From the NCBI GenBank assembly GCA_017614505.1, contig JAGABT010000001.1:515-64514 (forward strand): a stretch of DNA of 64,000 bases, in the 5' to 3' direction. Of the stretch, positions 1 to 64,000 are shown one piece after another (the stretch's first letter is position 1; every line of letters starts with the position of its first letter). The position numbers were made by a program, and so were the translations under genes. Source of the DNA: Selenomonadaceae bacterium (lineage in GTDB: Bacteria > Bacillota > Negativicutes > Selenomonadales > Selenomonadaceae). The notes beneath the pieces were generated by a model. That model was not told the origin of the DNA, made no database searches, and saw only the letters and a program-made list of their open reading frames with translations.

Positions 1-960
1 TCCGCGCTCAGAACGTAGCCCGCGCTTACCGCCTCGGCAATATAATTCGCCACGCCGCCGGAAATTTCCCAGTGCGCCGCCGTCGTACTCGATTGAACAA
101 CGTCATTCGCCAGCTTAAGCGTGTAGCCTTCGGAAATCGTCACGGTATCTTCACCGAGCATAGACGCGTTCAAAGTCACAACTTTATTTTTCCGCGAAAT
201 TCCGTCAATGGAGGCGCCGCTCTTAAGCCCGCTGACCGTAGCCAGAGTATTTCCGCCGCTGGCAGCAGAATAACGAATGCTCCTCGCGTCGCCCATAAGA
301 TAATGCCCCGCCGTCGAATAAGCCGCGGTGTAAATCGCCATCGTGCCGCTGATACTCCAGTAAGCGGGCGTAGTCACCGGCGTAACGACATCCGCGCCGA
401 GCTTAAGCGCGTAACCGGCGGAAATGTAAACAGTCTCTTCGCCCAGCACAGATTCGGAAAGCGTAACTTCCGTACCGTCAAGCGAAATTCCGGCAAGCGT
501 GGAACCTTCGCGCAGATGAGTTATCGAAATCAGCGTATCGCCGGTGGGATTCTGGTAGGCAATGCTCTTGCGGTCGTCCGAAAGGACATAGCCCGCCGTC
601 GTGCCAGCGCCAATATAATTCGCCGTCGTGCCGGAAATATCCCAGTAAGCCGACGTAGCTTTTGGCGTGGCAACGCCGCTGCCGAGTTTGAGCGTGTAGT
701 TGCCGGAAACGCTGGCAGTGCCGGTACCGAGAACCGTCGCTGGCAGAATAATTTCCGAGCCGCTCATTGAAATATCGCTGGCGTCGGCGCCGTTGACCAG
801 CCCCGTAATTGTCGCAAGAGTTTCGCCGCCGCTCGCCGCGCTGTAGCTGAAAGTTTTCCCGTCCGAAGAAATTGCGTAGCCAGCAGTTTTACTCGCCGCC
901 CTGTAGGTTGCAGTAGTGCCGGAAATGCTCCACGCCGCCGCAATGTCACGCGCTTCATCG
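1..960 (-). repeat. In-frame tandem coding repeats of 285-288 bp (95-96 aa); at least 4 copies, continuing past the window edge.
   Basis: A conserved W-x-ISG-x-x-A-x-Y anchor recurs, with Trp codons (cca on the + strand) at 69-71, 357-359, 642-644 and 930-932, all in one frame. Spacings are 288, 285 and 288 bp. Confidence 0.75.
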
Positions 961-3425
961 TTTATCGTCAGACTCCCGCTGCCGGTTTTCTGCAGGGCGT
1001 AGGCGGCGCCGGTAATGCTGCCGGTGTGGTAGGCGCTGCTGTCCTTTACTGTCAGGTAACCGCCGTAAATCAGCGCGGCGCTGGCAGTCGAAGTTATGGT
1101 TTTGCCGTTGAGTTCCAGCGTGATATTTTTACCGGCGGAAATTGTCACGGCGCCAGTCAGACTGAGATTCTGCGTGAGCGTGATTGTATCGCCGGAACTG
1201 GCGGCGGCAATCGCGTCGGTGAGCGAAGTATAAGTTACGCTGCCAATTTTGCAGACAGGCTCGGTAATTTCGCTGGTGTCTATGTGCAGGGTTTTACCGG
1301 CGGCGCCCTTCAGCGTGACGGCACCCGTGCCAATCTTAACGACAACGTCCGAGCCGCTGGCAACGGTCGCGAAGGATTTTCCCGCAACTTCGAGCGTGTC
1401 ATTCGCGCTGAAATTGTAAATCACGTCGGCGCCGTCGCCTTCGGTGTAGCTGAAAATATTCGCGCTGCCGCTGGAATAAATCACGTCGTTTCCCGTGCCG
1501 CCGGTAATGGAATTGCGCGAGCCGGTCAGGCTTATCGTGTCATTGCCAGCGCCGGAATAAATCAGCGCGTAAGAGCCGCTGCCGGTAATCGAATCGCCGC
1601 CGGTCGCCGAATCGTCCGCCACGATTGTAACGTTGCTGCCCACGCCGGAAATATTCCACGAGCTCTGGTCGTTGAAGTAGGTGACGATTTGTTTAATGGC
1701 GCTGTTGAGCGTGTAGGTTTTGCCGGACGCCGAGCCGACAGAAACGCCGGTGTATTCACTGTCGAAAGAAATTACGCGGGCAGTCGTGAGGTCGGTGGAC
1801 TTGCCGGAAATGTAATAAATCCCGTCGGTGCGCAGCTCGACGCGGGCGGAAAGTTTATCGCTGGAAAGAATCGACGCGTTGGAAGAATCCGAGGCGGTTT
1901 TAGCAAGCCAGCGCAGGAAAATGTAGCCTGCCACGTAGGGATAAGAGCCGCCGCCGCCCTTGAGCGTAGCCGCCTGGTTGGAATTTATAATGTCGGTGCG
2001 GAGGTAATCGTCGAGCCACGCGTTGGAATTGTTGTTGACGGAATTATTCATGAGCGTGATAATTGAACCAAGGCGTTTATCGTCGATGCCGTGAATGAGT
2101 TCCGCCATGCCTTCCTTGAGAAATAGTGGCAGGTACGCGAAAAAGTTGACATTGGCGGCAAAAACTGCGTGGTTAAATTCGTGGGCGATAGTTCGGTCAA
2201 GCGTGCCGCCGCCGGAAACGACGCAGTTGGGGTCGTTCTCGTTTGAAATGCTGCCGAAATATTTTTCGTTCACGACGAGCGAAAGGCTGAGGGCTTTGCC
2301 GCTGCTTTTGCTGTAGCTGTGCGAAACGTAAGCGAGCCAGCTCTGGCTGGTGTAATTTTCAAAGTACAGATTAATTTCGGTAACCGAGGAGCCGCCGTCG
2401 GTAAAGTTGAGCCCCGTTGCCTCTTCGTTGAGCTGAAGAGCTTCCTTGAACCACCATTTGTAAAGACCGGCGATAATGACGTAGCGCCAGTCGCCCTTAA
2501 GGCTGTCGATGTTGCTGGCGTTTATGGCGGTGGTGATATTTCTGGAAGTTGGGTCGCGCTGCCCGATAATGTTTAATTTCAGCCCGCCATAAGTGAAGGA
2601 AAGATTTCCGCTGGCGTCCACGTCCAGAAAAGACGGGTCGAACTCGCTGGTAACGTTGCCGAGGAAATTTCCGCTGGCAAGGGTGCTGTTGCCGACGAAA
2701 CTGCCGCTGCCGTTGAAGTAGCCCTTAATCGTCGTGACTTTGCTAAGGTCGACGCTGGGATTTGACGCGGCGAGGGAGCTTGAAGTAACGGTGCCGCTGC
2801 GCGTGAATTTGACAGTGGAAGTGCCGTCGGAATTTACGCTGAGGACGGAAGTGAAATCGCCCGCGCCGAGAATCGTGGTTTTGCCTGCAACGTAGTCTTT
2901 GACTGTGAAATTTTTGACGCCGGAGCCGACGGAAACTGTATCGTTATCGCCGCCGGTAACTACAACTTCGCTGAACCCGTCGAGGTAAATGAAATCGTTG
3001 CCGGCGCCCGCCGAAATTGAATCTTCGCCGCCGGAATAAATCGTGTCGTCGAAGCCGGTCGCCTGCACGTGCCAGCCGTTACTGCCGGTGAAAATATTTT
3101 GCGCGGCGGTCGCGCTGGAATTGGCGGTGTAGGTATTGGCAATTTCCAGAACGGTCGTGTCGGCAGTTTTGGTGACGGAACCGCCCGCGTCCGCGCCCGT
3201 TATCCCGCCGGTGTCGGTGTTTGAAACATTTATGCCGCATTCCGCCAGAAAAGTTGTAGAGTTCGCCGCGGCTTTTGCTGCTGCCAGAAACTGCTGGCGC
3301 GCGTCTTCAATTCCAGTGTAGTCCGAACAGGCTTGAATTGCCTCGTCCAGCATTTCCGTTGAATCTGTTTTGGCGGTCTTGTCCAGCGCCTCCATGAACT
3401 TCAAGATAACTTCCAGCTGCGTCAT
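1..3425 (-). CDS. Large extracellular repeat protein, N-terminal ~1140 codons only (runs off the left edge). It has an HExxH metallopeptidase-like motif, RTX-like Ca-binding repeats and tandem ~96-aa repeats.
   Basis: The minus frame is open from ATG at 3425 (SD GGAGGG at 3435-3440) to position 1. It is absent from the ORF track because there is no stop inside the window. Hand translation starts MTQLEVILKFMEALDKTAKTD. TIAHEFNHA (HExxH) is encoded at 2167-2192 and FDDTIYSGGEDSISAGAGNDF (GGxGxD-like) at 2991-3053, both in the frame of the ATG. No N-terminal signal peptide is evident. Confidence 0.7.
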   Translation of the reverse strand, partial: MTQLEVILKFMEALDKTAKTDSTEMLDEAIQACSDYTGIEDARQQFLAAAKAAANSTTFLAECGINVSNTDTGGITGADAGGSVTKTADTTVLEIANTYTANSSATAAQNIFTGSNGWHVQATGFDDTIYSGGEDSISAGAGNDFIYLDGFSEVVVTGGDNDTVSVGSGVKNFTVKDYVAGKTTILGAGDFTSVLSVNSDGTSTVKFTRSGTVTSSSLAASNPSVDLSKVTTIKGYFNGSGSFVGNSTLASGNFLGNVTSEFDPSFLDVDASGNLSFTYGGLKLNIIGQRDPTSRNITTAINASNIDSLKGDWRYVIIAGLYKWWFKEALQLNEEATGLNFTDGGSSVTEINLYFENYTSQSWLAYVSHSYSKSSGKALSLSLVVNEKYFGSISNENDPNCVVSGGGTLDRTIAHEFNHAVFAANVNFFAYLPLFLKEGMAELIHGIDDKRLGSIITLMNNSVNNNSNAWLDDYLRTDIINSNQAATLKGGGGSYPYVAGYIFLRWLAKTASDSSNASILSSDKLSARVELRTDGIYYISGKSTDLTTARVISFDSEYTGVSVGSASGKTYTLNSAIKQIVTYFNDQSSWNISGVGSNVTIVADDSATGGDSITGSGSYALIYSGAGNDTISLTGSRNSITGGTGNDVIYSSGSANIFSYTEGDGADVIYNFSANDTLEVAGKSFATVASGSDVVVKIGTGAVTLKGAAGKTLHIDTSEITEPVCKIGSVTYTSLTDAIAAASSGDTITLTQNLSLTGAVTISAGKNITLELNGKTITSTASAALIYGGYLTVKDSSAYHTGSITGAAYALQKTGSGSLTINDEARDIAAAWSISGTTATYRAASKTAGYAISSDGKTFSYSAASGGETLATITGLVNGADASDISMSGSEIILPATVLGTGTASVSGNYTLKLGSGVATPKATSAYWDISGTTANYIGAGTTAGYVLSDDRKSIAYQNPTGDTLISITHLREGSTLAGISLDGTEVTLSESVLGEETVYISAGYALKLGADVVTPVTTPAYWSISGTMAIYTAAYSTAGHYLMGDARSIRYSAASGGNTLATVSGLKSGASIDGISRKNKVVTLNASMLGEDTVTISEGYTLKLANDVVQSSTTAAHWEISGGVANYIAEAVSAGYVLSA

Positions 3426-3521
3426 ATCTGTTCACCCTCCGCGAATTATTTTCACAAAAAAAATCGGTACAACCTTTATCAGTTATATCGATTTTTCGGA
3501 AAATCAGTTTAAGAAAGGGCG

Positions 3522-5135
3522 TTAAGCTTCGAGCAGCTGCCGCTTGAGGTCTTGATACGCCTGCGAGAAATGCGGCGGGTACTGCGATTCTTTTTGTGCG
3601 CCGAAAGGTCTGGCGGTCAGCGCCAAAATCGGCGGCGACTGAATGCGTTTTGCAACCGCCATGCCGTTGAACGCCTTCCACCATTTTTCGAGGTCGGCGA
3701 TAAAATCTTCAACGGTCGGGAAATATTTTTTCGCTAAGCCGTCAGCACAGCCAATTTCGTCTTCGAGCAAGCCCTGCGCGTAAGCCAGCAGTAAATCTTC
3801 CGGCGCGGACATTTTTTCAGTGAAGGCGCGGAAAAGATAATCGTGGTAGTCGTAGTGAAGCGGGTCGCCCTTGCCCTCGTCGACGTTCTGGGCGTCGGAA
3901 AGTTCAGCGCTCGGCACAATGTCAATAATCCCCTGCGGAATGACTTCGCGCCCGTAAACTTCGTCGTTCATGTAGCGCGCCAGCTCGTAAATCTGGAATT
4001 TCCACAAATCCGCCAGCGCCGCCATAAATCCAGCCGCGTCGCCGTACATCGTCGCATAGCCAATCGTGGTTTCCGCCTTGTTGGCGTTGCAGGTAAAGAC
4101 GCCGCCGACTGCCGCTGCCAGCGCCGATAAAATTCTGGAACTGCGGTCGCGCGCCTGAATATTTTCCCGCACGAAGCCGGAGATTTTTATTTCTTCCGTC
4201 GAGCCGTAGGAGAGGAAAGTTACCGGCGTCGATTCGATTTGCTTAACCGTGGCGTCGACTGAATCCTGAATTGGCAGTACGACGTACTTGCAGCCGAGAT
4301 TTTTCGCAAGCGTCTCGCTCAGATTTTTAGTTGTATCCGAATTGAACGCGCTGGGCATGTTCACCAGCAGGACATTTTCCACGCCGAGGATTTTTGAATA
4401 GAGCGCCGCCGCAACCGCCGAATCAATTCCGCCGGAAATTCCAATGACGACTTTTTTCATTCCAATCTGCGCGAGGAATTTTTCGACGCCGAAACTCAGC
4501 GCGCGGTAAATTCCGGCGACAGGCGGTTCCTCAGGCAGTTCAAGCGCGGGCAGGCTTTCGAGTCCGTCAAGCTCAACGACGCTCAGATTTTCGTGGAACG
4601 GCGCAACTTCGTGAATAACTTTGCCGTCGCGATTGTAAATTCTGCTCTCGCCGTCGAAGGGGAAAATATTTTTGCCGTTGTTCTGGACGCCGACCGCGTT
4701 GACGTAAACCAGCGGGCATTTGGCGTCGATAGCGCGCGCGGCACAGAAATTGTAGCGCTCGGCGTTGCCGCTGGCGTAGGGCGTGCCGTCAAGCATGAAG
4801 CAGAGCTGCACGCCGGCAATTTCCGCGGTAAAAACCGTCCTGTCCTGCAGGCGATTTACCAGCTTGCCGCCGCCCGCCACGAGAATTTCCTGTACGCCGC
4901 CGAAAATCACGGCAATTCCTTCGCTCGCCGCAATTATCTGCTGGCAGAAAGTGTCGCAGTCCTTCAAAAAAGCCCGCGAAGTTGTGTACAGCCGCCCCGA
5001 AACTGACGACGCCGGAAAAACTATCGCCGCGCATTCCTGTTCCTTCGCCTGCGCGATAAACTTCAAAATTTTTTCCGCGTTGAGCGCGGGCTGCCCCGCC
5101 GCTACTTCGATTTGTGCCAATGCTATTTTTGCCAA
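3522..5135 (-). CDS. nadE: Glutamine-dependent NAD+ synthetase (N-terminal CN-hydrolase domain plus C-terminal NAD synthase domain).
   Basis: 537 aa with the PP-loop motif ISGGIDSAVAAAL. The N-terminal nitrilase-like domain begins MAKIALAQIEVAAG. Confidence 0.88.
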   Translation of the reverse strand: MAKIALAQIEVAAGQPALNAEKILKFIAQAKEQECAAIVFPASSVSGRLYTTSRAFLKDCDTFCQQIIAASEGIAVIFGGVQEILVAGGGKLVNRLQDRTVFTAEIAGVQLCFMLDGTPYASGNAERYNFCAARAIDAKCPLVYVNAVGVQNNGKNIFPFDGESRIYNRDGKVIHEVAPFHENLSVVELDGLESLPALELPEEPPVAGIYRALSFGVEKFLAQIGMKKVVIGISGGIDSAVAAALYSKILGVENVLLVNMPSAFNSDTTKNLSETLAKNLGCKYVVLPIQDSVDATVKQIESTPVTFLSYGSTEEIKISGFVRENIQARDRSSRILSALAAAVGGVFTCNANKAETTIGYATMYGDAAGFMAALADLWKFQIYELARYMNDEVYGREVIPQGIIDIVPSAELSDAQNVDEGKGDPLHYDYHDYLFRAFTEKMSAPEDLLLAYAQGLLEDEIGCADGLAKKYFPTVEDFIADLEKWWKAFNGMAVAKRIQSPPILALTARPFGAQKESQYPPHFSQAYQDLKRQLLEA

Positions 5136-5155
5136 TCCAATCGCTCCTTCAAAAA

Positions 5156-6121
5156 CTAATCGCGGCGCCGGTTACGCCCATTCCGCTTGTCCTTTTCCTT
5201 CTTCATGTACTGCTCGTAAAAATCTTCCACCGGCATGAACAGGTAGCGTATCCCTTCGGCGAAACCAATCCACGTCGGCAGCGTCGTCCAGAAAAACAGC
5301 AGGTACAAAACGCCCTGCCAGGTTTTCCCCTGATAAAATTTATGCGCGCCGAGTGAGCCGAGGAAAATTGCCAGCGCCGATTGAATGAGTTTCCGCTGGA
5401 TAATTTCTGGTCGCTCTTCCTCTGGGAAAGTTTGAATTTCGTCATCGTCCTCGTAGTGGCGGCGCCTGCGCGTCGGCAGTGGAATATTTCTGCGCTCAAT
5501 TCCGCCGAGCGGCTGATTCAAAAGGTCGGTATCGATTCGGACGTTGCCATATTCATCGATTTCGCCAATGTCAATCGTCTTGCGCTTAATCCCTTCGGCG
5601 TCGAGCTGCTGTTCCATAACTTTCAGTTCGGCGTCGGCGGAAATAATCTGGTCATTGAGCACGTGTTCAAACTGGTCGGCGTAGGCGTCGTCCAGCGCGG
5701 AGAGCGTCATTTTCATGCGGGATTTCAAATCGCGGACGCGGTCGGTAGAAAGTTCCGTTTCCTCCAGCTCCTGATACTGCCGGACGATTTTCACCGCGCG
5801 ATCCTGATAGTAGTCGATGAACTTGTACGCCAGCGGGATTCTGTCGGGATTTTTTTCAAGGTGCGCCAGCAGTTTTTTAGCGACGCGCTGCATTCTGGTG
5901 AGCTGAGCTGCAAGTTCCCTGTCTGAAATTTCCGCCCGCGCCTGTTCAAGGTATTTGAAATCCGCCATCGCCTTATCGAAATTTTCCTGCAGGTAAGTTG
6001 CGCGTTCTTCTTCGAGTTCCTCTAAATCCAGCTGCGGCGTTCGATTTTTCCGCCAGTCCCAAAACGCCTTTCCGCCGAATATCACGGCGACCGTCGACAA
6101 AATTACCAACAAATAATCCAC
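5156..6121 (-). CDS. Membrane protein with an XpaC/TelA-like helical region and a C-terminal TM2 domain.
   Basis: N-terminal TM helix (LLVILSTVAVIFGG). A long charged helical region follows. The C-terminus LGAHKFYQGKTWQGVLYLLFFWTTLPTWIGFAEGIRYLF resembles a TM2 domain. Confidence 0.5.
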   Translation of the reverse strand: MDYLLVILSTVAVIFGGKAFWDWRKNRTPQLDLEELEEERATYLQENFDKAMADFKYLEQARAEISDRELAAQLTRMQRVAKKLLAHLEKNPDRIPLAYKFIDYYQDRAVKIVRQYQELEETELSTDRVRDLKSRMKMTLSALDDAYADQFEHVLNDQIISADAELKVMEQQLDAEGIKRKTIDIGEIDEYGNVRIDTDLLNQPLGGIERRNIPLPTRRRRHYEDDDEIQTFPEEERPEIIQRKLIQSALAIFLGSLGAHKFYQGKTWQGVLYLLFFWTTLPTWIGFAEGIRYLFMPVEDFYEQYMKKEKDKRNGRNRRRD

Positions 6122-6141
6122 TGCGGCACCTCCCGACCGAG

Positions 6142-6903
6142 TTACACTTCCAGTTTGCGTTGCCTGAAACTCACCGGCGTCAATTCCAATTCCCTTGCGA
6201 AATCCAGTGCGCGTTCAAAATTCGCGCAGACAGCTTCGACCCTATGCGCGTCCGAGCCAATCGTTATGTACTTCCCGCCGAAATTTTTATACTGCTGATA
6301 AACCGGCACGAGTTCCTTGAGCCCGCGAATTTTATCCAGCCGCCGCGTGTTCAGCTCCAGAATTTTTCCGCGCTCAACGAGAATTTTCAGCACGGCATCA
6401 ATCTCCGGCTTGAACGCGGCGTATTCAATTTCGGGATTTTCATACGGCGCGGGGCGGCAGATATAATCGATGTGACCAAGCGCGTCGAAATCGGCGGCGG
6501 CGGCTTCCTCAGCCATCACAGCGAAATATTTTCGATACGCCGTCGATTTATCCTTGTCAGCGAAAAATTCCGCGTTGTAAATGTCAATGTCGTCGACGAC
6601 GTGAATCGAGCCAATGACGAAATCGAATTCAGCCTGCGCGAGGAAATTTTCATTGGCAGTTCGAGCAATTTTGCGCAAGCCGACTTCTACGCCGAGGCGG
6701 ACGGTATCGCTGCGCAGATTTTCGTACTCGCTGAAATAATTTTTCGCGTCGAAGGTGAAATCAACGTCGCCTGGGAGCTCGTAATCGTAGTGCTCGGTAA
6801 AAATAATTCCGAAGCCGAGAGTTTTCGCGCGGGCAATGGCGTCGGCGGCGCGCATTTCCGAATCGGCGGAAAATTTGGTGTGGGTGTGGCAGTCGAAAAT
6901 CAT
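6142..6903 (-). CDS. PHP-family histidinol-phosphatase-like metal-dependent phosphoesterase.
   Basis: The N-terminal MIFDCHTHTKFSADS (HxH) motif and a later GSDAH motif are typical of PHP-domain HisK-type phosphatases. Confidence 0.75.
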   Translation of the reverse strand: MIFDCHTHTKFSADSEMRAADAIARAKTLGFGIIFTEHYDYELPGDVDFTFDAKNYFSEYENLRSDTVRLGVEVGLRKIARTANENFLAQAEFDFVIGSIHVVDDIDIYNAEFFADKDKSTAYRKYFAVMAEEAAAADFDALGHIDYICRPAPYENPEIEYAAFKPEIDAVLKILVERGKILELNTRRLDKIRGLKELVPVYQQYKNFGGKYITIGSDAHRVEAVCANFERALDFARELELTPVSFRQRKLEV

Positions 6904-6906
6904 GGC

Positions 6907-7593
6907 TCAATCCTCGTCGTAATCTTCGTGGCGGTGGCGAATTTCCTTGCCGCGAATATCCTTAATCGCCTTGGCAATGTTTTCCGCGCCGTAAATCGCG
7001 GAGCCTGCCACTAAAATATTTGCGCCAGCTTCGCGGACGAGCACGGAAGTTTTGGAATTAATTCCGCCGTCGACCTCAATATCGCATTCGGTTTCCATTT
7101 CGTCAATCATGTGGTAGAGCATATGGATTTTGCCGAGCTGGGACTCAATAAATTTCTGCCCGCCGTAGCCAGGGTTGACGGTCATCACCAGCGCCATTTC
7201 AACATCTTCGAGCAGTTCCTCAATCATGGAAAGGGACGTACCTGGGTTGAGCGCGACGCCAGCTTTGCAGCCGCATTCGTGAATTTGCTGAATGACGCGG
7301 TGCGGGTGGCGCGTGGCTTCGACGTGGAAAGTGATAATATCAGCTCCGGCGTCCGCGAAAGATTTTATCTGCGTTTCGGGGTGTTCAACCATCAGGTGAA
7401 CGTCGAAAACCGCGCTGGAAAATTTGCGCAGGCTCCTGACAACCGCCGCGCCAATCGTAATTTCCGGCACGAAAGTCCCGTCCATAACGTCGATGTGAAT
7501 GTACTCGGCGCCGGCGTCGGTGACGCGCTTAATTTCGTCCGCAAGGTGCGCAAAGTCCGCTGAAAGAATCGACGGCGCTATTATCGTTGACAT
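6907..7593 (-). CDS. rpe: Ribulose-phosphate 3-epimerase.
   Basis: PSILSADF, HIDVMDG and VMTVNPGYGGQKF motifs. Confidence 0.9.
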   Translation of the reverse strand: MSTIIAPSILSADFAHLADEIKRVTDAGAEYIHIDVMDGTFVPEITIGAAVVRSLRKFSSAVFDVHLMVEHPETQIKSFADAGADIITFHVEATRHPHRVIQQIHECGCKAGVALNPGTSLSMIEELLEDVEMALVMTVNPGYGGQKFIESQLGKIHMLYHMIDEMETECDIEVDGGINSKTSVLVREAGANILVAGSAIYGAENIAKAIKDIRGKEIRHRHEDYDED

Positions 7594-7614
7594 GGAAAAT
7601 TCCTCCCAGAAAAA

Positions 7615-8238
7615 TTATATCACAATGTCGGAAAAAATTACCGGCAGTTTTTCGCGCAGGATTTTGTAAATTTCCAGCGCAACCTGCCGCATTTGCGGAT
7701 GAGCGCGCGGCGAAGTTCTGAGCTTGAGGAAATGCCGCCATTCGCGCAGGTTCGCCGTCATGAAAAGTTCCGTCGCCAGCGAATTTGGCAGTACCGAGCG
7801 GGCTTCTTCAGGACGCGCGCCGTTTGCACGCATTTCCAGATAAAATTTCTCCGCCTGTTCCATTGCGCGCTGCCAAAGCTGGAAATTCGCGTCGACTTCC
7901 TGCCAGAAACACGGCTTGATAAAACTGAGCTCGCCGCCGAATTTGTCGCCGCTGTAATCGCAGTAGCGCGTACTCATTTGCGAATAGCTCGCCAGACGGT
8001 GGCGCACAATTTCATGGCTGACGCCTCTGTCGCAGACGATTTTGAAAGTAACGCTGACGTGTTCGATAACGCTTTCGTGTCCGCTTTTGATAATGTTGGC
8101 GAGAAATTTTTCAGCGGAAGTGTCGGAAATTCTGGATTCAGATTTGTAGCAGACGCGACCGGCGCGCTCAATGTGGCGCATAATCTCGGCGGCGTCAAGT
8201 TCCTGCGCGAGCTCAACGCTCGGCTCAATAATTTTCAC
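7615..8238 (-). CDS. thyX: FAD-dependent thymidylate synthase ThyX.
   Basis: ThyX signature RHRLASYSQMSTRY. I moved the start to GTG 8238, which lies 9 nt downstream of AAGGAG (8248-8253). The track start at 8292 would overlap the upstream gene by 41 nt. Confidence 0.88.
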   Translation of the reverse strand: MKIIEPSVELAQELDAAEIMRHIERAGRVCYKSESRISDTSAEKFLANIIKSGHESVIEHVSVTFKIVCDRGVSHEIVRHRLASYSQMSTRYCDYSGDKFGGELSFIKPCFWQEVDANFQLWQRAMEQAEKFYLEMRANGARPEEARSVLPNSLATELFMTANLREWRHFLKLRTSPRAHPQMRQVALEIYKILREKLPVIFSDIVI

Positions 8239-8251
8239 GGGCAGCAGCTCC

Positions 8252-9526
8252 TTAACTTTTGCTAACGATATTGTCCTGGATTTTGAGACCATTGGCTTTC
8301 AGGATTTTCGCCGTCGGCGCATTTTTCCCTATGACCTTCAGCTCGTGCAGGATACGCACGAAAACCGAAAGGTGCATTCCGTCAATGAACGGTACTTTGT
8401 ACGTCACCTTGTTTGAAGTTATCGGGATAAATTCGACGGCGGATTTATTTTCCTGCAGAAATTTTTTAGTGTCGGCTGAAAGATTATTTAACGCCGGCTC
8501 GACGTAGCTCATGACTTCCGCCGCGTCACGAAAGTAAATCTTGCCGCCGCGCGAATCGAGGAAACTTTCCGCCACGACAGATTTAATATCGCCGGTGACG
8601 CCGCTTTTCTTTAGAATCAGCGCGAAAATTTCAGCGGGAATACCGTCGACAAATGGCACCTCGTGAATTTTATCGCCGCACTTAACGAAAACGGTTTTGA
8701 CTTCGGCGGCGTGTTCGTTCAGAAAATTCGTCGCGGGGTCTTTGCCGGTATCGTCAAGCTGACTGAGTTCGTCCTCGGTGTACAGGTAAACCGATTTGTT
8801 GACGAGCTTCAGGAAACTTTCGGCGATAACTTCGGCGGCGGAATCGTCCCTGCCGATAATTTTGAAGTCGAGCAGCGTGTTCGTGAAAGTCGAAACATTT
8901 ATCCCGTTGACAAACGGAATTTCCGCGAGCCTGTTGCCGTTTTTGACGAAAATAAATTTGACCTTCGAGGCGCGCTTAAGGTAAAAATTTTTCGTGTTGG
9001 GCGGAAGGTTCGCGCAGAGCTTGAATAATTTTTCAAGGTGACCGCTGGGCTGAGCATTTTCCATAACTTCGTCTGAGCCTCTCTTTGGAATGGTTAAACC
9101 GGTGCGAAAATCTACAAGTTCAATCAGGTCGGGATTAATCCGCAGGTCGTAAAGCATCGCCTTCAAGCCCTTGTGACCGAGTCCGTTTGAAACGACGATA
9201 ACCTTGCGATTCTGTTCAGTTGCGAGCTTAATCGCCGGCATAAAATCTCTGTCGCTCGAAACTAAAACAATAACTTCAACTGCCGGCTGTTCAAAAATAG
9301 TTTTGGCAATTTCGGTGCAGAGCCAGGTATCGGCGGAATTTTTGCCGTAGTCGCAATTCTGAATGCGGTAATTTTTGCTGGCGTCAAGGTATTTCGGCGA
9401 AAGAACTTCCTGCTTGCCGATAATGTCGACGGTTCCAACTTCGTAGTCGTAACTGAATTTTTCTACCGCCTTGAACGCAATTTCCGGCTTGACATTTTCC
9501 GCGTCAATAAAAATGTGGGCAATCAA
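8252..9526 (-). CDS. NYN/LabA-like (PIN-fold) domain protein with three C-terminal tandem ~80-aa repeats of unknown function.
   Basis: The N-terminus has IFIDAENV ... LVSSDRDF ... VIVVS, a NYN-like acidic pattern. This is followed by three repeats sharing the K-x-F(L) ... (E/K)(I/V)PF(V/I)(N/D)G ... F ... L pattern at aa 165-250, 258-332 and 343-420. Confidence 0.65.
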   Translation of the reverse strand: MIAHIFIDAENVKPEIAFKAVEKFSYDYEVGTVDIIGKQEVLSPKYLDASKNYRIQNCDYGKNSADTWLCTEIAKTIFEQPAVEVIVLVSSDRDFMPAIKLATEQNRKVIVVSNGLGHKGLKAMLYDLRINPDLIELVDFRTGLTIPKRGSDEVMENAQPSGHLEKLFKLCANLPPNTKNFYLKRASKVKFIFVKNGNRLAEIPFVNGINVSTFTNTLLDFKIIGRDDSAAEVIAESFLKLVNKSVYLYTEDELSQLDDTGKDPATNFLNEHAAEVKTVFVKCGDKIHEVPFVDGIPAEIFALILKKSGVTGDIKSVVAESFLDSRGGKIYFRDAAEVMSYVEPALNNLSADTKKFLQENKSAVEFIPITSNKVTYKVPFIDGMHLSVFVRILHELKVIGKNAPTAKILKANGLKIQDNIVSKS

Positions 9527-9660
9527 TGAATCATCCTCAAGAGTTTTTGTTTTATTGTATCACTTTTTGGCGGCGGTGAAAATATTCAGCGAAAATATTC
9601 TATGAGTGCCAGCACGAAGTACGTGAAGCCCGCCACTAATTCTCTCATGGTCTTTTATAT

Positions 9661-9757
9661 GTCACTTTCTTTCGAGAAAGAAAGTAACCAAAGAAAGCTC
9701 GGCCGCATAGGTCGCTTCCGGCGACCTGTGACGGCCGGCCGCCCATCCATGGGCGGC
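9661..9757. repeat. Mosaic intergenic hairpin element, copy 1 (inverted relative to copy 3).
   Basis: Palindrome ctttctttcgagaaagaaag at 9665-9684. The 36-bp module at 9701-9736 is the exact reverse complement of 39893-39928. Hairpin gccgccca/tgggcggc lies at 9738-9757. Confidence 0.85.
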
Positions 9758-9769
9758 TTCTTTTTCGCA

Positions 9770-10759
9770 TTATGATTTATATCCTGCTGGGTGATTTTTG
9801 TGCCAGTTCCACGCATCGGCGATTATTTTTTCAACACTCGAAAATTTCGGCGTCCAGCTTAAAATCTTTGTAGCCTTGTCAGCGGAGGCAATCAGCTGAG
9901 CGGGATCTCCTACGCGACGCGTTCCAATTTCAGTTTTGATTTTTCTGCCGGTAACTTTTTCCGCCGCGTTGATAATTTCTTTGACGGAAAATCCGCGCCC
10001 GCTCCCCAGATTGAAAATTTCGGAACTGCCGCCGTTGCGCAGATAATTCAGCGCGAGAATGTGCGCCTCCGCCAAATCCATAACGTGAACGTAATCGCGC
10101 AGGCAGGTGCCGTCGGGCGTGGGATAATCGTCGCCGAAAATCGTGATGTGGTCGCGCTTACCGAGAGGAACCTGCAGAATCAGCGGGATTAAATGCGTTT
10201 CCGGCGTATGGTCTTCGCCAATTTCACCAGATTCGAGAGCGCCCGCCGCATTAAAATATCGCAGGCTGACAAATCTGATGTCATTCGCGCGGCTCACCCA
10301 GCGCATAATTTTTTCCATAATCAGTTTGGATTCGCCGTAAGGATTGGTCGGATTTGTAGCGTCGGTTTCGCTTATGGGAATTTTTTCGGGCTCGCCATAA
10401 GTCGCCGCCGTGGAACTGAAAACAATTTTGTCGACGCCGAATTTCACCATGGCTTCCAGCAAAACCTGCATGCCGCCGACGTTGTTGTTAAAATATTTCA
10501 GCGGATTTTGAACGCTTTCGCCGACCAGTGAATTTGCCGCGAAGTGAATCACTGCCTCGATTTGATTTTCGGTAAAAATTTTCTCAAGCGTGGCGTCTGA
10601 GCGAATGTCGCCCATGTAGAAAATCGCCGCCGGATTGACCGCCTCAAGGTGTCCCGTCTGCAGGTTGTCGACAATAACAACTTTTTCGCCGCGTTCCAAA
10701 AGCGCGTGAACGGTGTGCGAACCGATGTAGCCCGCGCCGCCGCATACCAGAATCGCCAT
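9770..10759 (-). CDS. galE: UDP-glucose 4-epimerase.
   Basis: N-terminal GGAGYIGSH Rossmann motif, the YGESK catalytic motif, 329 aa. Confidence 0.9.
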
Positions 10760-10771
10760 AAAAATTCCCCC

Positions 10772-11848
10772 TCAGTTAATCAGCCGGATAATCTGTTCGA
10801 CCGTCGCCGAAATATTTTTTTCCGCCACAGATTTTTCCATAGCCTCGCTCAAAGTCATTGGCTCGCGCAGAATCGAAAAGGTTGCGTCAATGTCACCGCC
10901 GCCGCCAATTTTCACGCCGCCGCCTATCGCCACGGTTTTAATTTTCGGATTGAGCCGCTTAGCGAGTTCAGCAACACCCGCCGGAGCTTTACCCTGCAGA
11001 GTCTGCGCGTCAACAGAGCCTTCGCCGGTTATCAAAACGTCAGCGTCGCGCAGGTCTTCAGAAATTTTCAGAACGTCCAGAATCAGCTCGACGCCAGGAA
11101 TAAGCTTGCCGTTCAAAAATTTTCTGAATGCGAAACCCAGACCGCCAGCCGCGCCGTCGCCAGCCACTGAAATTTTTTCGCCCGCAAGTTCAGCGAAATT
11201 TTTAATCCAGCCGTCCATCTGCGCGACAATTTCGGGCGTAGCGCCTTTCTGCGGACCGTAAATCGCCGAACAGCCATTAGCACCCGTCAGCGGATTTTTC
11301 ACGTCGCAGGCAATTTTGAAACTGCAGCCGCGAAACTTATCCGTCGGCTCAATTTTCTGAACGCCAGCCAAATCCCTGCCGAAAATCCCAGTGCCGAAAC
11401 TGAAACCGAGCGCCGTGAGCATACCTAAGCCGCAGTCGTTCGTAGCGCTACCACCAATGCCGACGATAAAATTTTTACAGCCGTCATCAAGCGCGCGCAG
11501 AATCATTTCGCCGACGCCAAAAGTCGTAGTGTTGAGCGGGTTGCGAAGATTTTCCGGCACGAGATTCAAACCCGCCGCCGCCGCCATTTCCATTACCGCC
11601 AAATCGCCAATCCTGCCAAATTCCGCGCGAACTTTATTTCCGAGCGCGCCGGTAACTTCGACGCTTTTCATTTCGCCGCCGAGCCCTTCAGTCAGAGTTC
11701 TGCAGGTACCCTCGCCGCCGTCCGCCAGCGGATAAACTTTCACGTCAGCAGTCGGCGCCGCACACTTAATACCAGTTTCCGCCGCGCGTCCCGCTTCGAG
11801 GCTCGTCAAACTGCCCTTGAAACTGTCAATCGCCACAACAATTTTCAT
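10772..11848 (-). CDS. glxK: Glycerate kinase.
   Basis: MKIVVAIDSFKGSLTS N-terminus and ITGEGSVDAQTLQGKAP, typical of the GlxK/GarK family. Confidence 0.85.
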   Translation of the reverse strand: MKIVVAIDSFKGSLTSLEAGRAAETGIKCAAPTADVKVYPLADGGEGTCRTLTEGLGGEMKSVEVTGALGNKVRAEFGRIGDLAVMEMAAAAGLNLVPENLRNPLNTTTFGVGEMILRALDDGCKNFIVGIGGSATNDCGLGMLTALGFSFGTGIFGRDLAGVQKIEPTDKFRGCSFKIACDVKNPLTGANGCSAIYGPQKGATPEIVAQMDGWIKNFAELAGEKISVAGDGAAGGLGFAFRKFLNGKLIPGVELILDVLKISEDLRDADVLITGEGSVDAQTLQGKAPAGVAELAKRLNPKIKTVAIGGGVKIGGGGDIDATFSILREPMTLSEAMEKSVAEKNISATVEQIIRLIN

Positions 11849-11851
11849 AGC

Positions 11852-12622
11852 TCAACCCTCGCTGAAAAGTTTCGTCTGCTCAGAAATATTTTCCGCACGC
11901 ACAAGACCTTCGCCGACCAGAATCCCGTCGCAGCCAGCCTCGCGCAGAATTTTCACGTCGCCGACGCTTTGAACGCCGCTCTCGCTGATAATGACGCGGC
12001 TCTTGTCGACGCGCGGCAAAAGTTCCAGCGTATTGTCAATCGTCGTGGTGAAATTTTTGAGATTGCGGTTGTTGATGCCGATAAAATTCGCCGGTGTGTC
12101 CTGCGCGATTTGCAAATCAGTTTCGTCGTGAACTTCGACCAGCGCGTCCATGCCGAGGCTCCACGCAGTGTAGAGAAATTTTTTCAGCTGAGCGGGCGTC
12201 AAAATTCTGACGATAAGTAAAACCGCGTCGGCGCCGAGCCAGCGCGATTCGTAAATCTGGTACTCGTCGATTATAAAATCCTTGCGAAGGAGCGGTAGAT
12301 TAATTTCCGCGCGAACTTTTTTGAAGTCGTCGTTCGAGCCGAGGAAATGCTTGTCGGTATGCACGGAAAGCATCGCGGCGCCGCTGGATTCGTAGATTTT
12401 CGCCAGTTCCAAAACTGAATGCGTGGCGTTTAATCTTCCCTTCGCTGGCGATTGGAGTTTGCACTCGGCGATTAAATTCCACGCGCCTTTGGAAAATTTC
12501 TGCGACATTCTGAAGTTACCGATTCGCAGTTCAGCCTGGATTTTTTCCAGCGGCGTTGAACCTTTCGCCTCCGCCACGGTCGAAAATTTTTCCTCGACAA
12601 TTTCTGATAGAATATTTTTCAT
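11852..12622 (-). CDS. trpC: Indole-3-glycerol phosphate synthase.
   Basis: IAECKLQSPAKG, LRKDFIIDEYQIYESRWLGADAVLLI, GINNRNL and ISESG motifs. Confidence 0.85.
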   Translation of the reverse strand: MKNILSEIVEEKFSTVAEAKGSTPLEKIQAELRIGNFRMSQKFSKGAWNLIAECKLQSPAKGRLNATHSVLELAKIYESSGAAMLSVHTDKHFLGSNDDFKKVRAEINLPLLRKDFIIDEYQIYESRWLGADAVLLIVRILTPAQLKKFLYTAWSLGMDALVEVHDETDLQIAQDTPANFIGINNRNLKNFTTTIDNTLELLPRVDKSRVIISESGVQSVGDVKILREAGCDGILVGEGLVRAENISEQTKLFSEG

Positions 12623-12636
12623 GGGCAGTTCCTTCC

Positions 12637-12665
12637 TTTACGAAACGAAATTTATCTGCTATACT
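12637..12665 (+). promoter_or_regulatory. Putative sigma70-type promoter for the + strand block. It predicts a near-leaderless mRNA.
   Basis: TTTACG (12637-12642), a 17-nt spacer, then TATACT (12660-12665). The ATG at 12676 is only 10 nt downstream of the -10 box and has no SD. Confidence 0.4.
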
Positions 12666-12675
12666 TTTTGGCACT

Positions 12676-13185
12676 ATGAAAAATTTTACAAATCAGCGCG
12701 GGCTGGCGGCGCTCGAAGTGGTGATTGTTGCGGCGATTGTGGCGATTTTTGCGACGACCGCCGTTCCCAAAATGGCGCGCGTTCTCGACAAAGTTCAGCT
12801 CGATTACGAAATAAAACACCTCTACAGCACGCTGAATCTGGCGCGTTCAATCAGCAAATCCTCCAGATATAGCAGCGGAATTTTCAAGGTGTCGAGCATT
12901 CGCGATACACATTTTTCGTTTCACGAAACAGGTGATGACTCTTTGAAAAAGCGCTATTTTTACACTCTCACGCTGAGCGGTAGTTCAACTTTTATAGTTC
13001 ACCAGCACAACCTTCCAGAAAAATTCGAGCTTCACAGAGACGGTGGAGGCAACATCATCCATATTTTGCCGGATTCTGGTAAGAGCATAATCTTCACTCT
13101 TAAATCCAGATTTAACAAAAAGGCGTATGTCGTAGGCACTACCGTTGGGCGCTGGCGTGGTACGTATGAAAAACCAAAATCTTAA
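12676..13185 (+). CDS. Prepilin-type N-terminal domain protein, GspH/FimT-like minor pseudopilin.
   Basis: MKNFTNQRG|LAALEVVIVAAIVAIFATTAVP is a class III signal with Glu at +5. An LYSTLNLARS motif follows. I chose the start at ATG 12676 rather than the upstream track start at 12556. Confidence 0.7.
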   Translation: MKNFTNQRGLAALEVVIVAAIVAIFATTAVPKMARVLDKVQLDYEIKHLYSTLNLARSISKSSRYSSGIFKVSSIRDTHFSFHETGDDSLKKRYFYTLTLSGSSTFIVHQHNLPEKFELHRDGGGNIIHILPDSGKSIIFTLKSRFNKKAYVVGTTVGRWRGTYEKPKS

Positions 13186-13561
13186 CCAGTGCGGCTTTAT
13201 GCTGCTGAGCGTAGTTTTTCTGACGCTGATAGTTTCGCTGAGCGCGCAGATTCTCCTGAACGCCAATTCGAAAGTTCAGCAGCGCAATTCTACGCTATAC
13301 CTCACAGCGATTAACCTTGCAAATGAACAGTTCGCTGAAATTGAAGGGCAAAATCTTCCTGCCGGAAATTACAATTTTCTCGGCAACGAAGGCGATTTGG
13401 AAAGTCGCAACGGCGTCAGGGAAGATTCCGAGCCGACAAAATTCGACGTTTCTGCTGAAGTGGGCGAAGGCAATTTGAGAGAGGTTAAAGTTACCGTTAA
13501 GTGGAACGTCGGCGGCAGGGAAAATTCTATCGTATCGAAAAAAAAGATTCGCGCCAGATAA
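13166..13561 (+). CDS. Pseudopilin-like protein (non-canonical, no Glu+5).
   Basis: MKNQNLNQCG|FMLLSVVFLTLIVSL. It overlaps the upstream gene by 20 nt. Confidence 0.45.
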   Translation: MKNQNLNQCGFMLLSVVFLTLIVSLSAQILLNANSKVQQRNSTLYLTAINLANEQFAEIEGQNLPAGNYNFLGNEGDLESRNGVREDSEPTKFDVSAEVGEGNLREVKVTVKWNVGGRENSIVSKKKIRAR

Positions 13562-13589
13562 GTATATCAAACTGCAGGGAAAAATCCAA

Positions 13590-14234
13590 ATGAAATTTAA
13601 AATGGGCGAGCGCGGATTTGTACTGGCAGAATTTGCGATAGCGCTGCCGCTGCTGATTTTGCTTTTGTACGCGCTGGGAATGGTCACGCTCCATGGTTTA
13701 AAAATCGCACGGGAACAGGTTGCGGACTACACGCTTGAAACCGATGCGCAGTATGTTATCGACAGAATCACCAGCGACGCCCGCGCCGCTCAGTATGTCA
13801 GAATAAAAAATGCCAACGACTTCGACGAAATTATTTTTTACTGCTACACGATTGGCGAGCAGGAAAGCGACGATTTTATAGCGAAGGACGGCAAATATTA
13901 TAAATACAGGAAGGAAGAGATTATGTTTGACAACAGGCGCTATTATAAAAACATTCTCGACCCGCGAATTTACAGAATCGACAACAGAGATGGCGGTTTT
14001 TTCCGCGTTTACTTCAAGCACAGCGACGACGATTATCATAGCAGCCCCCTTACCGGCGACAGCACCTACGGCGACCACTATATAACTGAATTTAAAGTCG
14101 ACAGGGACAAGCTGAACCAAAAAATTCTGCACCTGACGCTGGAGATGAAAAGCAATGTCACGAAGAAAAAAGTTAAATTCACCACGTCGGTCTTTATGCC
14201 AGCCTGTGAAAGTTTTAAAGTTCCCAGCGAATAA
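13590..14234 (+). CDS. Pseudopilin / TadE-like protein.
   Basis: MKFKMGERG|FVLAEFAIALPLLILLL has Glu at +5 and a hydrophobic helix. Confidence 0.5.
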   Translation: MKFKMGERGFVLAEFAIALPLLILLLYALGMVTLHGLKIAREQVADYTLETDAQYVIDRITSDARAAQYVRIKNANDFDEIIFYCYTIGEQESDDFIAKDGKYYKYRKEEIMFDNRRYYKNILDPRIYRIDNRDGGFFRVYFKHSDDDYHSSPLTGDSTYGDHYITEFKVDRDKLNQKILHLTLEMKSNVTKKKVKFTTSVFMPACESFKVPSE

Positions 14235-14736
14235 CGAGCGCGGATTTTTTACAATCGTCGGGCTTTGCCTGCTGCTGGCGGTTGCAATTTCAATTCGAGG
14301 CGTACAGGAATTTGAAGGAAATTATTCCGTCGGCGTGTCAAATTCTTTAGCCGAACACGAATTGCAGAATGCGGCTGACAGCGCGCTTATCAAAATGATT
14401 GAAACCGGCAAATACGAAAAAAGTATTATGTCTGACAGGCTCGGAAAAATTTCCATCAACATTAAAACTACGCAAAGCAACATTCGCCGATTCAGGCGCG
14501 AATATGAATCCGGCGGCAAAACCAAGGACATTGCGCTCAATGAAGATAACAGCGACGATACTGGCAAAAATGCGAGTGAACCTGACGATACGCCGGAATG
14601 GCTGAAAATTAAAGCTGACTGTCTGATAAGCATTGCCAGCTGCGAAAATAAAAAATTCGGCGGGACAATTTATCGCTGCTCACAGGCTTACATTATCAAA
14701 GGCGACGACACGGTTTATTTTCTGACGGATTTGTAA
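14206..14736 (+). CDS. Pseudopilin-like protein (non-canonical).
   Basis: ...NNERG|FFTIVGLCLLLAVAI. Candidate GTG start at 14206, in frame with the track ORF 14155. It overlaps the upstream gene. Confidence 0.4.
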   Translation: MKVLKFPANNERGFFTIVGLCLLLAVAISIRGVQEFEGNYSVGVSNSLAEHELQNAADSALIKMIETGKYEKSIMSDRLGKISINIKTTQSNIRRFRREYESGGKTKDIALNEDNSDDTGKNASEPDDTPEWLKIKADCLISIASCENKKFGGTIYRCSQAYIIKGDDTVYFLTDL

Positions 14737-14793
14737 GGCAGGAATAACGCGGCGGCTTGCCGAATTTAAAATTGCCATAAAGGAGGCGAACCT

Positions 14794-15354
14794 ATGGAAA
14801 ATGAAGAGTTCGGCGCGGCGCAAATCGACCTGAACAAACTCGTCGAGCTGATAAACGCAATTCTGGAGCAGCAGGATAAAAATTCGCGGCTCCTCAATCA
14901 AGTCCTGCGCGAAAATATCAATTTCCAAAACCAGGTGCGGCAGGGAATGTACAACGAGCTGGAAGATTTGAAAAAGCAGCAGCGCGGCGAACAGTTCACG
15001 CCGATTTTAAAATCAATCGCGGCAATTTGCGTAGAGTACCGCGCGCTCCTCAATGACGAGACCATTTCAGAAAACTCCCGCCGGTCTTTGCAGCTCATGT
15101 TCGACGAGCTTGAAGACATTCTCGGCGATTACGGCGCAGAAATTTTCAACTCGAACGCAGGAGAGCCGCGCCGCCCGCTCCTTACCAAAATCATAAGCAC
15201 GGTTTCCACCGGCGACCGCAACCAGCATAACACTATCGCTAAAAGCCGTCGCGCTGGCGTCGTTCGCAACGGGCGCCCGCTCTACCGCGAGTTCGTCGAC
15301 GTTTACGTTTTCGACGGCGATAAATCCACGTCCGAATTTGCACGCACTGAATAA
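14794..15354 (+). CDS. GrpE-like nucleotide exchange factor.
   Basis: SD AAGGAGG precedes the ATG. LRENINFQNQVRQ resembles the GrpE LRxxAexeNxRKR helix. PILKSIAAICVEYRALL and the C-terminal GVVRNGRPLYREFVDVYVF resemble the GrpE beta-domain. Confidence 0.6.
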   Translation: MENEEFGAAQIDLNKLVELINAILEQQDKNSRLLNQVLRENINFQNQVRQGMYNELEDLKKQQRGEQFTPILKSIAAICVEYRALLNDETISENSRRSLQLMFDELEDILGDYGAEIFNSNAGEPRRPLLTKIISTVSTGDRNQHNTIAKSRRAGVVRNGRPLYREFVDVYVFDGDKSTSEFARTE

Positions 15355-15387
15355 TTTACCACCGGAAAAACTGGAGGAATTTTTTTT

Positions 15388-17034
15388 ATGAGTACTTACG
15401 GCATCGACCTCGGCACAACCTATTCCTGTATCGCGCGGCTTGACTCCAACGGCAACCCCGAAGTTATCCGCAACAATGAAGACGATTCAAATATGGTTGC
15501 GTCCGTGGTTTTTTTTGAGAATGAAAACAACGTCGTCGTCGGGCAGGCGGCGAAGGAAAATATCGAGACGGACGGCGACCGCGTCGTTCAGTTCGTCAAG
15601 CGCGAAATTGGCAAGCGCGATATGCGCACCTACACTTTCGACGGCAAAACCTACACGCCCGTTGAAATTTCCGCGCTCATTCTGACGCGCCTTAAAAATC
15701 TCGTCGAATCGCAGGGCAACGAAATTGAAGATGTGGTTATCACCGTCCCCGCGTATTTCGGTCTCGAAGAGCGCTCCGCTACCAAACAGGCGGGCGAACT
15801 TGCCGGACTGCACGTCCTCAGTCTGATTAACGAGCCAACCGCTGCGGCTTTGAGCTACTGCGCGAGACAGTTTCAAGAAGACCGCACGATTTTAGTCTAC
15901 GACCTTGGCGGCGGCACTTTCGACGTTACTGTCGTCAAAATGTCCATGACGCGCAACGAAGCCGGCAAGGACGTGCAGAAAATCAACGTGCTGGCGACCG
16001 GCGGCGACGACCGGCTCGGCGGCAAGGACTGGGACGATAAACTCTTTGACCACATTCTCCACGCCTGCTGCGACGAAAACGGTCTGACGCCCGAAGATAT
16101 TGAAGCCGAAACGCGGCAGGATATTCGCTCCAAAGTCGAAGAGGCTAAGCGCAAGCTCAGTAAGAAACAGTCCGCCAAAGTCCGCATTGACGTGAACGGC
16201 TCCCGCACCGAAATTACTATCAAGCGCTCCGACTTCGAGGCTATGACTTCCGATAAAGTCGCGCAGACCATGAACTTCGTCGACTCCACGCTCCAGAAAG
16301 TTCCAGATGTCGAAATTGATACCGTGCTTTTAGTCGGCGGCTCAACCTACATGCCAATGATTCAGAACGCCGTCGAAGCAAAATTCCCGGGCAAAGTTCA
16401 GCAGCACGACCCAGACCAGGCCGTTGCTAAGGGCGCCGCGATTTACGCCAGCATGCTCGTCGTCGAGGAAAGCGGCGATACTCCCAGCGCGGACGAAACT
16501 TCCTCCGACGAAAATCCTGCCGAAAAGCCCGTTTCGCATACCGAACAGCTTACCGCTAAATTCACCGTCGAAGACCAGACGCCCCGCTCCTTCGGTCCAG
16601 GCGTCATGGATACCAAGGGCGCCAAACACCAGTACGTTTTGGAAAATTTCATCAAGATTGGCGAGAAAATGCCCGCCGTCTTTACCAAAACTTACTACCC
16701 GCTCGAAGATAATCAGGAACGCGTCCGCCTGCGCGCCTTTGAAAATATGTCGCTCGAAGATACGCTCATTCCCTGCGTCGATGAAGACGGCAACCCGCAG
16801 GCTACAGACCCCGCCAATAACGTCAAACTTTTGGGCGAACTCGTTGTAAACCTGCCGCCGGAAACTCCGCGCGATACGCCAATCAAAGTCACGTTCAAGG
16901 TTGACGCGTCCGGCGTACACGTCGAGGCCGTCAACACCCGCACCAATGAAATTTTTGAAACTTTCCTGCGCACTGAATCCGATATTGACGTGGACAACAG
17001 CGCCGTCCACCAGCTCAGAATTTCCGCTGATTAA
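15388..17034 (+). CDS. Hsp70-family ATPase, non-canonical: no helical lid and an acidic insert at the interdomain linker.
   Basis: GIDLGTTYSCIA, VITVPAYF, LINEPTAAAL, VYDLGGGTFDVTV and LVGGSTYMPMIQ motifs. The substrate-binding beta-domain ends at aa ~525 of 548. Confidence 0.9.
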   Translation: MSTYGIDLGTTYSCIARLDSNGNPEVIRNNEDDSNMVASVVFFENENNVVVGQAAKENIETDGDRVVQFVKREIGKRDMRTYTFDGKTYTPVEISALILTRLKNLVESQGNEIEDVVITVPAYFGLEERSATKQAGELAGLHVLSLINEPTAAALSYCARQFQEDRTILVYDLGGGTFDVTVVKMSMTRNEAGKDVQKINVLATGGDDRLGGKDWDDKLFDHILHACCDENGLTPEDIEAETRQDIRSKVEEAKRKLSKKQSAKVRIDVNGSRTEITIKRSDFEAMTSDKVAQTMNFVDSTLQKVPDVEIDTVLLVGGSTYMPMIQNAVEAKFPGKVQQHDPDQAVAKGAAIYASMLVVEESGDTPSADETSSDENPAEKPVSHTEQLTAKFTVEDQTPRSFGPGVMDTKGAKHQYVLENFIKIGEKMPAVFTKTYYPLEDNQERVRLRAFENMSLEDTLIPCVDEDGNPQATDPANNVKLLGELVVNLPPETPRDTPIKVTFKVDASGVHVEAVNTRTNEIFETFLRTESDIDVDNSAVHQLRISAD

Positions 17035-17043
17035 AATTTTCCT

Positions 17044-17078
17044 GCCCGCTCCGATGAAGGTCGGGGCTTTTTTTATTT
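17044..17078 (+). terminator. Possible weak intrinsic terminator or attenuator after the Hsp70 gene.
   Basis: Imperfect GC hairpin at 17044-17067 (gcccg...cggggc) followed by TTTTTTT (17068-17074). Confidence 0.4.
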
Positions 17079-17087
17079 GAATGCGTG

Positions 17088-17096
17088 TGCTATAAT
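17088..17096 (+). promoter_or_regulatory. Extended -10 promoter (TGcTATAAT).
   Basis: tgtgctataatc at 17086-17097 is the same 12-mer as at 60526-60537. Confidence 0.5.
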
Positions 17097-17113
17097 CCGC
17101 GCAGGTGATTTTT

Positions 17114-20100
17114 TTGGCGAATAAAAATATTTTTGAGATGCTGAATCTGGAGTTCGATCCGCCCGATAATTTGAAGAAAATCCGCGCGGCGTATGAGAAC
17201 TGGAAAAAGCGTCTGACTGCAGAACTTAACACTACCGTCGACCCCACGCGCCTGGGCGTTATCAAATCCGAACTGGCTATGGATAACTACATCGTCCAGA
17301 TTATCGAGAACGCCCGCCTGCGCCAGCGCGAAGCCGAAGCTCTTAAGCAAATTCGCGTTGAACAGCTGCGCCTTTATATCGACCTCCAGCGCGGCAATAC
17401 TTCCGGCACGCTCCAGGTCAACCAGTCGCAAATCAAGCACATTCGCGACAAACTCAAGCTCAGCGCCGCCACGATTGAAGCCACTTACAGGGAGCAGGGC
17501 TTTATCGTCAAGCCCGAGCGCTCGACTAAATCTATCGCCGACAAGCTCAACGGCTTTTTTATTGCCGATTCGGTTATGGAGGAACTGCGCAAGAGTTTCG
17601 CCGACTTCCAGACCGTTCCCGACGAAAAAAATTATCCGTGGTCAGCGAATGTCAGCAACCTGTACGAACTTGCCTACTACCTCGAACATCAAATCGAACC
17701 TTCGGCAGATTTTTACAAGCGCCGCGATACCGATGACCTGCGCGAAATTTTCCGCGACGAGGCTAAAAAAGTTTCCGCGCCAATTCCAGCGTGGCAGTCT
17801 ATCAAAGCTCTCCTGAACCTCGCGCAGACGCAGATTTTCAATTCCGACGATAACCGTTTCAAGTACGACCATTCGCTCAGAATCGAGCGGCTCAGCGATT
17901 TTTTTGCCAAGCTCAAATCTGCGCCAGAAATTTTCAAGCGCGATAAATATTTCGCCGACAACTGCATTAACCGTATCCGCCGCACTTTCCCGAATCTCCT
18001 AAACTACGAATTGAGCGCCGCGCTTTACAACAAGGTTGCCGGTCTTTTGAACGACCCCTACGAATCCATCAGCGACGATAACGAAAATTTTTTCTGCATG
18101 ACCTGCTCGAACTGCGGAGCCTTTGAAAATTTCCGCACGCGCGAAGAGGCTGAACGCGCGTCCTGCAAAGTTTGCGGCGAAACTTTCTACGCAGAATGTC
18201 CAAAGTGCGGCAAGAAAGTTCCCGCCAACGCCGACCACTGCCCCGCCTGCGATTTTTCTTTGAGCGAACTGCGCCGCTTCAACTATTACGTCGACCACGC
18301 CAACGTTATGCTCGACCTGCTGGATCGCAGCGCCAAATCTTTTGAAGGCAGCCTCGAGGTCGTCATGGCGGAAATTATCGACAATCTTTCCAAAGCCAAA
18401 GTCGCCAAGCCCGAATCGCCCGAACTTACCAAAATCGAATGGCGCATTCACAAAATCTCCGCCGAAAATAAAAAGCGCGAACTTATCAAGTGGGCTGAGG
18501 CTAAACTGCCTGGTCTCAACACGCACCCCGATACCGCCGTCAGCGCCTGCATGGAAATTCTCCGCCGCATTAAAGACTACCGCCCCGCCCGCGACCGCCT
18601 GCGCCTTATCAAGCCTAAAAAGCCGCTGAGCGCTGAAGCCGTCATTCATAAATCCTCCAAAAGTTCCGCGCTCCAGAATACCGGCACGGCAACCGTTCTG
18701 GGCAGAATTTCCGTCAACGCCAAATCTTCCAGCACAAGCCTCGTCGCGCCCAGCTACAATCTCACCTGTACCGTGAACTGGCAGCCAGATAACGATCTCG
18801 GCGTCGTCTACACGGTCGTACGCAAAATCGACGGCATTCCGCAGAATTACCGCGACGGCGTGGTTATCGTCGAAGGCACTGACAAAATCGAGGCGGACGA
18901 TAACGACATCAAGCCAGGCGTTTTCTACGGCTACGCGGTTTTCGCCACGCGCCTCGGCGCCATTTCCGAACCAGCCACCTGCACCGCCGTTTTCTACAGC
19001 GACATCGACGAAAACAGACTCCTTGCCAAAACCGAGGACGGGCATTGCTCCTTCACGTGGAATTTGCCTTCGGATAACTGCCTCGGCGTGCGGATTATTC
19101 GCAGCGACAAAGATGGAAATACCGTCGTCGTGGCGGATTGCACGCAGTCTCCGTTCGTTGACCGGCTCGTTAAAAACCGCAAGCAGTATCAGTATTGCCT
19201 GCAGTGCGTCTACTATTCGGCGGCGGAAGTCGTACTCAACCGCGCGAAATTCTTAGCCGAAGCCAGCAGCGAAAATTTCAACCGCGTCTGGAAAATCGAC
19301 CAGGCTTTCCGCTACAGCAAGGGCTTGACTATCACGATGACGCCCGAACTTCCTCCGCGCCAGATTAAAAATCTTGAATATAAAGTTGTCGATAACCGCG
19401 TCCGATTCAGCTGGCAGTCGACCGGCGATTTCGAGCTGCTGTTCAAGGAAATTCCCGCCGATAAAAAAATTTCCGCTGAAACCGGCAAAATTTTCGACGC
19501 CGCTAAGCTTGAAGAAATTCTGGGCGAAGGCAAAATTCTCAACCGCGCCGAGAGTTCCGACCAGTTCTGCGAATTTGAACTCACCGGCGACATAATCAAA
19601 ATCGCCGCCGTCAGCGCAACTACCCATTCCGCGCTTGTCGACGAAATTATCACAATCGCCAACGTCGAGGACTGCGAAATTGACGCCGAAAAAACTCAAA
19701 TCGTCGGCAGGGATTTGAAACTCGTGCTGAAAAATCTGCCGAAAAATATTTACATGATTCATTACCGAATCAGCACCGACGAGGACGACGAAATTTACGC
19801 AACGGTTGAGGACGCCCGCGAACGCCACATGAATCGCATTTACGCCTCCAAGTACGAGCGCGACAGCTTTATCATGCAGCCGCACCTTCCGCAGCGCGAA
19901 CTTTTTGTGACGGTTATCGGCGAGTACAAGCTCAAAGACGGCACGACGATTTATTCTGAGCCGAGTACGCTGGCTGTCAACAATCGCCCGCGCGAAGAAA
20001 TTTCCTACCGCTTCGAGTGGGGCAAGAGCGGCTTGTTCAACAAAAAAAATCTGGCGAAAAATTGCAAGCTGATTGTTGAGAGCAAGGCTGAATCTACGCC

Positions 20101-20356
20101 GAAACTTTTCATAGCCTACCGCAAAGACCGCCGCGTCAACGTCGAGCTCAAGGACGAAGAAACGCGCGTCCTCCAGACAATTCCAGAATACAAGCACGGT
20201 TTTCCGAACGGGCGGCTTGAAATTCTTCTGCCTGACGAAATCTGGGAAGGCGTCGACCCAGGCACTGTGATTAAACTCCTGCCCGCCGAGGAAGATGAAA
20301 AATTTTTCGACCTCAAGGAATCTGACCTCGACAGCCTGACAGTTCCGAAGAAATGA
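17114..20356 (+). CDS. Large Hsp70-associated protein: J-like N-terminus lacking HPD, double zinc ribbon, and at least 2-3 FN3-like beta-sandwich repeats.
   Basis: A TTG at 17114 lies 5 nt after AGGTGA (17103-17108). Alternative starts are GTG 17105 and ATG 17138. NIFEMLNLEFDPPDNLKKIRAAYENWKKRL resembles J-domain helices I-II, but no HPD follows. Four CxxC pairs are encoded at 18095-18253. W...VY.V.R...G...Y.Y.V modules lie at about 18746-18994 and 19022-19219. Confidence 0.8.
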   Translation: MANKNIFEMLNLEFDPPDNLKKIRAAYENWKKRLTAELNTTVDPTRLGVIKSELAMDNYIVQIIENARLRQREAEALKQIRVEQLRLYIDLQRGNTSGTLQVNQSQIKHIRDKLKLSAATIEATYREQGFIVKPERSTKSIADKLNGFFIADSVMEELRKSFADFQTVPDEKNYPWSANVSNLYELAYYLEHQIEPSADFYKRRDTDDLREIFRDEAKKVSAPIPAWQSIKALLNLAQTQIFNSDDNRFKYDHSLRIERLSDFFAKLKSAPEIFKRDKYFADNCINRIRRTFPNLLNYELSAALYNKVAGLLNDPYESISDDNENFFCMTCSNCGAFENFRTREEAERASCKVCGETFYAECPKCGKKVPANADHCPACDFSLSELRRFNYYVDHANVMLDLLDRSAKSFEGSLEVVMAEIIDNLSKAKVAKPESPELTKIEWRIHKISAENKKRELIKWAEAKLPGLNTHPDTAVSACMEILRRIKDYRPARDRLRLIKPKKPLSAEAVIHKSSKSSALQNTGTATVLGRISVNAKSSSTSLVAPSYNLTCTVNWQPDNDLGVVYTVVRKIDGIPQNYRDGVVIVEGTDKIEADDNDIKPGVFYGYAVFATRLGAISEPATCTAVFYSDIDENRLLAKTEDGHCSFTWNLPSDNCLGVRIIRSDKDGNTVVVADCTQSPFVDRLVKNRKQYQYCLQCVYYSAAEVVLNRAKFLAEASSENFNRVWKIDQAFRYSKGLTITMTPELPPRQIKNLEYKVVDNRVRFSWQSTGDFELLFKEIPADKKISAETGKIFDAAKLEEILGEGKILNRAESSDQFCEFELTGDIIKIAAVSATTHSALVDEIITIANVEDCEIDAEKTQIVGRDLKLVLKNLPKNIYMIHYRISTDEDDEIYATVEDARERHMNRIYASKYERDSFIMQPHLPQRELFVTVIGEYKLKDGTTIYSEPSTLAVNNRPREEISYRFEWGKSGLFNKKNLAKNCKLIVESKAESTPKLFIAYRKDRRVNVELKDEETRVLQTIPEYKHGFPNGRLEILLPDEIWEGVDPGTVIKLLPAEEDEKFFDLKESDLDSLTVPKK

Positions 20357-20365
20357 GGTGACGCT

Positions 20366-21772
20366 ATGCGAGATGCTATTAGCCAAATTCTCGAAATCAT
20401 AACGAATAATTTCCCGAATGGCATACGCGACGACTTCATCGACATGAACCGTGTCGCGAAAATTTACTCGGAGAATCACGCGGGTGAAAATATTTCGCGG
20501 GATTTTGTTGCTGACTTCATTCGTGCGAACGGGATTGAAAAAGACGGGCGTTTTTATTTCATTTTCGGCGCCGCTTCTGAAAAACTCCTGCGGTTTATCG
20601 CTGAAATTTTGGACTCCAGTTTTATCGCCTACTATTCCAAAATCTACGAGTGCCACGCTAATTTTTTCGAGAGCTTGCATATTTTCTCGCCAGAAGTTCT
20701 TAGAAAAATTCTGCAGCGGATTGATATCGACAAGGAACATTTTTATTTCTCGGATTTTTGTTCCGCAAGAAAAATGAAATGGGCTGACTACGAAGCGGCG
20801 GAGTGGCTAGAAAACGAAGTTGCAAGAATTTTCATAGCCGCGGATAAAGCTCTTGCGCTGGAAGATTTGCAGGAAAAAATTCCCTACGTGCCGGCTGAAA
20901 AAATTTCTGAAGTTCTCTCTGACGCTCAAAAATATTTTCCGACGCGCGACGGCAAATATCTTCCCAATTCCAAAATCCAGTTCGACATCGACGAAATTCG
21001 CGCGGCTAAACGCAAAATAATCGCCAGCATAAACGCGAACGGTTGCGCTTCCACCGAGGAGTTCAGTTTAGCGTCTAACTTCGCACTCAATCCCGAACTT
21101 AGCGAAAAAGATTTGCGCCGCCTGATTTACGGCAGATTTTTCTCCGACTTAACCATACGCGGCAAAAAATTCTACAGGCAAGGCGCCGCCACTTCCACCA
21201 GCCAGACTAAAACTCTGCGCGAATTTATCGCCGGTCAAAATGAACTGACTGCCAACAAACTTTTTGCCTTCGCTGAAAGTATTGGCGCCGCCGTACATGT
21301 TACGTTATCCGTCGCCTACGAAACGATGGTTCGCGTCGATAAAAATCTTTTCGTTAAAGACGCGATGATAAAATTCGACGTTGCCGCTATCGACGAGGCG
21401 CTGGCTCCGTTCGTGCAGAAGAAAATTATTTCGCTGCAGTCCGTCACGAGTTTTACCGGCTTCCCGCCCGTCGAAGGCTATTCCTGGAATTTGTTCCTGC
21501 TCGAAAGTTTTCTGCGCAAGTTCAGCGAAAAGTACGTTTACGTCAAGCCCGCCACCAACAGCTCGAATCTCGGTGCAATTCACCCCAGCGCGATGAAATT
21601 TAAAGACTATCTCGACGTTCAGGCGGCGGTTATCCTTCAGGAAAATGTGCCGCTAGAAAAATCTGCCGTCGATGAGTTTCTGATGAATCACGGCTTCAGG
21701 GGCAAGCGCAGGGATAAAGTTATCGCGCGAATTATCGCCAGAGCTCAAGAATTTATTGAGGAAAGTTTCTAA
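20366..21772 (+). CDS. Hypothetical 468-aa protein, translationally coupled to brxP.
   Basis: SD GAGGTGA precedes the ATG. The stop overlaps the brxP start (TAATG at 21770-21774). I recognise no motif. Confidence 0.75.
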   Translation: MRDAISQILEIITNNFPNGIRDDFIDMNRVAKIYSENHAGENISRDFVADFIRANGIEKDGRFYFIFGAASEKLLRFIAEILDSSFIAYYSKIYECHANFFESLHIFSPEVLRKILQRIDIDKEHFYFSDFCSARKMKWADYEAAEWLENEVARIFIAADKALALEDLQEKIPYVPAEKISEVLSDAQKYFPTRDGKYLPNSKIQFDIDEIRAAKRKIIASINANGCASTEEFSLASNFALNPELSEKDLRRLIYGRFFSDLTIRGKKFYRQGAATSTSQTKTLREFIAGQNELTANKLFAFAESIGAAVHVTLSVAYETMVRVDKNLFVKDAMIKFDVAAIDEALAPFVQKKIISLQSVTSFTGFPPVEGYSWNLFLLESFLRKFSEKYVYVKPATNSSNLGAIHPSAMKFKDYLDVQAAVILQENVPLEKSAVDEFLMNHGFRGKRRDKVIARIIARAQEFIEESF

Positions 21773-24048
21773 TGTACAGCTACGAATTTGATGAGGAAAC
21801 CGGCGGGCTTCTGCTAAAGGATACCGAGGCGGCAATGTCTAAGGAGCCACGTCCAGTTTACGCCGAGGAAATGAATATTCTGGGCTTCGACCGCCGCTTG
21901 AACTACGAAAATCAAAATGATGTTCCCTACCTTTGGGCGGAGGCGGGGAATTATTTTTATCGTGGAAAAAAAATCGCCGTCGTCCGAGGCGGCTCGCTCT
22001 ACGAAAAACCTGCGCTGGAATTTGCTGAGGAGCTGCCGGCTGAAAAACTTTTGCCCGTCGACTTGAAAAAGATGTCCGAGAAAAATTCTGAGCTCATGGA
22101 AAATCTGCGCCAATCGACTATCAAGCGCATTTACAATTACTGGCGCGAGCGGCAGAAAAAACTTGACTGCTTCCACGTCGCGTTCAGCGGCGGCAAAGAT
22201 TCTGTCGTCCTTCTCGATTTGGTCAAGCACGCCCTGCCGAAATCCGCCTTTATCGTTGTCTTCGGCGATACCCATATGGAATTTCCCGACACCTACAAAA
22301 TCGTCGACGCGGTTGAGGCGCAGTGCAAGGCGGAAGGCATTGGTTTTTACCGCGCCGAATCGAAAATGCTCCCAGAGGAAAGCTGGAAACTTTTCGGTCC
22401 GCCGTCAACCGTTTTGCGCTGGTGCTGTTCCGTACACAAAGCCGCCCCCCAGACTTTGAAAATCCGCGAAATTTTGAACAAGCCCAATTTCGTCGGCGCT
22501 GATTTTGTCGGCGTTCGCGCTCAGGAAAGCGTCCGGCGGGCGGGCTACGACGTGGAAAATATCGGTATGAAACAGCGCGGGCAATATTCCCACAACTCAA
22601 TTCTTGAATGGGGTTCGGCGGAAATCTGGCTGTACATTTTTGCGCACGGTCTGCCAGTCAACGAAACCTACAAAAAAGGCAACTCTCGCGCGGGATGTCT
22701 TTTCTGCCCCATGAGCAGCGACAGGGCGAATTTTTTCCGTAACAACGCCTATCCGACCGAAGTCAGCCAGTTCACAGGTTACATTGCCGAAAATGTCACC
22801 GATGAAAATGTTGATTCGTACATAACAAACGGCGGCTGGATTAATCGCAGGAACGGCAGGGACTTGAAAAATCCAGTCGCCAACTACCGCGAAGAAATTT
22901 CCGGCGAATATTTCTGCATTACCGTAACAAATCCTAAAACCGACTGGCGCGAATGGATTAAAACGCTCGGCGAGACTGTTTTTCCCTACGAAGTTCAGGA
23001 ATCTGACGATAAAACCGTCGTCGCGAAATTCAAAGCCGTCTACGACAAAACGCCCACTGCGAAAATTTTCAAATTCGTTTTCCATAAAGTGGCGGCGTGC
23101 AAAGGCTGCAGAGTCTGCGAAGCGAATTGTCCGCACGGCGCTATTTCCTTCAAGGACGGCTTGCACGTCGACGAAAAAAAATGCGTCCATTGCTTTCAGT
23201 GCCACGCGATTGACAGAGGCTGCCTTGTTTATCATTCAAAAGAATTGCCGCTGGAAGGAGATAAAAAATTGAAACAGAGTTTAAATACTTTTGCCGACCA
23301 TGCCCCAAAGACCGAATGGCTGAAAGATTTTTTCGCCGCGCCAGATTCTTTCATGAAAAAAAATGACCTCGGTAAAAACCAGTTCGATTTCTTCCGGCGT
23401 TTTCTTTATGATTCGGAGCTTGCTGACAGAAAAAGCAGAACTGCTACCGGCTTTACCGAGCTTGTCAAAAAAATTGGCTGGAACACAGCAACGGCGTGGG
23501 GATTGATTTTAGTCAATCTTGCTTACAATAATCCGCAAGTTCGCTGGTACGTGGAAAATTTGCCAGTCGGTGAAGGAATTGCGCGCGAAGTTGTCGAAGA
23601 AAATCTACAGGCGGTTGAAGTTTCCGTTAAGGACTCCAAATCAATCGTCAAGGCGTTTAAGCGGCTGTGCGAAATACCGCTTGGCACAGAATTAAAATTT
23701 GGAACTACGACGAGCGAGGGGAAAAATCTTGCGACGCTGAAGCGTACGAAAGCGCGCGTCGACGACGGGCGGGTTATGCTGTACGCGCTGTACAAATTCG
23801 CGGAGGCAACTGGCGGCTGGTATCAGTTCACGCTGACGCGGCTGATGGGCGATTCAGATTCAGCGGGCGTTAGTCCGGCGAAACTTTTCGGCATCGAGCG
23901 CGAGGAAATGGAGCAGTTCATGAACGGCTTATCGACGAATTACCCCGACTTTCTGAACGCGACCTTCACGCACGACCTTGAAAAAATTTCGCTCGTCGCA
24001 GAAAAAACTTCGCAGGACGTTTTGGATTTGTTTGACATTGGGAGTTGA
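21772..24048 (+). CDS. brxP: BREX type 4 BrxP: PAPS-reductase/DndC-like PP-loop ATPase with a ferredoxin-type 4Fe-4S region.
   Basis: FHVAFSGGKDSVVLLDLV PP-loop, RWCCSVHK, and CKGCRVCEANCPHG...CVHCFQCH cluster motifs. Confidence 0.78.
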   Translation: MYSYEFDEETGGLLLKDTEAAMSKEPRPVYAEEMNILGFDRRLNYENQNDVPYLWAEAGNYFYRGKKIAVVRGGSLYEKPALEFAEELPAEKLLPVDLKKMSEKNSELMENLRQSTIKRIYNYWRERQKKLDCFHVAFSGGKDSVVLLDLVKHALPKSAFIVVFGDTHMEFPDTYKIVDAVEAQCKAEGIGFYRAESKMLPEESWKLFGPPSTVLRWCCSVHKAAPQTLKIREILNKPNFVGADFVGVRAQESVRRAGYDVENIGMKQRGQYSHNSILEWGSAEIWLYIFAHGLPVNETYKKGNSRAGCLFCPMSSDRANFFRNNAYPTEVSQFTGYIAENVTDENVDSYITNGGWINRRNGRDLKNPVANYREEISGEYFCITVTNPKTDWREWIKTLGETVFPYEVQESDDKTVVAKFKAVYDKTPTAKIFKFVFHKVAACKGCRVCEANCPHGAISFKDGLHVDEKKCVHCFQCHAIDRGCLVYHSKELPLEGDKKLKQSLNTFADHAPKTEWLKDFFAAPDSFMKKNDLGKNQFDFFRRFLYDSELADRKSRTATGFTELVKKIGWNTATAWGLILVNLAYNNPQVRWYVENLPVGEGIAREVVEENLQAVEVSVKDSKSIVKAFKRLCEIPLGTELKFGTTTSEGKNLATLKRTKARVDDGRVMLYALYKFAEATGGWYQFTLTRLMGDSDSAGVSPAKLFGIEREEMEQFMNGLSTNYPDFLNATFTHDLEKISLVAEKTSQDVLDLFDIGS

Positions 24049-27000
24049 CGGCGTTGGCTTACGAGGCAGATAAATATTTTGACTTCTTCGAGATAGACGA
24101 GGGCTTTTATCCGGAAATTAACGAGAGTTCCATTAAGGACGCGAAAAATCGCTGGCAGAACACTTTCCCGCACGCAGATATTATAGAGCTGCTGAAAATT
24201 ACTGAGCGGGCGCTGTCGCGTGCGAGCAACACCAGCAATAGAAGTTTATGGCTGGACGGCTCCTACGGTACCGGCAAATCGCGAATACTCTGGATGATGC
24301 AAAATCTTTTGTCCTGCCCCGAAACAGAGTTCGACGCCTACTTCGACGAGTACGACAACCTGCGCAGGGAAATTGACCTGCGCGAACGGCTCCGCACAAT
24401 CCGGCGCGGTAAAGTCATCACAGCGCTCCGCTACAGCACCGGCTCCATCACTTCGTCGCAGAAATTAATTTTCGCCGTCTTTGAAAGCCTCACCGCCGCG
24501 CTCAAAAGTTCCGGCTGCAAATTCGACGGCGCTAAAACCCTGTGCGGCAAAATCGCCAACTGGCTCGAAGCCGACGACGCTAACCGCGAGCTTTTCCGCG
24601 CCAAAATTAAGAAACGCGAATACATAATGTCCGGCAGCCTCCGAAACAGAAGCGTCGAAGAAATTATCGAACGCCTCAAAAATCCCAGCGCCAAAGTTTC
24701 TTATTTGGTCGAAGATATTCTCAAACTCGGCGAGCGCGAAGGGATTATCGCCTTCAAAATCGACATGAAGGATTTGACCGAATGGATTGCCGAAGTCATC
24801 GCCGAAAATAATCTGCAGGCGATTGTTTTGTTTTGGGACGAATTTTCCAAGTTCTTCGCCAATAACCGCAACAATCTCGACGAACTCCAGCGGCTGGCGG
24901 AACTTTCCAACATTGCGCCCTTTTATTTGTTCATCGCCACGCACCAGATTGAGGAACTGCCAGGCGCCGGTGAACAGGGTTTCAAAGTCGTCAGCGACAG
25001 ATTCATGACAAAGACAATTACCATGCCCGACAATATTGCCTTTGAACTTATCGGGCACGCGCTGAAAGTCAAGCCCGACGCTCAAAATACGTGGACTCAC
25101 ATTTCCGCCGCGCTCAGAGAACGTACCGCCGAGCCGCGAAAAGCTGTTATGAAATTTGATAAACTCCACAACGAAAAAATTTTGACTGACCTTTTGCCGA
25201 TTCACCCAATGACCGCAATTCTGCTGAAAAATCTCTCGGTATACTTCGCCTCCAATCAGCGGAGCATTTTCAATTTCATAAAGAACACCGACCCGAAAGT
25301 TAAGGCATTCCAGGATTTTATCAATACGAAAAGCCCGCTCAACGGCGATTTGCTGACGATTGATTATCTGTGGAATTTTTTTTATGAGAGCGGCACAGAC
25401 GAACACGGCGGTAGCGTCGGGCGTATGAATTTGCGTCCGTCAATCCGCGCGATTCTCGATTCCTATGCGCTCAACGAAAATAATCTCAGCGCCGACGAAA
25501 AAATTGTTTTGAAGGCGCTTCTTCTGTTTCAGGCAATTAACCAGGAGTCTCACGGTGTCATTGAACTTTTCCACCCCACTGAAAAAAATCTTGAACTGGC
25601 ATTTACCGGCGTCGCTGACATGGAAAACGGGCGCGCCGTCGCTATCGCAAACAATCTCGTCCGCAAAGATATTTTGTTCAAAAAGCCAGGCAAAATTGAA
25701 ACTTTCGCGGTTATGGCACTCGGCAGCGACTTCGCTGAAATCGAACGCCTCAAAAAAGACATTGCTGATAGAGTGCGAACTGCCGCGCTGCTCGAAGGCG
25801 CTGAACTAATCAAAGCTATGGAACTTGAACTTTCGCAGGCGCAGAAAGCCCGCTACGTTTTAGTTCCCGTTACCGCCGACAATTTCACGCTGACGATAAA
25901 CCGCCTCACCAACGAAGTCGAAACTTACCAAATCAAAGTCATCGTTTGCATTGCCCGCAACGAGGACGAACAGCATAAAATTCACAATCTGCTAAGCGGC
26001 GCGCTGAGTAATGAGCGCTACGACGGCTTAGTTTTTATCGACGCGTCGTCCAATACGATGAGTCAGGACATTTTCACGCGCTGGGTAGAAAATTCCGCCA
26101 GCGAACAGTACTGGCGCGGCAAGGACAACGCGCTCGCCGATAAGATGAAGGATAACGCCGTCGACTGCCTTAAGGAATGGAAAGGGTCTTTTGCAAAGGG
26201 TTCCTTCGTCTACTACCACGCCACGAAAACCGGCGACCGCGAAAAAATTTCCTGCCAGAATTTTGACGGCGTTAAGATGGAGATCACAGCAAACGTCCGC
26301 CGCCTTTACCCTTACTCCTTCGACGACGCTGATATTACCGCCACGCTTTTTCAGGTTACGAGTTTTAAAAATTTCGCTAAGGCGGGCGCCGAGCAAACCG
26401 AATATCAAATGCTCAAGCTCAAGGATATTAAAACCGTTTTGGGCGACGTCTGGCAGATGTCCCAAAATTACTGGGAAGTTTATCCGACCTTGAGTATTTC
26501 GCGGCTGAAAATCGAACTGGACGCGCTGATTAAATCTGAAATTGAAAGTGACGTCCGCATTTCCTTCGACGATATTTTCAGCTTCCTGCTCGAACGCGGG
26601 TTCATGCCGGTGAACATTTACGCGTTTCTGACGGGCTTTCTGCTGAAGGAATACGCCGGCGACCCCTACAGATTCAGCGCGGGGCTCGACGGGAATTTTG
26701 GCGGCGCGATGAATTCCGGCAAGCTGGCGGAATATGTTGCCGAGAGCATTAAGCAGGCGCAAAGCCAGTCGAAGAATTACCGCCCGAAATACCTTGAAAT
26801 TATGTCGCAGAATCAGCGGCAGTTCATGGAATTTGCGTCCAAAATTTTCGACGTGCAGGAAGATATTTCGGTGGAACAGAGCGCGCAGAAACTTCGGCTC
26901 AAGCTGATAAATCTCGGCTGCCCGATTTGGTGCTACGTCGACGCGGCGCCGGATAAGTACAAGGATTTTCTGCGGCTGCTGGCGGAAATTGCCAATTCCA

Positions 27001-28244
27001 AAGAGGCAATCAGCGTTTCGGCACTGGCTGAGCGCGCCGGACAGTTTCTGATGAATAATCCCGTGGCGTTCTACGACATGAAAAATTTCCTGACCGCGCA
27101 GAATGGTCGCGAAATTTTTACCGACTTCCTGAGCGGTTTCGACGGCGGGACGATTATCGAACTGGCGCAGGAAATTGGCGTCGAAAATACCGTGGCGGAA
27201 TGCCAGCGGCGCATTACTGCCGGCGACAGCATTTGGCTCCACGATAAGGAAACTGCCGAGGGTGAACTGCGCAAATTAATCGTCGACTACAAAATTATTC
27301 TAGCGAGCCGGAATTTCGGCAGGGACGGCAAATCGTTCAGCGCCTGCGTTCAAAGCTGGCAGAGTTTGTGCCGGTACAGTTTGAAAATCCCTGCCGACGT
27401 GCTTGGCGACTACTACCCGCCGCTGAAAAGTTTCTTCGCGATGCTAAAGGAACTTACGGAACGCGGCGAAATTCCTCAGAGCAAGCGGGAAAATTTTTTG
27501 AGCCAGCTTACCGACAACGCCGAGCAAATCCAAGACGCAATTTATGAGCCGCTGAAAGTCCTGCGCGAAAAATATTCCTACCAGCTCGGCGGCTTGAACG
27601 AGGAAGAAATACAATCGCTGTACAGCAACCTGCCGAATAATTCGTTCACCGATTCGCAGGGGCATTACCACAAAAATGTTGCGGATTCTGCGAAAAAAAT
27701 GCAGAGCGCTCAGCTTCGGATCAAACTTTTGAATTTGTGGTTTGAACTCACGCAAAGCAAGTCGCCACGCGAATGGTCGAACGCTCATCGCACGCCGATT
27801 CTGGCAATGGTTCCAGATTCGGAGCGACAAAACGCGCGGAAAATTTTTGAAACTGTCATGGCGACTTCGCCGGAGGAAAAAGATGTTCGCGCCGCTATCG
27901 AGTACTTTGAACAGCGTCCGAAATTTCTAAGCGCGCTCAATGACGCTCGGAAAATCGAGGAGGCGTTCAGCGTGGTGGTTATCGGCGAGTACCGCAGTTT
28001 TCTGAAGGACAACGACGAAATTCGCGATGAGCTTGAGCGGAAGTTTTCCCGCGAAGCCTATGATTGGCACAATGCTACGGAACTCGTGAAAAATTTCGCT
28101 GAAAATAAATATTACACGGGCAGCGCGCACGATAAGGTTACGGAACGGGTTGAGCGGATGTCCGCCGAATCCGCGAAGAAACTGCTGGTTGAGTTGGTGG
28201 ACAAAGATTTTGAAGTCGGCTTGAAAATTTTGAAGGAGTCCTGA
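24045..28244 (+). CDS. brxC: BREX BrxC/PglY large P-loop ATPase.
   Basis: 1399 aa. Walker A is GSYGTGKS and Walker B-like is IVLFWDEF. It sits between brxP and pglZ. The start is TTG 24045 (overlapping the brxP stop) or TTG 24054. Confidence 0.78.
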   Translation: MTALAYEADKYFDFFEIDEGFYPEINESSIKDAKNRWQNTFPHADIIELLKITERALSRASNTSNRSLWLDGSYGTGKSRILWMMQNLLSCPETEFDAYFDEYDNLRREIDLRERLRTIRRGKVITALRYSTGSITSSQKLIFAVFESLTAALKSSGCKFDGAKTLCGKIANWLEADDANRELFRAKIKKREYIMSGSLRNRSVEEIIERLKNPSAKVSYLVEDILKLGEREGIIAFKIDMKDLTEWIAEVIAENNLQAIVLFWDEFSKFFANNRNNLDELQRLAELSNIAPFYLFIATHQIEELPGAGEQGFKVVSDRFMTKTITMPDNIAFELIGHALKVKPDAQNTWTHISAALRERTAEPRKAVMKFDKLHNEKILTDLLPIHPMTAILLKNLSVYFASNQRSIFNFIKNTDPKVKAFQDFINTKSPLNGDLLTIDYLWNFFYESGTDEHGGSVGRMNLRPSIRAILDSYALNENNLSADEKIVLKALLLFQAINQESHGVIELFHPTEKNLELAFTGVADMENGRAVAIANNLVRKDILFKKPGKIETFAVMALGSDFAEIERLKKDIADRVRTAALLEGAELIKAMELELSQAQKARYVLVPVTADNFTLTINRLTNEVETYQIKVIVCIARNEDEQHKIHNLLSGALSNERYDGLVFIDASSNTMSQDIFTRWVENSASEQYWRGKDNALADKMKDNAVDCLKEWKGSFAKGSFVYYHATKTGDREKISCQNFDGVKMEITANVRRLYPYSFDDADITATLFQVTSFKNFAKAGAEQTEYQMLKLKDIKTVLGDVWQMSQNYWEVYPTLSISRLKIELDALIKSEIESDVRISFDDIFSFLLERGFMPVNIYAFLTGFLLKEYAGDPYRFSAGLDGNFGGAMNSGKLAEYVAESIKQAQSQSKNYRPKYLEIMSQNQRQFMEFASKIFDVQEDISVEQSAQKLRLKLINLGCPIWCYVDAAPDKYKDFLRLLAEIANSKEAISVSALAERAGQFLMNNPVAFYDMKNFLTAQNGREIFTDFLSGFDGGTIIELAQEIGVENTVAECQRRITAGDSIWLHDKETAEGELRKLIVDYKIILASRNFGRDGKSFSACVQSWQSLCRYSLKIPADVLGDYYPPLKSFFAMLKELTERGEIPQSKRENFLSQLTDNAEQIQDAIYEPLKVLREKYSYQLGGLNEEEIQSLYSNLPNNSFTDSQGHYHKNVADSAKKMQSAQLRIKLLNLWFELTQSKSPREWSNAHRTPILAMVPDSERQNARKIFETVMATSPEEKDVRAAIEYFEQRPKFLSALNDARKIEEAFSVVVIGEYRSFLKDNDEIRDELERKFSREAYDWHNATELVKNFAENKYYTGSAHDKVTERVERMSAESAKKLLVELVDKDFEVGLKILKES

Positions 28245-28246
28245 GC

Positions 28247-30148
28247 GTGGAAACTTTGAGCGTTGCCGCCGCCACAGAAAAAATTCGAGCTTACCTGAAA
28301 CGTGATATTCCTCGCCCGTACTTCGTGATTTCTGACGGCGCCGATGAATGTGCGGAATTTCAAAAAATTTTCAGCGGAACTCTCGCGCAGATTTACATTT
28401 CGGACTTTTGCGCGGGCGATTCGCCGCTTGATAATGATTTACTCGTCGAGAGACTGGACGCGTTGGAACGCGACACGATTTGTTTCGGTCTTGGCGGGTA
28501 TATTTATTTTACCGCGCAGGAAGATATTTTGCGGGAACTGCAGGACAGGAATTTCAAGCGGAAAGTGATTTTTATTTGCAGCGGCGTTGCGAATTTGCTT
28601 GAGCGGCTCGCTGAGGAAGATTCAAAATTCCGCGCGAATCAGATTTGCCGCGTTGCTGGCAGTGGCAGTTTTTCCGTCGTGAGTTACAGCGCGAATTTGA
28701 ACGTTCCAACCGACGCTAAAAATTTTTCTGCACTGCTTAAGCTGGCGGAGAGCGGCAGTCGTTCGATAACTGTGCAGACGGATTTGCCGCTGGAAAATGT
28801 TCGCGAGATAACCAGTTTCTACGACGCGATTAAATTTCGTGAGCCTGATTTCAGCGCGCCGCCAGACGCTTTAAGTGCTCAGCAGTGTCAGGAATATTTT
28901 TCAGACGATAACTGCACAGGCTACCCGCCGGAACATTGGCGGAGTTTCGCGGCTGGCTTCAAGGGCAAAATCCTCAACCGTTACTTGAAATTCGTCTTTG
29001 AGCATTCGGCGGGCTACGAAGATTATTTGCGGAATTTGTTCTTCGCGCTGTTCGACGCTGACGATAAAAATTTTGCGGAATTTTACGCGCTGAGGAAAGC
29101 CGCCGTCAAAAATATTTCGTCGCCGTATCTTTCCGAGTACGTCGCGCGGGTGGAAAAATCCGCCACCGATGCCGTAAAATTTCTGACGGATAACACCGCC
29201 GCCGAACGCCGCGCTATGATTCGAGCAGTGCAGGGTAAGGAAAAAATTCCGGCGGCTCTGGAGAAAAATTATCCCGCGCTGGCTGATTATCTGGCGGACT
29301 TCGACTACGGCGACGAGGAACTCACAGAATATTTTCGGCGGTACAGGAAAATCAAGCTGCTTAACGTCGACGACGAAAATTTCAAGCGGCGCGTCAGGGA
29401 ACTGGCGCTCAATCGACCGTTTAACAGGTTCGAGACGCGGCAGAAACTTTTGGAACGCGCTGGCGGGAACGCTAAACTTTACTGGCTGGACGCGCTGGGC
29501 GCAGAGTTTTGCGGGTACATTCAGGCGCGGGCGGTTCAGTTCGGACTTCACGCGGAAATTGAAATTGCCCGTGCGGATTTGCCGACGCTGACTTCGCAGA
29601 ATAAATATTTCTACGACGATTGGCGCGGCGCTAAGTTCGACAAGAACCAGCAGCTGGACGAGCTGAAACATTCGCCAGAAAAATTCGACGCCGACGGAAA
29701 ATGCTCTGCGCCGACCTACCTTGATGCGGAACTCGAAATTATCGGTAAAGTTATCGAGGAAATAAAAAATGCGCTGGCAGTTGGCGACGCCGATAAAATT
29801 ATTTTGACTTCCGACCACGGCGCCAGTCGGCTCGCGGTTATGTACGGGCGCGAAAATAAGTTCAGAATGAACTCCGTCGGCGAACATTCTGGGCGCTGCT
29901 GCCCTATAAACTACCTCGACGCCAGACCTGACTGCGCCAGCGAAGAAAATGGCTACTGGGTGCTGGCGAACTACGACAGATTCAGCGGCGGGCGTCTTAG
30001 CTCGGTCGAAGTACACGGCGGCGCGACGCTCGAAGAAATTTTGGTGCCGGTAGTTGAATTTTCACTGCAGGGCGCTGAAACTTCGCAGGCGGAGAAAATT
30101 CCTGCGCCGCTTGAAAATCTTGACGAGGGCTTTGACTTTTTTGAATGA
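28247..30148 (+). CDS. pglZ: PglZ alkaline-phosphatase-superfamily protein.
   Basis: ILTSDHGASRL motif near the C-terminus. The GTG start is 2 nt after the brxC stop, with SD GAAGGAG. Confidence 0.82.
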   Translation: METLSVAAATEKIRAYLKRDIPRPYFVISDGADECAEFQKIFSGTLAQIYISDFCAGDSPLDNDLLVERLDALERDTICFGLGGYIYFTAQEDILRELQDRNFKRKVIFICSGVANLLERLAEEDSKFRANQICRVAGSGSFSVVSYSANLNVPTDAKNFSALLKLAESGSRSITVQTDLPLENVREITSFYDAIKFREPDFSAPPDALSAQQCQEYFSDDNCTGYPPEHWRSFAAGFKGKILNRYLKFVFEHSAGYEDYLRNLFFALFDADDKNFAEFYALRKAAVKNISSPYLSEYVARVEKSATDAVKFLTDNTAAERRAMIRAVQGKEKIPAALEKNYPALADYLADFDYGDEELTEYFRRYRKIKLLNVDDENFKRRVRELALNRPFNRFETRQKLLERAGGNAKLYWLDALGAEFCGYIQARAVQFGLHAEIEIARADLPTLTSQNKYFYDDWRGAKFDKNQQLDELKHSPEKFDADGKCSAPTYLDAELEIIGKVIEEIKNALAVGDADKIILTSDHGASRLAVMYGRENKFRMNSVGEHSGRCCPINYLDARPDCASEENGYWVLANYDRFSGGRLSSVEVHGGATLEEILVPVVEFSLQGAETSQAEKIPAPLENLDEGFDFFE

Positions 30149-30160
30149 CGGGAGACAGCG

Positions 30161-31600
30161 ATGGAACAGCGACTGAGAAAAATTTTTTCCGACATGATAG
30201 TTTACAAGGATTTGAAGAACAGCAACTTTTTTTCCGCGCTGAGTCTGCCGTCGTTTATGCGTGACTGGCTGCTGAGGCGCTTCGAGGACACCGACGGCAA
30301 ATTCGATACCGACGAACTTTCAGATTTCGTGCGGCGCTTCATTCCCAAAAAAGACGAATGGAAGGCGATTAAAAGCCGAATCGTTATGGATAACGAGCGC
30401 GTCAAACTGCTGGCGAAAATTTCAATCGAAATTGACGTAGCGAGCGGCGCGGCGTCATTTTCCCTGCCGGATTTCGGACTTTCCGCCAGCGAAACGATGA
30501 TTGACGAAAGTATCTGGCAGCTCTACAAGGACGAACTAGTCAACGGCAGCGAGGTCTGGGGCATGATTGAGCTCGGTTACCGCCCGCCCGATTACGATAC
30601 GCGCGCGAAGGTTACCGGCAAAATCCGTCTGCTCAAGTTCAAAAATTTCTGCCCCTACAAAATCAATCTCGATTTCTACAAGGACGCGCGGAAAAATTTT
30701 TCGTTCGAGGAATGGCTGGAAATTCTCCTTGGCGCGATGGACTACAATGCGGCGGGCTACACTCGCGAAGAAGAAAAATTAACAATGTTGACCCGTCTTT
30801 TGCCCTTCGTCGAGAAACGTTTGAATCTTATCGAACTGGCACCGAAAGGTACCGGCAAATCCTACGTTTTCGGGCGCGTCAGTCGCTTCGGCTGGCTCTC
30901 CAGCGGCGGCGTCATGAGTCGCGCCAAAATGTTCTACGATATGCAGAAACGTCAGGAAGGACTCGTCGCCTATAACGATTTCGTGACGCTCGACGAGGTG
31001 CAGACGATTTCTTTCAGGGACACCGACGAAATGCGCGGCGCCTTGAAGGGCTATCTGGAAAACGGCGTCTACACCGTCGGCAACCACTCCAACAACGCCG
31101 AGGCGGGCGTCATTCTTTGCGGCAACATTTCGAAAAGCGTCATGGATATGGACGGCGCCGAAAATATGTTCGACGAACTTCCGCCGGTCTTCCACGAATC
31201 CGCGCTGATTGAACGCTTTCACGGCTTCATCAAGGGCTGGAACATTCCGCGCATGAATGACGATATGAAAATTTGCGGCTGGGCGCTCAACTGCGAATAT
31301 TTCTGCTCGATTCTGCACGAACTACGCGAGGATATCAGCTACCGCGCTATCGTCGACCAGCTTGTTAAGGTGCCGGAAAAAGCTGACACGCGCGATACCG
31401 CCGCTGTCAAGCGCATTGCGACGGCGTATTTGAAACTGCTTTTCCCCGACGTTCGCCGCGTTGAAGATGTCGACAGGGAAAAATTTCAGCGCCACTGCCT
31501 TGAGCGTGCCTGTCAAATGCGGGCGACGATTCGGCACCAGCTCGCTCTGCTAGACGTTGAGTACGCCGGCAAGGAAATTCCGAAGTTCGAGGTAATTTGA
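30161..31600 (+). CDS. brxL: BrxL-like AAA ATPase (short ~470-aa form; no obvious Lon protease domain).
   Basis: Walker A is LAPKGTGKSYVF and Walker B is FVTLDEVQ. It sits immediately after pglZ. Confidence 0.68.
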   Translation: MEQRLRKIFSDMIVYKDLKNSNFFSALSLPSFMRDWLLRRFEDTDGKFDTDELSDFVRRFIPKKDEWKAIKSRIVMDNERVKLLAKISIEIDVASGAASFSLPDFGLSASETMIDESIWQLYKDELVNGSEVWGMIELGYRPPDYDTRAKVTGKIRLLKFKNFCPYKINLDFYKDARKNFSFEEWLEILLGAMDYNAAGYTREEEKLTMLTRLLPFVEKRLNLIELAPKGTGKSYVFGRVSRFGWLSSGGVMSRAKMFYDMQKRQEGLVAYNDFVTLDEVQTISFRDTDEMRGALKGYLENGVYTVGNHSNNAEAGVILCGNISKSVMDMDGAENMFDELPPVFHESALIERFHGFIKGWNIPRMNDDMKICGWALNCEYFCSILHELREDISYRAIVDQLVKVPEKADTRDTAAVKRIATAYLKLLFPDVRRVEDVDREKFQRHCLERACQMRATIRHQLALLDVEYAGKEIPKFEVI

Positions 31601-31807
31601 TTGGCTAAGAAAATTTTCAGCTGCATTGCCTGCGGGAAAAGCCCGCTGACGAAGAATGAAGTCGGTATAACGAAAAAGCTTTTGGGCGCGAAGTCCAGAA
31701 ATTTTTATTGCATAGATTGTCTGGCGGATTTTCTGGAGGTCGAGCCGCAGGATATTCTTGACAAGATTGAGGAATTTAAAAATGACGGTTGCAGGCTCTT
31801 CGAGTAA
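31601..31807 (+). CDS. Small zinc-ribbon protein (68 aa).
   Basis: The TTG start abuts the brxL stop. There are two CxxC pairs (CIACG ... CIDCL). Only a non-ATG start is available, so confidence is moderate. Confidence 0.45.
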   Translation: MAKKIFSCIACGKSPLTKNEVGITKKLLGAKSRNFYCIDCLADFLEVEPQDILDKIEEFKNDGCRLFE

Positions 31808-32933
31808 AATAATTTACGCGGACAACGCGGCGACGACGCCACTTGACGCGGACGCGCTGGCGTTGATGATTGAACTTCAGAAAAATTTTTTTGCAAATCC
31901 TTCGGCGGCGTACAATCTTTCGCGCCCACTGAAAAAAGTTCTGCAGGAGTCGCGGGAAAAAATTGCCGCGTGCATTAACGCTGAGCCGTACGAAATTTTT
32001 TTCACGTCGGGAGGCTCCGAGAGCGATAACTGGGCGATAAAATCTGTCGCGCTGGAAAATTTGAGCGAGCGTCCAGACATAGTTACTTCCGGCATTGAGC
32101 ACAAGGCGATTCTAAATTCCTGCGCGGCGATGAAAAATTTGGGCTGCACCGTGACGAAAGTGCCAGTCGATTACACCGGCACAGTCAGTCCCGCCGCTCT
32201 GAGGACGAAAATTTCACGGCGCACAAAAATTGTTTCCGTCATGCTGGCGAATAACGAAGTCGGAACGATTCAGCCAGTTAAATTGCTCGCGGAAATTGCG
32301 CACGACAAGAGAAAAATTTTCCACACGGATGCGGTACAGGCAGTCGGACACATTCCGATTGACGTAGAATTTCTGGGGGTGGATATGCTGTCAGCTTCGG
32401 CGCACAAGTTCAACGGACCAAAAGGCGTCGGCTTCCTGTACGTTCGCGAAGGACTGGAAATTTTGCCGTATATTGACGGCGGCGGGCAGGAATTTTCTAA
32501 GCGCGCTGGGACGGAAAACGTTCCGGCCATTGCGGCGATGGCTCTGGCTCTCGAAAAAAATTGCCGCGCAATGCGGAAGACTGCCGCAAAACTTTCTGCC
32601 TGCACGAAAACTCTGATTGACTGCCTCAGGAACAGCGGCGCGGATTTTATCGTGAATGGTGACGAAAATCGTTTGCCTGGGCATTTGAGTTTGTCTTTCA
32701 GAAACTGCGACGGCGAAACTTTAATGCACCGGCTCGACTTGAAAAATATCTGCGTGTCGACGGGTTCTGCGTGCAATTCGCGGCGGACGGAAATTTCTCA
32801 CGTGCTGAAGGCGATGAAAGTTCCGCGCGAGTACGTTCGCGGGACGATTCGCGTAACTTTCGGCAGGAACAATTCCGTCAGCGAGGCGGAAACTATCGGT
32901 AGAAGTTTGTCGGAAATATTTTCTGAGAAATAA
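31782..32933 (+). CDS. Class V aminotransferase / cysteine desulfurase (NifS/IscS/DndA-like).
   Basis: IYADNAATTP, the PLP-lysine motif SAHKFNGPKG, and the active-site STGSACNS. ATG 31782 has SD GAGGAA. It overlaps the small ORF by 26 nt. Confidence 0.85.
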   Translation: MTVAGSSSKIIYADNAATTPLDADALALMIELQKNFFANPSAAYNLSRPLKKVLQESREKIAACINAEPYEIFFTSGGSESDNWAIKSVALENLSERPDIVTSGIEHKAILNSCAAMKNLGCTVTKVPVDYTGTVSPAALRTKISRRTKIVSVMLANNEVGTIQPVKLLAEIAHDKRKIFHTDAVQAVGHIPIDVEFLGVDMLSASAHKFNGPKGVGFLYVREGLEILPYIDGGGQEFSKRAGTENVPAIAAMALALEKNCRAMRKTAAKLSACTKTLIDCLRNSGADFIVNGDENRLPGHLSLSFRNCDGETLMHRLDLKNICVSTGSACNSRRTEISHVLKAMKVPREYVRGTIRVTFGRNNSVSEAETIGRSLSEIFSEK

Positions 32934-32971
32934 AAAAAGCGCCGGTATCGATTTTGACACCGGCGTTTTTT
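32932..32971. terminator. Bidirectional intrinsic terminator.
   Basis: A7 run, a 7-bp GC stem (32940-32946 / 32959-32965), then T6 (32966-32971). It lies between the convergent desulfurase and sdhB genes. Confidence 0.75.
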
Positions 32972-33018
32972 AAGAGTACTGCACGATTAAAGAAACATTT
33001 GCAATTAAAGGCGAAACA

Positions 33019-33085
33019 TTTTCTTTGCCAGCAGCAAACGCTCCTACTCGTCGCGTCTGCACTTTCTCGAAAGAAATGCTGAAAC
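33019..33085. repeat. Mosaic intergenic hairpin element, copy 2.
   Basis: ttctttgccagcagcaa, then hairpin 33034-33060 (gcaaacgc / loop tcctactcgtc / gcgtctgc), then tttctcgaaagaaatgctgaaaca. Confidence 0.8.
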
Positions 33086-33090
33086 ACTTT

Positions 33091-33837
33091 TTAGAAGTTG
33101 AAAATATTTTTGAGCGCCTGCTTGTTCACGTCACGGTTGAGCTGCGCGAGGTAGGTGGTGAGCTTGATAGACTTCGGGCAGACTTCGACGCAGTTTTGAG
33201 AATTGCCGCAACTGGTGATACCGCCTTTTTCCATGAGCGCATTGAGACGCTTCGGCGCGTCGAATTTTCCAAGCGGGTGCAGATTGAAAAGATACGCCTG
33301 TACCGTCGGCGCGGGACCAATGAAATCTGACTGCGGACCGACATTCGGGCAGGCTTCGAGGCAACAGCCGCAAGTCATGCAGTGCGAAATTTCGTAGGCG
33401 GTCGCGGCGGTGTAGGGATTCTGAATCGGAGCGTCGCGGACTTCCCACGAGCCGTCGAGTTCAATCCAGCCCATAATTTTTTTCAGGCTCTCGAACATAA
33501 CGCTCCTGTCAATCAGCAGGTCTCGAATCACAGGGAAAGTCCGAGCCGGCGCAAGGTGAATCGGCTTTTCAATTTCGTCGACGAGCGCACAGCACGCCTG
33601 CCGCGCCTTGCCGTTGATAACCATCATGCACGCGCCGCAAACTTTTTCGAGGCAGTTGCATTCCCACGTAACCGGCGCAACGCGCTTGCCGTCAACCGTC
33701 ACGGGATTTTTCTGAATTTCCATAAGCGCGGCGACGACGTTCAAGCCTGGGCGATAGTCCACGTCAAATTCCTGCGTGTAGGGCTTTTCGTTCGGACCGT
33801 CCTGCCGCTCAATTACAAATCTGACTTTATCTGGCAT
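33091..33837 (-). CDS. sdhB: Succinate dehydrogenase / fumarate reductase iron-sulfur subunit.
   Basis: Cys clusters CNCLEKVCGAC, CMTCGCCLEACP and CGNSQNCVEVCP. Confidence 0.9.
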   Translation of the reverse strand: MPDKVRFVIERQDGPNEKPYTQEFDVDYRPGLNVVAALMEIQKNPVTVDGKRVAPVTWECNCLEKVCGACMMVINGKARQACCALVDEIEKPIHLAPARTFPVIRDLLIDRSVMFESLKKIMGWIELDGSWEVRDAPIQNPYTAATAYEISHCMTCGCCLEACPNVGPQSDFIGPAPTVQAYLFNLHPLGKFDAPKRLNALMEKGGITSCGNSQNCVEVCPKSIKLTTYLAQLNRDVNKQALKNIFNF

Positions 33838-33850
33838 AGCGAATCACTCC

Positions 33851-35647
33851 TTACTTGTAGCTGCGCAGACGCGGCTTAATCAGCGAATGGTCGAAGTCGC
33901 GGTACGAAACAATCGGCTCCTCGGTTTTCTGGTCGTAGTTCACGATTGTAACGCGCATAAATTTTTCGTCGTCGCGTCCCATGAACACAAGGTCGCCGTT
34001 TTCGTCCATTTTACGCGTGCCGTTTTCGAGAACAATCTTAGCGTGAGCGCCGCGCGATTCGTCACGCATTCTGGCGCCCTTCGTAATCGCCATTGCGTAG
34101 AGAATCATGTTGCGGAGCTGGCGCACGAACATCGCTTCCTGATTCGCAACGGTCGAATGGTCAGTGATACCAATATCGTCCCAGCGCTTGAGAAGTTTCT
34201 TCAGCTCGACGAGGCAGGCGTCCAGACCGTTGTTATCGCGCTCAATCGCAACGTATTTGTACATCAGGTCGCCCATTTCGTGATGAAGTTTATGCGCGTT
34301 CTCGCTGCCGTTCATCGTCAGAATTTTATCGTACTCGTTCTGAACTTCGCGGCGCGCGGCTTCAATTTCCTCCGCCGTCAAATCCGAACCCTTGTTGCCG
34401 GTCTTAGCCCACTTCATGGCTTCGGGACCAGAAACCGTGCCGCTGTATGCCGCGCTGAGCAGAGAGTTCGCGCCCAGACGATTCGCGCCGTGGTACTGAT
34501 AATCGCACTCGCCGCTAGCCATTAAGCCAGGAATATTCGTGTTGTGCACGCGGTCAACCCAAATCCCGCCCATAGAATAATGGACGCTGGGGAAAATTTC
34601 CATTGGAACCTTGCGCGGATCCTGCCCGACGAACTCGCTGTACATTTCCAGAATACCGCCGAGCTTGCGTTCAAGATAACCGCTGTCAATGTGCGACAGG
34701 TCGAGGTAAACGCGGTTCTCGCCGTTAATTCCTAAGCCCATGTGCACGCAGACTTTGAAAATCGCGCGGCTGGCAACGTCACGCGGCACCAGATTTCCGT
34801 AAGCGGGGTACATTTCTTCGAGGAAGTACCACGGCTTACCGTCTTTGTAAACCCAGACGCGCCCGCCTTCGCCGCGGCACGCTTCCGACATCAGCCGGTT
34901 TTTATCACTGCCTGGAATTGCCGTCGGGTGAATCTGAATAAATTCGGGATTGGCAATTTCCGCGCCCTGCTGATAAACCGCGCTCACCGCCGAGCCGTTG
35001 CAAATCGTCGACGCGGTACAGCGCCCGAAAACCTGCCCAGGTCCGCCGGTAGCAAGAATAACGGTATCCGCGAGGAACGCGCGAATTTCCATTGTGTTCA
35101 TGCTCTGCGCGATAAGCCCGCGGCAAATGCCTTCCTTGTTTTTGATAATCTTGATAAATTCCCAGAACTCGTACTTGTGGACGCTGCCTTTGACTTCCCA
35201 GCGGCGAACCTGCTCGTCCAGCGCGTAAAGAATCTGCTGCCCAGTCGTTGAACCGGCAAAGCAGGTACGCTTATGTTTCTGCCCGCCGAAATTTCTAAGG
35301 TCAAGCACGCCTTCAGCCGTCCGCGTGAAAGGCACGCCCATGCGGTCGAACATCTTAATCAGCTTAGGCGCGGCTTCAACCATGCCCTTGACGGCGATTT
35401 GGTCAGCCAGAAAGTCGCCGCCGTAAACCGTGTCGTCGAAATGCTCGTAAATGCTGTCGTGTTCGCCCTTGGTATCCATACAGGCGTTGATGCCGCCCTG
35501 CGCGCAGAGCGAATGCGAACGCTTAACAGGGCAGTACGAAAATAAATCGACTTCGCCGCCCAGTTCGCAAACCTTAATCGTGGCGAGAAGTCCCGAAATT
35601 CCGCCGCCGACGATTGCAATTTTCTTTTTGCTCATATCTTTAGCCAT
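33851..35647 (-). CDS. sdhA: Succinate dehydrogenase / fumarate reductase flavoprotein subunit.
   Basis: IVGGGISGL FAD motif, HPTA, HYSMGG, and ESRGAHAK near the C-terminus. Confidence 0.9.
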   Translation of the reverse strand: MAKDMSKKKIAIVGGGISGLLATIKVCELGGEVDLFSYCPVKRSHSLCAQGGINACMDTKGEHDSIYEHFDDTVYGGDFLADQIAVKGMVEAAPKLIKMFDRMGVPFTRTAEGVLDLRNFGGQKHKRTCFAGSTTGQQILYALDEQVRRWEVKGSVHKYEFWEFIKIIKNKEGICRGLIAQSMNTMEIRAFLADTVILATGGPGQVFGRCTASTICNGSAVSAVYQQGAEIANPEFIQIHPTAIPGSDKNRLMSEACRGEGGRVWVYKDGKPWYFLEEMYPAYGNLVPRDVASRAIFKVCVHMGLGINGENRVYLDLSHIDSGYLERKLGGILEMYSEFVGQDPRKVPMEIFPSVHYSMGGIWVDRVHNTNIPGLMASGECDYQYHGANRLGANSLLSAAYSGTVSGPEAMKWAKTGNKGSDLTAEEIEAARREVQNEYDKILTMNGSENAHKLHHEMGDLMYKYVAIERDNNGLDACLVELKKLLKRWDDIGITDHSTVANQEAMFVRQLRNMILYAMAITKGARMRDESRGAHAKIVLENGTRKMDENGDLVFMGRDDEKFMRVTIVNYDQKTEEPIVSYRDFDHSLIKPRLRSYK

Positions 35648-35659
35648 TTCAGTCCCACC

Positions 35660-36280
35660 TCAATAAACGTAGTAGCTCGCCATGAATGCGATTGTGATAA
35701 GGCACAGCCCCGCGCAGAGGAGCATGCTGATAACGCTGATAGCGTTCTGCGCGCGCGGTCCTTTGGTAATGCCCCAGGTCATGCAGAAAGTGGTAATGCC
35801 GTTGCAGAAATGGAAAATCGCCGCCCACATGCCGAGAATGTACAGCACGACGACAACGGGATTCTGGAAGAAATTCTGGAGCAGTTCAAAGGAAATTGGC
35901 GTGCCGGTAACGCCCTTGATGTAGAAGCGGAGATAGCCGACGTGCCAGATAAGAAATACGACGAGGAACCACGCCGTCCAGCGCTGCAGTGTAAAATTCC
36001 AGTTGCGAAGGTAACCGAAGCGGCGCGGATTGTTATTCGCCTGCAACGCAATGTAGATACCATAAATGCCGTGGAATAAAAGCGGAATTGCGATACCGCC
36101 GAGCTCAAGTCCGAGGAAAATCGGTTTCGGAATGAGCTCCATCATTTCCAGCGCCGTGTTCAAGCCTTGCGGTCCGAGCATTGCCATTGAGTTTGTGAAG
36201 ATATGCTCAAAAAGCACAAGCCCCAAAACGAGCAAGCCGCAAAGCGAATGCAGGCGCCGCAGATAAAAAGTAGTATGCAT
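35660..36280 (-). CDS. sdhC: Succinate dehydrogenase / fumarate reductase cytochrome b membrane subunit.
   Basis: 206-aa polytopic membrane protein with conserved His residues, located directly upstream of sdhA. Confidence 0.72.
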   Translation of the reverse strand: MHTTFYLRRLHSLCGLLVLGLVLFEHIFTNSMAMLGPQGLNTALEMMELIPKPIFLGLELGGIAIPLLFHGIYGIYIALQANNNPRRFGYLRNWNFTLQRWTAWFLVVFLIWHVGYLRFYIKGVTGTPISFELLQNFFQNPVVVVLYILGMWAAIFHFCNGITTFCMTWGITKGPRAQNAISVISMLLCAGLCLITIAFMASYYVY

Positions 36281-36347
36281 TTTGCCCTCCTTGATTAGCG
36301 GCTCAGGGATTGGACGGCGAAAAAATCTGCCGCCCGCTCCCCGTCGC

Positions 36348-36920
36348 CTAAATTTGACTCATGTCGAAAGTGCGGAAAGGTTTCTGCCCGATTTCGTAAA
36401 AATTATTGCCCTCGCAGTCGATAACGACAATCGCCGGAAAATCTACGACTTCGAGTGCGGCAACAGCTTCGGGACCGAGTTCAGGATAAGCCAGCACGGT
36501 GTAGCTCTTGACAGACTTAGCGATAAGAGCCGCCGCTCCGCCGACAGCCGCGAAATAAGTTGCGCCGTTTTTCTTCATAGCCTCAACAACTTCTGGCGCG
36601 CGGGAGCCTTTGCCAACCATACCTTTAATACCCTGTTCAAGCATCGTGGGCGTGTAGGCGTCCATTCTGCCGGAGGTCGTGGGACCGCACGAGCCAATCG
36701 GGTCGCCAGGCTTGGCGGGCGTAGGACCGAGGTAGTAGACGATTTGATTATTCCAGTCGACGGGCAGTTTTTCGCCGCGAGCCAGCGCCTCAGTCATAGC
36801 TTTGTGAGCGGCGTCGCGGGCGCTGATAATCGTGCCGGTAATGAGAACGCTGTCGCCGGCTTTGAGTTTGCGCGACATTTCCTCGGTGAAGGGCGTCGTA
36901 ATTCTGATACTTTCAGCCAT
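36348..36920 (-). CDS. Fe-S type (class I) fumarate hydratase, beta subunit.
   Basis: GTIISARDAAHK and GPTTSGRMD motifs. It is paired with the alpha subunit upstream. Confidence 0.85.
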   Translation of the reverse strand: MAESIRITTPFTEEMSRKLKAGDSVLITGTIISARDAAHKAMTEALARGEKLPVDWNNQIVYYLGPTPAKPGDPIGSCGPTTSGRMDAYTPTMLEQGIKGMVGKGSRAPEVVEAMKKNGATYFAAVGGAAALIAKSVKSYTVLAYPELGPEAVAALEVVDFPAIVVIDCEGNNFYEIGQKPFRTFDMSQI

Positions 36921-36935
36921 TCGGATTTCTCCTCC

Positions 36936-37778
36936 TTACAAAATTCTGTGCGAATGACGCATAGCGTGACAGCAAATCGTAACGGCGACGGGCAGACCGG
37001 CAATGTGCGTGGGACCCCATTCGACGTTGACAGCCAGCGCCGAAGTCGTGCCGCCGAGCTGCGGACCAATTCCCGTGGAGTTGATGAGTTCGAGCAGTTC
37101 CTCTTCAAGTTTGGCGTATTCGGGCATTGGATTTCTTTCGTCAATCGAACGCGTCAGCGCTTTTTTGGAAAGCAGAGCCGCCCTGTCCATGGTGCCGCCG
37201 ATACCGACGCCGACAACCATTGGCGGGCAGGGATTCATGCTGGCGTGAAGGATAATTTCCATGACGGCTTTTTTGACGCCGCGCACGCCGTCCGCAGGTA
37301 CGAGCATTTTGACGCCGGATTTATTTTCCGAGCCAAAACCTTTCGGCGCGATTGTAATTTCCAGCTTGTCGCCTGGAACAATTTCCGTGTAAATGACGCC
37401 TGGCGTGTTGTTTTTGGTGTTGACGCGGTTGAAGAGCGGCTCGGCTACGACGGATTTGCGAAGATAACCCTCGGTGTAGCCTTTGGCGATACCGGCGTTA
37501 ATGGCCTCGGTGAAGTCGCCGCCGGTAATGTGCAAATCCTGCCCCAGCTTGACGAAAACAATCGTCATGCCGGTATCCTGACAGTACGGACGGTCTTCAG
37601 CTTTGGCAATCTCAGCGTTGCGGATAATCTGGTCGAGGACGATTTTGCCGACTTCGGACTTTTCAGTTTCGCGCCCGCGCTTGAGCCCGTTGTAAACATC
37701 TTCGGGCAGATAGTACGCCGCCTCCTTGCACATTTCAGCGACGTTTTCGGTGATAACTTTTGCGTCCAGCTCTCTCAA
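36936..37778 (-). CDS. Fe-S type (class I) fumarate hydratase, alpha subunit.
   Basis: PYCQDTGM and GVGIGGT motifs, 280 aa. Confidence 0.85.
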   Translation of the reverse strand: MRELDAKVITENVAEMCKEAAYYLPEDVYNGLKRGRETEKSEVGKIVLDQIIRNAEIAKAEDRPYCQDTGMTIVFVKLGQDLHITGGDFTEAINAGIAKGYTEGYLRKSVVAEPLFNRVNTKNNTPGVIYTEIVPGDKLEITIAPKGFGSENKSGVKMLVPADGVRGVKKAVMEIILHASMNPCPPMVVGVGIGGTMDRAALLSKKALTRSIDERNPMPEYAKLEEELLELINSTGIGPQLGGTTSALAVNVEWGPTHIAGLPVAVTICCHAMRHSHRIL

Positions 37779-37853
37779 GGTAATCCCTCCTAAAATATTT
37801 TTGATACTACTTGCTGTTAATTTGCCGCGCCGGTTAAAAATCCTGCCGCCGCG

Positions 37854-38279
37854 CTAAATTTTTACAGAATCGAGCAAAGCCTTACAGCCGCGCAGAATAT
37901 CCTCGTAGGTCTTGACGAAACCGTTTTTGTCCCACGGAATGTCAGTATCGAGCAGCAGGCGGATTTTTTTATCGGGGTCGCCGCCGCAAATTTCCGCAAC
38001 CTGCGCGATGTTGCCAGCGTCCATGCAAATAATCTTGTCGAAGTTTGAATAATCCGCCGCCGTGATTTGACGGGCGGTGTGCTCGCCGTAAGGAATATTT
38101 TCTTCGCGAAGTTTGGCGGCAATACCTTCGTGCAGAGCGCCGCCGCTGGTTGGTTTCGACGCGGCAGATTCAATCGTGAAATTCCCAGCCAGACCGACAT
38201 CGCTGGCGAGCTTTTTCATGACGAACATTGCCATTGGCGAACGCCCCGTGTTCCCGCTGCAAACAAATAAAATTTTCAT
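37854..38279 (-). CDS. Low-molecular-weight protein-tyrosine phosphatase family protein.
   Basis: MKILFVCSGNTGRSPMA (CX5R(S) P-loop). ATG 38279 lies behind the GGAGGTG SD; the track start at 38369 was rejected. Confidence 0.8.
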   Translation of the reverse strand: MKILFVCSGNTGRSPMAMFVMKKLASDVGLAGNFTIESAASKPTSGGALHEGIAAKLREENIPYGEHTARQITAADYSNFDKIICMDAGNIAQVAEICGGDPDKKIRLLLDTDIPWDKNGFVKTYEDILRGCKALLDSVKI

Positions 38280-38359
38280 GTCAATCACCTCCGCCGCCAT
38301 TATACTGCTAATTGAAAATTTTATCCATAGTGGTATAATTGCCGCCGAGGTGGTTTTCA

Positions 38360-39775
38360 ATGGTAACATTTTTAATTGCGCTTTTCGCGCTGATTGCAGG
38401 ATTTTTCATCTACAGTAAAATTGTCGACAATTTCTTCAAGCCGACGGACAAACCGACGCCGGCGATAACGAAAAAAGACGGCGTGGACTTTGTGCCGCTG
38501 CCGACGTGGAAAGTTTTCATGATACAGCTTTTGAACATTGCGGGACTCGGACCGATATTCGGCGCGCTGGGCGGAGCGATTTGGGGACCGACCGTCTACA
38601 TTTGGATTGTACTGGGAACGATTTTCGCGGGCGGCGTCCACGATTATTTATCTGGAATGATAAGCATGCGCGAAGGCGGAAAGTCCATGTCGGAAATCGT
38701 CGGGAAATATCTTGGCGGCGCGGCTTTAACGGTCATGCGAATTTTTCTGACGGGGCTGATGGTTTTAGTCGGCACAGTGTTCACCGTAGGACCGGCGGGC
38801 TTGCTGCAGATGATGACGGGAATGCCGCTGACGACATTAATAGTGATGATTCTGGCGTATTATTTTCTGGCGACGCTGCTGCCGATTGACAAAATAATTG
38901 GGCGGCTGTACCCGATTTTTGGAATTTGCTTTATCTTCATGGCGCTGGGAATAATGTTCGGAATGTTATCTGACGGCTCGGCGATGCCGGAAATGCAGCT
39001 GGCGAATCTGCACCCGAAAGAATTGCCAATCTGGCCTTTGATGTTCGTAACGGTAGCGTGCGGCGCGGTGAGCGGCTTCCATTCAACGCAGTCGCCGATA
39101 ATGGCACGCTGCGTCACGAATGAACATTTGGCGCGCCCGATATTCTACGGCGCAATGGTTGCTGAAGGAATTATCGCGCTGATTTGGGCGGCGGCTGGAA
39201 TAACATTTTTCCACGGCACGGCTGGCTTGAACGAGGTGCTTTCGGCGAATGGTCCAGGCGCGGTTGTCTACAAAATTTGCGAAGGATTCATGGGCAGTGG
39301 ACTTGGAATGGTGCTGGCGATGATTGGCGTAATTGCCTGCCCGATAACTTCCGGCGATACGTCGCTGAGAAGTGCAAGATTAATTCTGTCCGACTGGTTT
39401 AACCTCGCGCAGGACAAACTGCCGAAGCGTCTGGTTTTGTCGGTGCCGATAATAATTTGCGCGGGCTTGATAACGCAGTTTGATTACAGCACGGTCTGGC
39501 GGTATTTCGCGTGGTCGAATCAGACGGTTGCGACGATAGTTTTGTGGACGGGCGCAGTTTACATGAGTCAGAAAATGCAGGGCAAAGCGTTTCTGGTGGC
39601 GCTGGTACCGGCGATTTTCATGACGGCGGTAACGATGACATACATTCTGGTAGCGCCGGAAGGGTTCCAGCTGCACTCGGCTTTCTGTACCATAGCGGGA
39701 ATTGTAATAGCGGCGCTGTTTACGGCGCGGTTTAGGCAGACGCAAAACATTTCGACGAGACCACGACTGGCTTAA
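38360..39775 (+). CDS. cstA: Carbon starvation protein CstA family transporter.
   Basis: Polytopic membrane protein with GLGPIFGALGGA and GFHSTQSP motifs. SD GAGGTGG lies before ATG 38360. Confidence 0.82.
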   Translation: MVTFLIALFALIAGFFIYSKIVDNFFKPTDKPTPAITKKDGVDFVPLPTWKVFMIQLLNIAGLGPIFGALGGAIWGPTVYIWIVLGTIFAGGVHDYLSGMISMREGGKSMSEIVGKYLGGAALTVMRIFLTGLMVLVGTVFTVGPAGLLQMMTGMPLTTLIVMILAYYFLATLLPIDKIIGRLYPIFGICFIFMALGIMFGMLSDGSAMPEMQLANLHPKELPIWPLMFVTVACGAVSGFHSTQSPIMARCVTNEHLARPIFYGAMVAEGIIALIWAAAGITFFHGTAGLNEVLSANGPGAVVYKICEGFMGSGLGMVLAMIGVIACPITSGDTSLRSARLILSDWFNLAQDKLPKRLVLSVPIIICAGLITQFDYSTVWRYFAWSNQTVATIVLWTGAVYMSQKMQGKAFLVALVPAIFMTAVTMTYILVAPEGFQLHSAFCTIAGIVIAALFTARFRQTQNISTRPRLA

Positions 39776-39795
39776 ATTAAAATGAACTGTAGAAA

Positions 39796-39970
39796 AAGAG
39801 GCCTCCCATGGACGCACGCGCTTAAGAAGCGCCACATTAAGAAGCGCCACATGGACGCACGCGCTTAAGAAGCGCGCCATGGACGGCGCGCGGGCCGTCA
39901 CAGGTCGCCGGAAGCGACCTATGCGGCCCCCTTTCTTTGCCAGCGTTTCTTTCGAGAAAGAAATGCTGAA
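39796..39970. repeat. Mosaic intergenic hairpin element, copy 3 (the most complete, with an internal duplication).
   Basis: catgga-containing hairpins begin at 39807, 39850 and 39878. 39844-39878 is identical to 52268-52302. 39893-39928 is the reverse complement of 9701-9736. Palindrome tttctttcgagaaagaaa lies at 39946-39963, followed by tgctgaa. Confidence 0.88.
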
Positions 39971-39990
39971 TTAATTTTTTGGAGACGACC

Positions 39991-40632
39991 ATGGAAATTA
40001 AAGTCATGAAAAACATACTCGGCGAAAATGACAAAATCGCTGAGGAAAACCGCGCGATGTTCCGCGAAAAAAATGTAACCGTCGTGAACTTGATGGGTTC
40101 GCCAGGCAGCGGCAAAACCACTCTGCTTGAGAAGACGCTGGAAAAAATTTCCGGCAGAATCAGCGCGGCGGTTATCGAGGGCGACTTGTTCACGGCGCGC
40201 GACGCCGAAAGGATTGAACGGCTGGGCGTACCCGTAGTTCAGATTAACACGGCGGGCGGCTGTCACCTCGACGCGGCTATGGTTAAGCGCGCGGCTGAAA
40301 GTTTGGAGCTGGAAAAAATCCAGCTGCTGATTGTTGAGAACGTCGGGAATTTGGTCTGCCCCGCCGAATTTGACGTGGGCGAAAATTTCAAGGCGACGGT
40401 ACTTTCGATAACCGAGGGCGACGATAAGCCGCTGAAGTATCCGCTGATTTTCAAAGAATCCGCCGTGGTACTGCTGAACAAAATCGACCTGCTGCCGTAC
40501 ACGAATTTTGATTTAGCGGCGGCGCGCGAAGATTTGTCAACGATTCACCCGAACGTTGAGATTATCGAAACTTCCTGCACGACCGGCGCCGGACTTGACG
40601 CATGGGCGGACTGGCTTGCTGGGGTGATTTAA
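39991..40632 (+). CDS. hypB: Hydrogenase nickel-incorporation GTPase HypB.
   Basis: GSPGSGKTTLL P-loop, ENVGNLVCP and LNKIDL motifs. ATG 39991 follows a GGAG SD. Confidence 0.9.
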   Translation: MEIKVMKNILGENDKIAEENRAMFREKNVTVVNLMGSPGSGKTTLLEKTLEKISGRISAAVIEGDLFTARDAERIERLGVPVVQINTAGGCHLDAAMVKRAAESLELEKIQLLIVENVGNLVCPAEFDVGENFKATVLSITEGDDKPLKYPLIFKESAVVLLNKIDLLPYTNFDLAAAREDLSTIHPNVEIIETSCTTGAGLDAWADWLAGVI

Positions 40633-41112
40633 ATGGAAAGTTTGTACGTGGCGGAAATTACCGTGCTGGGAATTGGCAACACGATTCTCAGTGACGAAGG
40701 TTTTGGCGTGAAGGTTGTGGAGTACCTGCGCGAGAATTATAATTTTCCAGAAAATGTCGCGCTGATTGACGGCGGGACGCTCGGCGTGGAGCTGACGCAT
40801 TTTATCGTTGGCACGCAAAAACTTTTGATAATCGATTCGATAGACGGTGGCGCTGAACCAGGTACGACGTTTCACCTGCGCGATAACGAGCTTTTTAAAC
40901 ACTTCACGCAGAAAATTTCAGCGCACGAAATTGGCGTGCAGGATATTCTGACGACGCTGGAAATTACCGGCAAAAAAATACCCGTCGTCGAACTGATTGG
41001 CGCACAGCCTTTCAGCCTCGGAGCGGGAACGGAATTAACGCCGCCTATGCAAAAATTACTGCCGGTCTTCGCGGACAAGGCGCTGGAAATTTTAAAACGC
41101 TGGAATGGTTAA
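40633..41112 (+). CDS. Hydrogenase maturation endopeptidase (HyaD/HybD/HycI family).
   Basis: VLGIGNTILSDEGFG, IDGGT and SAHEIG motifs. Confidence 0.85.
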   Translation: MESLYVAEITVLGIGNTILSDEGFGVKVVEYLRENYNFPENVALIDGGTLGVELTHFIVGTQKLLIIDSIDGGAEPGTTFHLRDNELFKHFTQKISAHEIGVQDILTTLEITGKKIPVVELIGAQPFSLGAGTELTPPMQKLLPVFADKALEILKRWNG

Positions 41113-41531
41113 TTGGTCGACGGTATGACGCCGCTGGCGCAATTTACAATAACGTAATCGCCGGAAACGCCTACGTGAAAGTGAAACGCATTGTCGAGCA
41201 TTCTGATATTTCGCGACTGCGCCTTTTTGCTGGTAAAGTACCAGTTGCTGCCGTCCTGCCCGACCAATGTGTAAAGCGGACTCGAAGCGAACCTTCTGAC
41301 GTACTTCCCGACGTATTCGCTCGTTTTGCCGTCAAGCACCTCGTAAGTCCACTGCGTATACTTCATGCCGTTATGAGACTTTTCCTGCATGCCGTGAAAA
41401 TCGATGCGCTTTTTCATGCTGTTGCTTGTGATATCGTAAAAGCTGGGAATGTAGATAGCGGCAAAGACCTCAGTCACCGGAATAATCAGCGCGAGTGCCA
41501 GCAGTATCGGTAAAATTTTTCTCATCGTCAA
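41109..41531 (-). CDS. Secreted protein, paralog 3 of the RiPP-cluster triplet.
   Basis: Signal peptide MTMRKILPILLALALIIPVTEVFA. It shares the W/Y-x-YE ... YV ... Y-x-L-VGQ core with the two upstream paralogs. Confidence 0.6.
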   Translation of the reverse strand: MTMRKILPILLALALIIPVTEVFAAIYIPSFYDITSNSMKKRIDFHGMQEKSHNGMKYTQWTYEVLDGKTSEYVGKYVRRFASSPLYTLVGQDGSNWYFTSKKAQSRNIRMLDNAFHFHVGVSGDYVIVNCASGVIPSTN

Positions 41532-41541
41532 AGCCTCCTTT

Positions 41542-42090
41542 TTAATTTCCGCCCTCGTAGCGAATACCTTCAGCTACTTTTATGGTAAACGATGCGCGGT
41601 CTTCCAGGTAGTAGCGATTTTCACTTATTTTGACATGACCATAGTAATTATGCGGGCGATCCAGACTGGCGCGCGGGATATTTCTGGAGCCGGTATAATC
41701 GAAAATCCAGAGATAGCACTTAAGACCGGTGACACTTATGAAATCGTCGACACGGCTTTTCGTGAGCGTGAAGGGATAACCGCTGTTGTTCAGGAGCTGC
41801 ACGAAAGCTTCCGCAAAATCTTCGCTTTCAGCGACAGAAAGTGGACATTCGTAACTATAGAAAGTGCAGCCCCACCTGTCTTTTCCTGATTCGCGAAAGC
41901 GTACCTTATTGCCGGCAACGACGCGAAAGTCCGGCACGAACTCGCTTAATCCGGCAAGCTCTCTCGAAGTATCGTCGTCAATGTCTGGTATCCAGCTTCT
42001 CACGTCAGCCGACGATGAACCAGCTGCAAAACTTGCCGCCGGAAAAATTATCAGCGCCGCCAGCAGAATCGGTAAAAATTTTTTCATCAC
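41542..42090 (-). CDS. Secreted protein, paralog 2.
   Basis: Signal peptide MMKKFLPILLAALIIFPAASFA. Its coding sequence is nearly identical at the DNA level to that of paralog 1. Confidence 0.6.
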   Translation of the reverse strand: MMKKFLPILLAALIIFPAASFAAGSSSADVRSWIPDIDDDTSRELAGLSEFVPDFRVVAGNKVRFRESGKDRWGCTFYSYECPLSVAESEDFAEAFVQLLNNSGYPFTLTKSRVDDFISVTGLKCYLWIFDYTGSRNIPRASLDRPHNYYGHVKISENRYYLEDRASFTIKVAEGIRYEGGN

Positions 42091-42104
42091 TCAAACCTCC
42101 ATTC

Positions 42105-42566
42105 TCAGTCCATGGAAATTCCTCGCGCCAGTTTAATGTCGACGCTTTTATCGTGCGTGGTAATGCAAATATGCCAGCTTTTCGGTCTGGGCTTATTGTT
42201 CTCGCTAACAGTGACGCGGTATCGGATTGATTTTCCACTGGATTCCAGCCGGATACCGTCGTTGTCAGTCGAAGCGAGACGCCATTCGCAGTTGTTCTTC
42301 GATTTGGTCTGTCCGACTATTTCGTAGGGATATTCTGAAGTCAGCAGTTCTATGTACTTTTCCACATAATCGAGCAGCTCGTCGCCGGAACATTCATAAC
42401 TGTACTCGTCGTAAGAAGCCCTGGAACTGCGGCGGCTGCTCATGCCGGTAAATTCAATATCCTTGCCCATCCTGATAAAATTCGGTACCAGAATCGTTGC
42501 GGATTCTGCCGTTATCGCCGGAAAAATTATCAGCGCCGCCAGCAAAATTGGTAAAAATTTTTTCAC
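42105..42566 (-). CDS. Secreted protein, paralog 1.
   Basis: The GTG start overlaps the ABC transporter stop (GTGA at 42563-42566). Signal peptide MKKFLPILLAALIIFPAITA. Confidence 0.6.
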   Translation of the reverse strand: MKKFLPILLAALIIFPAITAESATILVPNFIRMGKDIEFTGMSSRRSSRASYDEYSYECSGDELLDYVEKYIELLTSEYPYEIVGQTKSKNNCEWRLASTDNDGIRLESSGKSIRYRVTVSENNKPRPKSWHICITTHDKSVDIKLARGISMD

Positions 42567-44047
42567 GAGGATTCTCCTTTCAGCTCAACAATTTCGTCTG
42601 CAATTTCCATCAGCCGCGCGTCGTGAGAAATAATCAGCGTGATACGCCCCTCCTTCCCGATTTTGATTTTCTCAATGAGTTCAGCAACCGCCGCCGCGTC
42701 AAGGTTATTATCCGGCTCGTCCAGAATCCGAATGTCTGCGCTTTTTTCAAACGCCGCGCCTATGGAAATCCTGCGCCGTTCGCCGCCCGAAAGGTTATCG
42801 TTCTTGATAAAATCTTTCTGCTCAACGACGGCGATATTTTTTTTGCGCGCGTGAATCATGTCCAGTTCAGCCAGAGGAGTTTCGTTGTAGAAAATTTCGC
42901 CGCCCGCCGGTCTGAGCATTCCGCAAACCAGATTAATCAGCGTGGATTTACCGGCGCCGTTCCTGCCAACGAGGCAGTAGATTTTCCCGCGCTCAAAAGT
43001 TTTGCTGAAGCCGATGAAAATTTTCTGTTCGCCGAAACTGTAGCTGACATTTTGAACGGCGATTGACTCAACGCGCTCCAGAACTTTAGTGCCGTTAGTT
43101 TCCGGCGGCAGATTTTTAATTTCCATGATTCTCGCATACGCCGCCAGCGCATTCTGATAGCCCTGCCCGATATTCATGAAATAACCAACGCTTTGCATTG
43201 CCAGCAGGTAGTAGCCGTTCAGCGCGACGAAATTGCCAATGCTCAGCTCGCGGTTCAGAACGTCGACGCCGCCGAGGAAAAAAATCAGCACCTTGAAAAC
43301 CGCGTTGGCGTTAATGGAACTCGTCGAGAACCAGAAAATAATCTTTACCTGCCGCATAACCGCGACGAAATTTTTTCCAAACGCCGCGCGGAATTTTTTC
43401 AGCCATTCCTCGTACAGACCGTGAAGTTTTATCGAGTAGGCGTAAAGCAGAATATCGCTGAGGCAGGTGAAATATTTTGAATCAGCCTCACGCACGGCGG
43501 TTGAACGCTCGAACAGGATTTTTTCCAGCCTGCGATAAACGACGCCGTGAATCAGCGCGATAATCACGAAAATCACGAGCCACTTAAGCCCGATTGAGTA
43601 CAGAAGCCCCGCCGCCATACACAGCAGCGCGAAATTTATGCAAATGTCCGTCATGCTGTCGATTGCGAAGCGGATTAAATCAATCGCGTCCTGGTCGAGG
43701 CGCTTTGAAAGGTAAACCATGTCGGTCCTGAAAATAAAATCGCCGCGCGCCCTGTGAACGCTTTGCAGAACGCTTTCGATAACGCTGTTGTTGATTTCCA
43801 GCCGCACCTTCGACGAAAAAATTGTATTAAACCAGTGCGCCGCTATCGCCAGTGAACTTATCGCCAGCAGAAGCAGGATAAAATCTCGGAACATCGCCGT
43901 GTCTTTGCTCAGTAAAATTTCGTCGATAAATTTCGCCGTGAGGAATGGCTCCAGCAGATTCAGCGCTGCCGTCAAAACTGAACAGACCGCCACGACCGCC
44001 AGCGCCGCCTTGTAATTTTTGAAATAGCTCCAGAGAAATTTAATCAT
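42563..44047 (-). CDS. Fused permease/ATPase ABC exporter (no C39 peptidase domain).
   Basis: N-terminal TM region. Walker A is GRNGAGKST, the signature is LSGGERRR, Walker B is ILDEPDNNLD, and the H-loop is ISHD. Confidence 0.85.
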   Translation of the reverse strand: MIKFLWSYFKNYKAALAVVAVCSVLTAALNLLEPFLTAKFIDEILLSKDTAMFRDFILLLLAISSLAIAAHWFNTIFSSKVRLEINNSVIESVLQSVHRARGDFIFRTDMVYLSKRLDQDAIDLIRFAIDSMTDICINFALLCMAAGLLYSIGLKWLVIFVIIALIHGVVYRRLEKILFERSTAVREADSKYFTCLSDILLYAYSIKLHGLYEEWLKKFRAAFGKNFVAVMRQVKIIFWFSTSSINANAVFKVLIFFLGGVDVLNRELSIGNFVALNGYYLLAMQSVGYFMNIGQGYQNALAAYARIMEIKNLPPETNGTKVLERVESIAVQNVSYSFGEQKIFIGFSKTFERGKIYCLVGRNGAGKSTLINLVCGMLRPAGGEIFYNETPLAELDMIHARKKNIAVVEQKDFIKNDNLSGGERRRISIGAAFEKSADIRILDEPDNNLDAAAVAELIEKIKIGKEGRITLIISHDARLMEIADEIVELKGESS

Positions 44048-44243
44048 GGCTGATAAAAAAATTGCCGTCGAAGTAACGGCTGAGAATATTTTTGCATTTT
44101 GGATTCGTCGCAGTCGGAGAACCGCCGCAATTTGAGGGAACTGTTAGATTGTTGTTGACATTCGCTCGCCCGCCCGCCGCCTCGTTTTTACGGAACGACT
44201 AACCGTCGATTTCGCTGTACGTCTTTGTCAGCGCCGACGTGGC

Positions 44244-44364
44244 TTACCACGTGCCGACGACGAGTTTTCCGCAGCCAGGCGAAGCGCAGTTGCCGCATTT
44301 ACCGGCATAAACGCGGTTCTGCTCTTTTTTGACTACAACGGGTTTCTGATAAGTTTTTTTCATG
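44244..44364 (-). CDS. Putative RiPP precursor peptide, frame-disrupted as assembled (leader and Cys-rich core are in different frames).
   Basis: SD GGAGGAG is 7 nt before ATG 44364. Frame 0 gives MKKTYQKPRCSQKRAEPRLCR* (stop at 44299-44301). Skipping one C of the CCCC run (44340-44343) gives MKKTYQKPVVVKKEQNRVYAGKCGNCASPGCGKLVVGTW* (stop at 44244-44246). It is not in the ORF track because it is under 60 aa. Confidence 0.45.
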
Positions 44365-44423
44365 ATATGCTCCTCCTTTCCCTGAAGTTTTTACGACGGC
44401 TCTCCGACTGCGACGCTCCATTT

Positions 44424-45746
44424 TTACTCTAAAACTTCGGCAGCGGCGCGGGCTTTCACTAAATCTTCGCCGCATTCTGTAAAGTCGCCGTGATTTCTGT
44501 TAATCAAATCCGCAACACAAACCGTGCAGTATTCCAGATAGCGGCAGTCTGCACATTTCGCAGTAACCTCGCGCATTCGGCGGTTTCTCAAATTCCAGTT
44601 CCTGGACTGCTCCCAGATATTCTGCAGGCTGTCTTCGCGGACGGAGCCAAAAGTTTGGTGAAACGTATTGCACGGGCGAACGCCGCCGAAAGGGTCGATT
44701 GACAGCGAATTAATTCCGGCGCCGCAGGACGCCCGCTCAAGCATTTGTTCGCGCGAAAATCTCGGCGCGCTCAAATCTGCCGGCACGTACTGCTTATTCA
44801 GCTCATAGAATTTTTTATAAAGTTCCAAATCACCCAGCGCGTAATCGGCGGCACATTTGCTTTCGTGACCGGAAATAATCCGCGGGGAAACTGTCACGTA
44901 CAGCTTGAGGCGCCGACCGAGTTCAAAAAGACTCTTAAGCGAATCGAAATTCTGTTTCATCGCCACGCACTTAATGAAAGTGTTGACGCCCGCACTCTTG
45001 AACATCAGCGTCGCCTTGAGCGTTTTCTCAAACGAACCCTTGACGCCGGTAATTTTGTCGTGCTCAGCGGCGATACCGCTGTAGAGGCTGACAGAAATTC
45101 CGTCGACCTTCGCCGCGCAGAGCCGTTCAAAAATTTCGTCCGTGAGCCCGACGCCGGTCGTGTACAGGTTGACGATAAAGCCGAGCGAAGTCGCAAATTC
45201 CACAATGTCGCACAAATCTTTCCGAAGCAGGATTTCTCCGCCGGTAAAGAGAATACTAACGCAACCCATTTCGCGTGCCTGTGTCAAAATTTTTTTGTAC
45301 TCGTCAAGCGTCAGCTCATTGTCCGCGCAGAATTTCGGCGCGTCGTCAATGTAGCAGTGAATGCACCGCTCAACGCAGCGGTAGGTAAGCTCGAAGCTCA
45401 GCGAAAATAATTTGTGTTCGCGTGCAAATTCCTCCGCAACTTCCATGGGAATTTTATTCGACCACATGTTATCATTGAGCGGCGTTCCTTTGTGCAAAAT
45501 TTTTTCACTGACAAGCTCGCCGACAAATTCCTGAATATCGCGCTGCAGTTCGTCCAAGTCGTCAACCGCGTAAATTCCGGCAATGTGCGCGCACAAATCC
45601 TGAACCGAGCCGTCGGGGTTTTCCCTGAAGTAGTTCAGCACGTCCAGCGCAATTCCGTCAAAAATGTAGTCTTTCTGGCTGTCAATGCTGTGCAGGTAAA
45701 CTTTTTCCCCGAACGCGTGAAAGGAAATTCCTGGTGCCAGTTTCAC
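44424..45746 (-). CDS. Radical SAM / SPASM-domain peptide maturase with an N-terminal PqqD-like (RRE) region.
   Basis: CVERCIHC (CX3CX2C) and the C-terminal CADCRYLEYCTVC SPASM-type Cys cluster. The start was moved to GTG 45746, 8 nt after AGGAGG (45755-45760). Confidence 0.85.
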   Translation of the reverse strand: MKLAPGISFHAFGEKVYLHSIDSQKDYIFDGIALDVLNYFRENPDGSVQDLCAHIAGIYAVDDLDELQRDIQEFVGELVSEKILHKGTPLNDNMWSNKIPMEVAEEFAREHKLFSLSFELTYRCVERCIHCYIDDAPKFCADNELTLDEYKKILTQAREMGCVSILFTGGEILLRKDLCDIVEFATSLGFIVNLYTTGVGLTDEIFERLCAAKVDGISVSLYSGIAAEHDKITGVKGSFEKTLKATLMFKSAGVNTFIKCVAMKQNFDSLKSLFELGRRLKLYVTVSPRIISGHESKCAADYALGDLELYKKFYELNKQYVPADLSAPRFSREQMLERASCGAGINSLSIDPFGGVRPCNTFHQTFGSVREDSLQNIWEQSRNWNLRNRRMREVTAKCADCRYLEYCTVCVADLINRNHGDFTECGEDLVKARAAAEVLE

Positions 45747-45845
45747 GCTTTCCACCTCCTGAAAAATTTTCTATTATGATATCACAAGGCGGTATTTTAC
45801 TGTTTCACTTTTCCGCGCCGCCTTCTGAACTTTTCAGTCTAAGGC

Positions 45846-45874
45846 TTGATTTATTTTGGAATTTCTGCTATCAT
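45846..45874 (+). promoter_or_regulatory. Putative promoter of the lipoprotein gene.
   Basis: TTGATT (45846-45851), a 17-nt spacer, then TATCAT (45869-45874). Confidence 0.4.
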
Positions 45875-45918
45875 TATGCGTCAAAAGTAATTTTGAATTT
45901 TTTTGGGAGGAATTTTTA

Positions 45919-46521
45919 ATGAAAAAAACTCTGGCATTGCTGGCGGTTGCCGCAATGATGTTCACGGCAGGCTGTGGAGCGCAGAAAGCCGCTGAAGACG
46001 CCGCCAATACTGCTACAGAAAAAGTTGAACAGGCTGCGGACGCCGCCAAAGACGCTGCTGCTGACGCCGCTCAGACCGCCGTCAATGCAGTTGCGGCAAC
46101 AGCCGAAGACGCCGCCGCCGCTATGAAGAAAATTCAGGAAGGCGACAAAACCGGTATGGCTATTGCGGGCGTCGTTCCTGGAATTAACGTCGAACGCGTA
46201 ACCGAAATGTACGGCGAGCCCGTCGCTACCGTGGAAAATGTTCTTCAGCTTGAAAATGGTCTCGACCTCAAAGTTAAAGATAAAATCGTTGAAGAAGTTT
46301 CCACCAGCTTTGAAGGACTTCCCACGCCCGCAGGAATTGGCGTAGGCAGCGCGGCAACTGAACTCAACACCGCCGACCTCTACGGCACCGCCGACACCAC
46401 CACCAACAGCGACGGCTTCACGGTTTACAAATACACCAGCAACGACAAACGCTGGACGATCAGTTTCGTCGCCGACAGCGCCGGCTATATCACGTCTATC
46501 GTCTGCGGTCTGAATAAATAA
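45919..46521 (+). CDS. Lipoprotein with an Ala/Asp-rich N-terminal region.
   Basis: MKKTLALLAVAAMMFTAGC lipobox. SD GGGAGG lies before ATG 45919. Confidence 0.7.
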   Translation: MKKTLALLAVAAMMFTAGCGAQKAAEDAANTATEKVEQAADAAKDAAADAAQTAVNAVAATAEDAAAAMKKIQEGDKTGMAIAGVVPGINVERVTEMYGEPVATVENVLQLENGLDLKVKDKIVEEVSTSFEGLPTPAGIGVGSAATELNTADLYGTADTTTNSDGFTVYKYTSNDKRWTISFVADSAGYITSIVCGLNK

Positions 46522-46546
46522 GAATTTTTTCACGCCAATATAAAAA

Positions 46547-46587
46547 CGGTCCCGCCTCCTTTCGGAAGTGAGACCGCTATTTTTTTT
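46547..46587. terminator. Intrinsic terminator between the convergent lipoprotein and mfd genes.
   Basis: Imperfect hairpin cggtc...gaccg (46547-46576) followed by T8 (46580-46587). Confidence 0.6.
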
Positions 46588-46612
46588 GCGCTGATAATCC
46601 TGCGCGAAATTT

Positions 46613-49600
46613 TCAGCCTTCCAATCTCTTCAGCACCATTAGCGCGGTGTCGAGGAGATTTTTTTTCGTTTCCAGCCGTATGAAAATTGACTTCGACTCG
46701 TGCGAGAATTTAAATCCTTCGCCGAATTTATTTGTCAGGAAGTTGAAACCCGCTGGCGAAATTTTTACCGACTTGCCGAATTGCAGTTCCATTGTCAGCG
46801 CGTTCATCTGCAGCGTCAGCAAGCCGATTTTTTTCGCCGCGCATTTTATCCGCGTGAATTTCAGCAGATTCATAACCGGCTCGGTCGGCTCGCCGAAACG
46901 GTCTATCAGCTCGTCAAGCAAATCGTTTACCTCGGTATCGTCGCGCAGGACCGCCAGCCGCTGGTAAATTTCAATCTTGTGCATGGAATTTGGAATGTAG
47001 TTATCGTCAATGTACGCCTCGACGTTGAGCGAAATCGTCGGCTCCGGCGGCGCGCCTTTAACCGGCTTGTTCTGCAGTTTGCTAACCGCGTCATTCAGAA
47101 GCTGGCAGTACATTTCAAAGCCGACGCTGGCAATGTGTCCATGCTGCTGCGCGCCGAGCAAATTTCCTGCGCCGCGAATTTCCAGATCCCGCATTGCAAT
47201 TTTGAACCCCGCGCCCAGCTGTGCAAATTCTTTCATTGCGTGCAGGCGCTTTTCCGCGTTCTCCGTCATAACTTTCGCCTGCCGGTGTACGAAATACGCA
47301 AACGCCATCTGGTGCGACCTGCCAACCCGCCCGCGCATCTGATAAAGCTGAGCCAACCCGAAATTATCCGCGTCGTAGATTATAATCGTATTCGCGTTCG
47401 CCACATCCAGTCCGTTCTCTATAATCGTCGTGCATAGCAGAACGTTGAACTTGCCTTCGTAAAAATCCATCATGATATTTTCCAGATAGGCGTCGGACTG
47501 CTGCCCGTGCCCAACCTGTATCTGCGCCTCGGGAACTAATTTTTCCAAATGCGCGCGCATAAGCTCAATCGTCTCAATGCGGTTGTACACGAAATAAACC
47601 TGCCCGCCGCGCTTAATTTCCCGCCGAATCGCCTCAGCAATAATCGCGTCGTCGTCCTCAATCACGTAGGTTTGAACTGGGAACCTGTCAGCGGGCGGCG
47701 TCGTTATCAGGCTCATATCCCGCGCGCTGACCAGCGACATGTGCAGTGTCCGAGGAATTGGCGTGGCGCTCATTGCCAGAATGTCAACGCCGTCCGAAAT
47801 TGAGCGGATTTTTTCCTTCTGCTTGACGCCGAATCGCTGTTCCTCGTCGATTATTATCAGTCCCAAATCCTTGAACTCGATTTTGGAATTTAGAATCGCG
47901 TGCGTGCCGATTAGAATATCCACCTGCCCCGCGCGAACTTTCTGCATGGTAATGCGCTGTTCCTTTGGCGTGCGGAACCGGCAGATAACGTCGACGACCG
48001 GCAGAAATCCCGCTAAGCGCTCGGAAAAAGTTTGAAAATGCTGCTGCGCGAGAACCGTCGTTGGTACGAGAATCGCAACCTGCTTGCCGTTCATCGCCGC
48101 CTTGTACGCCGCGCGAATCGCAATTTCAGTCTTGCCAAAGCCAACGTCGCCGCAAATCAGCCTGTCCATTGGCGTTTCGCGTTCCATATCCGCCTTGACA
48201 TCTTCGACGGCTTTAATCTGGTCGGGCGTCTCCTCGTAGGGAAATTTTTCCTCAAAATCAGCCTGCGTTACGTCGTCCACGTCGAAGGCGAAACCGTCAG
48301 CGGCGGAGCGGCGCGCGTAAATTTCAATCAGCTTTTCGGCAATATCTTCGACGGCGCTGGCAGCGCGGGATTTGGCGCGAGCCCATTCGCCGGTACCGAG
48401 CTTGGAAAGGTGCGGAACAGTTTCATCGTCGGAAATATATTTTTGCAGAACGCGGACGGAATCCGTCGGCAGGTAGAGCTTATCGCCGCCGCCGTACTGA
48501 ATGTGCAGGTAGTCGCGCTTCACGCCGTCAAATTCGAGCGTGTCAACGCCGAGGTACTTGCCAATCCCGTTCGCGGCGTGAACGACGTAATCGCCGACCT
48601 TAATCTCGGTGAAATTTTTAATCGTGTCGCCGGCGTAGCTGGCTGAACTTTTCATGCGGCGGCGCTCAACCTGGCTGCCGAAAATATCTTTCTCGGTGAT
48701 AACCGTGAGCTGAGCGGTCGGGAAGACGAAACCTTCAGTAAGCGTGCCAATTTCGAGTTCGACGGCGCCGGTGAGATTTTTTTCAGCCAGCAGATTTTTA
48801 ATCTGGTCAAGCTTGTGGTGAGCGGAAAACAGCGCGAAAATTTTCCTGCCAACTTCGGACTGGCGCTTAATTTCCTCGGCGAAAAATTCCAGCTGATTCT
48901 GGAACGAGGCGACGTTGGTCGCGGTTAATCCGAAAGTGTCAGTAAGCTCGGCGCCGCGAATTTTCTTCAGCATCAGCGCAATGTAAATCAGACAGCCGCC
49001 GCGCGAATTTTTAATCAGCTGCTCGAAGGTGAAAATATTGGGCTTGACGCCTTCGTCTTCCTTGACGAGATTTTCAATTTCCTCGCGGATTCGCGCAGGT
49101 TCGTCGAAGATAACGGCGCCGTCAGCCGCGCAGGTGGTGAAGGGCTCCGCTTTCTTAGGGTCGGCGGCGAAAACCGGCAGGACGGTCGCGCTCTCAATAT
49201 TTTTTTCTGAGCGGAGAGTTTCGGCGGAAATTTCGCGCATGGAATCAATCACGTCGTCGAAAAATTCAATGCGGCAGGGCTTTGGCGCGTTTATCGGGAA
49301 AATGTCGACAATCCCGCCGCGCACGCTGAATTTGCCCACGGCGTCAATATCGTCCGCGCGTTCGTAACCGGCGTCGACAAGTTTGGCGATTAAATCTTCC
49401 TGCCGCAGATTCTGACCGACAGAAATTTTGAGCTGGCTGGTAAGAAAATCCTTGCGGGAAAAATCTTTTTTGACGGCGGCGGTCGTTGTGGCAAGGACGA
49501 TAAATTTTTCGCCGCTGTAAAGGCGCATGAGAATTTCCAGACGCTGAGCGCGCCGCTCAACGCCAGCAGTTGCGCGAATGTCGAACAGGTCAAGTTCGGG

Positions 49601-49843
49601 CAGTTCCTCGACGGCAGTTTCCGGCAGAAGTTCAGCCAGATCGTTCTGCCAGCCGGAAATTTTTTCGCGGTCGCTGACGATGATAATGGTCGGACGCGGA
49701 TTTTTCGCGAAGGCGGCGGCAAGCGCAACGGTTTTCTGCGTACCGGCAAGCCCGTAAATTAAAAATTCTTTGTGCCGCGCGAAATTCGACGCAACGTCAC
49801 GGATAACTTCGTCGCGCAGGGCGGCTTCTAAAATTTTGTGCAT
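46613..49843 (-). CDS. mfd: Transcription-repair coupling factor.
   Basis: 1076 aa with GDVGFGKTE, DEEQRFGV and QLYQMRGRVGRS helicase motifs and a UvrB-homology N-terminus. Confidence 0.95.
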   Translation of the reverse strand: MHKILEAALRDEVIRDVASNFARHKEFLIYGLAGTQKTVALAAAFAKNPRPTIIIVSDREKISGWQNDLAELLPETAVEELPELDLFDIRATAGVERRAQRLEILMRLYSGEKFIVLATTTAAVKKDFSRKDFLTSQLKISVGQNLRQEDLIAKLVDAGYERADDIDAVGKFSVRGGIVDIFPINAPKPCRIEFFDDVIDSMREISAETLRSEKNIESATVLPVFAADPKKAEPFTTCAADGAVIFDEPARIREEIENLVKEDEGVKPNIFTFEQLIKNSRGGCLIYIALMLKKIRGAELTDTFGLTATNVASFQNQLEFFAEEIKRQSEVGRKIFALFSAHHKLDQIKNLLAEKNLTGAVELEIGTLTEGFVFPTAQLTVITEKDIFGSQVERRRMKSSASYAGDTIKNFTEIKVGDYVVHAANGIGKYLGVDTLEFDGVKRDYLHIQYGGGDKLYLPTDSVRVLQKYISDDETVPHLSKLGTGEWARAKSRAASAVEDIAEKLIEIYARRSAADGFAFDVDDVTQADFEEKFPYEETPDQIKAVEDVKADMERETPMDRLICGDVGFGKTEIAIRAAYKAAMNGKQVAILVPTTVLAQQHFQTFSERLAGFLPVVDVICRFRTPKEQRITMQKVRAGQVDILIGTHAILNSKIEFKDLGLIIIDEEQRFGVKQKEKIRSISDGVDILAMSATPIPRTLHMSLVSARDMSLITTPPADRFPVQTYVIEDDDAIIAEAIRREIKRGGQVYFVYNRIETIELMRAHLEKLVPEAQIQVGHGQQSDAYLENIMMDFYEGKFNVLLCTTIIENGLDVANANTIIIYDADNFGLAQLYQMRGRVGRSHQMAFAYFVHRQAKVMTENAEKRLHAMKEFAQLGAGFKIAMRDLEIRGAGNLLGAQQHGHIASVGFEMYCQLLNDAVSKLQNKPVKGAPPEPTISLNVEAYIDDNYIPNSMHKIEIYQRLAVLRDDTEVNDLLDELIDRFGEPTEPVMNLLKFTRIKCAAKKIGLLTLQMNALTMELQFGKSVKISPAGFNFLTNKFGEGFKFSHESKSIFIRLETKKNLLDTALMVLKRLEG

Positions 49844-50063
49844 AGTTCCTCCTTTAAAAATCCCAAGCGTAATTCTTCGACGGCGGCGAAAAAACCTTCA
49901 ACCGCGCCGAAAATTCCCCGCGAAATTTTCAAAAAATTTTTCAATGTATTTTTCCTGAAAGGCAGGAACATTGAAAAAGGCGGCGAATAGAAAAATCAAA
50001 AGGTTGCAGAAATGCAGCCAGCAGGTTACTAAGATTTTAAAAAATGATGGGAGAGATTTTTAG

Positions 50064-50336
50064 ATGGCAACAGCAGAAGCAAAAGCAACAATCGAAAACA
50101 AAACTGGTATTCACGCTCGTCCGGCGTCGCTCTTCGTTCAGACCGCGTCCAAATTCAAATCCAAAGTCAAAATCGCCGCGAAGGGCAAAGAAGTCGACGC
50201 AAAAAGCATTCTCATGATCATGAGCATGGGTCTCGTCAAGGGCACGGACGTTGTGCTTAAGGCTGACGGCGACGACGCTCAGGAAGCAGTTGACACGCTC
50301 AAGAAACTCATCGACGACAAATTCGGCGAAGAATAA
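50064..50336 (+). CDS. ptsH: Phosphocarrier protein HPr.
   Basis: GIHARPAS (His15 region) and a KSIL-type Ser46 region, 90 aa. Confidence 0.9.
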   Translation: MATAEAKATIENKTGIHARPASLFVQTASKFKSKVKIAAKGKEVDAKSILMIMSMGLVKGTDVVLKADGDDAQEAVDTLKKLIDDKFGEE

Positions 50337-50360
50337 GATTCGTTCGGCACGCAAATTGCG

Positions 50361-50396
50361 GGGGGAGGTTGGTTTTTTCAGACCGCCTCCTTTTTG
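50361..50396 (+). terminator. Possible attenuator or terminator between ptsH and ptsI.
   Basis: ggagg (50364-50368) pairs with cctcc (50386-50390) and is followed by T5. Confidence 0.4.
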
Positions 50397-50406
50397 TGTA
50401 ATTTTA

Positions 50407-50487
50407 TGGAGCAATGCTCCTACTCGTCGCATTTGGAGCAATGCTCCTACTCGTCGCATTTGGAGCAATGCTCCTACTCGTCGCATT
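50407..50487. repeat. Perfect 3 x 27-bp tandem repeat (tggagcaatgctcctactcgtcgcatt) in the ptsI 5' leader; a member of the mosaic hairpin family.
   Basis: Units start at 50407, 50434 and 50461. Each contains the conserved loop tcctactcgtc flanked by gcaatgc / gcatt(g/t). Confidence 0.92.
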
Positions 50488-50504
50488 GCAGGGGGAATAT
50501 TTTA

Positions 50505-52211
50505 ATGGCAGATAAAATTAAAGGTAAAGGCGTAATTTCCGGCATTGCCGTCGGTAACATTTTGCTCGCTGGACAGAACCTTGACAGCTTTCTCGTAAGC
50601 TACAAGCCTGGCAAACTCGACGCCGAAAAGAAAAAGGCGGCAGACGCGCTCGTAAAAGTCGCTGAATCGCTCCAGAGCAGCATTAAAAAATTCAATGAGC
50701 AGGGACTCAAGGAACAGGCTGGCATTCTTGAAGCGCACCGCATGATGGTCGAAGACCCCGCTATGAGCGGCGCTATCGATGAACAGATTGACATCAGCAA
50801 ATCCGCCCCGAAAGCCGTCCTCGACGCGTACGAAGCGCAGGCGCAGATTTTTGAAGCAATGGAAGACGAATACTTCCGCGGACGCGCCGTTGATATGCGC
50901 GACGTTGGCAAGCGTATCGCGAAATTCCTGCTCGGCATTAAGGAACCCGAAATCGCCGGTAAAGTTATCGTTGCCGGTCGCGAAATTGAGCCGTCCGTTA
51001 TCGCCGGTCTGCCCACGGACAAAATCGCGGGCGTTATCCTCGGCGCTGGCTCCACTACCGCGCACGCCGTTATTATCGCTAAGACCCGCGCTATCCCGAC
51101 GGTTGTCGGCGTAGGCGACGGAATTGACCAGATGGCTGACGGCGACCCCGCTATCCTCGACGGCGACGCTGGCGAAATTCTCATTCGCCCCACCGATAAG
51201 GAACGCAAAACTTACGACGAAAAAATTAAAAAGCAGGAAGAACTTAAAGCCTACTACGCCACGCTTAAAACTCTTCCGGCTAAAACCAAAGACGGCAAGG
51301 AAGTTATCCTCGCTGCCAATATCGGCTCGCCCGCTGACGTTGACGCCGCTAACGGTTTCGGTGCGCACGGCGTTGGTCTGTTCCGCTCCGAGTTCGTCTT
51401 CATGGGCAAATCCGACGTTCCGAAGGAAGAAGATCAGTTCAAAGAATACAAAGCCGCTGTCGAAAAATGTAACGGCAACCTCTGCGTTATCCGCACCATG
51501 GATATTGGCGGCGATAAGCCCCTGCCCTACATTCAGGTCGACAAGGAAGAAAATCCGTTCCTCGGCTACCGCGCGATTCGTATCAGCCTGCAGCGCAAGG
51601 ATTTGTTCATGCCGCAGCTGAAAGCTATCCTCCGCGCCGGCGTTTTCGGCAAGGCCGCTATCATGTTCCCGATGGTTATCAATGTCAAAGAGTTCCTCGA
51701 CGCTAAACAGTTCGTTGAAGATGCAAAAATGGAACTCGCTCACGAAGGCAAAGACTTCGCGCAGGACGTTCAGGTCGGTATCATGGTCGAAACTCCCGCC
51801 GCTGCAGTTATGGCGCCCGTACTCGCGAAGTACGTCGACTTCTTCAGCATTGGCACCAACGACCTTGTTCAGTACACGCTCGCCGTTGACCGCGGCAACG
51901 CCCAAATTTCTTACCTCTACAACCACTTCAATCCCGCTGTTTTGAGACTCATTAAGCGCACGATTGAATCCGCCAACAAGGAAGGCAAATGGGCTGGCAT
52001 GTGCGGCGAAATGGCGTCCGACCCCAACGCGGCTATCCTCCTCATGGCTATGGGCATTAAGGAACTTTCCATGTCCGCTCCGTCCATTCCGCGCGTCAAG
52101 GAACGCATTCGCAACTTCACCTTCACCCGCGCTCAGGAAATCCTCAAAGAAGTTATGGATATGGAAGACGGCGACAAGATTAAGGAATACCTCTCGAATC
52201 TCAAAGCGTAA
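50505..52211 (+). CDS. ptsI: Phosphoenolpyruvate-protein phosphotransferase (PTS Enzyme I).
   Basis: GSTTAHAVIIAK (phospho-His region), GLFRSEF, IRTMDIGGDK and SIGTNDL motifs. The start ATG 50505 (MADKIKGKG) follows GGGGGAA; the track start at 50394 reads through the tandem repeat. Confidence 0.93.
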   Translation: MADKIKGKGVISGIAVGNILLAGQNLDSFLVSYKPGKLDAEKKKAADALVKVAESLQSSIKKFNEQGLKEQAGILEAHRMMVEDPAMSGAIDEQIDISKSAPKAVLDAYEAQAQIFEAMEDEYFRGRAVDMRDVGKRIAKFLLGIKEPEIAGKVIVAGREIEPSVIAGLPTDKIAGVILGAGSTTAHAVIIAKTRAIPTVVGVGDGIDQMADGDPAILDGDAGEILIRPTDKERKTYDEKIKKQEELKAYYATLKTLPAKTKDGKEVILAANIGSPADVDAANGFGAHGVGLFRSEFVFMGKSDVPKEEDQFKEYKAAVEKCNGNLCVIRTMDIGGDKPLPYIQVDKEENPFLGYRAIRISLQRKDLFMPQLKAILRAGVFGKAAIMFPMVINVKEFLDAKQFVEDAKMELAHEGKDFAQDVQVGIMVETPAAAVMAPVLAKYVDFFSIGTNDLVQYTLAVDRGNAQISYLYNHFNPAVLRLIKRTIESANKEGKWAGMCGEMASDPNAAILLMAMGIKELSMSAPSIPRVKERIRNFTFTRAQEILKEVMDMEDGDKIKEYLSNLKA

Positions 52212-52267
52212 AATCAAGCGTCAGGAAATCCTTAAATATCTCGCGAATCTCAAGACATAGAAAAAAT

Positions 52268-52302
52268 GCGCCACATGGACGCACGCGCTTAAGAAGCGCG
52301 CC
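52268..52302. repeat. Mosaic element module (catgga hairpin), copy 5a.
   Basis: A 35-bp exact match to 39844-39878. Confidence 0.9.
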
Positions 52303-52341
52303 TGCAAATTCGACGAATAGGAGGATTTGCTATGGCGCGCC

Positions 52342-52370
52342 GCCCGCGATTTCAGCGGGCAATTTTTTTT
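52342..52370 (+). terminator. Intrinsic terminator of ptsI.
   Basis: gcccgc (52342-52347), a 7-nt loop, gcgggc (52355-52360), then aaTTTTTTTT. Confidence 0.75.
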
Positions 52371-52445
52371 GCCAGCAGCAACTGCTCTTACTCATCGCAG
52401 TTGCACTTTTTTTAAAAGAAATGCTGAAACAAGAAATGCTGATTT
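52371..52445. repeat. Mosaic element, copy 5b.
   Basis: gccagcagcaa, then hairpin 52378-52404 (gcaactgc / tcttactcatc / gcagttgc), then agaaatgctgaaac and a second agaaatgctga. Confidence 0.8.
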
Positions 52446-52454
52446 TTTTTTGAA

Positions 52455-53408
52455 TTACTGAGCGGCGGATTTTTTTATTTTTCTGGAACTCCTGTGCGGC
52501 ATTTTTTTGAACTCGTATTCGTCGAATGGCGGGCGGTCTGCAAGGTTGAAATGAAATTCCTTGAGCGTGCGGTTGATTATTTGCGGCGTCAATTTTTCGC
52601 GCGGCAGCTGGCGAATCAGCATTACCAGAAATTTCGCCGCGTCCGAAGTCGTGTCGCCGTAGGAAACCCGCGCCGCCGACTGCGCTATCAAATCCATTCG
52701 CGCGGATTCTATCGCGTCAAGCGTGCATTCGGCTTGCAGGTGTGGAAATTCCGCCGAGATTTTTTCCTGCACTTCGTGGAAGGGCATCCACGGCGCGTCG
52801 TAGAATATTCGCCGGATTCTTTTTCGCAGTTTCGCGCGTTCCTTGACCTTGCAAATATCGCAGACAGTTTCCGACGGCGGGCAGAGCAGTTCGCAGAATT
52901 TGCATTTGTGCCAGCCGCGCGCCAGTCTTGATTTTTCAGCTTTGGCGTAGCTGAGCAAAGTTTTCAGCACGATTTGCCGCTGTTCCTCGTCGCTAATCAC
53001 GGCGGCTTTTTTTTTGCAGGCGGCAATTTCCTCGGCGGTAAGCTCAACTTCGACAGGCGGATTTTTCGCAGGCGCCGGAGCTTTTTCAATAACGACCGGC
53101 GGCGGATTAAGACTCCTGCCGAACTCAATCCGCGTGACAAAATCTGCGCCCTGGTTCATTTGCTCGTTAATCTTTTGGACGAATTTCTGGGCGCCGTACT
53201 TGACGAAATCGCGGACGGCGGAATTTTGCGACGCGATAACTAAAACTCCGCCGTCAAGTTTCACGAACTCAAGTTCAGTCGCAACGGCGCCGAAAATATT
53301 TTCCCAGCGGCTGAGAAGTTCCTGACGCAGGATTTTTTTGCGGAGCGTGGCGTCAATTTCACCCAGACTTTTAGGGATAATGCTGGCAATAATTTCCGGC
53401 TCGCTCAT
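52455..53408 (-). CDS. DUF721/DciA-like protein, extended form with a zinc-ribbon-like CxxC...CxxC.
   Basis: The N-terminal LLSRWENIFG...FVKLDGGVLVIASQNSAVRDFVKY resembles DUF721 and sits in the conserved position after recF. CKFCELLCPPSETVCDICK is present. It overlaps recF by 4 nt. Confidence 0.55.
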   Translation of the reverse strand: MSEPEIIASIIPKSLGEIDATLRKKILRQELLSRWENIFGAVATELEFVKLDGGVLVIASQNSAVRDFVKYGAQKFVQKINEQMNQGADFVTRIEFGRSLNPPPVVIEKAPAPAKNPPVEVELTAEEIAACKKKAAVISDEEQRQIVLKTLLSYAKAEKSRLARGWHKCKFCELLCPPSETVCDICKVKERAKLRKRIRRIFYDAPWMPFHEVQEKISAEFPHLQAECTLDAIESARMDLIAQSAARVSYGDTTSDAAKFLVMLIRQLPREKLTPQIINRTLKEFHFNLADRPPFDEYEFKKMPHRSSRKIKKSAAQ

Positions 53409-54517
53409 AAGATTCGCCCGCCTTCGACGCTGAAAATTTTTCCGACCGGTTCCGCTGGGAAGTACGATTTTTCCGTTGCCGTTATCAGCGTCTGAATTTG
53501 TTCGCGCAGAAGAAATGCTAAAAGTTGAGCTCGGCGCGCGGCGTCCAGTTCGCTCATCACGTCGTCGAGCAACAGGATTGGGTATTCGCCCGCCGCTGAT
53601 TTTAAAAGCTGCAGTTCCGAAAGTTTCAGCGCGAGCGTTGTCGTGCGGATTTGCCCCTGCGAGCCGTACTGCCGAAGCTCCCGCCCGTTCAGGAAAAACT
53701 GCAAATCGTCAAGGTGCGGTCCCAGACTCGTTGAGCCGCGCTGCACGTCCGAGAAATTCCGCGCCCGCAAGTTTTCGCAGTACCAGCGCGAAAGAAAATC
53801 CGCGTCAAAATTCTCCGGCGCATTCAAATCCTGCAAGCCGCGCAGGTCGTAGGAAATTGAAAGTTCCTCCGCCTGCGTAGAAATTTCCTGCTGAACGTTA
53901 CGCGCAACGGCGTTGAGTTTTTCCACGGTAGCGAGGCGCTTTACCAGAATTTTCGCGGCGGTTTTAGCCAGCTGCTCATTCCACAGCTCAAGATTATTCG
54001 GCGCCGCTGAGCCTTCACGGATTTTTTTCAGCAGAACGTTGCGCTGTTCCACCAGCCGGTTGTACGCCGTCAAATCTGAAAAGTAAACGGGCGACGCCTG
54101 CGAAATTACTGCGTCGAGAAATTTGCGTCGAACCGCAGGCGCCCCTTTGAACATAAATAAATCTTCCGGCGAGAACATGACCGTTGCCAGCCGCCCGATA
54201 AGACTGCGCAGGCGTATCGCGTTGCCGTCCAGTAAAATTTTTCGCCGTCGTTCAGCAGAAATTTCAATCGCCAGACTGTGCGAAACTTCTGCCCGCGCGA
54301 AATCCAGCCGGATAACTGCCGAATTTTCTCCCCAGCGTATCAGTTCGGTATCCTTCGCCGCGCGCGAAATTCCCAGCGACGCGAAGTGTATCGCCTCCAG
54401 AATGTTCGTTTTGCCCTGCGCGTTGCGCCCAAGGAAAATATTTATCTCGGCGTCCGGCTCAAGATTCAGCGCGGTGAAATTGCGGAAGTCGCTGAGAATA
54501 ATTCTGTCGATTTTCAT
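53405..54517 (-). CDS. recF: DNA replication and repair protein RecF.
   Basis: GRNAQGKTNILEA Walker A, a GPHLDD-like motif and LLLDDVMSELD Walker B. Confidence 0.9.
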   Translation of the reverse strand: MKIDRIILSDFRNFTALNLEPDAEINIFLGRNAQGKTNILEAIHFASLGISRAAKDTELIRWGENSAVIRLDFARAEVSHSLAIEISAERRRKILLDGNAIRLRSLIGRLATVMFSPEDLFMFKGAPAVRRKFLDAVISQASPVYFSDLTAYNRLVEQRNVLLKKIREGSAAPNNLELWNEQLAKTAAKILVKRLATVEKLNAVARNVQQEISTQAEELSISYDLRGLQDLNAPENFDADFLSRWYCENLRARNFSDVQRGSTSLGPHLDDLQFFLNGRELRQYGSQGQIRTTTLALKLSELQLLKSAAGEYPILLLDDVMSELDAARRAQLLAFLLREQIQTLITATEKSYFPAEPVGKIFSVEGGRIL

Positions 54518-55623
54518 TGCGTGCGGAGCGGCGTGATGATATAAATGAAACTTTCGTCGTCAGTCCCTTGAATTTTCGCCGGCATCAGCGGCTGATTCAT
54601 ACCGAAGCCAATCGTTTTGGTATCGAAAACTTTCAGCGCGTCGAGCAGGTAACTGAAGTTGAACGAAATCTCCAGATCGTCGCCATTAACATTCGCGTCG
54701 ACGTGCTCAATGGATTTGCCGACGTTGTAGGAATTGGCGGAAATTTCAAGCCCGTCCTGCGTGAATTTAAAGAGTACAGTTTTGTATTCGGTCTCCTGAG
54801 CGATAATCTGCATGCGCTCAATGGCAACGCGCAGCTCGGCAACGTCGACTTCGGCGGTAGTCGCGCAGGACGCCGGAATAACTTTGTCGTAGGGCGGGAA
54901 AGTGCCGTCGATAATGCGGGAACTCATGAAAATGTTGTCGAAAGTGAAAGCGACGCCGGTGCCGTAAAAATCTACCGAGACAACGTTGTCGCTGGATTTG
55001 TAGAGCATACCGAGCAAATTCCTGAGCGTGGCGGCGTGTACGATGAATTGCAGGCTTTCAAGTTCGTCGAAAAGCTGATCCCTGGCGATGGCGATGCGGC
55101 TGGTGTTCGTCGCGGCAAAAGTTATGGCGGTACCGGCAATGTCAATGAGGCAGCCGGTAAAAACAGGGCGCGATTCGTCTTTGGAGCAGGCGAAAACCGT
55201 GCGGGCGATAAGATTTTTCAGCGCGTCTTTCGGAATGCGGAAACTGTGCGTGGCGTCTTCCTTGTTAATGCGCGGAAAATCCTCGGCGTCCATGCTGAGC
55301 AGGTCAAAGCTGGCTGCCTCCGACCTGAGCGTAACGGTGGCGGCGTCATCTTCATTCGTGAGCGTAACAATTTCGCCGCCGAGTTTGCCGACGATATTCG
55401 TGAAATATCCGCCAGCAACGACGATAGCGCCTTCGACTTCGACGTTCGCGGGAATTTTGGCGATAATGCTGATTGAAAAATTCGTCGCCTGAAGTTCAAG
55501 CGTATCGTCAGCGGCGCGCAGGTAAATTCCGGCGAGAACCGGCGTACTGGGCTTGACGGCAACCGCCTTGACAACGGCATTCAGCGCGTCATTTAAATCT
55601 TTCTTTGAACAGGTGCATTTCAT
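54514..55623 (-). CDS. dnaN: DNA polymerase III beta sliding clamp.
   Basis: 369 aa. The start MKCTCSKKDLNDALNAVVKAVAVKPSTPVLAGIYL and the three-domain length fit the family. It overlaps recF by 4 nt. Confidence 0.9.
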   Translation of the reverse strand: MKCTCSKKDLNDALNAVVKAVAVKPSTPVLAGIYLRAADDTLELQATNFSISIIAKIPANVEVEGAIVVAGGYFTNIVGKLGGEIVTLTNEDDAATVTLRSEAASFDLLSMDAEDFPRINKEDATHSFRIPKDALKNLIARTVFACSKDESRPVFTGCLIDIAGTAITFAATNTSRIAIARDQLFDELESLQFIVHAATLRNLLGMLYKSSDNVVSVDFYGTGVAFTFDNIFMSSRIIDGTFPPYDKVIPASCATTAEVDVAELRVAIERMQIIAQETEYKTVLFKFTQDGLEISANSYNVGKSIEHVDANVNGDDLEISFNFSYLLDALKVFDTKTIGFGMNQPLMPAKIQGTDDESFIYIITPLRTQ

Positions 55624-55656
55624 TCTGTGAAAACCTCCAAAAATTTTTTCAGCCGG

Positions 55657-58600
55657 TTAAATTTTAGCAACACCGAGGGTAATTTTTTCGCCGTTGATGT
55701 CCCATTCCTTAGAATTTTCGGCGGCGGCGTCAAAAATAATTTCGTCGGCGAGCGCTACAGTCTGAATTTCGGCGGCGTTACGGCTGATAATTTCGGCGAG
55801 CTTAGCGTTGCCCTGCGCGAAAATTTTAATGCGGTCGGTAACTTCAAATTTGCTGTCTCGACGCATGGTCTGAACCTTGCTGATAATTTCGCGGACAAAG
55901 CCTTCCTCAATGAGCGCGGGCGTGAGCGTTGTGGACAGCGCGATAGAAATTTCGCCGTCATTCTGGCAGTTGTAGCCTTCGGTCTGCGCGACGGTAATTT
56001 CAATATCTTCGGGCGTCAGGACAAATTCGCCGAGTTTGAGTTCGCCGGTCTTATCGAGTTCAGCCTTCGCGCTGGCGCCGTTGAGATTTTTGAGCGCAGC
56101 TTGAACCGTTCCCATTGCCTTGCCGACTTTCTTGCCGAGCACGCGGAAATTGGGCTTGACGCTGTACTTGACAAATTCGTCCATATTCGCGCGGAACTCC
56201 ACGGCTTTAACGTTGAGCTCGTCAGCGATGATGTCAACGAAAAATTCCGGCAGCGGCTCAGCCTTGACGAACATTTGAGCGACGGGCTGGCGGTTTTTGA
56301 TATTGGCGGAGTTGCGGGCGGCGCGTCCGAGCACGACGATTTTGGAAACTTCGTCCATGTTGCGTTCAAGTTCGGCGTCGATTTTAGATTCGTCAGCTGT
56401 CGGGAAATCGCACAGGTGAACTGATTCAGGCGCGCTGGCGTCGATTGAGCAAACCAAATTGCGGTAAATATTTTCCGTGATGAAAGGCACCATAGGCGCG
56501 GCGCATTTGGCGAAAGTTACCAGCGCGGTGTAAAGCGTCATGTAGGCGTTGATTTTATCCTGCTCCATGCCCTTCGCCCAGAAACGCGCACGGCTGCGGC
56601 GGACGTACCAGTTTGAAAGTTCGTCGACAAAAGCTTGGAGCGCCTTTGCAGTTTCAGGAACTTTGTAATTGGCAAGGCAATCGTCGACAGTCTTAACCAT
56701 CGTGTTGAGGCGGCTAAGGCACCATTTGTCCATAACGCTCAGGCTGTCGTAGTCGAGCTGGTATTTGGTGGCGTCGAAATTGTCAATGTTCGCATACAAA
56801 ACGAAAAATGCGTAGGTGTTCCAGAGCGTGCCGAGGAATTTGCGCTGCCCTTCGATAACGGCGTCATCGTGGAAACGATTGGGGAGCCAGGGCGCGGAAT
56901 TTTCGTAGAAGTACCAGCGGATAGCGTCGGCGCCGTGCTTTTTGAGCATATCCATTGGCGCGACGGCGTTGCCCTTGGACTTCGACATTTTCTGCCCGTC
57001 CTTGTCGAGAACGAGACCGAGCACGATAACATTTTCAAAGGAAGTTTTGTCGAACAGGAGCGTGGAAATTGCCAGCAGGGAATAAAACCAGCCGCGCGTC
57101 TGGTCGACCGCCTCGCTGATAAAATCTGCCGGAAAATGCGTCTCGAAAGTTTCCTTGTTCTCAAACGGATAGTGCCACTGCGCGAAGGGCATGGCGCCGC
57201 TGTCAAACCAGCAGTCGATAACTTCAGGGACGCGATGCATTTCGCCGCCGCATTTTTCGCACGGGAAAGTTACAGCGTCGATGTACGGGCGGTGCAGTTC
57301 AATATCGTCGGGACAATTTTTGGACAGGGATTTGAGCTCGTCGATTGAGCCGACGGAATGCTGGTGACCGCAGGAACATTCCCAGATATTGAGCGGCGTA
57401 CCCCAGTAGCGGTTGCGCGAAATTCCCCAGTCCTGCACGTGCTCAAGCCAGTCGCCGAATCTGCCGGTGCCAATCGTCGGCGGTATCCAGTTAATCGTGG
57501 CGTTATTTTTCAGCAGCGCGTCTTTAACCGCCGTCATTTTGATAAACCACGATTCGCGGGCGTAGTAAATCAGCGGGGTATCGCAGCGCCAGCAGTGCGG
57601 GTAGGAATGTTCGAAAACCGGCGCGCGGAAAAGTTTGCCGGTTTTTTTAAGGTCGGCGAGAATCAGCGGGTCAGCGTCCTTGACGAAAGTGCCAGCCCAA
57701 AAAGTTTCAGCGGTCATGTTGCCCTTGCCGTCGACGAACTGAACGAAAGGCGTGCCGTACTTTTTGCAAACGCGGTTATCGTCCTCGCCGAAAGCGGGCG
57801 CGCAGTGAACGATGCCGGTGCCGTCCTCGGTCGTAACGTAATCGTCGCAGGTTATGAAAAACGCGGGCTTGCCGGATTTTTTAACGGCTTCGTCGGCGAA
57901 AGGATACAGCGGCTCGTATTTTTTAAATTCCAAATCCGCGCCCTTGTACCGCTCAAGAATTTGGCGCTCGCCTTCGACGCCCTCAAAAACTTTTTCAACC
58001 AGCGCTTCCGCCAGAATGTATTTCGTGTCGCCGATTTGAATTTTCACGTAGTCAACTTTCGGATTGACGCACAAAACCAGATTTGACGGCAGCGTCCATG
58101 GCGTGGTAGTCCAAGCCAGATAAAACGCGTCAGACTCGGCGGATTTGAACTTGACGACGGCGGAGCGTTCCTTCAAATCCTTGTAGCCGAGCGAAACTTC
58201 GTGCGAAGAAAGCGGCGTGCCACAGCGCGGGCAGTAAGGTACAACTTTATGCCCCTTGTAAAGCAGACCTTTTTTCCAGATTTCCTTGAGCGCCCACCAC
58301 TCCGACTCGATGTAATAATTTTCGTAGGTGATGTACGGGTGCTCCATATCCGCCCAAAATCCAACGACGCCGGAAAATTCTTCCCACATGGCCTTATATT
58401 TCCAGACGGATTCGCGGCACTTTTTGATAAACGGCTCGATACCGTAAGCCTCGATTTGTTCCTTGCCGTTGATACCGATGAGCTTTTCAACTTCGAGTTC
58501 GACGGGCAGACCGTGCGTGTCCCAGCCGGCTTTGCGCAAAACTTTTTCGCCCTTCATGGAGTGGTAGCGCGGGAACAAATCCTTGATGACGCGCGTCAGA

Positions 58601-58791
58601 ACGTGTCCTACGTGCGGCTGACCGTTAGCAGTCGGCGGACCGTCGTAGAAAGTATAATCGCGGCAGCCTTCGCGCTGGTCTACAGCCTTCTGCGCGATAT
58701 TGTTTTCAGCCCAGAAATTTTCAACTTCCTTCTCGCGGCTGGCAAAATCCAAATTAGTCTCAACCTTGCGATACAAAATCTCAACCTCCAA
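55657..58791 (-). CDS. ileS: Isoleucine-tRNA ligase (long type, 1044 aa).
   Basis: PPTANGQPHVGH (HIGH) and KMSKSKGN (KMSKS) motifs, plus zinc-binding Cys pairs. Confidence 0.95.
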   Translation of the reverse strand: MEVEILYRKVETNLDFASREKEVENFWAENNIAQKAVDQREGCRDYTFYDGPPTANGQPHVGHVLTRVIKDLFPRYHSMKGEKVLRKAGWDTHGLPVELEVEKLIGINGKEQIEAYGIEPFIKKCRESVWKYKAMWEEFSGVVGFWADMEHPYITYENYYIESEWWALKEIWKKGLLYKGHKVVPYCPRCGTPLSSHEVSLGYKDLKERSAVVKFKSAESDAFYLAWTTTPWTLPSNLVLCVNPKVDYVKIQIGDTKYILAEALVEKVFEGVEGERQILERYKGADLEFKKYEPLYPFADEAVKKSGKPAFFITCDDYVTTEDGTGIVHCAPAFGEDDNRVCKKYGTPFVQFVDGKGNMTAETFWAGTFVKDADPLILADLKKTGKLFRAPVFEHSYPHCWRCDTPLIYYARESWFIKMTAVKDALLKNNATINWIPPTIGTGRFGDWLEHVQDWGISRNRYWGTPLNIWECSCGHQHSVGSIDELKSLSKNCPDDIELHRPYIDAVTFPCEKCGGEMHRVPEVIDCWFDSGAMPFAQWHYPFENKETFETHFPADFISEAVDQTRGWFYSLLAISTLLFDKTSFENVIVLGLVLDKDGQKMSKSKGNAVAPMDMLKKHGADAIRWYFYENSAPWLPNRFHDDAVIEGQRKFLGTLWNTYAFFVLYANIDNFDATKYQLDYDSLSVMDKWCLSRLNTMVKTVDDCLANYKVPETAKALQAFVDELSNWYVRRSRARFWAKGMEQDKINAYMTLYTALVTFAKCAAPMVPFITENIYRNLVCSIDASAPESVHLCDFPTADESKIDAELERNMDEVSKIVVLGRAARNSANIKNRQPVAQMFVKAEPLPEFFVDIIADELNVKAVEFRANMDEFVKYSVKPNFRVLGKKVGKAMGTVQAALKNLNGASAKAELDKTGELKLGEFVLTPEDIEITVAQTEGYNCQNDGEISIALSTTLTPALIEEGFVREIISKVQTMRRDSKFEVTDRIKIFAQGNAKLAEIISRNAAEIQTVALADEIIFDAAAENSKEWDINGEKITLGVAKI

Positions 58792-58832
58792 AAAATTAGT
58801 GCGGCAATTATTATAGCAGGTTCGTCGAAATT

Positions 58833-59417
58833 TTACAAAATTCCCTTGGTCGACGGCACGCCGGTAATTTTTTCGTCTTTCGCAACCGCAATGCGCAGCG
58901 CGTGACCGAGCGCCTTGAATATCGCCTCAACCTTGTGGTGCGAATTTTTCCCGTACAAAACTTTGACGTGCAGAGTAATTCCGGCGTTGAACGCCAGCGC
59001 GCGCAGAAATTCTTCAACCAGCTCGGTATCGAAACTGCCTATCATTGGCGCAAGTTCACCGGCGTCGAAAACCAGAAACGGTCGCCCGCTGATGTCAAGG
59101 CTCACCAGCGCGAGGCTTTCGTCCATAGGCAGGAAAAAAGTTCCATAACGATTAATCCCGCGCTTGTCACCGAGCGCATTTTTTATCGCCGCGCCCAGCG
59201 CAATTCCAATATCCTCAACGCTGTGGTGACCGTCAACCTCCAAATCGCCGGCGCAGTCAACGCTTAAATCGAACTGCCCGTGCGCGCCGAAAAGATTCAG
59301 CATGTGGTCGAAAAATCCAATGCCCGTGATGATTTTATTTTCGCCGCCGCCGTCCAGATTTATTTCGACGCGGACTTTCGTCTCATTCGTCTCGCGAGTA
59401 ATTTTTCCAACGCGCAT
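58833..59417 (-). CDS. hisB: Imidazoleglycerol-phosphate dehydratase.
   Basis: RETNETKV..., DGHHSVEDIGIALG and GKNSHHKVEA motifs. The ATG at 59417 overlaps the hisC stop (TAATG). Confidence 0.9.
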   Translation of the reverse strand: MRVGKITRETNETKVRVEINLDGGGENKIITGIGFFDHMLNLFGAHGQFDLSVDCAGDLEVDGHHSVEDIGIALGAAIKNALGDKRGINRYGTFFLPMDESLALVSLDISGRPFLVFDAGELAPMIGSFDTELVEEFLRALAFNAGITLHVKVLYGKNSHHKVEAIFKALGHALRIAVAKDEKITGVPSTKGIL

Positions 59418-60478
59418 TATCGTCCCTCCACGAAATTTTTTACCGCCGCAAATACTTCGTCGTTTTCCATTCGCGTCCCGACCGAAATTCGCAGGCAATT
59501 TTTCAATCCCGCCGCGTTCGGTGAGAAAAACCGCACGCCTATTTCCAGCGACTCCAGATATTCTGTCAGCTCAGCCGCGCGCTCAAGCCGTATCAAAACG
59601 AAATTCGTCTGAGACGGAAAAACTTCGACGCCCGCCAGTTTTTTCAGCCGCTCAGACAATCGCTGCCGTTCCGCCACAGCCATCTGGATTCGCGGCACAA
59701 ATTCATCGCGCATCTGGTAAACTATATCCGCCGCCGCCAGCGAGAGCGTGTTCAGGTGGTACGGCATGAATGTTTTGCCAATCATGCGCGTTACGTCCGC
59801 CGCCGCCAGCATGTAGCCGACGCGCGCTCCCGCCAGCCCGTAAGCTTTGGAAAAAGTCCGCGCCACGATTAAATTCGGATAAGTTTTGACCAGCGCGAAC
59901 GCCGACCGCCCGTAAAATTCTACGTAGGCTTCGTCCAGCAGAAATGCGCAGTCGATTGACTTTGCAATTTCCTCAACCTGCGCGAGAGTCAGCGCGTTGC
60001 CGGTCGGATTGTTCGGGTTGCAGACGACGGCTAAACTTGCGCCGCTTTCACGAACTGTTTTTATGAACGCGTCAACGTCCAAATCAAATTTCTCGTCAAG
60101 GTCGAACGGCACGCCCTCCGCCTCCGCCGCCTTCGCGTAGATTTTGTACATCGAAAAGCTCGGCTGCGGGTAAACAATTTTGTGACCGGCGCCGCCGAAT
60201 GCGTGAAAAATTTTTTCAATAATTTCGCTGGAGCCACTGCCTAACAAAACCTGCTCCGGCGCCACGGAAAAATTCCGCGCAATCTGCTCAACCAGCGAGT
60301 AATATTCTTCGTTCGGATAGCGGTTGAACGAAACGCAGCCCAGCCGGTTCAGCACGCGCTCTTCAACCAGCGGCGGCAGTCCCAGCGTCGATTCGTTAGC
60401 GTTGACCTTGATTCGATAGTCTTTTTCCACGCCATCATACGAAGGCATCGCGTCCAAATCTTTTCGGTAATTCAACAT
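59417..60478 (-). CDS. hisC: Histidinol-phosphate aminotransferase.
   Basis: VNANESTLG, NPNNPTG and RTFSKAYGLAGARVGY (PLP Lys) motifs. Confidence 0.9.
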   Translation of the reverse strand: MLNYRKDLDAMPSYDGVEKDYRIKVNANESTLGLPPLVEERVLNRLGCVSFNRYPNEEYYSLVEQIARNFSVAPEQVLLGSGSSEIIEKIFHAFGGAGHKIVYPQPSFSMYKIYAKAAEAEGVPFDLDEKFDLDVDAFIKTVRESGASLAVVCNPNNPTGNALTLAQVEEIAKSIDCAFLLDEAYVEFYGRSAFALVKTYPNLIVARTFSKAYGLAGARVGYMLAAADVTRMIGKTFMPYHLNTLSLAAADIVYQMRDEFVPRIQMAVAERQRLSERLKKLAGVEVFPSQTNFVLIRLERAAELTEYLESLEIGVRFFSPNAAGLKNCLRISVGTRMENDEVFAAVKNFVEGR

Positions 60479-60527
60479 AAAAAATCCCTCCCGTGAACTA
60501 AAATTATACCAAATTTGCCGGCGTTTG

Positions 60528-60536
60528 TGCTATAAT
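60528..60536 (+). promoter_or_regulatory. Extended -10 promoter (TGcTATAAT).
   Basis: tgtgctataatc at 60526-60537 is identical to 17086-17097. Confidence 0.5.
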
Positions 60537-60566
60537 CTGCGGGGGAAAAATTTTGGGAGGACTCGA

Positions 60567-61016
60567 ATGCGCAGTTTTTTTATGGGACTCGGAATTTCGC
60601 TGATGTTGACGGGAATTTTGGGAATGTGGTACATTTGGCACCACGACCACCGCGAAGCCGCCACGCTTGAAGAATACGCAAAACTGGAACTGGCGGTTGC
60701 ACGCGACGAATTTGGCGGGCTGGAAGGCGCTAACCTGAGCCTGTGGGATTTGCGCTACGGCGAGGCGAAACTTCTGAACAAGGCGGTAATTTTCACCGAC
60801 AGCGTGCCGCTGGAACTGGAAGCCGCAACTAAGCAGACGCAGACCGGCTGGCAGTACGAAAACAAGCTGTTCGTGAGCCTGCCGAAATCCGCGCTGGAAA
60901 AAATTCTGGCGGCGAAGGAAGTGCGCATAAAATTTTTCTACGACAACGGGCAGGCGACAGATTTGCCGCTGGGACCGAAAGAGCTGGTCTTGTGGCAGCG
61001 TAAATTGCGCTGGTAG
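60567..61016 (+). CDS. Membrane-anchored hypothetical protein.
   Basis: SD GGGAGG precedes ATG 60567. One N-terminal TM helix (FFMGLGISLMLTGILGMWYIW). Confidence 0.55.
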   Translation: MRSFFMGLGISLMLTGILGMWYIWHHDHREAATLEEYAKLELAVARDEFGGLEGANLSLWDLRYGEAKLLNKAVIFTDSVPLELEAATKQTQTGWQYENKLFVSLPKSALEKILAAKEVRIKFFYDNGQATDLPLGPKELVLWQRKLRW

Positions 61017-61027
61017 GAGGAATCGAT

Positions 61028-61879
61028 TTGAAGCAACTGATTATTAACGCCGACGATTTTGGGCGGCACAGACTTATTAACGAGGCGGTCGAAAAGGCTT
61101 ATCGGCAGGGCTGTCTTACTTCGACGACGATTATGGCGGGCGGCAAGGCTTTTGACGACGCTGTTGACATCGCGCTGAGAAATCCGGAACTGGGCGTTGG
61201 AATACACTTCACGCTGGCGAATGGCTTTCCTGTCATGCCGGCGAAAAAAATTCCGTCGCTGGTTACGCGCGAAGGCTACTTCCACCCGAACTATTCCATT
61301 TTCGCGAAACTTTACATGCAGGGAAAAATAAACCGCGCGGAAGTTCAGGCGGAACTCGACGCGCAGCTGGAAAAAGTTATGTATTCTGGAATACGCCCGA
61401 CGCACTTCGACAGCCATCAGCACCTGCACCATTTTCCAGGAATTTTGGGCGTAGCGATAAAGCTGGCGAAAAAGGCGCGCATTAACGCCATGCGCGTTTC
61501 GAGCACGAAAGTTTTCAGCGGGAACATCGACGGGCTCGGCACATTTATCGGGCGGCTCGGTCTTAGCTCACTGGCGAAAATTGCGGCGAATACCGCGCGA
61601 AAAAGCGGTATGGCGACGCCGGAACATTTTATCGGCAACGTCTCCGGCGAATCTATCACGAAGGAATTTATGGTGGATCTCATCAACAATCTCGAAGAGG
61701 GTACGACCGAAGTTATGCTCCACCCAGGCGTTGACAACAAAATTCTGCAGTATTTCTGCGACTGGGATCACGATTTTGAAGGCGAGCTCGAAGCCGTGAC
61801 TTCGCCCAAAGTTGTGAAGCTTATCGAGGACAAGCGCGTTTACCTTGTGAACTTCAGCGACCTTAGAGCGCCCAAATGA
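61028..61879 (+). CDS. ChbG/YdjC-family carbohydrate deacetylase.
   Basis: LIINADDFG, the GIHF motif and the DSHQHLH motif. Confidence 0.75.
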   Translation: MKQLIINADDFGRHRLINEAVEKAYRQGCLTSTTIMAGGKAFDDAVDIALRNPELGVGIHFTLANGFPVMPAKKIPSLVTREGYFHPNYSIFAKLYMQGKINRAEVQAELDAQLEKVMYSGIRPTHFDSHQHLHHFPGILGVAIKLAKKARINAMRVSSTKVFSGNIDGLGTFIGRLGLSSLAKIAANTARKSGMATPEHFIGNVSGESITKEFMVDLINNLEEGTTEVMLHPGVDNKILQYFCDWDHDFEGELEAVTSPKVVKLIEDKRVYLVNFSDLRAPK

Positions 61880-62259
61880 GCCGCGAACGGTTTCTGGAAC
61901 TGGTGCGGTTCTGCATCGTCGGCGGCTTATCGCTGCTGGTTGACTGCGCAGTTCTTTTCGCCTTGACGGATTTAGCGGGCGTCCACTATTTGTACTCGGC
62001 GGCAGTTTCGTTCACGGCGTCGGTAATTTTCAACTACTGGCTTTGCGTGAAGTACGTGTTCAAAAACGCGCGGCGGCAAACTCCACGGCAGGCGACAATT
62101 TTTATTGGCTCAAGCGTCGTCGGGCTGGGACTGAATCAGCTGTGCATGTGGTTTTTCGTCGAAATAATTTCGTGGCACTACATGATAGCGAAACTCGGCG
62201 CAACCGTTATCGTGACGCTGTGGAATTACGTCATGAAGCGCAAGGCGATTAACGGCTAA
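61876..62259 (+). CDS. GtrA-family membrane protein.
   Basis: 127 aa with 4 TM helices and the FCIVGGLSLLVDCAVLF start, typical of GtrA. It overlaps the upstream gene by 4 nt. Confidence 0.72.
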   Translation: MSRERFLELVRFCIVGGLSLLVDCAVLFALTDLAGVHYLYSAAVSFTASVIFNYWLCVKYVFKNARRQTPRQATIFIGSSVVGLGLNQLCMWFFVEIISWHYMIAKLGATVIVTLWNYVMKRKAING

Positions 62260-63914
62260 AACTTTTTCAGAATTTCATCGAGCGGGAGCGGCGGCGTGAA
62301 AAATTCGCCCTGGAAATTTGTTACTGGGAAATTTTTCAGCTCATCGCGAATGTGCTGGCTGTCAACGCCTTCAATTAAAACTTTGGTATTCAGCGCGGCG
62401 GCGAGTTCCGAAAGGCAGCGGACAATCTGCCGGTTTTCGTGCTTGTCAAATTCGTGCGCGTATTTTTCGTCGAACTTGATGTAATCCGGCGAAAGTTCGC
62501 GCAGAAAATCAATCGACGCCAGACCGCTGCCAAAATCGTCAAGCGTAATTTTAATCCAGCGCGACCGCAGTACCGCCACGATATTTCGCAGGAAAGTTGA
62601 ATTCAGCAGGCGGCACCCGCGGCTCAGCTCGAAGCAAAGATTATCCAGCGGGAATTTCGTCTGGTCGGCAATTTTCTGCAGCTCGTCAATAAAAAATTCA
62701 TCTTCCAGCTGAACCTGCATGACGCTGACGCTGATTAGCAGGCGCGGATTTTTTTCCAGCAGCTTTTTGCCGTTGAGCATTGCCTGCCGCAAAATCCAGT
62801 AGCCAAGCTCCTCGAACACGAAATCCCGCTCCAGCGCCGGCAGATATTCTTCGGCTGGAACGTCGCCGTAATGCTCACTGTGCCAGTTCACAATCGCCTT
62901 GACGCCGACAATTCCCTCGGTGCGGGCGTCAACGATAGTCTGATAGTTCAGCGAAAAGCCCGCGCAGTCAAGCAGAATGCTGTTGCGAATTTCGTCGATA
63001 ACCTCAAGCGATTCGTGGTCGTTGTGCTCAAGGCTGCCGTCGAAGCTTACAATCCGACCGTTTTTATGAATGCGCGATTCGCGGCAGGTGTAAATGAGCG
63101 CCGCAAAAATCGTCCGCTCGTCGACACTCTTGCCCGTGATTGAAATCATTCCGCCGCTCGATACAATATTCTGCCGGATAGCGTCGACCTGCAAGCCGTT
63201 CAAGAGCGACTGGCGGATTTTTTCGTAATGCTCGGCAACCTGTTCGGGCGTGAGCTGTTCCGTGATAAATGCGAATTTAGCGCCGTCGAGCCGGTAAATC
63301 GTGCCGTACTGCCCAATATTTTCCTGCAGGAACCACGCAATTTGCTGAAGGACGCGGTTACCGTAGCTGTAGCCGTGAATTTCGTTGAGTTCGCTCATTC
63401 GGCTGACGCCAATCATAAGAAGCGTGCATTTTTTCTGCAGCTCCATTACGGCGGTCAAATCCTGGAAAAATCCGTACTGGTTGCGCAGAACCGTCACCGT
63501 GTCGGTATTTTCCATCAAGCCTTCGTTAATCGTAATTCCGCCGATAATTTCCGGCGTGCCTTTTTCGTCGCGCAGAATCGAGCCAATAAACCGCATAAGC
63601 GAATAACTGCCGTCCTTGAGCCGAACGCGGTAATGCAAATCGCAATAGCGCTGGGCGCCGGAAAACAGCTTAAACATAACCGTTTCGTAGCGCCCGAGAT
63701 CTTCGGGGTGAATTAACTCGCTCCATTTATCCTGACCGTGCGGCACATATTCGCCTGGCAGGTCGAACAGTTCAACGTAAGCCGGACTGTAGCGCGTCAT
63801 GTGACCAACGGCGTCATACAAAGAAACGTAGGCGCCTCTGCTCAGAATCGTGTAAGTATCAAACAAATCGTCCAAAATTTGCCGTCTGTAGGGCGGCTTT
63901 TCTGTATCCGACAT
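62256..63914 (-). CDS. PAS - degenerate GGDEF - degenerate EAL signalling protein.
   Basis: PAS-like IHPEDL...YRVRLKDGSY. The GGDEF position reads RLDGAKFAF. The EAL position reads GVKAIVNW (Glu replaced by Lys), while DDFGSG, KFD, EGVD and QGEFF are retained. Confidence 0.78.
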   Translation of the reverse strand: MSDTEKPPYRRQILDDLFDTYTILSRGAYVSLYDAVGHMTRYSPAYVELFDLPGEYVPHGQDKWSELIHPEDLGRYETVMFKLFSGAQRYCDLHYRVRLKDGSYSLMRFIGSILRDEKGTPEIIGGITINEGLMENTDTVTVLRNQYGFFQDLTAVMELQKKCTLLMIGVSRMSELNEIHGYSYGNRVLQQIAWFLQENIGQYGTIYRLDGAKFAFITEQLTPEQVAEHYEKIRQSLLNGLQVDAIRQNIVSSGGMISITGKSVDERTIFAALIYTCRESRIHKNGRIVSFDGSLEHNDHESLEVIDEIRNSILLDCAGFSLNYQTIVDARTEGIVGVKAIVNWHSEHYGDVPAEEYLPALERDFVFEELGYWILRQAMLNGKKLLEKNPRLLISVSVMQVQLEDEFFIDELQKIADQTKFPLDNLCFELSRGCRLLNSTFLRNIVAVLRSRWIKITLDDFGSGLASIDFLRELSPDYIKFDEKYAHEFDKHENRQIVRCLSELAAALNTKVLIEGVDSQHIRDELKNFPVTNFQGEFFTPPLPLDEILKKF

Positions 63915-64000
63915 ATTTCATCCCTCCTGACGGGCAAAATTGTTTGCGTCCAGAAATTCGGCGGAAAATCCGCTGGCGTTTCAGCCGCTGGCAAGATTTT

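Follow-up and report, generated by a model that had tools for sequence, protein, structure and literature searches.

A BREX type 4 cassette probably inserted behind an older Hsp70-type gene cluster in a narrow Selenomonadaceae lineage

The BREX type 4 phage defence system is reportedly made up of the genes brxP-brxC-pglZ-brxL, as Goldfarb is said to have described it in 2015. A cysteine desulfurase and a small zinc-finger protein have been reported as BREX-4 partners in 56% of 457 taxa, with a proposal to count the desulfurase and zinc finger as a sixth core component (PMC12839542), while the insertion of phosphorothioate has been demonstrated experimentally in BREX-4 systems other than the one considered here (PMC12914056). 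The combination of HSP70, GrpE and a DnaJ-FNIII protein is a described theme of the DO-GTPase/GAP1-N2 conflict systems, which exist in the literature as prediction only (Kaur, Burroughs, Iyer, Aravind, eLife 2020, PMC7159879).

Representatives of both themes lie side by side in the stretch of Selenomonadaceae DNA analysed here (64,000 nucleotides, referred to as the window), in a block of ten co-directional, tightly packed open reading frames (g1 to g10), all of which were found on the plus strand where an earlier sequence-only reading had placed them. The spacings given by that reading were also reproduced: 33 nt between g1 and g2, 9 nt between g3 and g4, a TAATG overlap of g4 and g5, a 4-nt overlap of g5 and g6, gaps of 2 nt (g6/g7), 12 nt (g7/g8) and 0 nt (g8/g9), and an overlap of g9 and g10. 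The window's flanks are housekeeping genes, and on the right the conserved neighbour is a convergent frdB-frdA-frdC cluster (fumarate reductase / succinate dehydrogenase by Pfam; 33091-36280, minus strand). The co-directional tight packing, the spacer of 9 nt between g3 and g4 and the presence of just one strong terminator, placed last, speak for a functional composite, in which the ten genes form one system and the GrpE/Hsp70/J-like cycle serves as its sensor, assembly factor or regulator. The evidence set out below instead favours what the earlier reading had offered as a fallback, an independent neighbouring defence module: very probably, two independent modules were joined by insertion in one narrow Selenomonadaceae lineage.

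Searches with Pfam, NCBIfam/TIGRFAM and PADLOC models confirmed the earlier domain calls, and established that brxP, brxC, pglZ and brxL, already recognised as a BREX type 4 set, stand in canonical order and score above curated cutoffs. The product of g5 (brxP, 21772-24048, 758 aa) is a fusion of PAPS-reductase, 4Fe-4S and C-terminal DUF4007-type parts (PADLOC BrxP 1.5e-237; Pfam PAPS_reduct 5.2e-28, plus Fer4), and that of g6 (brxC, 24045-28244, 1399 aa) is an SspC-like ATPase (PADLOC BrxC 6e-226, with additional SspC matches). Downstream of these, g7 (28247-30148, 633 aa) encodes a PglZ phosphatase of the BREX-4 type (NCBIfam BREX_PglZ_4, NF033445, 6.9e-96, 322 bits against a cutoff of 140; PADLOC PglZ 1.6e-87), and g8 (brxL, 30161-31600, 479 aa) encodes the short form of BrxL, comprising the N-terminal domain and the ATPase without a Lon protease domain (Pfam BrxL_N and BrxL_ATPase, 2e-113; TIGR02688, 429 bits against a cutoff of 329).

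The remaining six genes had been thought to belong to no named defence system, a view that does not survive for the last two, g9 and g10, which correspond to the published BREX-4 partners (PMC12839542). The 68-aa zinc-finger protein encoded by g9 (31601-31807) is kept at 68-92% identity immediately 3' of brxL or pglZ in most cassettes, and g10 (31758/31782-32933; 391 aa from the first start, with the real start probably near 31782) encodes a cysteine desulfurase of the DndA/SspA/NifS type (PADLOC SspA 4.5e-122, DndA 1e-121; Pfam Aminotran_5 8e-74).

Nor does that view survive for g4 (20366-21772, 468 aa), which had been listed as an unknown outside defence systems and is linked to BREX-4 in every evaluable homologous locus. 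The protein displays no significant family match in Pfam, NCBIfam or PADLOC; its AF2 model (pLDDT 77) returns multi-winged-helix arrays in Foldseek, such as UFL1 and SelB WH1-4, and points to a tandem winged-helix architecture. In a g4-centred survey of GTDB species genomes, every one of the 30 evaluable loci has the gene next to BREX-4 genes; these loci extend to Lachnospiraceae, Prevotellaceae and Cloacimonadota, and all four of the distant relatives checked also adjoin BREX-4 genes, immediately upstream of BrxP. The family comprises 1,332 clusters at 50% identity and frequently forms the C-terminal module of longer proteins whose N-termini are ankyrin, HARE-HTH, alpha-CTD or sigma-r4 domains. 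It is absent from a Methanosphaera plasmid BREX-4 system, and thus is not universal in BREX-4. Judged by its neighbourhoods, g4 is a member of the BREX-4 cassette and its usual first gene. The family is not named in the accessible parts of PMC12914056 and PMC12839542, main texts and supplements, and to that extent g4 is a widespread BREX-4 partner missing from the BREX literature.

The first three genes of the block, termed module A, encode chaperone-type proteins, and their assignment as GrpE-like, lidless Hsp70 and giant J-like/Zn-ribbon/FN3 proteins holds. The first (g1, 14794-15354, 186 aa) is a GrpE-like nucleotide-exchange factor (PF01025, 3.8e-08, 33.6 bits against a cutoff of 25.8), whose homologs, 64-94% identical, adjoin the Hsp70 gene in relatives. 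The second (g2, 15388-17034, 548 aa) is an Hsp70 paralog in which a nucleotide-binding domain (residues 5-359, Pfam HSP70 2.5e-87), with catalytic motifs that appear intact by eye, is followed by a long acidic linker and a substrate-binding beta-domain. The helical lid is missing, as had been claimed: the last 160 aa match exclusively Hsp70 substrate-binding beta-domains in the PDB (28 matches, best E 0.004), and the protein terminates about 15 aa beyond that domain. The third (g3, 17105/17114-20356) encodes 1083 aa from a GTG start or 1080 aa from the TTG start chosen by its database homologs, and is laid out as a J-like N-terminus, a helical region, a double Zn-ribbon (approximately residues 331-380; the Pfam DZR match is weak) and four to five tandem FNIII domains. 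The fold of its C-terminal half comes from an AF2 model (pLDDT 79), for which Foldseek returns tandem fibronectin-III arrays (E 7e-11). The N-terminus resembles J domains at P 5.8e-4 and 29% probability in hhalign, carries no HPD motif, and gives no match to Pfam DnaJ. Module A corresponds to the HSP70-GrpE-DnaJ/FNIII theme of the predicted DO-GTPase conflict systems, minus the GTPase; the combination, proposed earlier as a new architecture, is thus an already described theme (PMC7159879).

Many Selenomonadaceae have a cluster of this kind, whether BREX adjoins it or not. The homologs of g3 fall into 155 clusters, of which all those with a named source are labelled Selenomonadaceae or Quinella, and among the matches listed they are numerous, high-scoring and 45-100% identical over about the full length. 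That distribution is consistent with module A being a set of cellular chaperones specific to the lineage, serving for instance surface or pilus-like assembly, rather than a conflict system, beside which BREX happened to land. Also in keeping with such a role, the Hsp70 is 85-97% identical across relatives where g3 in the same species is merely 59-90% identical, the cluster lies among the core genes trpC, glycerate kinase, frd and fumarase, and four prepilin-like ORFs (12676-14736) keep synteny with it in the window's clade. Those ORFs, however, have no support in Pfam, and the upstream context varies by genome (CodY, pilin-like ORFs or rubredoxin). The domain set, moreover, fits the published predicted conflict theme, to which relatives add a DO-GTPase-like gene: in nine of them g3 is followed by a P-loop GTPase with two Zn-ribbons (GVSGAGKS / DGAGE / TKID), whose only non-zinc Pfam matches are to DO-GTPase1/2, below threshold (E 0.06). 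The window's clade lacks this gene, which trails g3 in many relatives. In relatives, the slots near g3 carry cargo of defence type: BREX-4 itself, MNT/HEPN, SIR2 plus Macro, and an MmeI / type IIG RM fragment. A purely cellular role is on balance doubtful, and because defence-like cargo is frequent near module A in relatives, the region may represent a defence hotspot with selected co-location.

The manner in which the two modules came together is most readily seen at their junction. The 12.6-kb BREX block (20357-32938, with g4-g10 spanning 20366-32933) occupies exactly the slot between the g3 stop and the terminator that lies between g3 and frdB. Relatives display that slot without BREX: in two of them the g3 stop runs straight into the window's terminator hairpin and then frdB, and in a third an 84-aa ORF takes up the slot. 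In L067 (g3 71% identical) the stop abuts a near-identical hairpin, GCCGGTATCGAAATTGACGCCGGCG, with no spare sequence, and convergent frdB-frdA-frdC follow in the window's gene order, as judged by Pfam domains and lengths; in L066 (g3 84%, Hsp70 94% identical) the slot holds just an 84-aa ORF, and an frdB-type Fe-S gene is present. The near-identical hairpin lies immediately 3' of g3 in L067, L066 and L068, and the window's terminator appears ancestrally to have sat right after the g3 stop codon. In L053, g1-g3 and frdBAC (95-97% identical) flank sugar-metabolism genes rather than BREX; the frd cluster there is syntenic, at 80-97% identity. The small ORF in L066 would suit an alternative history, in which all ten genes formed an ancestral unit and L066 and L067 are scars of BREX deletion, as would the fact that the window and its closest relative, L005, share the junction despite g4 proteins that are just 71% identical. 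Such a history is improbable: tblastn searches of L066, L067 and L068 turned up no remnant of BREX, the g3 stop of L067 touches the hairpin directly, and the g3-BREX junction is limited to the window and L005, the shallowest clade (g3 at least 90% identical), while the next relatives (g3 84%, 77%, 71% and 69% identical) are all without BREX. The BREX-4 site also differs in most other species compared; across 24 loci the upstream neighbours mostly differ, with the same one shared by two or three loci in just a few cases.

The same observations, together with neighbourhood surveys, bear upon the functional composite. That the arrangement is retained in L005 is in its favour, as is the proximity of BREX-4 to a divergent g3 in L028, a second divergent lineage, where BREX-4 lies 1.1 kb downstream of the g3 homolog; the two are kept apart there by rplM-rpsI and a terminator, and a rough estimate of the chance of such proximity is about 1-3%. 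Direct adjacency is nevertheless confined to the window and its closest relative. A g3 gene lies directly upstream of BREX-4 in one of 22 evaluable loci (L005) and is absent from that position in the other 21, and none of the 16 other g3 loci with downstream sequence carries g4 or BREX. In each of two MAGs, IKI08 and IK062, both sets are present but not linked to one another. Considering also the clean insertion evident from empty-site relatives, and an internal terminator that parts g1-g2 from g3, the composite is barely credible, and the neighbourhood survey, by the yardstick that the earlier reading itself set, largely refutes it. Since the modules are separate, the idea of a chaperone-wired BREX does not hold.

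The transcriptional signals add further detail. The convincing terminator claimed for the end of the block proved to be strong and bidirectional (32939-32965, shared with convergent frdB), folding at -21.0 and -20.8 kcal/mol on the two strands, with z about -5.5 on both. Of the internal punctuation reported previously, a weak hairpin and an extended -10 box, both elements are present; the hairpin, however, is a respectable intrinsic terminator rather than a weak one (17048-17074, plus strand), with an 8-bp stem at 17048-17067, a T7 run and a predicted RNA fold of -13.4 kcal/mol, and it is kept in L005 and L068. The box, TGTGCTATAAT (17086-17096, plus strand), is retained 5' of g3 in L005, L068, L053 and L036, and also in L067, whose g3 is not accompanied by an Hsp70 gene, and is the putative promoter for g3 and g4-g10. 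Because a terminator and then an extended -10 box follow g2, the better reading of the block is a pair of transcription units, one covering g1-g2 and the other g3-g10. The distance from the g3 stop to the start of g4 is 9-13 nt in the window and L005, and in the window the g4 RBS overlaps that stop codon; at other loci a separate intergenic region containing -10-like boxes precedes g4. A scan between the g3 -10 box and g4 found no sigma-70-like site. Given this junction, the overlap and the outcome of the scan, g3 and g4 are probably co-transcribed in the window's lineage, compatible with an acquired regulatory coupling, and because the cassette lies between the g3 stop and the terminator, BREX-4 is probably transcribed from g3's own promoter.

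The favoured explanation, then, is that of two modules, with g4-g10 appearing to form a self-contained, horizontally mobile, sulfur-based BREX type 4 phage defence that would have landed behind an older three-gene Hsp70-like cluster in a narrow group of rumen bacteria. The g10 desulfurase would draw sulfur from cysteine, with g9 as the small Zn-finger partner that travels with it; BrxP, the presumptive sulfur-inserting enzyme, and the BrxC ATPase would place that sulfur in the DNA backbone as phosphorothioate, and PglZ and BrxL would exclude unmodified phage DNA. The fast-evolving g4 protein most likely serves as a subunit for nucleic-acid binding or scaffolding, through which target recognition or regulation is set. 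In module A, the FNIII array may bind a target or partner that the J-like N-terminus passes to Hsp70, with GrpE resetting the Hsp70 ATPase. The g3-BREX arrangement would then represent transcriptional hitch-hiking, and not a functional Hsp70-BREX machine; the residual interest of the locus resides in the g4 family, missing from those BREX-4 papers, and in a BREX system probably driven by g3's promoter.

Compared with known systems, the cassette shares with BREX type 4 its four core genes in canonical order, the PAPS-reductase/Fe-S/DUF4007 fusion in BrxP, and a DndA/SspA-like desulfurase and Zn-finger gene following brxL (PMC12839542), but opens with the extra 468-aa g4, lacks a separate promoter region and is embedded in the 3' untranslated end of a gene unrelated to it. 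With Ssp/Dnd systems (SspABCD, DndABCDE) it shares the likeness of g10 to SspA/DndA, of BrxC to SspC, and of the BrxP N- and C-termini to SspD/DndC and SspB (DUF4007), respectively; its restriction side, however, is PglZ and BrxL instead of SspE, SspFGH or DndFGH, and it lacks DndB, DndD and DndE. Module A, for its part, resembles the GAP1-N2-type DO-GTPase systems in linking dedicated Hsp70 and GrpE genes to one for a protein that combines FNIII repeats, Zn-ribbons and a DnaJ-like N-terminus, in its Firmicutes-type lineage and, in the nine relatives, in the Walker-B glutamate of the GTPase with two Zn-ribbons that follows g3, whereas the window's clade has neither a DO-GTPase nor a recognisable GAP1, its J-like domain lacks HPD, and its Hsp70 retains the substrate-binding beta-domain and lacks the lid only. 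Finally, the canonical DnaK-DnaJ-GrpE cycle offers the same trio, namely an ATPase, an exchange factor of the GrpE family and a partner whose helical N-terminus is J-like, but the window's Hsp70 carries a long acidic linker and no alpha-helical lid, and in g3, which lacks HPD, Zn-ribbons and FNIII domains replace the client-binding domains of DnaJ.

The ORF list of the window reproduced the ten co-directional plus-strand genes at 14794-32933 (g1 to g10), with every gap and overlap that the sequence-only reading had recorded between them, and HMM scans of the ten proteins bore out the domain content as it had been called. The first three genes (module A) encode a GrpE-family protein (g1; 33.6 bits, cutoff 25.8), a protein with an Hsp70 nucleotide-binding domain (g2; 2.5e-87) and a J-like protein (g3) for which the scans returned a double Zn-ribbon match only, and a weak one; its length of 1080 aa was confirmed by a TTG start at 17114 that database homologs share. 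Module B (g4 to g10) opens with a 468-aa protein without HMM family assignment (g4), followed by BrxP (g5; PADLOC 1.5e-237 over residues 1-754, with PAPS_reduct at Pfam 5.2e-28, Fer4 and a DUF4007-type C-terminus, the last covered at residues 507-750 by a second BrxP model), BrxC (g6; PADLOC 6e-226 along its full length, with SspC cross-hits), a BREX-4 PglZ (g7; NCBIfam NF033445 BREX_PglZ_4, 322 bits, cutoff 140), BrxL (g8; TIGR02688, 429 bits, cutoff 329, with Pfam BrxL_N and BrxL_ATPase), a Cys-rich peptide of 68 aa (g9) and a cysteine desulfurase of the SspA/DndA/NifS type (g10; PADLOC SspA 4.5e-122, DndA 1e-121). Two further PADLOC matches were not taken as membership: that between g1 and BrxA (E 2e-4, no stretch passing) resembles coiled-coil noise, and that between g2 and PDC-M61B (2.2e-9, partial) reflects a remote, partial similarity of this Hsp70-type ATPase.

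The block is closed by a strong bidirectional terminator hairpin at 32939-32965 (-21 kcal/mol, z -5.5, on both strands), and does not read as a single operon free of internal punctuation. The spacer between g2 and g3 contains a GC-rich 8-bp terminator hairpin followed by T7 (-13.4 kcal/mol), and then TGTGCTATAAT, an AGGTGA ribosome-binding site and the g3 start; the extended -10 box in this spacer is conserved ahead of g3 in relatives, also where g3 stands alone. Outside the block the window carries housekeeping genes (NAD synthase, epimerase, glycerate kinase, trpC, frdCAB, fumarase, cstA, mfd, ileS and a GGDEF/EAL protein), and qualifies neither as a mobile element nor as a classical defence island. 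Among these genes lies a 424-aa ORF with an N-terminal NYN (RNase-like) domain and a C-terminal part without other assignment (8252-9526, minus strand), and directly upstream of g1, at 12676-14736, stand four small co-directional ORFs with prepilin-like N-termini (for example RG|LAALEVVIV and RG|FVLAEFAIAL), for which a Pfam search returned no match. These pilin-like ORFs are syntenic with g1-g3 in two related loci, L005 (the closest relative) and L053, and not in L001, while L066 has four small ORFs in the same place.

All four core components of BREX type 4 (BrxP, BrxC, a PglZ of the BREX-4 subtype and BrxL) are present, as is its optional sixth component of a cysteine desulfurase and a small Zn-finger protein, g9 being conserved beside the desulfurase in those cassettes that reach that far. 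BREX-4 produces phosphorothioate DNA, for which brxP and brxC with a cysteine desulfurase suffice (PMC12914056), and the desulfurase and the small Zn-finger protein have already been published as BREX-4 partners (PMC12839542). These two papers, both from 2026, cover most of the BREX side; g9 and g10 are known partners and not additions, and the view that six of the ten genes lie outside any named defence system fails for these two; the combination of BREX-4, desulfurase and Zn-finger protein is already known. As has been shown elsewhere, the g10 desulfurase would donate persulfide sulfur, and BrxP and BrxC would install phosphorothioate at short motifs; PglZ and BrxL would then exclude unmodified DNA, with g9 as a presumed small Zn-finger partner.

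The new part of the finding seems to be the linkage of the 468-aa orphan g4, which appears from its gene neighbourhoods to belong to BREX-4. A g4-profile scan of one genome per GTDB species, onto which the ten window proteins were mapped by tblastn, yielded 31 loci, and in all 30 that have sequence beyond g4 this gene abuts BREX-4 genes, usually brxP within about 10-160 nt; L020 and L021 have a convergent BREX operon. Three of the g4 loci, at 26-29% identity, come from Lachnospiraceae, Prevotellaceae and Cloacimonadota, and genes of the family directly precede brxP in Firmicutes, Bacteroidota, Cloacimonadota and others. All four of the distant family members that were looked up have a PAPS-reductase gene as their immediate downstream neighbour, and two of these loci display a complete brxP-brxC-pglZ-brxL set, with confirmation by an HMM. 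A profile search with distant g4 homologs in a word-indexed database brought little gain (225 hits as against 219), and the breadth of the family emerged when 1.84 billion representatives were searched exhaustively with a profile, which returned 1,332 clusters at 50% identity (778 at E<=1e-30). PADLOC, Pfam and NCBIfam do not contain the family, and no g4-like component is mentioned in the available portions of the main texts and supplements of PMC12914056 and PMC12839542.

Several of the compared cassettes depart from this arrangement. In L003 and L019 the gene after g4 is a DUF4007-only gene of 257 aa, the PAPS-reductase domain being gone, and in L016 and L023 that domain is lost and brxC follows g4 directly (around 10001-18200 in each case); brxL is absent from several BREX-4-like cassettes, and those without the PAPS-reductase domain or brxL may be in decay, or may be variants that depend on enzymes supplied in trans. 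In L022 a segment of about 1.07 kb (L022:15410-16483), from the end of pglZ through the first half of brxL, has the opposite orientation to that in all other cassettes; a phase-variation switch was considered and rejected, and since no convincing flanking inverted repeats were found the inversion may instead be a misassembly of the metagenome-assembled genome (MAG). That g4 is universal in BREX-4 was ruled out by an archaeal locus found through BrxP, on the Methanosphaera plasmid pNP174 (L074; NZ_CP118754.1 87598-107922), which carries the full BREX-4 set without a g4-like gene; upstream of the set stand genes for an HTH regulator and an ImmA/IrrE peptidase, and downstream of it a DUF262 gene.

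AF2 models g4 (pLDDT 77) as a chain of winged-helix units, and the best Foldseek matches of the model are multi-winged-helix arrays (UFL1, SelB WH1-4, Dcc1 and ESCRT-II); searches of PDB sequences with g3 and g4 yielded no useful match. In the exhaustive representative search the whole g4 module also formed the C-terminus of many proteins of 570-1,550 aa, and the N-terminal extensions of the long proteins sampled include ankyrin repeats, HARE-HTH, RNAP alpha-CTD and sigma-70 region 4. The g4 gene evolves faster than any other of the cassette: in all loci except L005 its identity to the window is 45-59%, and that of the remaining cassette genes 55-89%. The g4 protein probably binds nucleic acid or scaffolds the complex and, in view of this rapid evolution and these variable, sensor-like fusions, would tune recognition or regulation. 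If it does set either, it bears on what determines the phosphorothioate target motif, a determinant described as open in the Nat Commun 2026 BREX-4 paper, in which brxC genes of other species failed to restore modification.

The headline of the sequence-only reading, an Hsp70 cycle wired to a BREX core as a new architecture, was not supported by the survey of loci from either side. Among the 22 g4 loci with at least 3.3 kb of upstream sequence, g3 stands directly upstream of g4 only in L005, in which g1-g3 are 90-97% identical to those of the window, and neither g4 nor BREX lies downstream of g3 in any of the 16 loci with sequence there; g3 is thus lacking directly upstream in 21/22 g4 loci, and BREX downstream in 16/16 g3 loci. 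In the MAG GCA_017518905.1 the g1-g3 trio has codY as its neighbour, and the BREX set, made up of g4, a DUF4007-only gene, brxC and pglZ, is found elsewhere, in a defence island; in the MAGs IKI08 and IK062 the locus tags of the two sets are also far apart. The upstream neighbours of BREX-4 differ in most of 24 compared loci and recur only in a few pairs or trios. L028, in which a 47%-identical g3 lies 1.1 kb upstream of BREX-4, was rejected as a second independent fusion, as rplM, rpsI and a terminator intervene; this proximity is not accounted for by the two-module model. The modules are unlinked apart from one shallow lineage, which upholds the fallback of an independent neighbouring module, and removes a tempting false lead: a chaperone-wired BREX is here a juxtaposition from one insertion, and not a system.

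The segment 20357-32938 is, by comparison with relatives in which the site is empty, an insertion between the g3 stop codon and the terminator that g3 has in common with frdB. L053 shares synteny with the window to the left (pilin-like ORFs and g1-g3) and to the right (frdB/A/C at 95/97/80% identity), and its g3-frdB interval holds a DeoR regulator, an aldolase, a transketolase, RpiB and PGM. L067 (g3 71%) reads ...CCCAAGAAATAA AAAGACGCCGGTATCGAAATTGACGCCGGCG ATATTTTTT... and then the end of frdB, the hairpin abutting the g3 stop codon, and the same hairpin closes the window block (GCGCCGGTATCGATTTTGACACCGGCG). In L066 (g3 84%, Hsp70 94%) an 84-aa ORF stands alone between g3 stop and terminator (L066:7604-7858), and since it fills the slot of the BREX cassette the site accepts varied cargo; no BREX remnants were detected at the sites in L066, L067 and L068. 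Directly after g3, L068 carries at least four tandem repeats of a unit of about 75 nt (terminator hairpin, T-run and spacer; L068:6200-6454), which looks like local amplification of the terminator unit. The hairpin was rejected as a dispersed REP-like targeting element, being single-copy in the window and otherwise found only after g3 in relatives. A check of the cassette ends for a target-site duplication found weak AGAAAT(G/A)A similarity only, the C-termini of g10 homologs being variable, and no integrase, transposase or IS occurs among the ten genes or at the intergenic junctions; the cassette borders carry no recombinase.

In the window and L005 only 9-13 nt separate the g3 stop from the start of g4, and the ribosome-binding site of g4 overlaps the stop codon; in other genomes an intergenic region with -10-like boxes precedes g4. 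Because of this tight junction, the conserved -10 box ahead of g3, and the failure of a simple scan to find any sigma-70-like site before g4 other than that of g3, BREX-4 in the window is probably transcribed from the g3 promoter. A reading in which BREX-4 was captured into the g3 transcription unit, so that the Hsp70 module, itself a predicted sensor of invaders that has lost its GTPase switch, gates BREX expression or activity as a newly evolved two-layer defence, is very improbable; were it true, the near-adjacency in L028 would reflect selection for co-location and not chance. Under the preferred reading, of two modules juxtaposed by insertion, the clean entry into the 3' end of another gene is a second, modest point of interest, and the same slot, which holds BREX in the window and L005 but not in L066 and L067, offers a near-isogenic natural experiment for BREX-4 function and read-through transcription.

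Within module A, the description of g2 as lidless proved fair, as the protein stops some 15 aa past its substrate-binding beta-domain, and its last 160 residues match only Hsp70 substrate-binding beta-domains in the PDB. For g3, 155 homolog clusters were found, all those with a named source being labelled Selenomonadaceae or Quinella. In its AF2 model (pLDDT 79) a helical bundle at the N-terminus is followed by a helical region, Zn-ribbons and four to five tandem fibronectin-III (FNIII) domains, the last matched by Foldseek at E 7e-11. Against eight J domains the N-terminus aligned by hhalign in register but weakly (P 5.8e-4, probability 29%), Pfam gave no DnaJ match even at E 10, and the HPD position in the helix II-III loop reads NTTVDP, which is conserved in the g3 family. 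In the mechanism proposed for the module, the FNIII array would engage a target, the J-like domain would couple it to the lidless Hsp70, and GrpE would recycle the ATPase.

The surroundings of g3 vary among relatives. The Hsp70-g3 gap (70-80 nt in the window) is elsewhere a variable cargo slot (L001:9269-9982; L044:7667-8653; L053:8131-9792), occupied by a fused MNT and HEPN-like (NTase_sub_bind) gene, by an MmeI-type IIG TRD/C-terminal fragment (PADLOC 3.9e-96), or by acyltransferase_3 with DUF1269. In a divergent g3 clade (47-48% identity; L028:1-2080 and L048:523-2170), SIR2-family and Macro-domain genes precede g3 in place of GrpE and Hsp70. In L067 (9705-13219) a solitary g3 retains the extended -10 promoter, with rubredoxin and LDH upstream and no adjoining GrpE or Hsp70, so that g3 need not be encoded beside its presumed Hsp70 partner.

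ORF clustering placed two extra genes after g3 in 9 of 20 g3 loci, the first (about 384 aa) encoding two N-terminal Zn-ribbons and a P-loop GTPase (GVSGAGKS, DGAGE, TKID) whose only non-Zn Pfam matches are DO-GTPase1/2, at a sub-threshold E of 0.06, and the second a signal-peptide protein of about 197 aa. Both are absent from the window, L005, L053, L066, L067 and a few others, and nothing similar occurs elsewhere in the 64-kb window, across which tblastn found no DO-GTPase homolog. Nor did the cluster genes give any Pfam match to GAP1 (N2, M and C domains), or the cluster any candidate ORF, and a distant GAP1 version may be hidden in the helical region of g3. In relatives the DO-GTPase would probably be the switch, and its gene is missing from the cluster of the window clade.

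Module A was compared with known systems. It shares Hsp70 and GrpE with canonical DnaK/DnaJ/GrpE and differs from that system in lacking both the alpha-helical Hsp70 lid and the J-protein HPD. That module A is a conflict system has roughly even chances; that it is a cellular chaperone set is less likely. An HSP70 and GrpE combined with an FNIII protein fused to DnaJ is a theme of predicted GAP1-N2-type DO-GTPase conflict systems (PMC7159879), reported from Firmicutes and Actinobacteria (Kaur et al. 2020, PMC7159879). Module A, with HSP70 and GrpE genes in one cluster and the FNIII repeats of that theme in g3, is by its predicted domains a reduced variant of it, and this reduced Hsp70-GrpE-J/FNIII cluster of rumen Selenomonadaceae, without an adjoining GTPase gene, bears on how the predicted DO-GTPase systems would work.

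What the first reader, a model, noticed from the sequence alone, without database searches (positions are those of the whole stretch)
17105..20356. 1080-aa Hsp70 partner: J-like helix pair without HPD, double zinc ribbon, then FN3-like repeats
The N-terminus reads (M)ANKNIFEMLNLEFDPPDNLKKIRAAYENWKKRLTAELN. It resembles J-domain helices I-II, but the invariant HPD tripeptide is absent.

Residues 331-383 contain CxxCxxC...CxxC...CxxC...CxxC, which is two zinc ribbons. From about residue 548 onward, repeated W-x(7-10)-VY-x-V-x-R ... G-x-Y-x-Y-x-V modules look like fibronectin-III/Ig-like sandwiches.

I know of no characterised protein with this layout. Its position between a private Hsp70 and BREX suggests an adaptor or sensor. 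An extended -10 promoter and an AGGTGA SD sit directly in front, and the exact start (17105, 17114 or 17138) is ambiguous.
Basis: partly seen in the sequence, partly recalled or inferred. Interest (0 to 1): 0.65.

Follow-up and report, generated by a model that had tools for sequence, protein, structure and literature searches.

The report
Hsp70-linked J-like FN3 sensor protein
This 1080-residue cytoplasmic protein is the fibronectin-repeat subunit of a predicted but untested bacterial conflict system built around a private Hsp70 chaperone, and here it survives in a stripped-down form that has lost the system's GTPase switch.

Summary
The ORF is real. It starts at the TTG at 17114, gives 1080 aa and is under purifying selection.

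- The N-terminus is J-domain-related and lacks HPD, in this protein and in all 48 diverse relatives checked.
- Eight conserved Cys form two zinc ribbons.
- The C-terminal half is a run of about five FN3-type beta-sandwiches.

The layout is not undescribed. The protein is a full-length homologue of the FNIII-repeat component of the GAP1-N2-type DO-GTPase systems, in their HSP70/GrpE theme (Kaur et al. 2020, eLife e52696). That system is predicted only and has never been tested.

In Clostridia-type relatives the gene sits in a fixed operon of about 20 kb: GrpE, two Hsp70s, this protein, a zinc-ribbon GTPase, a GAP1-like protein and DO-GTPases, usually with Imm33/GH-E. All 39 assessable loci carry Hsp70. 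A paralogue fuses the N-terminal 320-aa module directly to an Hsp70.

Rumen Selenomonadaceae carry a reduced version without GAP1. The window's clade has also lost the adjacent GTPase, leaving only GrpE, a lidless Hsp70 and this protein.

The BREX type 4 cassette downstream is a neighbouring insertion, not a partner.

Verdict: a new reduced variant of a known, predicted kind, of moderate interest.

The parts
14794..15354 (+). GrpE-like nucleotide-exchange factor gene (186 aa), dedicated to the system.
   Evidence: Pfam GrpE matches at E 3.8e-8, 33.6 bits, above the 25.8-bit cut-off. It is 52-64% identical to the GrpE-like genes next to homologues in L003 and L006, and 30% to L080. dN/dS is 0.11 against L009.
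15388..17034 (+). Private Hsp70 paralogue (548 aa): intact ATPase domain plus beta substrate-binding subdomain, with no helical lid.
   Evidence: Pfam HSP70 matches at 2.5e-87 over residues 5-359. The PDB alignment shows the NBD motifs and a second match at 469-532 to the end of the DnaK SBD-beta. The protein ends 16-28 residues later. The position equivalent to DnaK R167 is Ser here, and S/N/D in all system Hsp70s. It is 45% identical over its full length to the first Hsp70 of Clostridial operons. dN/dS is 0.045.
17048..17077 (+). Terminator-like hairpin plus T-run between the Hsp70 gene and the target.
   Evidence: Pattern scan found 8 pairs, a loop of 4 and a TTTTTTTATT tail. The hairpin and T-run are conserved in L009, and an equivalent is present in L012. 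This is a pattern match only; function is not shown.
17088..17096 (+). Extended -10 promoter-like element, TGcTATAAT.
   Evidence: Read directly from the sequence. (A)TG(C/T)TATAAT is conserved in the window, L009, L010 and L012. It is absent in loci where the Hsp70-target gap is only 34-44 nt. No transcript data could be obtained.
17103..17108 (+). Shine-Dalgarno sequence AGGTGA, 5 nt before the TTG start.
   Evidence: Read directly from the sequence. A purine-rich SD sits at the same place in all 7 aligned loci.
17114..17338 (+). Target residues 1-75: degenerate J-like domain without HPD. The start codon is TTG at 17114.
   Evidence: The family-wide motif is NYFE(I/L)LGLxFDPPE..KI..AI..W, and no member has HPD. 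HHalign against J domains gives 90%, E 1.7e-6, covering J positions 2-63, with controls at most 0.4%. A weak PDB profile hit to the DNAJB8 J domain has E 0.49. Foldseek found no J domain.
17339..18088 (+). Target residues 76-325: family-specific helical domain. Together with the J-like part it forms a separable module of about 320 aa.
   Evidence: The AlphaFold model is all-helical here, with pLDDT mostly 85-93. The module 1-318 recurs at 40% identity fused to an Hsp70 NBD in P0393. It carries the conserved motifs FADNCI and YNK..G..PYE. No Pfam or PDB match was found.
18089..18259 (+). Target residues 326-382: double zinc ribbon (4 x CxxC).
   Evidence: C331, C334, C351, C354, C362, C365, C376 and C379 are invariant or nearly so in alignments A1-A3. 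Pfam DZR matches weakly at E 0.0039. The model shows short beta hairpins here.
18260..18754 (+). Target residues 383-547: second helical region (383-500), followed by a low-confidence linker (about 516-545).
   Evidence: The model has helices at 383-497 and pLDDT below 50 at 516-545. This is the least conserved part of the protein, with 0.43-0.52 mean pairwise identity. A clade of relatives has a duplication of about 65 aa here.
18755..19219 (+). Target residues 548-702: two canonical FN3 domains.
   Evidence: The model shows beta-sandwiches, and Foldseek matches fibronectin FN3 tandems at E 1.5e-12. W556, Y566, D581, G582, Y605, Y607, W649, Y692 and Y694 are conserved across the wide family.
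19220..20356 (+). Target residues 703-1080 plus the stop codon: a helix/linker, then three larger FN3/Ig-like beta-sandwich domains.
   Evidence: The model is mostly beta, with pLDDT mostly 84-91. The region is included in the Foldseek FN3 array matches. The module 723-1074 also occurs in shorter proteins with other N-termini.

Best explanation
**What it is.** The gene encodes the FNIII-repeat subunit of a chaperone-based 'conflict' system. This is the HSP70/GrpE theme of the GAP1-N2-type DO-GTPase systems predicted by Kaur, Burroughs, Iyer and Aravind (2020).

**Shown here**
- The protein is soluble and cytoplasmic.
- It has a J-domain-derived N-terminus without HPD, inside a separable helical module of about 320 aa.
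- It also has two zinc ribbons, a second helical region and five FN3-type sandwiches.
- It is homologous over its full length to proteins that, in Clostridia-type operons, always sit between two Hsp70 genes with GrpE and a zinc-ribbon GTPase, a GAP1-like protein and DO-GTPases.

**Inferred mechanism**
- The N-terminal module docks the protein on the dedicated lidless Hsp70. The interface has drifted from the canonical one: HPD is lost in the J-like part, and the Arg equivalent to DnaK R167 is lost in the Hsp70.
- The protein therefore probably tethers or is remodelled by the Hsp70, rather than acting as a classical ATPase trigger.
- The GrpE-like protein resets the Hsp70.
- The FN3 array binds the thing to be sensed, most likely a protein of an invading element.
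- In complete systems the zinc-ribbon and helical middle passes the signal to the zinc-ribbon GTPase and GAP1 switch, and on to effectors such as GH-E nucleases.

**The window's version.** Rumen Selenomonadaceae have no GAP1. In the window's clade the adjacent GTPase is gone too. Only GrpE, Hsp70 and this protein remain, and all three are kept by purifying selection. The triad must therefore work on its own or with partners encoded elsewhere in the genome. The BREX type 4 cassette next door is an independent insertion.
For: **Family membership**
- A profile search finds 1415 representative relatives, many of them 1000-1045 aa and matching from residue 1.
- The protein of Stomatobaculum longum aligns end to end with the target at E 2e-50.

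**Gene context of distant relatives**
- L006, L079, L080 and L081 show the order GrpE, Hsp70, Hsp70, this protein, a ZnR-GTPase with Pfam DO-GTPase1/2 hits, an 843-916 aa protein with a weak GAP1-M hit, then DO-GTPases.
- In a metagenome census, 39 of 39 loci have Hsp70 upstream and 37 of 39 have GrpE. All 39 of 39 have the ZnR-GTPase and the GAP1-like gene downstream. These loci fall into about 26 distinct clusters.
- This context matches the published description.

**Link to Hsp70**
- A natural fusion joins the N-terminal 320-aa module to an Hsp70 NBD.
- HHalign to J domains gives 90%, E 1.7e-6, with clean controls.
- The Hsp70 is lidless with an intact NBD.
- The position equivalent to DnaK R167 is S/N/D in every system Hsp70. 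That this Arg contacts the Asp of HPD is established knowledge (DnaK R167H suppressing DnaJ D35N; the DnaK-J-domain complex 5NRO) and was not tested here.

**Selenomonadaceae census**
- The ZnR-GTPase lies directly downstream in 32 of 47 loci, and Hsp70 upstream in 18 of 41.

**Selection and localisation**
- dN/dS is 0.11 for the target, 0.045 for Hsp70 and 0.11 for GrpE.
- The target has no TM segment.
Against: - The window has no DO-GTPase, GAP1 or recognisable effector anywhere in its 64 kb. The defining switch of the published system is therefore missing here.
- Foldseek on a confident model of residues 1-100 recovers no J domain; the best hit has E 0.8. Pfam DnaJ is not hit.
- The FN3 domains are not more variable than the rest of the protein within Selenomonadaceae. 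This does not look like an arms-race sensor.
- In Selenomonadaceae the gene sits among housekeeping genes in several different contexts, and 23 of 41 loci lack a nearby Hsp70.
- No member of the family or the system has been tested experimentally.
- That our family is the same as the 'DnaJ-FNIII' proteins of Kaur et al. is inferred from context.
Confidence: 0.62

Rival explanations
1. The protein is an accessory sensor or adaptor of the adjacent BREX type 4 system, coupling the private Hsp70 to BREX.
For: - The gene ends 9 nt before a co-oriented cassette of a 468-aa ORF, brxP, brxC, pglZ and brxL.
- The same arrangement occurs in L009.
- A BREX type 4 cassette also lies downstream of a 47%-identical homologue in L054.
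Against: - BREX follows the gene in only 2 of 47 assessable species loci.
- In L054 the ribosomal genes rplM and rpsI separate the two.
- In close relatives with the same flanking synteny, the slot holds a permease, or DeoR plus an IS605 element and sugar-metabolism genes.
- None of the 39 Clostridial loci shows BREX genes among the conserved partners.
- PADLOC finds no BREX model in the target.
Confidence: 0.05
2. In Selenomonadaceae the reduced module has been domesticated for a housekeeping job unrelated to defence. One possibility is a specialised Hsp70 machine for assembling a cell-envelope or pilus structure, with the FN3 array as scaffold.
For: - The gene is present in at least 66 species-level Selenomonadaceae genomes at 45-90% identity, among core genes such as ybeY/era, pcrA/ligA, thiE and frd.
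- It evolves under uniform purifying selection without hypervariable FN3 domains.
- No toxin or effector is linked.
- In the window's clade, four pseudopilin-like genes lie directly upstream of grpE on the same strand.
Against: - The pseudopilin genes are adjacent only in one clade and lie elsewhere in L003.
- The gene's neighbourhood changes between species, and insertions such as a YoeB TA pair, an MmeI fragment, IS605 and BREX accumulate around it. This is typical of variable islands.
- The parent system sits on integrase- and transposase-flanked elements with a toxin-immunity pair.
- The protein itself is cytoplasmic, with no signal peptide or TM segment.
Confidence: 0.17
3. The locus is a decaying remnant. 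After loss of the GTPase and GAP1 the three remaining genes are functionless and on their way to pseudogenisation.
For: - The defining DO-GTPase and GAP1 genes are absent from the window.
- They are absent from 10 of 11 fully assessable loci of its clade.
- A terminator and a separate promoter-like element now split the former operon.
Against: - All three ORFs are intact.
- dN/dS is 0.05-0.11 against a 90%-identical orthologue, with dS of 0.3-0.5.
- The same GTPase-less arrangement persists across several species of the clade at 66-90% identity.
- The identical protein is found on 5 contigs from different samples.
Confidence: 0.05
4. The N-terminus is a fully functional J domain that stimulates the ATPase of Hsp70 in the classical way, so the protein is simply a large specialised DnaJ-type co-chaperone that delivers clients.
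For: - There is profile-level similarity over the whole J domain.
- Kaur et al. call the fused domain DnaJ.
- Hsp70 and GrpE are linked to the gene.
Against: - HPD is absent in all 48 diverse members, and the loop that replaces it is not conserved across the family. HPD is required for ATPase stimulation in known J proteins; this is established knowledge.
- The partner Hsp70 lacks the Arg that pairs with the HPD Asp.
- Pfam DnaJ and Foldseek do not recognise the domain.
Confidence: 0.1

Closest known systems
FNIII-repeat component (DnaJ- or TPR-fused) of the GAP1-N2-type DO-GTPase systems, HSP70/GrpE theme (Kaur, Burroughs, Iyer, Aravind 2020, eLife 9:e52696; PMC7159879)
   Same: - FN3 repeats at the C-terminus and a J-related domain at the N-terminus.
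- Adjacent dedicated Hsp70 and GrpE genes, and a Firmicutes host.
- Full-length homology to proteins embedded in operons with Pfam-recognisable DO-GTPases and a GAP1-like protein.
   Different: - The window's locus has no DO-GTPase, no GAP1 and no effector.
- All Selenomonadaceae loci lack GAP1.
- The J-like domain has no HPD, which the paper does not mention.
- The FN3 domains are not notably fast-evolving here.
- The published system is a prediction without experiments.
Canonical DnaK-DnaJ-GrpE chaperone triad
   Same: - Three-gene logic: an Hsp70 ATPase, a GrpE exchange factor and a J-related partner.
- The Hsp70 NBD motifs and the beta substrate-binding subdomain are retained.
   Different: - There is no HPD in the J-like part, no glycine-rich or client-binding DnaJ domains, and no Pfam DnaJ hit.
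- The two simple zinc ribbons are not homologous to the DnaJ CxxCxGxG zinc finger.
- The Hsp70 has no lid and lacks the R167-equivalent Arg.
- The partner carries a 530-residue FN3 array.
J-like proteins without HPD, such as mitochondrial Pam16/Tim16 (recalled from established knowledge; not tested here)
   Same: A J-related helical domain that has lost HPD and would be expected to bind or regulate an Hsp70 machine rather than stimulate its ATPase.
   Different: There is no detectable sequence relationship. Pam16 is small and acts through a true J protein (Pam18), and no HPD-bearing partner is seen in the window or in related loci.
Hsp70-like CnuD/CnuCD components of CoCoNuT type III McrBC systems (Bell et al. 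2024, PMC11090510)
   Same: A dedicated, divergent Hsp70 NBD/SBD unit is recruited into a predicted defence operon, sometimes next to BREX.
   Different: - Those Hsp70s have degenerate ATPase motifs, are tied to McrB GTPases, HEPN nucleases and coiled coils, and are proposed to bind RNA.
- Here the NBD motifs are intact, GrpE is present, and the partner is an FN3 protein.
bNACHT25, which senses phage through host DnaJ (PLoS Biol 2025, PMC12169576)
   Same: Conceptually, it is an immune sensor that exploits the Hsp70/J-protein chaperone network. It was seen only as a title and abstract.
   Different: It uses the housekeeping DnaJ and a NACHT ATPase, has no private Hsp70 and no FN3 array, and is unrelated in sequence.

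Membership tests
FNIII-repeat component of GAP1-N2-type DO-GTPase systems, HSP70/GrpE theme (Kaur et al. 2020) | [quoted passage not shown] | tested here: met
   The AlphaFold model has pLDDT 83.5. Foldseek matches FN3 tandems at E 1.5e-12 and probability 1.00.
FNIII-repeat component of GAP1-N2-type DO-GTPase systems, HSP70/GrpE theme (Kaur et al. 2020) | N-terminal fusion to a DnaJ-type domain (or TPR). | tested here: inconclusive
   HHalign to J domains gives 90%, E 1.7e-6, with controls at most 0.4%. Against this, there is no HPD, no Pfam DnaJ hit and no J domain among the Foldseek hits.
FNIII-repeat component of GAP1-N2-type DO-GTPase systems, HSP70/GrpE theme (Kaur et al. 2020) | Homology to FN3 proteins encoded inside operons that carry DO-GTPase and GAP1 genes. 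| tested here: met
   The target aligns over its full length with P0353 at E 2e-50 and is 34% identical to P0270. The operons of these relatives hold Pfam DO-GTPase1/2 proteins and a GAP1-M-positive protein.
FNIII-repeat component of GAP1-N2-type DO-GTPase systems, HSP70/GrpE theme (Kaur et al. 2020) | Linked HSP70 and GrpE genes. | tested here: met
   In the window, GrpE-like lies at 14794-15354 and Hsp70 at 15388-17034. Hsp70 is linked in 18 of 41 Selenomonadaceae loci and in 39 of 39 loci of the distant subfamily.
GAP1-N2-type DO-GTPase system (whole locus) | One or two DO-GTPase genes. | tested here: not met
   tblastn with three DO-GTPase types finds no homologue in the 64-kb window, and Pfam gives no hit on the downstream ORF. 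The GTPase is present next to the gene in 32 of 47 Selenomonadaceae loci but in only 1 of 11 fully assessable loci of the window's clade. The rest of the genome could not be searched.
GAP1-N2-type DO-GTPase system (whole locus) | GAP1 protein with a GAP1-N2 domain. | tested here: not met
   tblastn with L006_916 finds no GAP1-like gene in the window or in any Selenomonadaceae locus. In Clostridial loci an 843-916 aa protein occupies the GAP1 position, but only L006_916 gives a weak Pfam GAP1-M hit (8e-5). The GAP1-N2 domain itself was not detected.
J-domain proteins (DnaJ/Hsp40, Pfam PF00226) | Invariant His-Pro-Asp tripeptide between helices II and III. | tested here: not met
   HPD is absent in the target (ELNTTVDP) and in all 48 aligned relatives.
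J-domain proteins (DnaJ/Hsp40, Pfam PF00226) | Match to the family profile or fold. | tested here: inconclusive
   Pfam DnaJ is not reported for any of 23 N-termini even at E up to 10. A PDB profile hit to DNAJB8 has E 0.49. HHalign gives 90%. Foldseek gives none.
BREX type 4 component | Conserved co-occurrence with brxP, brxC, pglZ and brxL, or a match to a BREX protein model. | tested here: not met
   PADLOC reports 0 families for the target. BREX lies downstream in 2 of 47 species loci and is separated by rplM-rpsI in L054.
Double zinc ribbon (Pfam PF12773 DZR) | Two consecutive four-Cys zinc ribbons. | tested here: met
   Eight Cys in four CxxC pairs are invariant or nearly invariant across the family. 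The Pfam score is below the curated cut-off, 17.8 vs 27.3 bits, so the pattern is met but Pfam membership is not certified.

The most novel reading that the evidence does not exclude
The GrpE, lidless Hsp70 and HPD-less J-like/FN3 triad may be a self-sufficient, minimal Hsp70-based immune or surveillance module. In this reading the FN3 array captures a foreign protein. The degenerate J-like module hands that protein, or the FN3 protein itself, to a private Hsp70 that sequesters or unfolds it. No GTPase switch or enzymatic effector is needed. The Selenomonadaceae clade would then show the irreducible core of the much larger DO-GTPase systems.
Probability: 0.15. Interest if true: 0.8.

Novelty: new variant of a known kind. 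Interest (0 to 1): 0.5.

Why it matters
- Hsp70 machines dedicated to conflict systems have been predicted but never tested.
- This locus offers the smallest natural version: three genes, all under purifying selection, in abundant rumen bacteria. That makes the question of what the private Hsp70 does with the FN3 protein directly testable without the roughly 12-gene parent operon.
- The paired loss of HPD in the J-like domain and of the R167-equivalent Arg in the Hsp70, together with natural fusions of the N-terminal module to Hsp70, point to a non-canonical J-Hsp70 interface.
- The work also corrects a tempting misreading, that the protein belongs to BREX. It shows that a 'DnaJ' annotation for this family would be misleading.

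Tried and rejected
**Direct searches on the target**
- Pfam, NCBIfam, PADLOC and a PDB sequence search found only a sub-threshold DZR hit.

**Homologue searches that added little**
- A second homologous-protein search, run with a 48-sequence profile, returned almost the same Selenomonadaceae set plus one new relative, P0270.
Narrower alignments then worked.

**Fold searches**
- Foldseek on the N-terminal 100-residue model gave no significant match and no J domain.
- Foldseek of the whole model against viral structures gave only generic FN3 arrays.

**Tests of specific ideas**
- A family profile against GAP1-like proteins and the other neighbours gave nothing below E 0.03, so the big protein does not hide a GAP1 domain.
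- tblastn with J-domain sequences against the window and all loci found no bona fide DnaJ gene to use as a local reference.
- The 468-aa ORF downstream is not a divergent GTPase. It has no P-loop and no similarity to the GTPases, and it travels with brxP.

**Data that were not available**
- No RNA sequencing run holding the region could be listed, so the promoter and 5' end remain untested.
- The held supplement of Kaur et al. lists organisms only, so accession-level identity with their 'DnaJ-FNIII' proteins could not be verified.

**Rejected interpretations**
- BREX accessory, decaying remnant and classical DnaJ co-chaperone were all considered and rejected (see rival explanations).

Full report
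**1. The observation**

The ORF listed as 17105..20356 on the + strand exists. Its true start is the TTG at 17114.

- This TTG is invariant in seven related loci and is preceded by a Shine-Dalgarno sequence 5-8 nt upstream (AGGTGA, 17103-17108, in the window).
- Residues 2-9 are conserved across the family, which rules out the ATG at 17138.
- The GTG at 17105 lies inside the SD.
- The public protein collection holds an identical 1080-aa product on five contigs.

A terminator-like hairpin with a T-run (17048-17077) lies between the Hsp70 gene and this gene. In more distant relatives the Hsp70-target gap is only 34-44 nt and has neither element, so the two genes were originally one operon. No RNA run could be found to test this.

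**2. Anatomy**

An AlphaFold2 model built on 28 homologues has mean pLDDT 83.5. It shows the following regions:

| Residues | Feature |
|---|---|
| 1-310 | Helical N-terminal region |
| 326-382 | Short beta hairpins |
| 383-497 | More helices |
| 516-545 | Low-confidence linker |
| 548-1080 | About five beta-sandwiches |

- Foldseek against the PDB matches tandem FN3 fragments of fibronectin, contactins and cytokine receptors (best E 1.5e-12, probability 1.00). The viral library gives only generic FN3 arrays.
- Eight cysteines in four CxxC pairs (C331/334, C351/354, C362/365, C376/379) are invariant or nearly so, even among relatives at 21-25% identity. These form two zinc ribbons. Pfam DZR matches only below its cut-off.
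- The protein has no hydrophobic segment (maximum Kyte-Doolittle 19-residue mean 1.24) and no signal peptide. The FN3 array is therefore cytoplasmic.

**3. Is the N-terminus J-like?**

The whole family begins with N-Y-F-E-(I/L)-L-G-L-x-F-D-P-P-E...K-I...A-I...W. This resembles helix I and the start of helix II of J domains. None of 48 diverse members has His-Pro-Asp, and the loop at that position is variable.

Evidence for a J relationship:
- A profile of 23 N-termini, compared with a small J-domain alignment, gives HHalign probability 90% and E 1.7e-6 over J positions 2-63.
- Reversed and 16 column-shuffled controls score 7-12 with probability at most 0.4%.
- The same profile against all PDB sequences returns just two hits at E up to 10. 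One of them is the DNAJB8 J domain (E 0.49, spanning residues 4-71).

Evidence against:
- Pfam DnaJ is not reported for any member.
- Foldseek on a confident model of residues 1-100 (pLDDT 89) finds only generic helical bundles at E 0.8 or worse.

I conclude that residues 1-75 are most likely a diverged derivative of a J domain that has lost the catalytic HPD and has lengthened helices. This is supported at profile level and not confirmed by structure.

**4. The neighbours in the window**

- Upstream lie a GrpE-like gene (Pfam GrpE above its cut-off) and an Hsp70 paralogue.
- The Hsp70 has all NBD motifs, and the end of its beta substrate-binding subdomain is detectable. It stops about 20 residues later, so it has no helical lid.
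- At the position of DnaK R167 it has Ser. In known DnaK-DnaJ pairs this Arg contacts the Asp of HPD; that is established knowledge and was not tested here. All Hsp70s of this system in the fetched loci have S, N or D at that position.
- Downstream, a 468-aa ORF without any family match abuts brxP, followed by brxC, pglZ and brxL. This is a BREX type 4 cassette.

**5. Relatives and their context**

Close homologues (45-100% identity) are all from rumen Selenomonadaceae/Quinella. Where named, they are labelled 'zinc ribbon domain-containing protein' or hypothetical. An exhaustive profile search finds 1415 representative relatives, many of them 1000-1045 aa and matching from residue 1.

The relatives whose context could be read are very informative.

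- In a 34%-identical relative (L006), and in *Stomatobaculum longum* and Ruminococcaceae YRB3002 (L079, L080; 24% identity end to end, E 2e-50), the gene lies in one long co-oriented operon.
- The operon order is: TraG-like ATPase, unknown gene, GrpE-like, Hsp70, second Hsp70, this protein, a 366-aa zinc-ribbon GTPase (Pfam DO-GTPase1/2), an 843-916 aa protein (weak GAP1-M hit in L006), one or two 516-547 aa DO-GTPases, and an Imm33/GH-E immunity-toxin pair.
- These operons are flanked by integrase or transposase genes.

A metagenome scan for this subfamily gave 57 loci, and the longer ones fall into about 26 distinct clusters.
- Of 39 loci with at least 5 kb upstream, 39 have Hsp70 and 37 have GrpE.
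- Of 39 loci with at least 4 kb downstream, 39 have the zinc-ribbon GTPase and the GAP1-like gene, and 37 have a DO-GTPase.

In several of these loci an extra gene encodes the N-terminal 320-residue module of our family (40% identity) fused directly to an Hsp70 ATPase domain (P0393). Such a fusion is strong evidence that this module works with Hsp70.

**6. What is known**

This context is the 'second theme' of the GAP1-N2-type DO-GTPase systems of Kaur, Burroughs, Iyer and Aravind (eLife 2020; PMC7159879). [quoted passage not shown] They propose three roles:
- the FNIII domains sense the invader;
- the GTPase-GAP1 pair is the switch;
- HSP70 contributes NTP-dependent assemblies.

Full-text searches found no experimental work on these systems.

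**7. The Selenomonadaceae version is reduced**

I examined 66 species-representative loci.
- The zinc-ribbon GTPase lies directly downstream in 32 of 47 assessable loci.
- The Hsp70 paralogue lies upstream in 18 of 41 assessable loci.
- No locus has a GAP1-like gene.
- In the clade under 64% identical to the window protein, the GTPase is nearly always present (23 of 24).
- In the window's own clade (64% or more) it is nearly always absent (1 of 11), while Hsp70/GrpE is retained in 5 of 11.
- The window has no GTPase or GAP1 homologue anywhere in its 64 kb.

The three remaining genes are intact and constrained. Against the 90%-identical orthologue, dN/dS is 0.11 for the target, 0.045 for Hsp70 and 0.11 for GrpE, with dS of 0.3-0.5. 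Conservation is even along the protein, and the FN3 domains are not hypervariable.

**8. BREX is a neighbour, not a partner**

- Relatives with the same upstream synteny (epimerase, glycerate kinase, four small genes, GrpE, Hsp70) have other genes downstream. One has a permease; another has DeoR, an IS605-type element and sugar-metabolism genes before the same fumarate-reductase genes that follow BREX in the window.
- BREX type 4 follows the gene in only 2 of 47 species loci.
- In L054 it is separated from the gene by rplM-rpsI.

**9. Most likely mechanism**

Shown:
- Family membership.
- The domain anatomy.
- The obligatory Hsp70/GrpE/GTPase context in the parent systems.
- The fusion of the N-terminal module to Hsp70.
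- The loss of HPD and of the R167-equivalent Arg.
- Purifying selection on the triad.

Inferred:
- The N-terminal module docks on the private lidless Hsp70 through a non-canonical interface.
- The FN3 array binds a target protein.
- In full systems the zinc-ribbon and helical middle communicates with the zinc-ribbon GTPase and GAP1, and then with effectors.
- In the window the triad acts alone or with unlinked partners.

The main rival is domestication for a non-defence role in Selenomonadaceae (about 0.17). The BREX-adaptor, relic and classical-DnaJ readings are unlikely.

**10. Verdict**

The protein is a member of a computationally described but experimentally untouched family. The locus is a new, reduced variant that fails two defining features of the published system, the DO-GTPase and GAP1. 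Interest is moderate. The main value is a three-gene handle on what a private Hsp70 does in these systems.

Noticed in passing
window 12718-14736 (+): Four co-oriented small ORFs (155, 138, 214 and 176 aa) lie directly upstream of the GrpE-like gene. Each has a single N-terminal hydrophobic helix and prepilin-like motifs (QRG-LAALE, ERG-FVLAEF). They are conserved at this place in the window's clade. In L003 their homologues lie elsewhere, next to ABC/T2SSF-like genes.
   Followed up: partly
window 20366-21772 (+): A 468-aa ORF has no match in Pfam or NCBIfam and only a faint PADLOC match. Its stop overlaps the brxP start. A homologue precedes brxP in L009 (71% identity) and L054 (48% identity, 577 aa). 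It is probably an undescribed first gene of this BREX type 4 cassette.
   Followed up: partly
window 31758-32933 (+): A NifS/DndA-like cysteine desulfurase gene lies right after brxL (NifS 2.8e-126; DndA model 1.1e-85). Next to the PAPS-reductase/DndC-like BrxP, this hints at sulfur chemistry in BREX type 4.
   Followed up: no
L081 10001-12541 (P0393); also L098, L108, L110, L114: An extra gene in some Clostridial operons fuses the N-terminal 320-aa module of the FN3 family (40% identity) directly to an Hsp70 ATPase domain.
   Followed up: yes
L079 18410-19056; L080 18347-19065; most of L084-L135: An Imm33 immunity gene and a GH-E nuclease-toxin gene lie inside the DO-GTPase/Hsp70 operons, between two DO-GTPase genes. 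A TraG/VirD4-like ATPase gene sits at the head of the operon, and integrase or transposase genes flank it.
   Followed up: partly
L003 8531-9980: A YoeB-type toxin-antitoxin pair and a C-terminal fragment of an MmeI-type enzyme are inserted between the Hsp70 gene and the FN3 gene.
   Followed up: no
L007 3806-5451; L054 493-2078: A SIR2-like gene and a Macro-domain gene lie directly upstream of the FN3 gene in the 45-49% identity clade, which lacks Hsp70 nearby.
   Followed up: no
L075 7267-7902; L076 6894-7553: A DUF1269 (glycine-zipper membrane protein) gene sits between the Hsp70 gene and the FN3 gene in two close relatives. It is absent from the window.
   Followed up: no
alignment, columns 450-530 (P0076, P0090, P0105, P0109): A sub-clade carries an insertion of about 65 aa after the zinc ribbons that repeats the following helical segment (FxxYVDEMNxMLxELE...). 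P0118 instead has a third and fourth zinc ribbon.
   Followed up: no

What the first reader, a model, noticed from the sequence alone, without database searches (positions are those of the whole stretch)
31601..32933. Zn-ribbon peptide and NifS/DndA-like cysteine desulfurase co-transcribed behind BrxP/BrxL: a sulfur-donor hint for BREX type 4
In Dnd phosphorothioation, the cysteine desulfurase DndA (or IscS) delivers sulfur to DndC, a PP-loop 4Fe-4S PAPS-reductase-family enzyme.

Here a DndC-like BrxP shares a terminator-less transcription unit with a group I cysteine desulfurase. That enzyme has the PLP motif SAHKF and the active-site motif STGSACNS. It has no NifU, IscU or ThiI partner next to it.

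The desulfurase start overlaps a 68-aa double-CxxC protein, and that protein's start abuts the brxL stop. This supports the idea that type 4 BREX marks self DNA by a sulfur-dependent modification rather than by methylation.
Basis: inference. Interest (0 to 1): 0.7.

Follow-up and report, generated by a model that had tools for sequence, protein, structure and literature searches.

The report
Dedicated sulfur donor of BREX-4
The small zinc-binding protein and the cysteine desulfurase are real, conserved parts of a type 4 BREX phage-defence operon that marks DNA with sulfur, but both the sulfur chemistry and this gene association were already published in January 2026.

Summary
A 68-aa protein with two CxxC pairs (31601-31807) and a group I cysteine desulfurase follow brxP-brxC-pglZ-brxL without a break. 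The desulfurase most likely starts at ATG 31782 and ends at 32933. A strong terminator closes the unit at 32940-32965.

The link to BREX-4 is not chance.
- In two independent samples of related loci, the zinc protein directly follows brxL in 75/76 and 40/41 loci.
- The desulfurase follows in 64/72 and 36/38 loci.
- These loci span several phyla and many different chromosomal neighbourhoods.

So this is a dedicated DndA/SspA-like sulfur donor, not a housekeeping NifS.

Yuan et al. (Nat Commun 2026) showed phosphorothioate synthesis by BREX-4. [quoted passage not shown]

Small additions from this work:
- The zinc protein tracks brxL more tightly than the desulfurase does.
- It has an invariant fifth cysteine in a C-terminal GCxLF tail.
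- In rare bacterial proteins and in proteins on contigs classed as viral, it occurs as the C-terminal domain of PAPS-reductase proteins, which points to BrxP as its partner.
- A tandem winged-helix gene (20366-21772) is the conserved first gene of the cassette.

The parts
17088..17096 (+). Promoter-like extended -10 element (TGcTATAAT) directly after a terminator. It is the probable start of the operon in this genome.
   Evidence: Read from the sequence. The promoter role is inferred, not tested.
17105..20356 (+). Gene for a 1083-aa protein of unknown function. It is the first gene of the transcription unit here and is specific to this lineage, not part of the conserved cassette.
   Evidence: Only a weak double zinc-ribbon Pfam hit, a weak match to a PHROG of unknown function (phrog_19315, 1.3e-05) and no PDB match. 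It is present upstream only in the window's own lineage (L096, L097, L016). In L102 the genes upstream of the 468-aa gene homologue are unrelated.
20366..21772 (+). Gene for a 468-aa tandem winged-helix protein. It is the conserved first gene of this BREX-4 cassette, and its stop overlaps the brxP start.
   Evidence: No Pfam hit. A homologue sits directly upstream of brxP in 65/68 metagenome loci and 13/13 assessable genome loci. The AF2 model has pLDDT 83. Foldseek matches multi-winged-helix proteins such as UFL1 and the SelB C-terminal region, with E from 1e-5 to 6e-4.
21772..24048 (+). brxP, encoding a PP-loop PAPS-reductase domain, a 4Fe-4S-type cysteine region and a C-terminal DUF4007/SspB-like region.
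   Evidence: PADLOC BrxP at 1.5e-237 and SspD at 1.4e-15. Pfam PAPS_reduct at 5e-28 and Fer4_6 at 1e-6.
24045..28244 (+). brxC (the BrxC/PglY ATPase, an SspC homologue).
   Evidence: PADLOC BrxC at 6e-226 and SspC at 3.6e-19.
28247..30148 (+). pglZ, type 4.
   Evidence: NCBIfam BREX_PglZ_4 scores 322 bits against a cut-off of 140. PADLOC PglZ at 1.6e-87.
30161..31600 (+). brxL, the short form: BrxL_N plus the ATPase domain, with no Lon protease domain detected.
   Evidence: TIGR02688 scores 429 bits against a cut-off of 329. Pfam BrxL_N and BrxL_ATPase match.
31601..31807 (+). Gene for a 68-aa zinc-stapled three-helix (HTH-like) protein. It has C8, C11, C37 and C40 plus an invariant C64 in a C-terminal GCxLF tail.
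   Evidence: Alignments. It sits directly after brxL in 75/76 and 40/41 loci. The AF2 model has pLDDT 79 and three helices. The domain is fused to the C-terminus of PAPS-reductase proteins in P0484, P0490, P0440 and L192.
31782..32933 (+). Gene for a group I PLP-dependent cysteine desulfurase (383 aa), with K209 in SAHKF and C331 in STGSACNS.
   Evidence: Pfam Aminotran_5 at 8e-74. PADLOC SspA at 4.5e-122 and DndA at 1e-121. NCBIfam NifS scores 421 bits, below its cut-off. It follows the zinc-protein gene in 64/72 and 36/38 loci.
32940..32965 (.). Bidirectional intrinsic terminator (10-bp stem, 7 G-C pairs, T runs on both sides) that closes the operon.

Best explanation
The region is the 3' end of a seven-gene type 4 BREX cassette: a winged-helix gene, brxP, brxC, pglZ, brxL, the zinc-protein gene and the desulfurase gene. 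The cassette sits in a roughly 20-kb island between trpC and the frd/sdh operon of a rumen Selenomonadaceae bacterium.

The desulfurase is the system's own DndA/SspA-type sulfur donor. Using PLP on K209, it takes sulfur from L-cysteine as a persulfide on C331. It then passes that sulfur to the PP-loop/4Fe-4S enzyme BrxP, and it may also build BrxP's cluster. [quoted passage not shown] PglZ and BrxL provide the exclusion arm.

The 68-aa protein is a zinc-stapled helix-turn-helix-like module that works with the BrxP catalytic half. It is most likely a DNA-binding or docking subunit of the modification complex.

What is shown: gene content, an intact active site, tight operon coupling, and conserved linkage across phyla. 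Phosphorothioate synthesis by BREX-4 has also been shown, but in another species.

What is inferred: that this particular desulfurase feeds BrxP, and what the zinc protein does.
For: Family assignments come, and the intact catalytic motifs.

Operon coupling is tight. The spacing from the brxL stop to the zinc-protein start is mostly -11 to +6 nt. The spacing from the zinc-protein stop to the desulfurase start is mostly -26 to +18 nt, across 77 species.

Linkage counts:
- Zinc protein directly after brxL: 75/76 and 40/41 loci.
- Desulfurase after it: 64/72 and 36/38 loci.

Every close desulfurase homologue that was looked up lies in a BREX-4 cassette, and the downstream genes differ each time.

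In rare proteins the zinc domain replaces the DUF4007 tail of BrxP. P0484 is 42% identical to window BrxP over residues 1-493 and then continues into the zinc domain. The domain also ends a 376-aa PAPS-reductase protein on contigs classed as viral.

Literature:
- PMC12914056 shows phosphorothioate synthesis that needs brxC and, from reconstitution, brxP, plus a desulfurase supplied by the host.
Against: - No experiment has tested a BREX-4 system that carries its own desulfurase or the zinc protein. The validated B. salyersiae system relied on a host SufS.
- Pairwise identities of the desulfurase correlate only weakly with those of BrxL (Spearman r = 0.22) and BrxP (r = 0.09), whereas BrxL against BrxP gives r = 0.82. 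The desulfurase may therefore have been exchanged or re-recruited.
- About 5-11% of cassettes keep the zinc protein but lack the desulfurase, so the desulfurase is dispensable where a host enzyme can substitute.
- The zinc protein's fold matches in the PDB are not significant (best E = 1.7).
- It could not be checked whether the genome holds another desulfurase.
Confidence: 0.8

Rival explanations
1. The desulfurase is the cell's housekeeping NifS/IscS for Fe-S cluster and thio-cofactor synthesis, and it merely happens to lie next to the BREX island.
For: Its best NCBIfam match is NifS, at 421 bits. The nearest solved structures are generic NifS/IscS-type enzymes, not DndA or SspA. In L010 it stays intact although brxP is cut by an IS605-family element.
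Against: It is linked to brxL and the zinc protein in 64/72 and 36/38 loci across many phyla and insertion sites. It overlaps the zinc-protein gene and shares its terminator. There is no NifU/IscU scaffold gene beside it. Its scores are below the equivalog cut-offs for NifS, IscS and DndA.
Confidence: 0.03
2. The desulfurase's main job is to assemble and repair the 4Fe-4S cluster of BrxP, as DndA does for DndC, and the sulfur placed in DNA comes by another route. This does not exclude the best explanation.
For: BrxP has a conserved ferredoxin-like cysteine region (Fer4_6 at 1e-6; invariant cysteines). The You et al. [quoted passage not shown]
Against: In the Dnd and Ssp systems, the cysteine desulfurase is described as the sulfur donor for the modification itself (PMC12839542; PMC10853773). 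There is no scaffold protein in the cassette.
Confidence: 0.25
3. The 68-aa zinc protein is a transcriptional regulator of the operon (an HTH-type repressor or activator), not part of the enzyme machinery.
For: The predicted three-helix bundle gives weak matches to HTH and wHTH DNA-binding domains such as MntR, GerE, AsnC and sigma region 4. PMC12839542 describes it as similar to HTH-type transcriptional regulators.
Against: It is encoded at the distal end of the operon and is translationally coupled to brxL and the desulfurase, which is unusual for a regulator. It occurs as the C-terminal domain of PAPS-reductase enzymes, including ones on contigs classed as viral and lying among DNA-modification genes. 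Its C-terminal GCxLF tail and all five cysteines are invariant. None of the fold matches is significant.
Confidence: 0.15
4. The zinc protein is a persulfide relay. Its invariant C-terminal cysteine (C64 in GCxLF) accepts sulfur from the desulfurase and delivers it to BrxP.
For: C64 is invariant in 78 and 30 sequences and in every fusion protein, and it always lies 3-5 residues from the C-terminus. The gene sits between brxL and the desulfurase and overlaps the desulfurase start. The domain is fused to the sulfur-inserting PP-loop enzyme.
Against: There is no resemblance to known relay proteins (TusA, SufE, SufU, rhodanese). The protein persists in cassettes without a dedicated desulfurase, although a host enzyme could serve there. 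This is pure inference.
Confidence: 0.15

Closest known systems
Type 4 BREX with its cysteine desulfurase and small zinc-finger protein, as surveyed in PMC12839542 (NAR 2026) and validated for phosphorothioate synthesis in PMC12914056 (Nat Commun 2026)
   Same: The core is the same: brxP-brxC-pglZ-brxL. The desulfurase and a small zinc protein lie downstream. BrxP has the same architecture of PAPS reductase, Fe-S region and DUF4007.
   Different: Nothing essential differs. In the clade sampled here, the desulfurase is found in about 90% of loci and the zinc protein in about 98%. The survey's figure for the desulfurase across all type 4 taxa is 56%. The experimentally validated B. salyersiae system has no dedicated desulfurase.
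SspABCD phosphorothioation module (SspA desulfurase, SspB, SspC ATPase, SspD PAPS reductase)
   Same: BrxP hits SspD, BrxC hits SspC and the desulfurase hits SspA at 4.5e-122. The division of labour is the same: sulfur donor, PP-loop enzyme and ATPase.
   Different: The SspB-like part is fused to BrxP. PglZ and BrxL replace SspE/SspFGH as partners. By sequence, the solved Vibrio SspA is a more distant relative (204 bits) than generic NifS/IscS enzymes (about 270 bits). No zinc protein is described for Ssp.
DndA-DndC of the Dnd system
   Same: A group I PLP cysteine desulfurase is encoded beside a PP-loop/4Fe-4S PAPS-reductase-family enzyme.
   Different: The DndA equivalog model scores 288 bits against a cut-off of 480. 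S. lividans DndA (3VAX) scores only 165 bits. According to PMC12839542, BrxP lacks the DndC-specific cysteine dyad. There is no DndD or DndE.
NifS/IscS housekeeping group I cysteine desulfurases (for example Thermotoga NifS-like 1ECX)
   Same: These are the best sequence matches. They share the same fold, the PLP lysine and the SxGSAC active-site loop.
   Different: Scores fall below the NifS and IscS equivalog cut-offs. There is no NifU/IscU partner gene. The gene is embedded in a mobile defence cassette.

Membership tests
BREX type 4 | Adjacent brxP (PAPS reductase in place of the PglX methyltransferase), brxC, pglZ and brxL | tested here: met
   PADLOC BrxP at 1.5e-237, BrxC at 6e-226, PglZ at 1.6e-87 and BrxL at 1.5e-222, contiguous on one strand over 21772-31600.
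BREX type 4 | Type-4-specific PglZ and BrxL models score above NCBIfam's curated cut-offs | tested here: met
   NF033445 BREX_PglZ_4 scores 322.4 against 140. TIGR02688 BrxL scores 429.3 against 329.3.
BREX type 4 | Phosphorothioate modification of host DNA | not testable with these tools
   Shown for B. salyersiae and other gut isolates by LC-MS/MS (PMC12914056). Not shown for this organism.
Group I (NifS/IscS/DndA-type) PLP cysteine desulfurase | Class V aminotransferase fold with a PLP-binding lysine (SAHK) and a catalytic cysteine in an SxGSAC loop | tested here: met
   Aminotran_5 at 8e-74. K209 and C331 are present and align with solved desulfurases.
DndA (TIGR03235 equivalog) | Score above the curated equivalog cut-off | tested here: not met
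   288 bits against a cut-off of 480. 3VAX scores only 165 bits. The enzyme is functionally analogous to DndA but is not an orthologue by this test.
NifS (TIGR03402) / IscS (TIGR02006, NF010611) equivalogs | Score above the curated cut-off, and an adjacent NifU/IscU scaffold gene | tested here: not met
   NifS scores 421 against 530.75. IscS scores 270 against 643 and 283 against 548. No scaffold gene is adjacent.
BREX-4-associated desulfurase plus zinc-finger pair (PMC12839542) | Desulfurase and small zinc protein encoded inside or at the end of the type 4 BREX cluster, conserved across taxa | tested here: met
   Zinc protein in 75/76 and 40/41 loci. Desulfurase in 64/72 and 36/38 loci.
HTH-type transcriptional regulators (for the 68-aa protein) | Significant sequence or fold match to an HTH family | tested here: inconclusive
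   No Pfam, NCBIfam, PADLOC or PHROG family matched. The Foldseek best hit has E = 1.7, and the top hits are almost all HTH or wHTH domains.

The most novel reading that the evidence does not exclude
The 68-aa zinc protein is not a regulator. It is a dedicated subunit of the sulfur-inserting enzyme BrxP. Its invariant C-terminal cysteine (GCxLF-COOH) relays the persulfide from the desulfurase to the PP-loop active site, or tethers the complex to DNA. The same domain, fused to a stand-alone PAPS reductase on contigs classed as viral and lying among methyltransferase genes, would then mark a phage-encoded sulfur-type DNA modification used to evade phosphorothioate-sensing defence.
Probability: 0.15. 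Interest if true: 0.6.

Novelty: already known. Interest (0 to 1): 0.22.

Why it matters
The finding reaches, from raw sequence alone, a conclusion that took LC-MS/MS and genetics to establish: type 4 BREX marks self DNA by phosphorothioation rather than by methylation.

Because this was published in January 2026, together with the desulfurase and zinc-finger association, the finding adds little beyond another example from rumen Selenomonadaceae.

The open part is the role of the near-universal 68-aa zinc protein and of the upstream tandem winged-helix gene. The published survey mentions the zinc protein only in passing, and I found no mention of the winged-helix gene in the sections I read. 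The domain fusions found here make the zinc protein's role testable, with BrxP as the suggested partner.

Tried and rejected
- **Fold search of the zinc protein against the PDB.** Only non-significant HTH-like hits came back, so no family could be assigned.
- **Rosetta-stone expectation.** I expected the zinc domain to be fused to BrxL or to the desulfurase. The long hits turned out to be PAPS-reductase fusions instead, so the idea of a BrxL partner was downgraded.
- **Metagenome scan for the genomic context of the BrxP-zinc-domain fusions.** It returned only ordinary BrxP loci. The context of the fusions remains unseen, and the loci were reused as a second linkage sample.
- **Co-phylogeny of the desulfurase with the BREX core.** The correlation is weak (r = 0.09 to 0.49), so strict co-inheritance cannot be claimed.
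- **Placing the desulfurase in a tree with housekeeping NifS from the same hosts.** This was not possible because no outgroup sequences from those genomes could be retrieved. Only HMM and PDB score rankings were used.
- **Checking whether the genome has a second desulfurase.** Only the 64-kb window could be scanned, and it has none.
- **The P0478 family (unknown protein plus zinc domain).** No hit in viral contigs.
- **The 1083-aa upstream protein.** No PDB sequence match, and only a weak match to a PHROG of unknown function.
- **Stop-codon read-through from brxL into the zinc protein.** The two ORFs are in frame here, but the spacing varies out of frame in other loci, so this was rejected.
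- **Cultured phages.** They carry PAPS-reductase genes but none with the zinc domain.
Full report
**1. What is in the sequence**

The + strand between 17105 and 32933 is a run of abutting or overlapping ORFs. Profile searches identify four of them as the type 4 BREX core:
- brxP (21772-24048): PADLOC 1.5e-237, with Pfam PAPS_reduct and Fer4 domains.
- brxC (24045-28244): 6e-226.
- pglZ (28247-30148): NCBIfam BREX_PglZ_4 scores 322 bits against a cut-off of 140.
- brxL (30161-31600): TIGR02688 scores 429 bits against a cut-off of 329.

The brxL stop (TGA, 31598-31600) is followed at once by a TTG-initiated 68-aa ORF (31601-31807). This ORF has a GAGGT ribosome-binding site and the motifs C8xxC11 and C37xxC40.

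The next ORF is a class V aminotransferase (Pfam 8e-74).
- Its longest form starts at TTG 31758.
- The ATG at 31782 has a GAGGA site upstream and gives the 383-aa length called in relatives. With that start it overlaps the zinc-protein gene by 26 nt.
- SAHKF (K209) and STGSACNS (C331) are present at 32397-32411 and 32757-32780. They align with the catalytic residues of solved desulfurases.

A 10-bp, G+C-rich bidirectional terminator lies at 32940-32965. The only other strong terminator is at 17048-17067, and it is followed by a TGnTATAAT element.

The next gene downstream is a convergent frd/sdh iron-sulfur subunit. There is no NifU, IscU or ThiI gene nearby and no second desulfurase in the window.

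**2. Is the linkage real?**

*The zinc protein as a family.* It has 265 homologues at E <= 1e-3, all 62-71 aa long and 65-93% identical among the best 120.

*Context look-ups.* Look-ups of zinc-protein homologues and of desulfurase homologues 72-77% identical to the window's always returned brxP-brxC-pglZ-brxL-zinc protein-desulfurase. The genes downstream of that block differed each time:
- frd/sdh;
- a SACS/helicase protein;
- thrS;
- dihydroxyacetone kinase;
- an ABC-2 permease;
- a 1462-aa AAA protein.

*Sample 1: species-representative genomes.* A scan with a BrxL alignment gave 80 loci, with BrxL 57-95% identical to the window's. They come from Selenomonadaceae, Lachnospiraceae, Oscillospiraceae, Bacteroidota, Desulfovibrionaceae, Flexilinea, Spirochaetaceae, Synergistaceae, Planctomycetota and Cloacimonadota.
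- The zinc protein directly follows brxL in 75 of 76 assessable loci. The exception, L037, has an IS3 element there.
- The desulfurase follows in 64 of 72 loci.

*Sample 2: metagenome contigs.* A second sample, anchored on BrxP, gave the zinc protein in 40/41 loci and the desulfurase in 36/38.

*Gene spacing.* Spacing is that of translationally coupled genes. It is mostly -11 to +6 nt between brxL and the zinc-protein gene, and mostly -26 to +18 nt between the zinc-protein gene and the desulfurase.

**3. What kind of desulfurase**

It is a group I enzyme. NCBIfam ranks the models as follows, all below their equivalog cut-offs:
- NifS first, at 421 bits.
- DndA, at 288 bits.
- IscS, at about 270-283 bits.

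PADLOC's SspA and DndA models score equally, at about 405 bits.

Among solved structures, generic NifS/IscS-type enzymes score highest (279 and 267 bits). Vibrio SspA (204 bits) and Streptomyces DndA (165 bits) score lower.

So it works like DndA or SspA, but it is not their orthologue by these tests.

Its pairwise identities track those of the BREX core only weakly: r = 0.22 with BrxL and 0.49 with PglZ, against 0.82 for BrxL with BrxP. Together with the 5-11% of cassettes that lack it, this fits a replaceable accessory that a host enzyme can stand in for, as the literature proposes.

**4. The zinc protein**

*Conserved features.* Across 78 sequences from the genome sample, the following are at least 95% conserved:
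- the four zinc-ligand cysteines (one CxxH exception);
- a CLA motif;
- K55 and F59;
- a fifth cysteine in a GCxLF motif at the extreme C-terminus.

*Predicted structure.* AlphaFold2 predicts three helices at pLDDT 79. Foldseek finds only non-significant matches, almost all to HTH or wHTH domains. This agrees with the published remark that the protein resembles HTH regulators.

*Distribution.* The protein is tied to brxL more tightly than to the desulfurase. Eight genome loci and two metagenome loci have it without a desulfurase.

*Domain fusions.* A profile search of 1.84 billion cluster representatives found 584 hits. Most are stand-alone proteins, but a few are long proteins that carry the domain at their very C-terminus.
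- P0484, P0490 and P0440 are PAPS-reductase proteins. P0484 is 42% identical to window BrxP over residues 1-493 and then carries the zinc domain where BrxP has DUF4007.
- P0507 carries it after a PglZ-type DUF7863 region.
- P0455, P0478 and P0486 belong to an unknown family.
- Large contigs classed as viral encode a 376-aa PAPS reductase ending in the same domain (L192 9101-10231). In the related contig L189, where the gene is split into two ORFs, it lies among Dam, D12 and C5 methyltransferase genes and a deoxyribosyltransferase-like gene.

These fusions point to the PP-loop enzyme as the functional partner, rather than BrxL or the desulfurase.

Whether the domain binds DNA, docks the complex or relays a persulfide through C64 is inference. 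From my own knowledge, other sulfur-inserting PP-loop enzymes such as TtuA also carry flanking zinc fingers.

**5. The rest of the unit**

*The 468-aa gene (20366-21772).*
- Its stop overlaps the brxP start.
- It has no family match.
- It is conserved directly upstream of brxP in 65/68 metagenome loci and in nearly all genome loci.
- It is the first gene of the cassette where upstream DNA is available.
- Its model (pLDDT 83) is a chain of winged-helix domains.

*Upstream genes that are not part of the cassette.*
- The 1083-aa gene and the GrpE-like and Hsp70-like genes further upstream occur only in the window's own lineage. They are not part of the conserved cassette.
- In this genome, however, the 1083-aa gene appears to share the promoter.

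**6. Comparison with what is known**

PMC12914056 (bioRxiv 2024, Nat Commun January 2026) reports four relevant results:
- It detected phosphorothioate dinucleotides in BREX-4 bacteria.
- It abolished them by deleting brxC.
- It rebuilt them with a plasmid carrying brxP, mcrA and brxC in a host that provides SufS.
- It noted that BrxP is an SspD-SspB fusion and that BrxC is an SspC homologue.

PMC12839542 (NAR January 2026) surveyed 457 type 4 taxa:
- It found a cysteine desulfurase in 255 of them.
- It called the desulfurase a potential sixth core component.

The additions here are modest:
- the near-universality of the zinc protein in this clade;
- its invariant C-terminal cysteine;
- the PAPS-reductase fusions, including those on viral contigs;
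- the conserved winged-helix first gene.

**7. Verdict**

This is a real and correctly interpreted feature, and it is an ordinary member of a kind already described. Interest is low. The residual interest lies in the untested role of the zinc protein.

Noticed in passing
window 20366-21772 (+): Gene for a 468-aa protein with no family match. It is conserved directly upstream of brxP in almost every related BREX-4 locus and is the first gene of the cassette. It is predicted to be a chain of winged-helix domains (UFL1-like and SelB-C-like). I did not find it mentioned in the sections of the two BREX-4 papers that I read.
   Followed up: partly
L192 9101-10231, and L189-L194 (IMG/VR viral contigs of 60-130 kb): A 376-aa PAPS-reductase (PP-loop) protein whose C-terminus is the BREX-4 zinc domain, ending in EGCKLF. 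In the related contig L189, where the gene is split into two ORFs, it sits among Dam, D12 and C5 DNA methyltransferase genes and a deoxyribosyltransferase-like gene. No BrxC, PglZ, BrxL or desulfurase lies within 10 kb. It may be a phage-encoded sulfur-type DNA modification. Cultured phages carry PAPS reductases without this domain.
   Followed up: partly
window 12700-17067 (+): ORFs 13590-14234, 14155-14736, GrpE-like 14794-15354, Hsp70-like 15388-17034: A truncated DnaK/HscA-like ATPase (only the nucleotide-binding domain matches, residues 4-360 of 548) lies with a GrpE-like protein and small unknown ORFs. They sit between trpC and the BREX operon and end in their own terminator. The module is present only in the window's own lineage (L096, L097). 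There is a weak PADLOC hit to the candidate defence protein PDC-M61B (2e-9). It may be a separate defence or accessory module.
   Followed up: partly
window 17105-20356 (+): Gene for a 1083-aa protein with only a weak double zinc-ribbon hit. There is no PDB match, and only a weak match to a PHROG of unknown function. It appears to be co-transcribed with the BREX-4 cassette from an extended -10 promoter at 17088-17096, but it is not conserved with BREX-4 elsewhere.
   Followed up: partly
L010 1-11188 (594-kb metagenome scaffold): A decaying BREX-4 cassette. brxP is interrupted by an IS605-family OrfB/TnpB-like gene and pglZ is split into two ORFs, yet brxL, the zinc protein and the desulfurase are intact.
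   Followed up: no
L099-L101 10001-18183: A variant locus. A homologue of the 468-aa protein is followed by a 257-aa protein without a PAPS-reductase domain, then brxC and pglZ. There is no brxL, zinc protein or desulfurase. A QueC/NAD-synthase-like PP-loop gene and a DUF1156/SNF2 system lie nearby.
   Followed up: no
P0455 (641 aa), P0478 (563 aa), P0486 (221 aa): An unknown protein family, with members related to one another at 24-36% identity, also ends in the same zinc domain. Its genomic context could not be retrieved.
   Followed up: partly
window 30161-31600 (+): The BrxL of this clade is the short form (479 aa, with BrxL_N and the ATPase domain only). No Lon-protease domain was detected, unlike the roughly 680-aa type 1 BrxL.
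   Followed up: no
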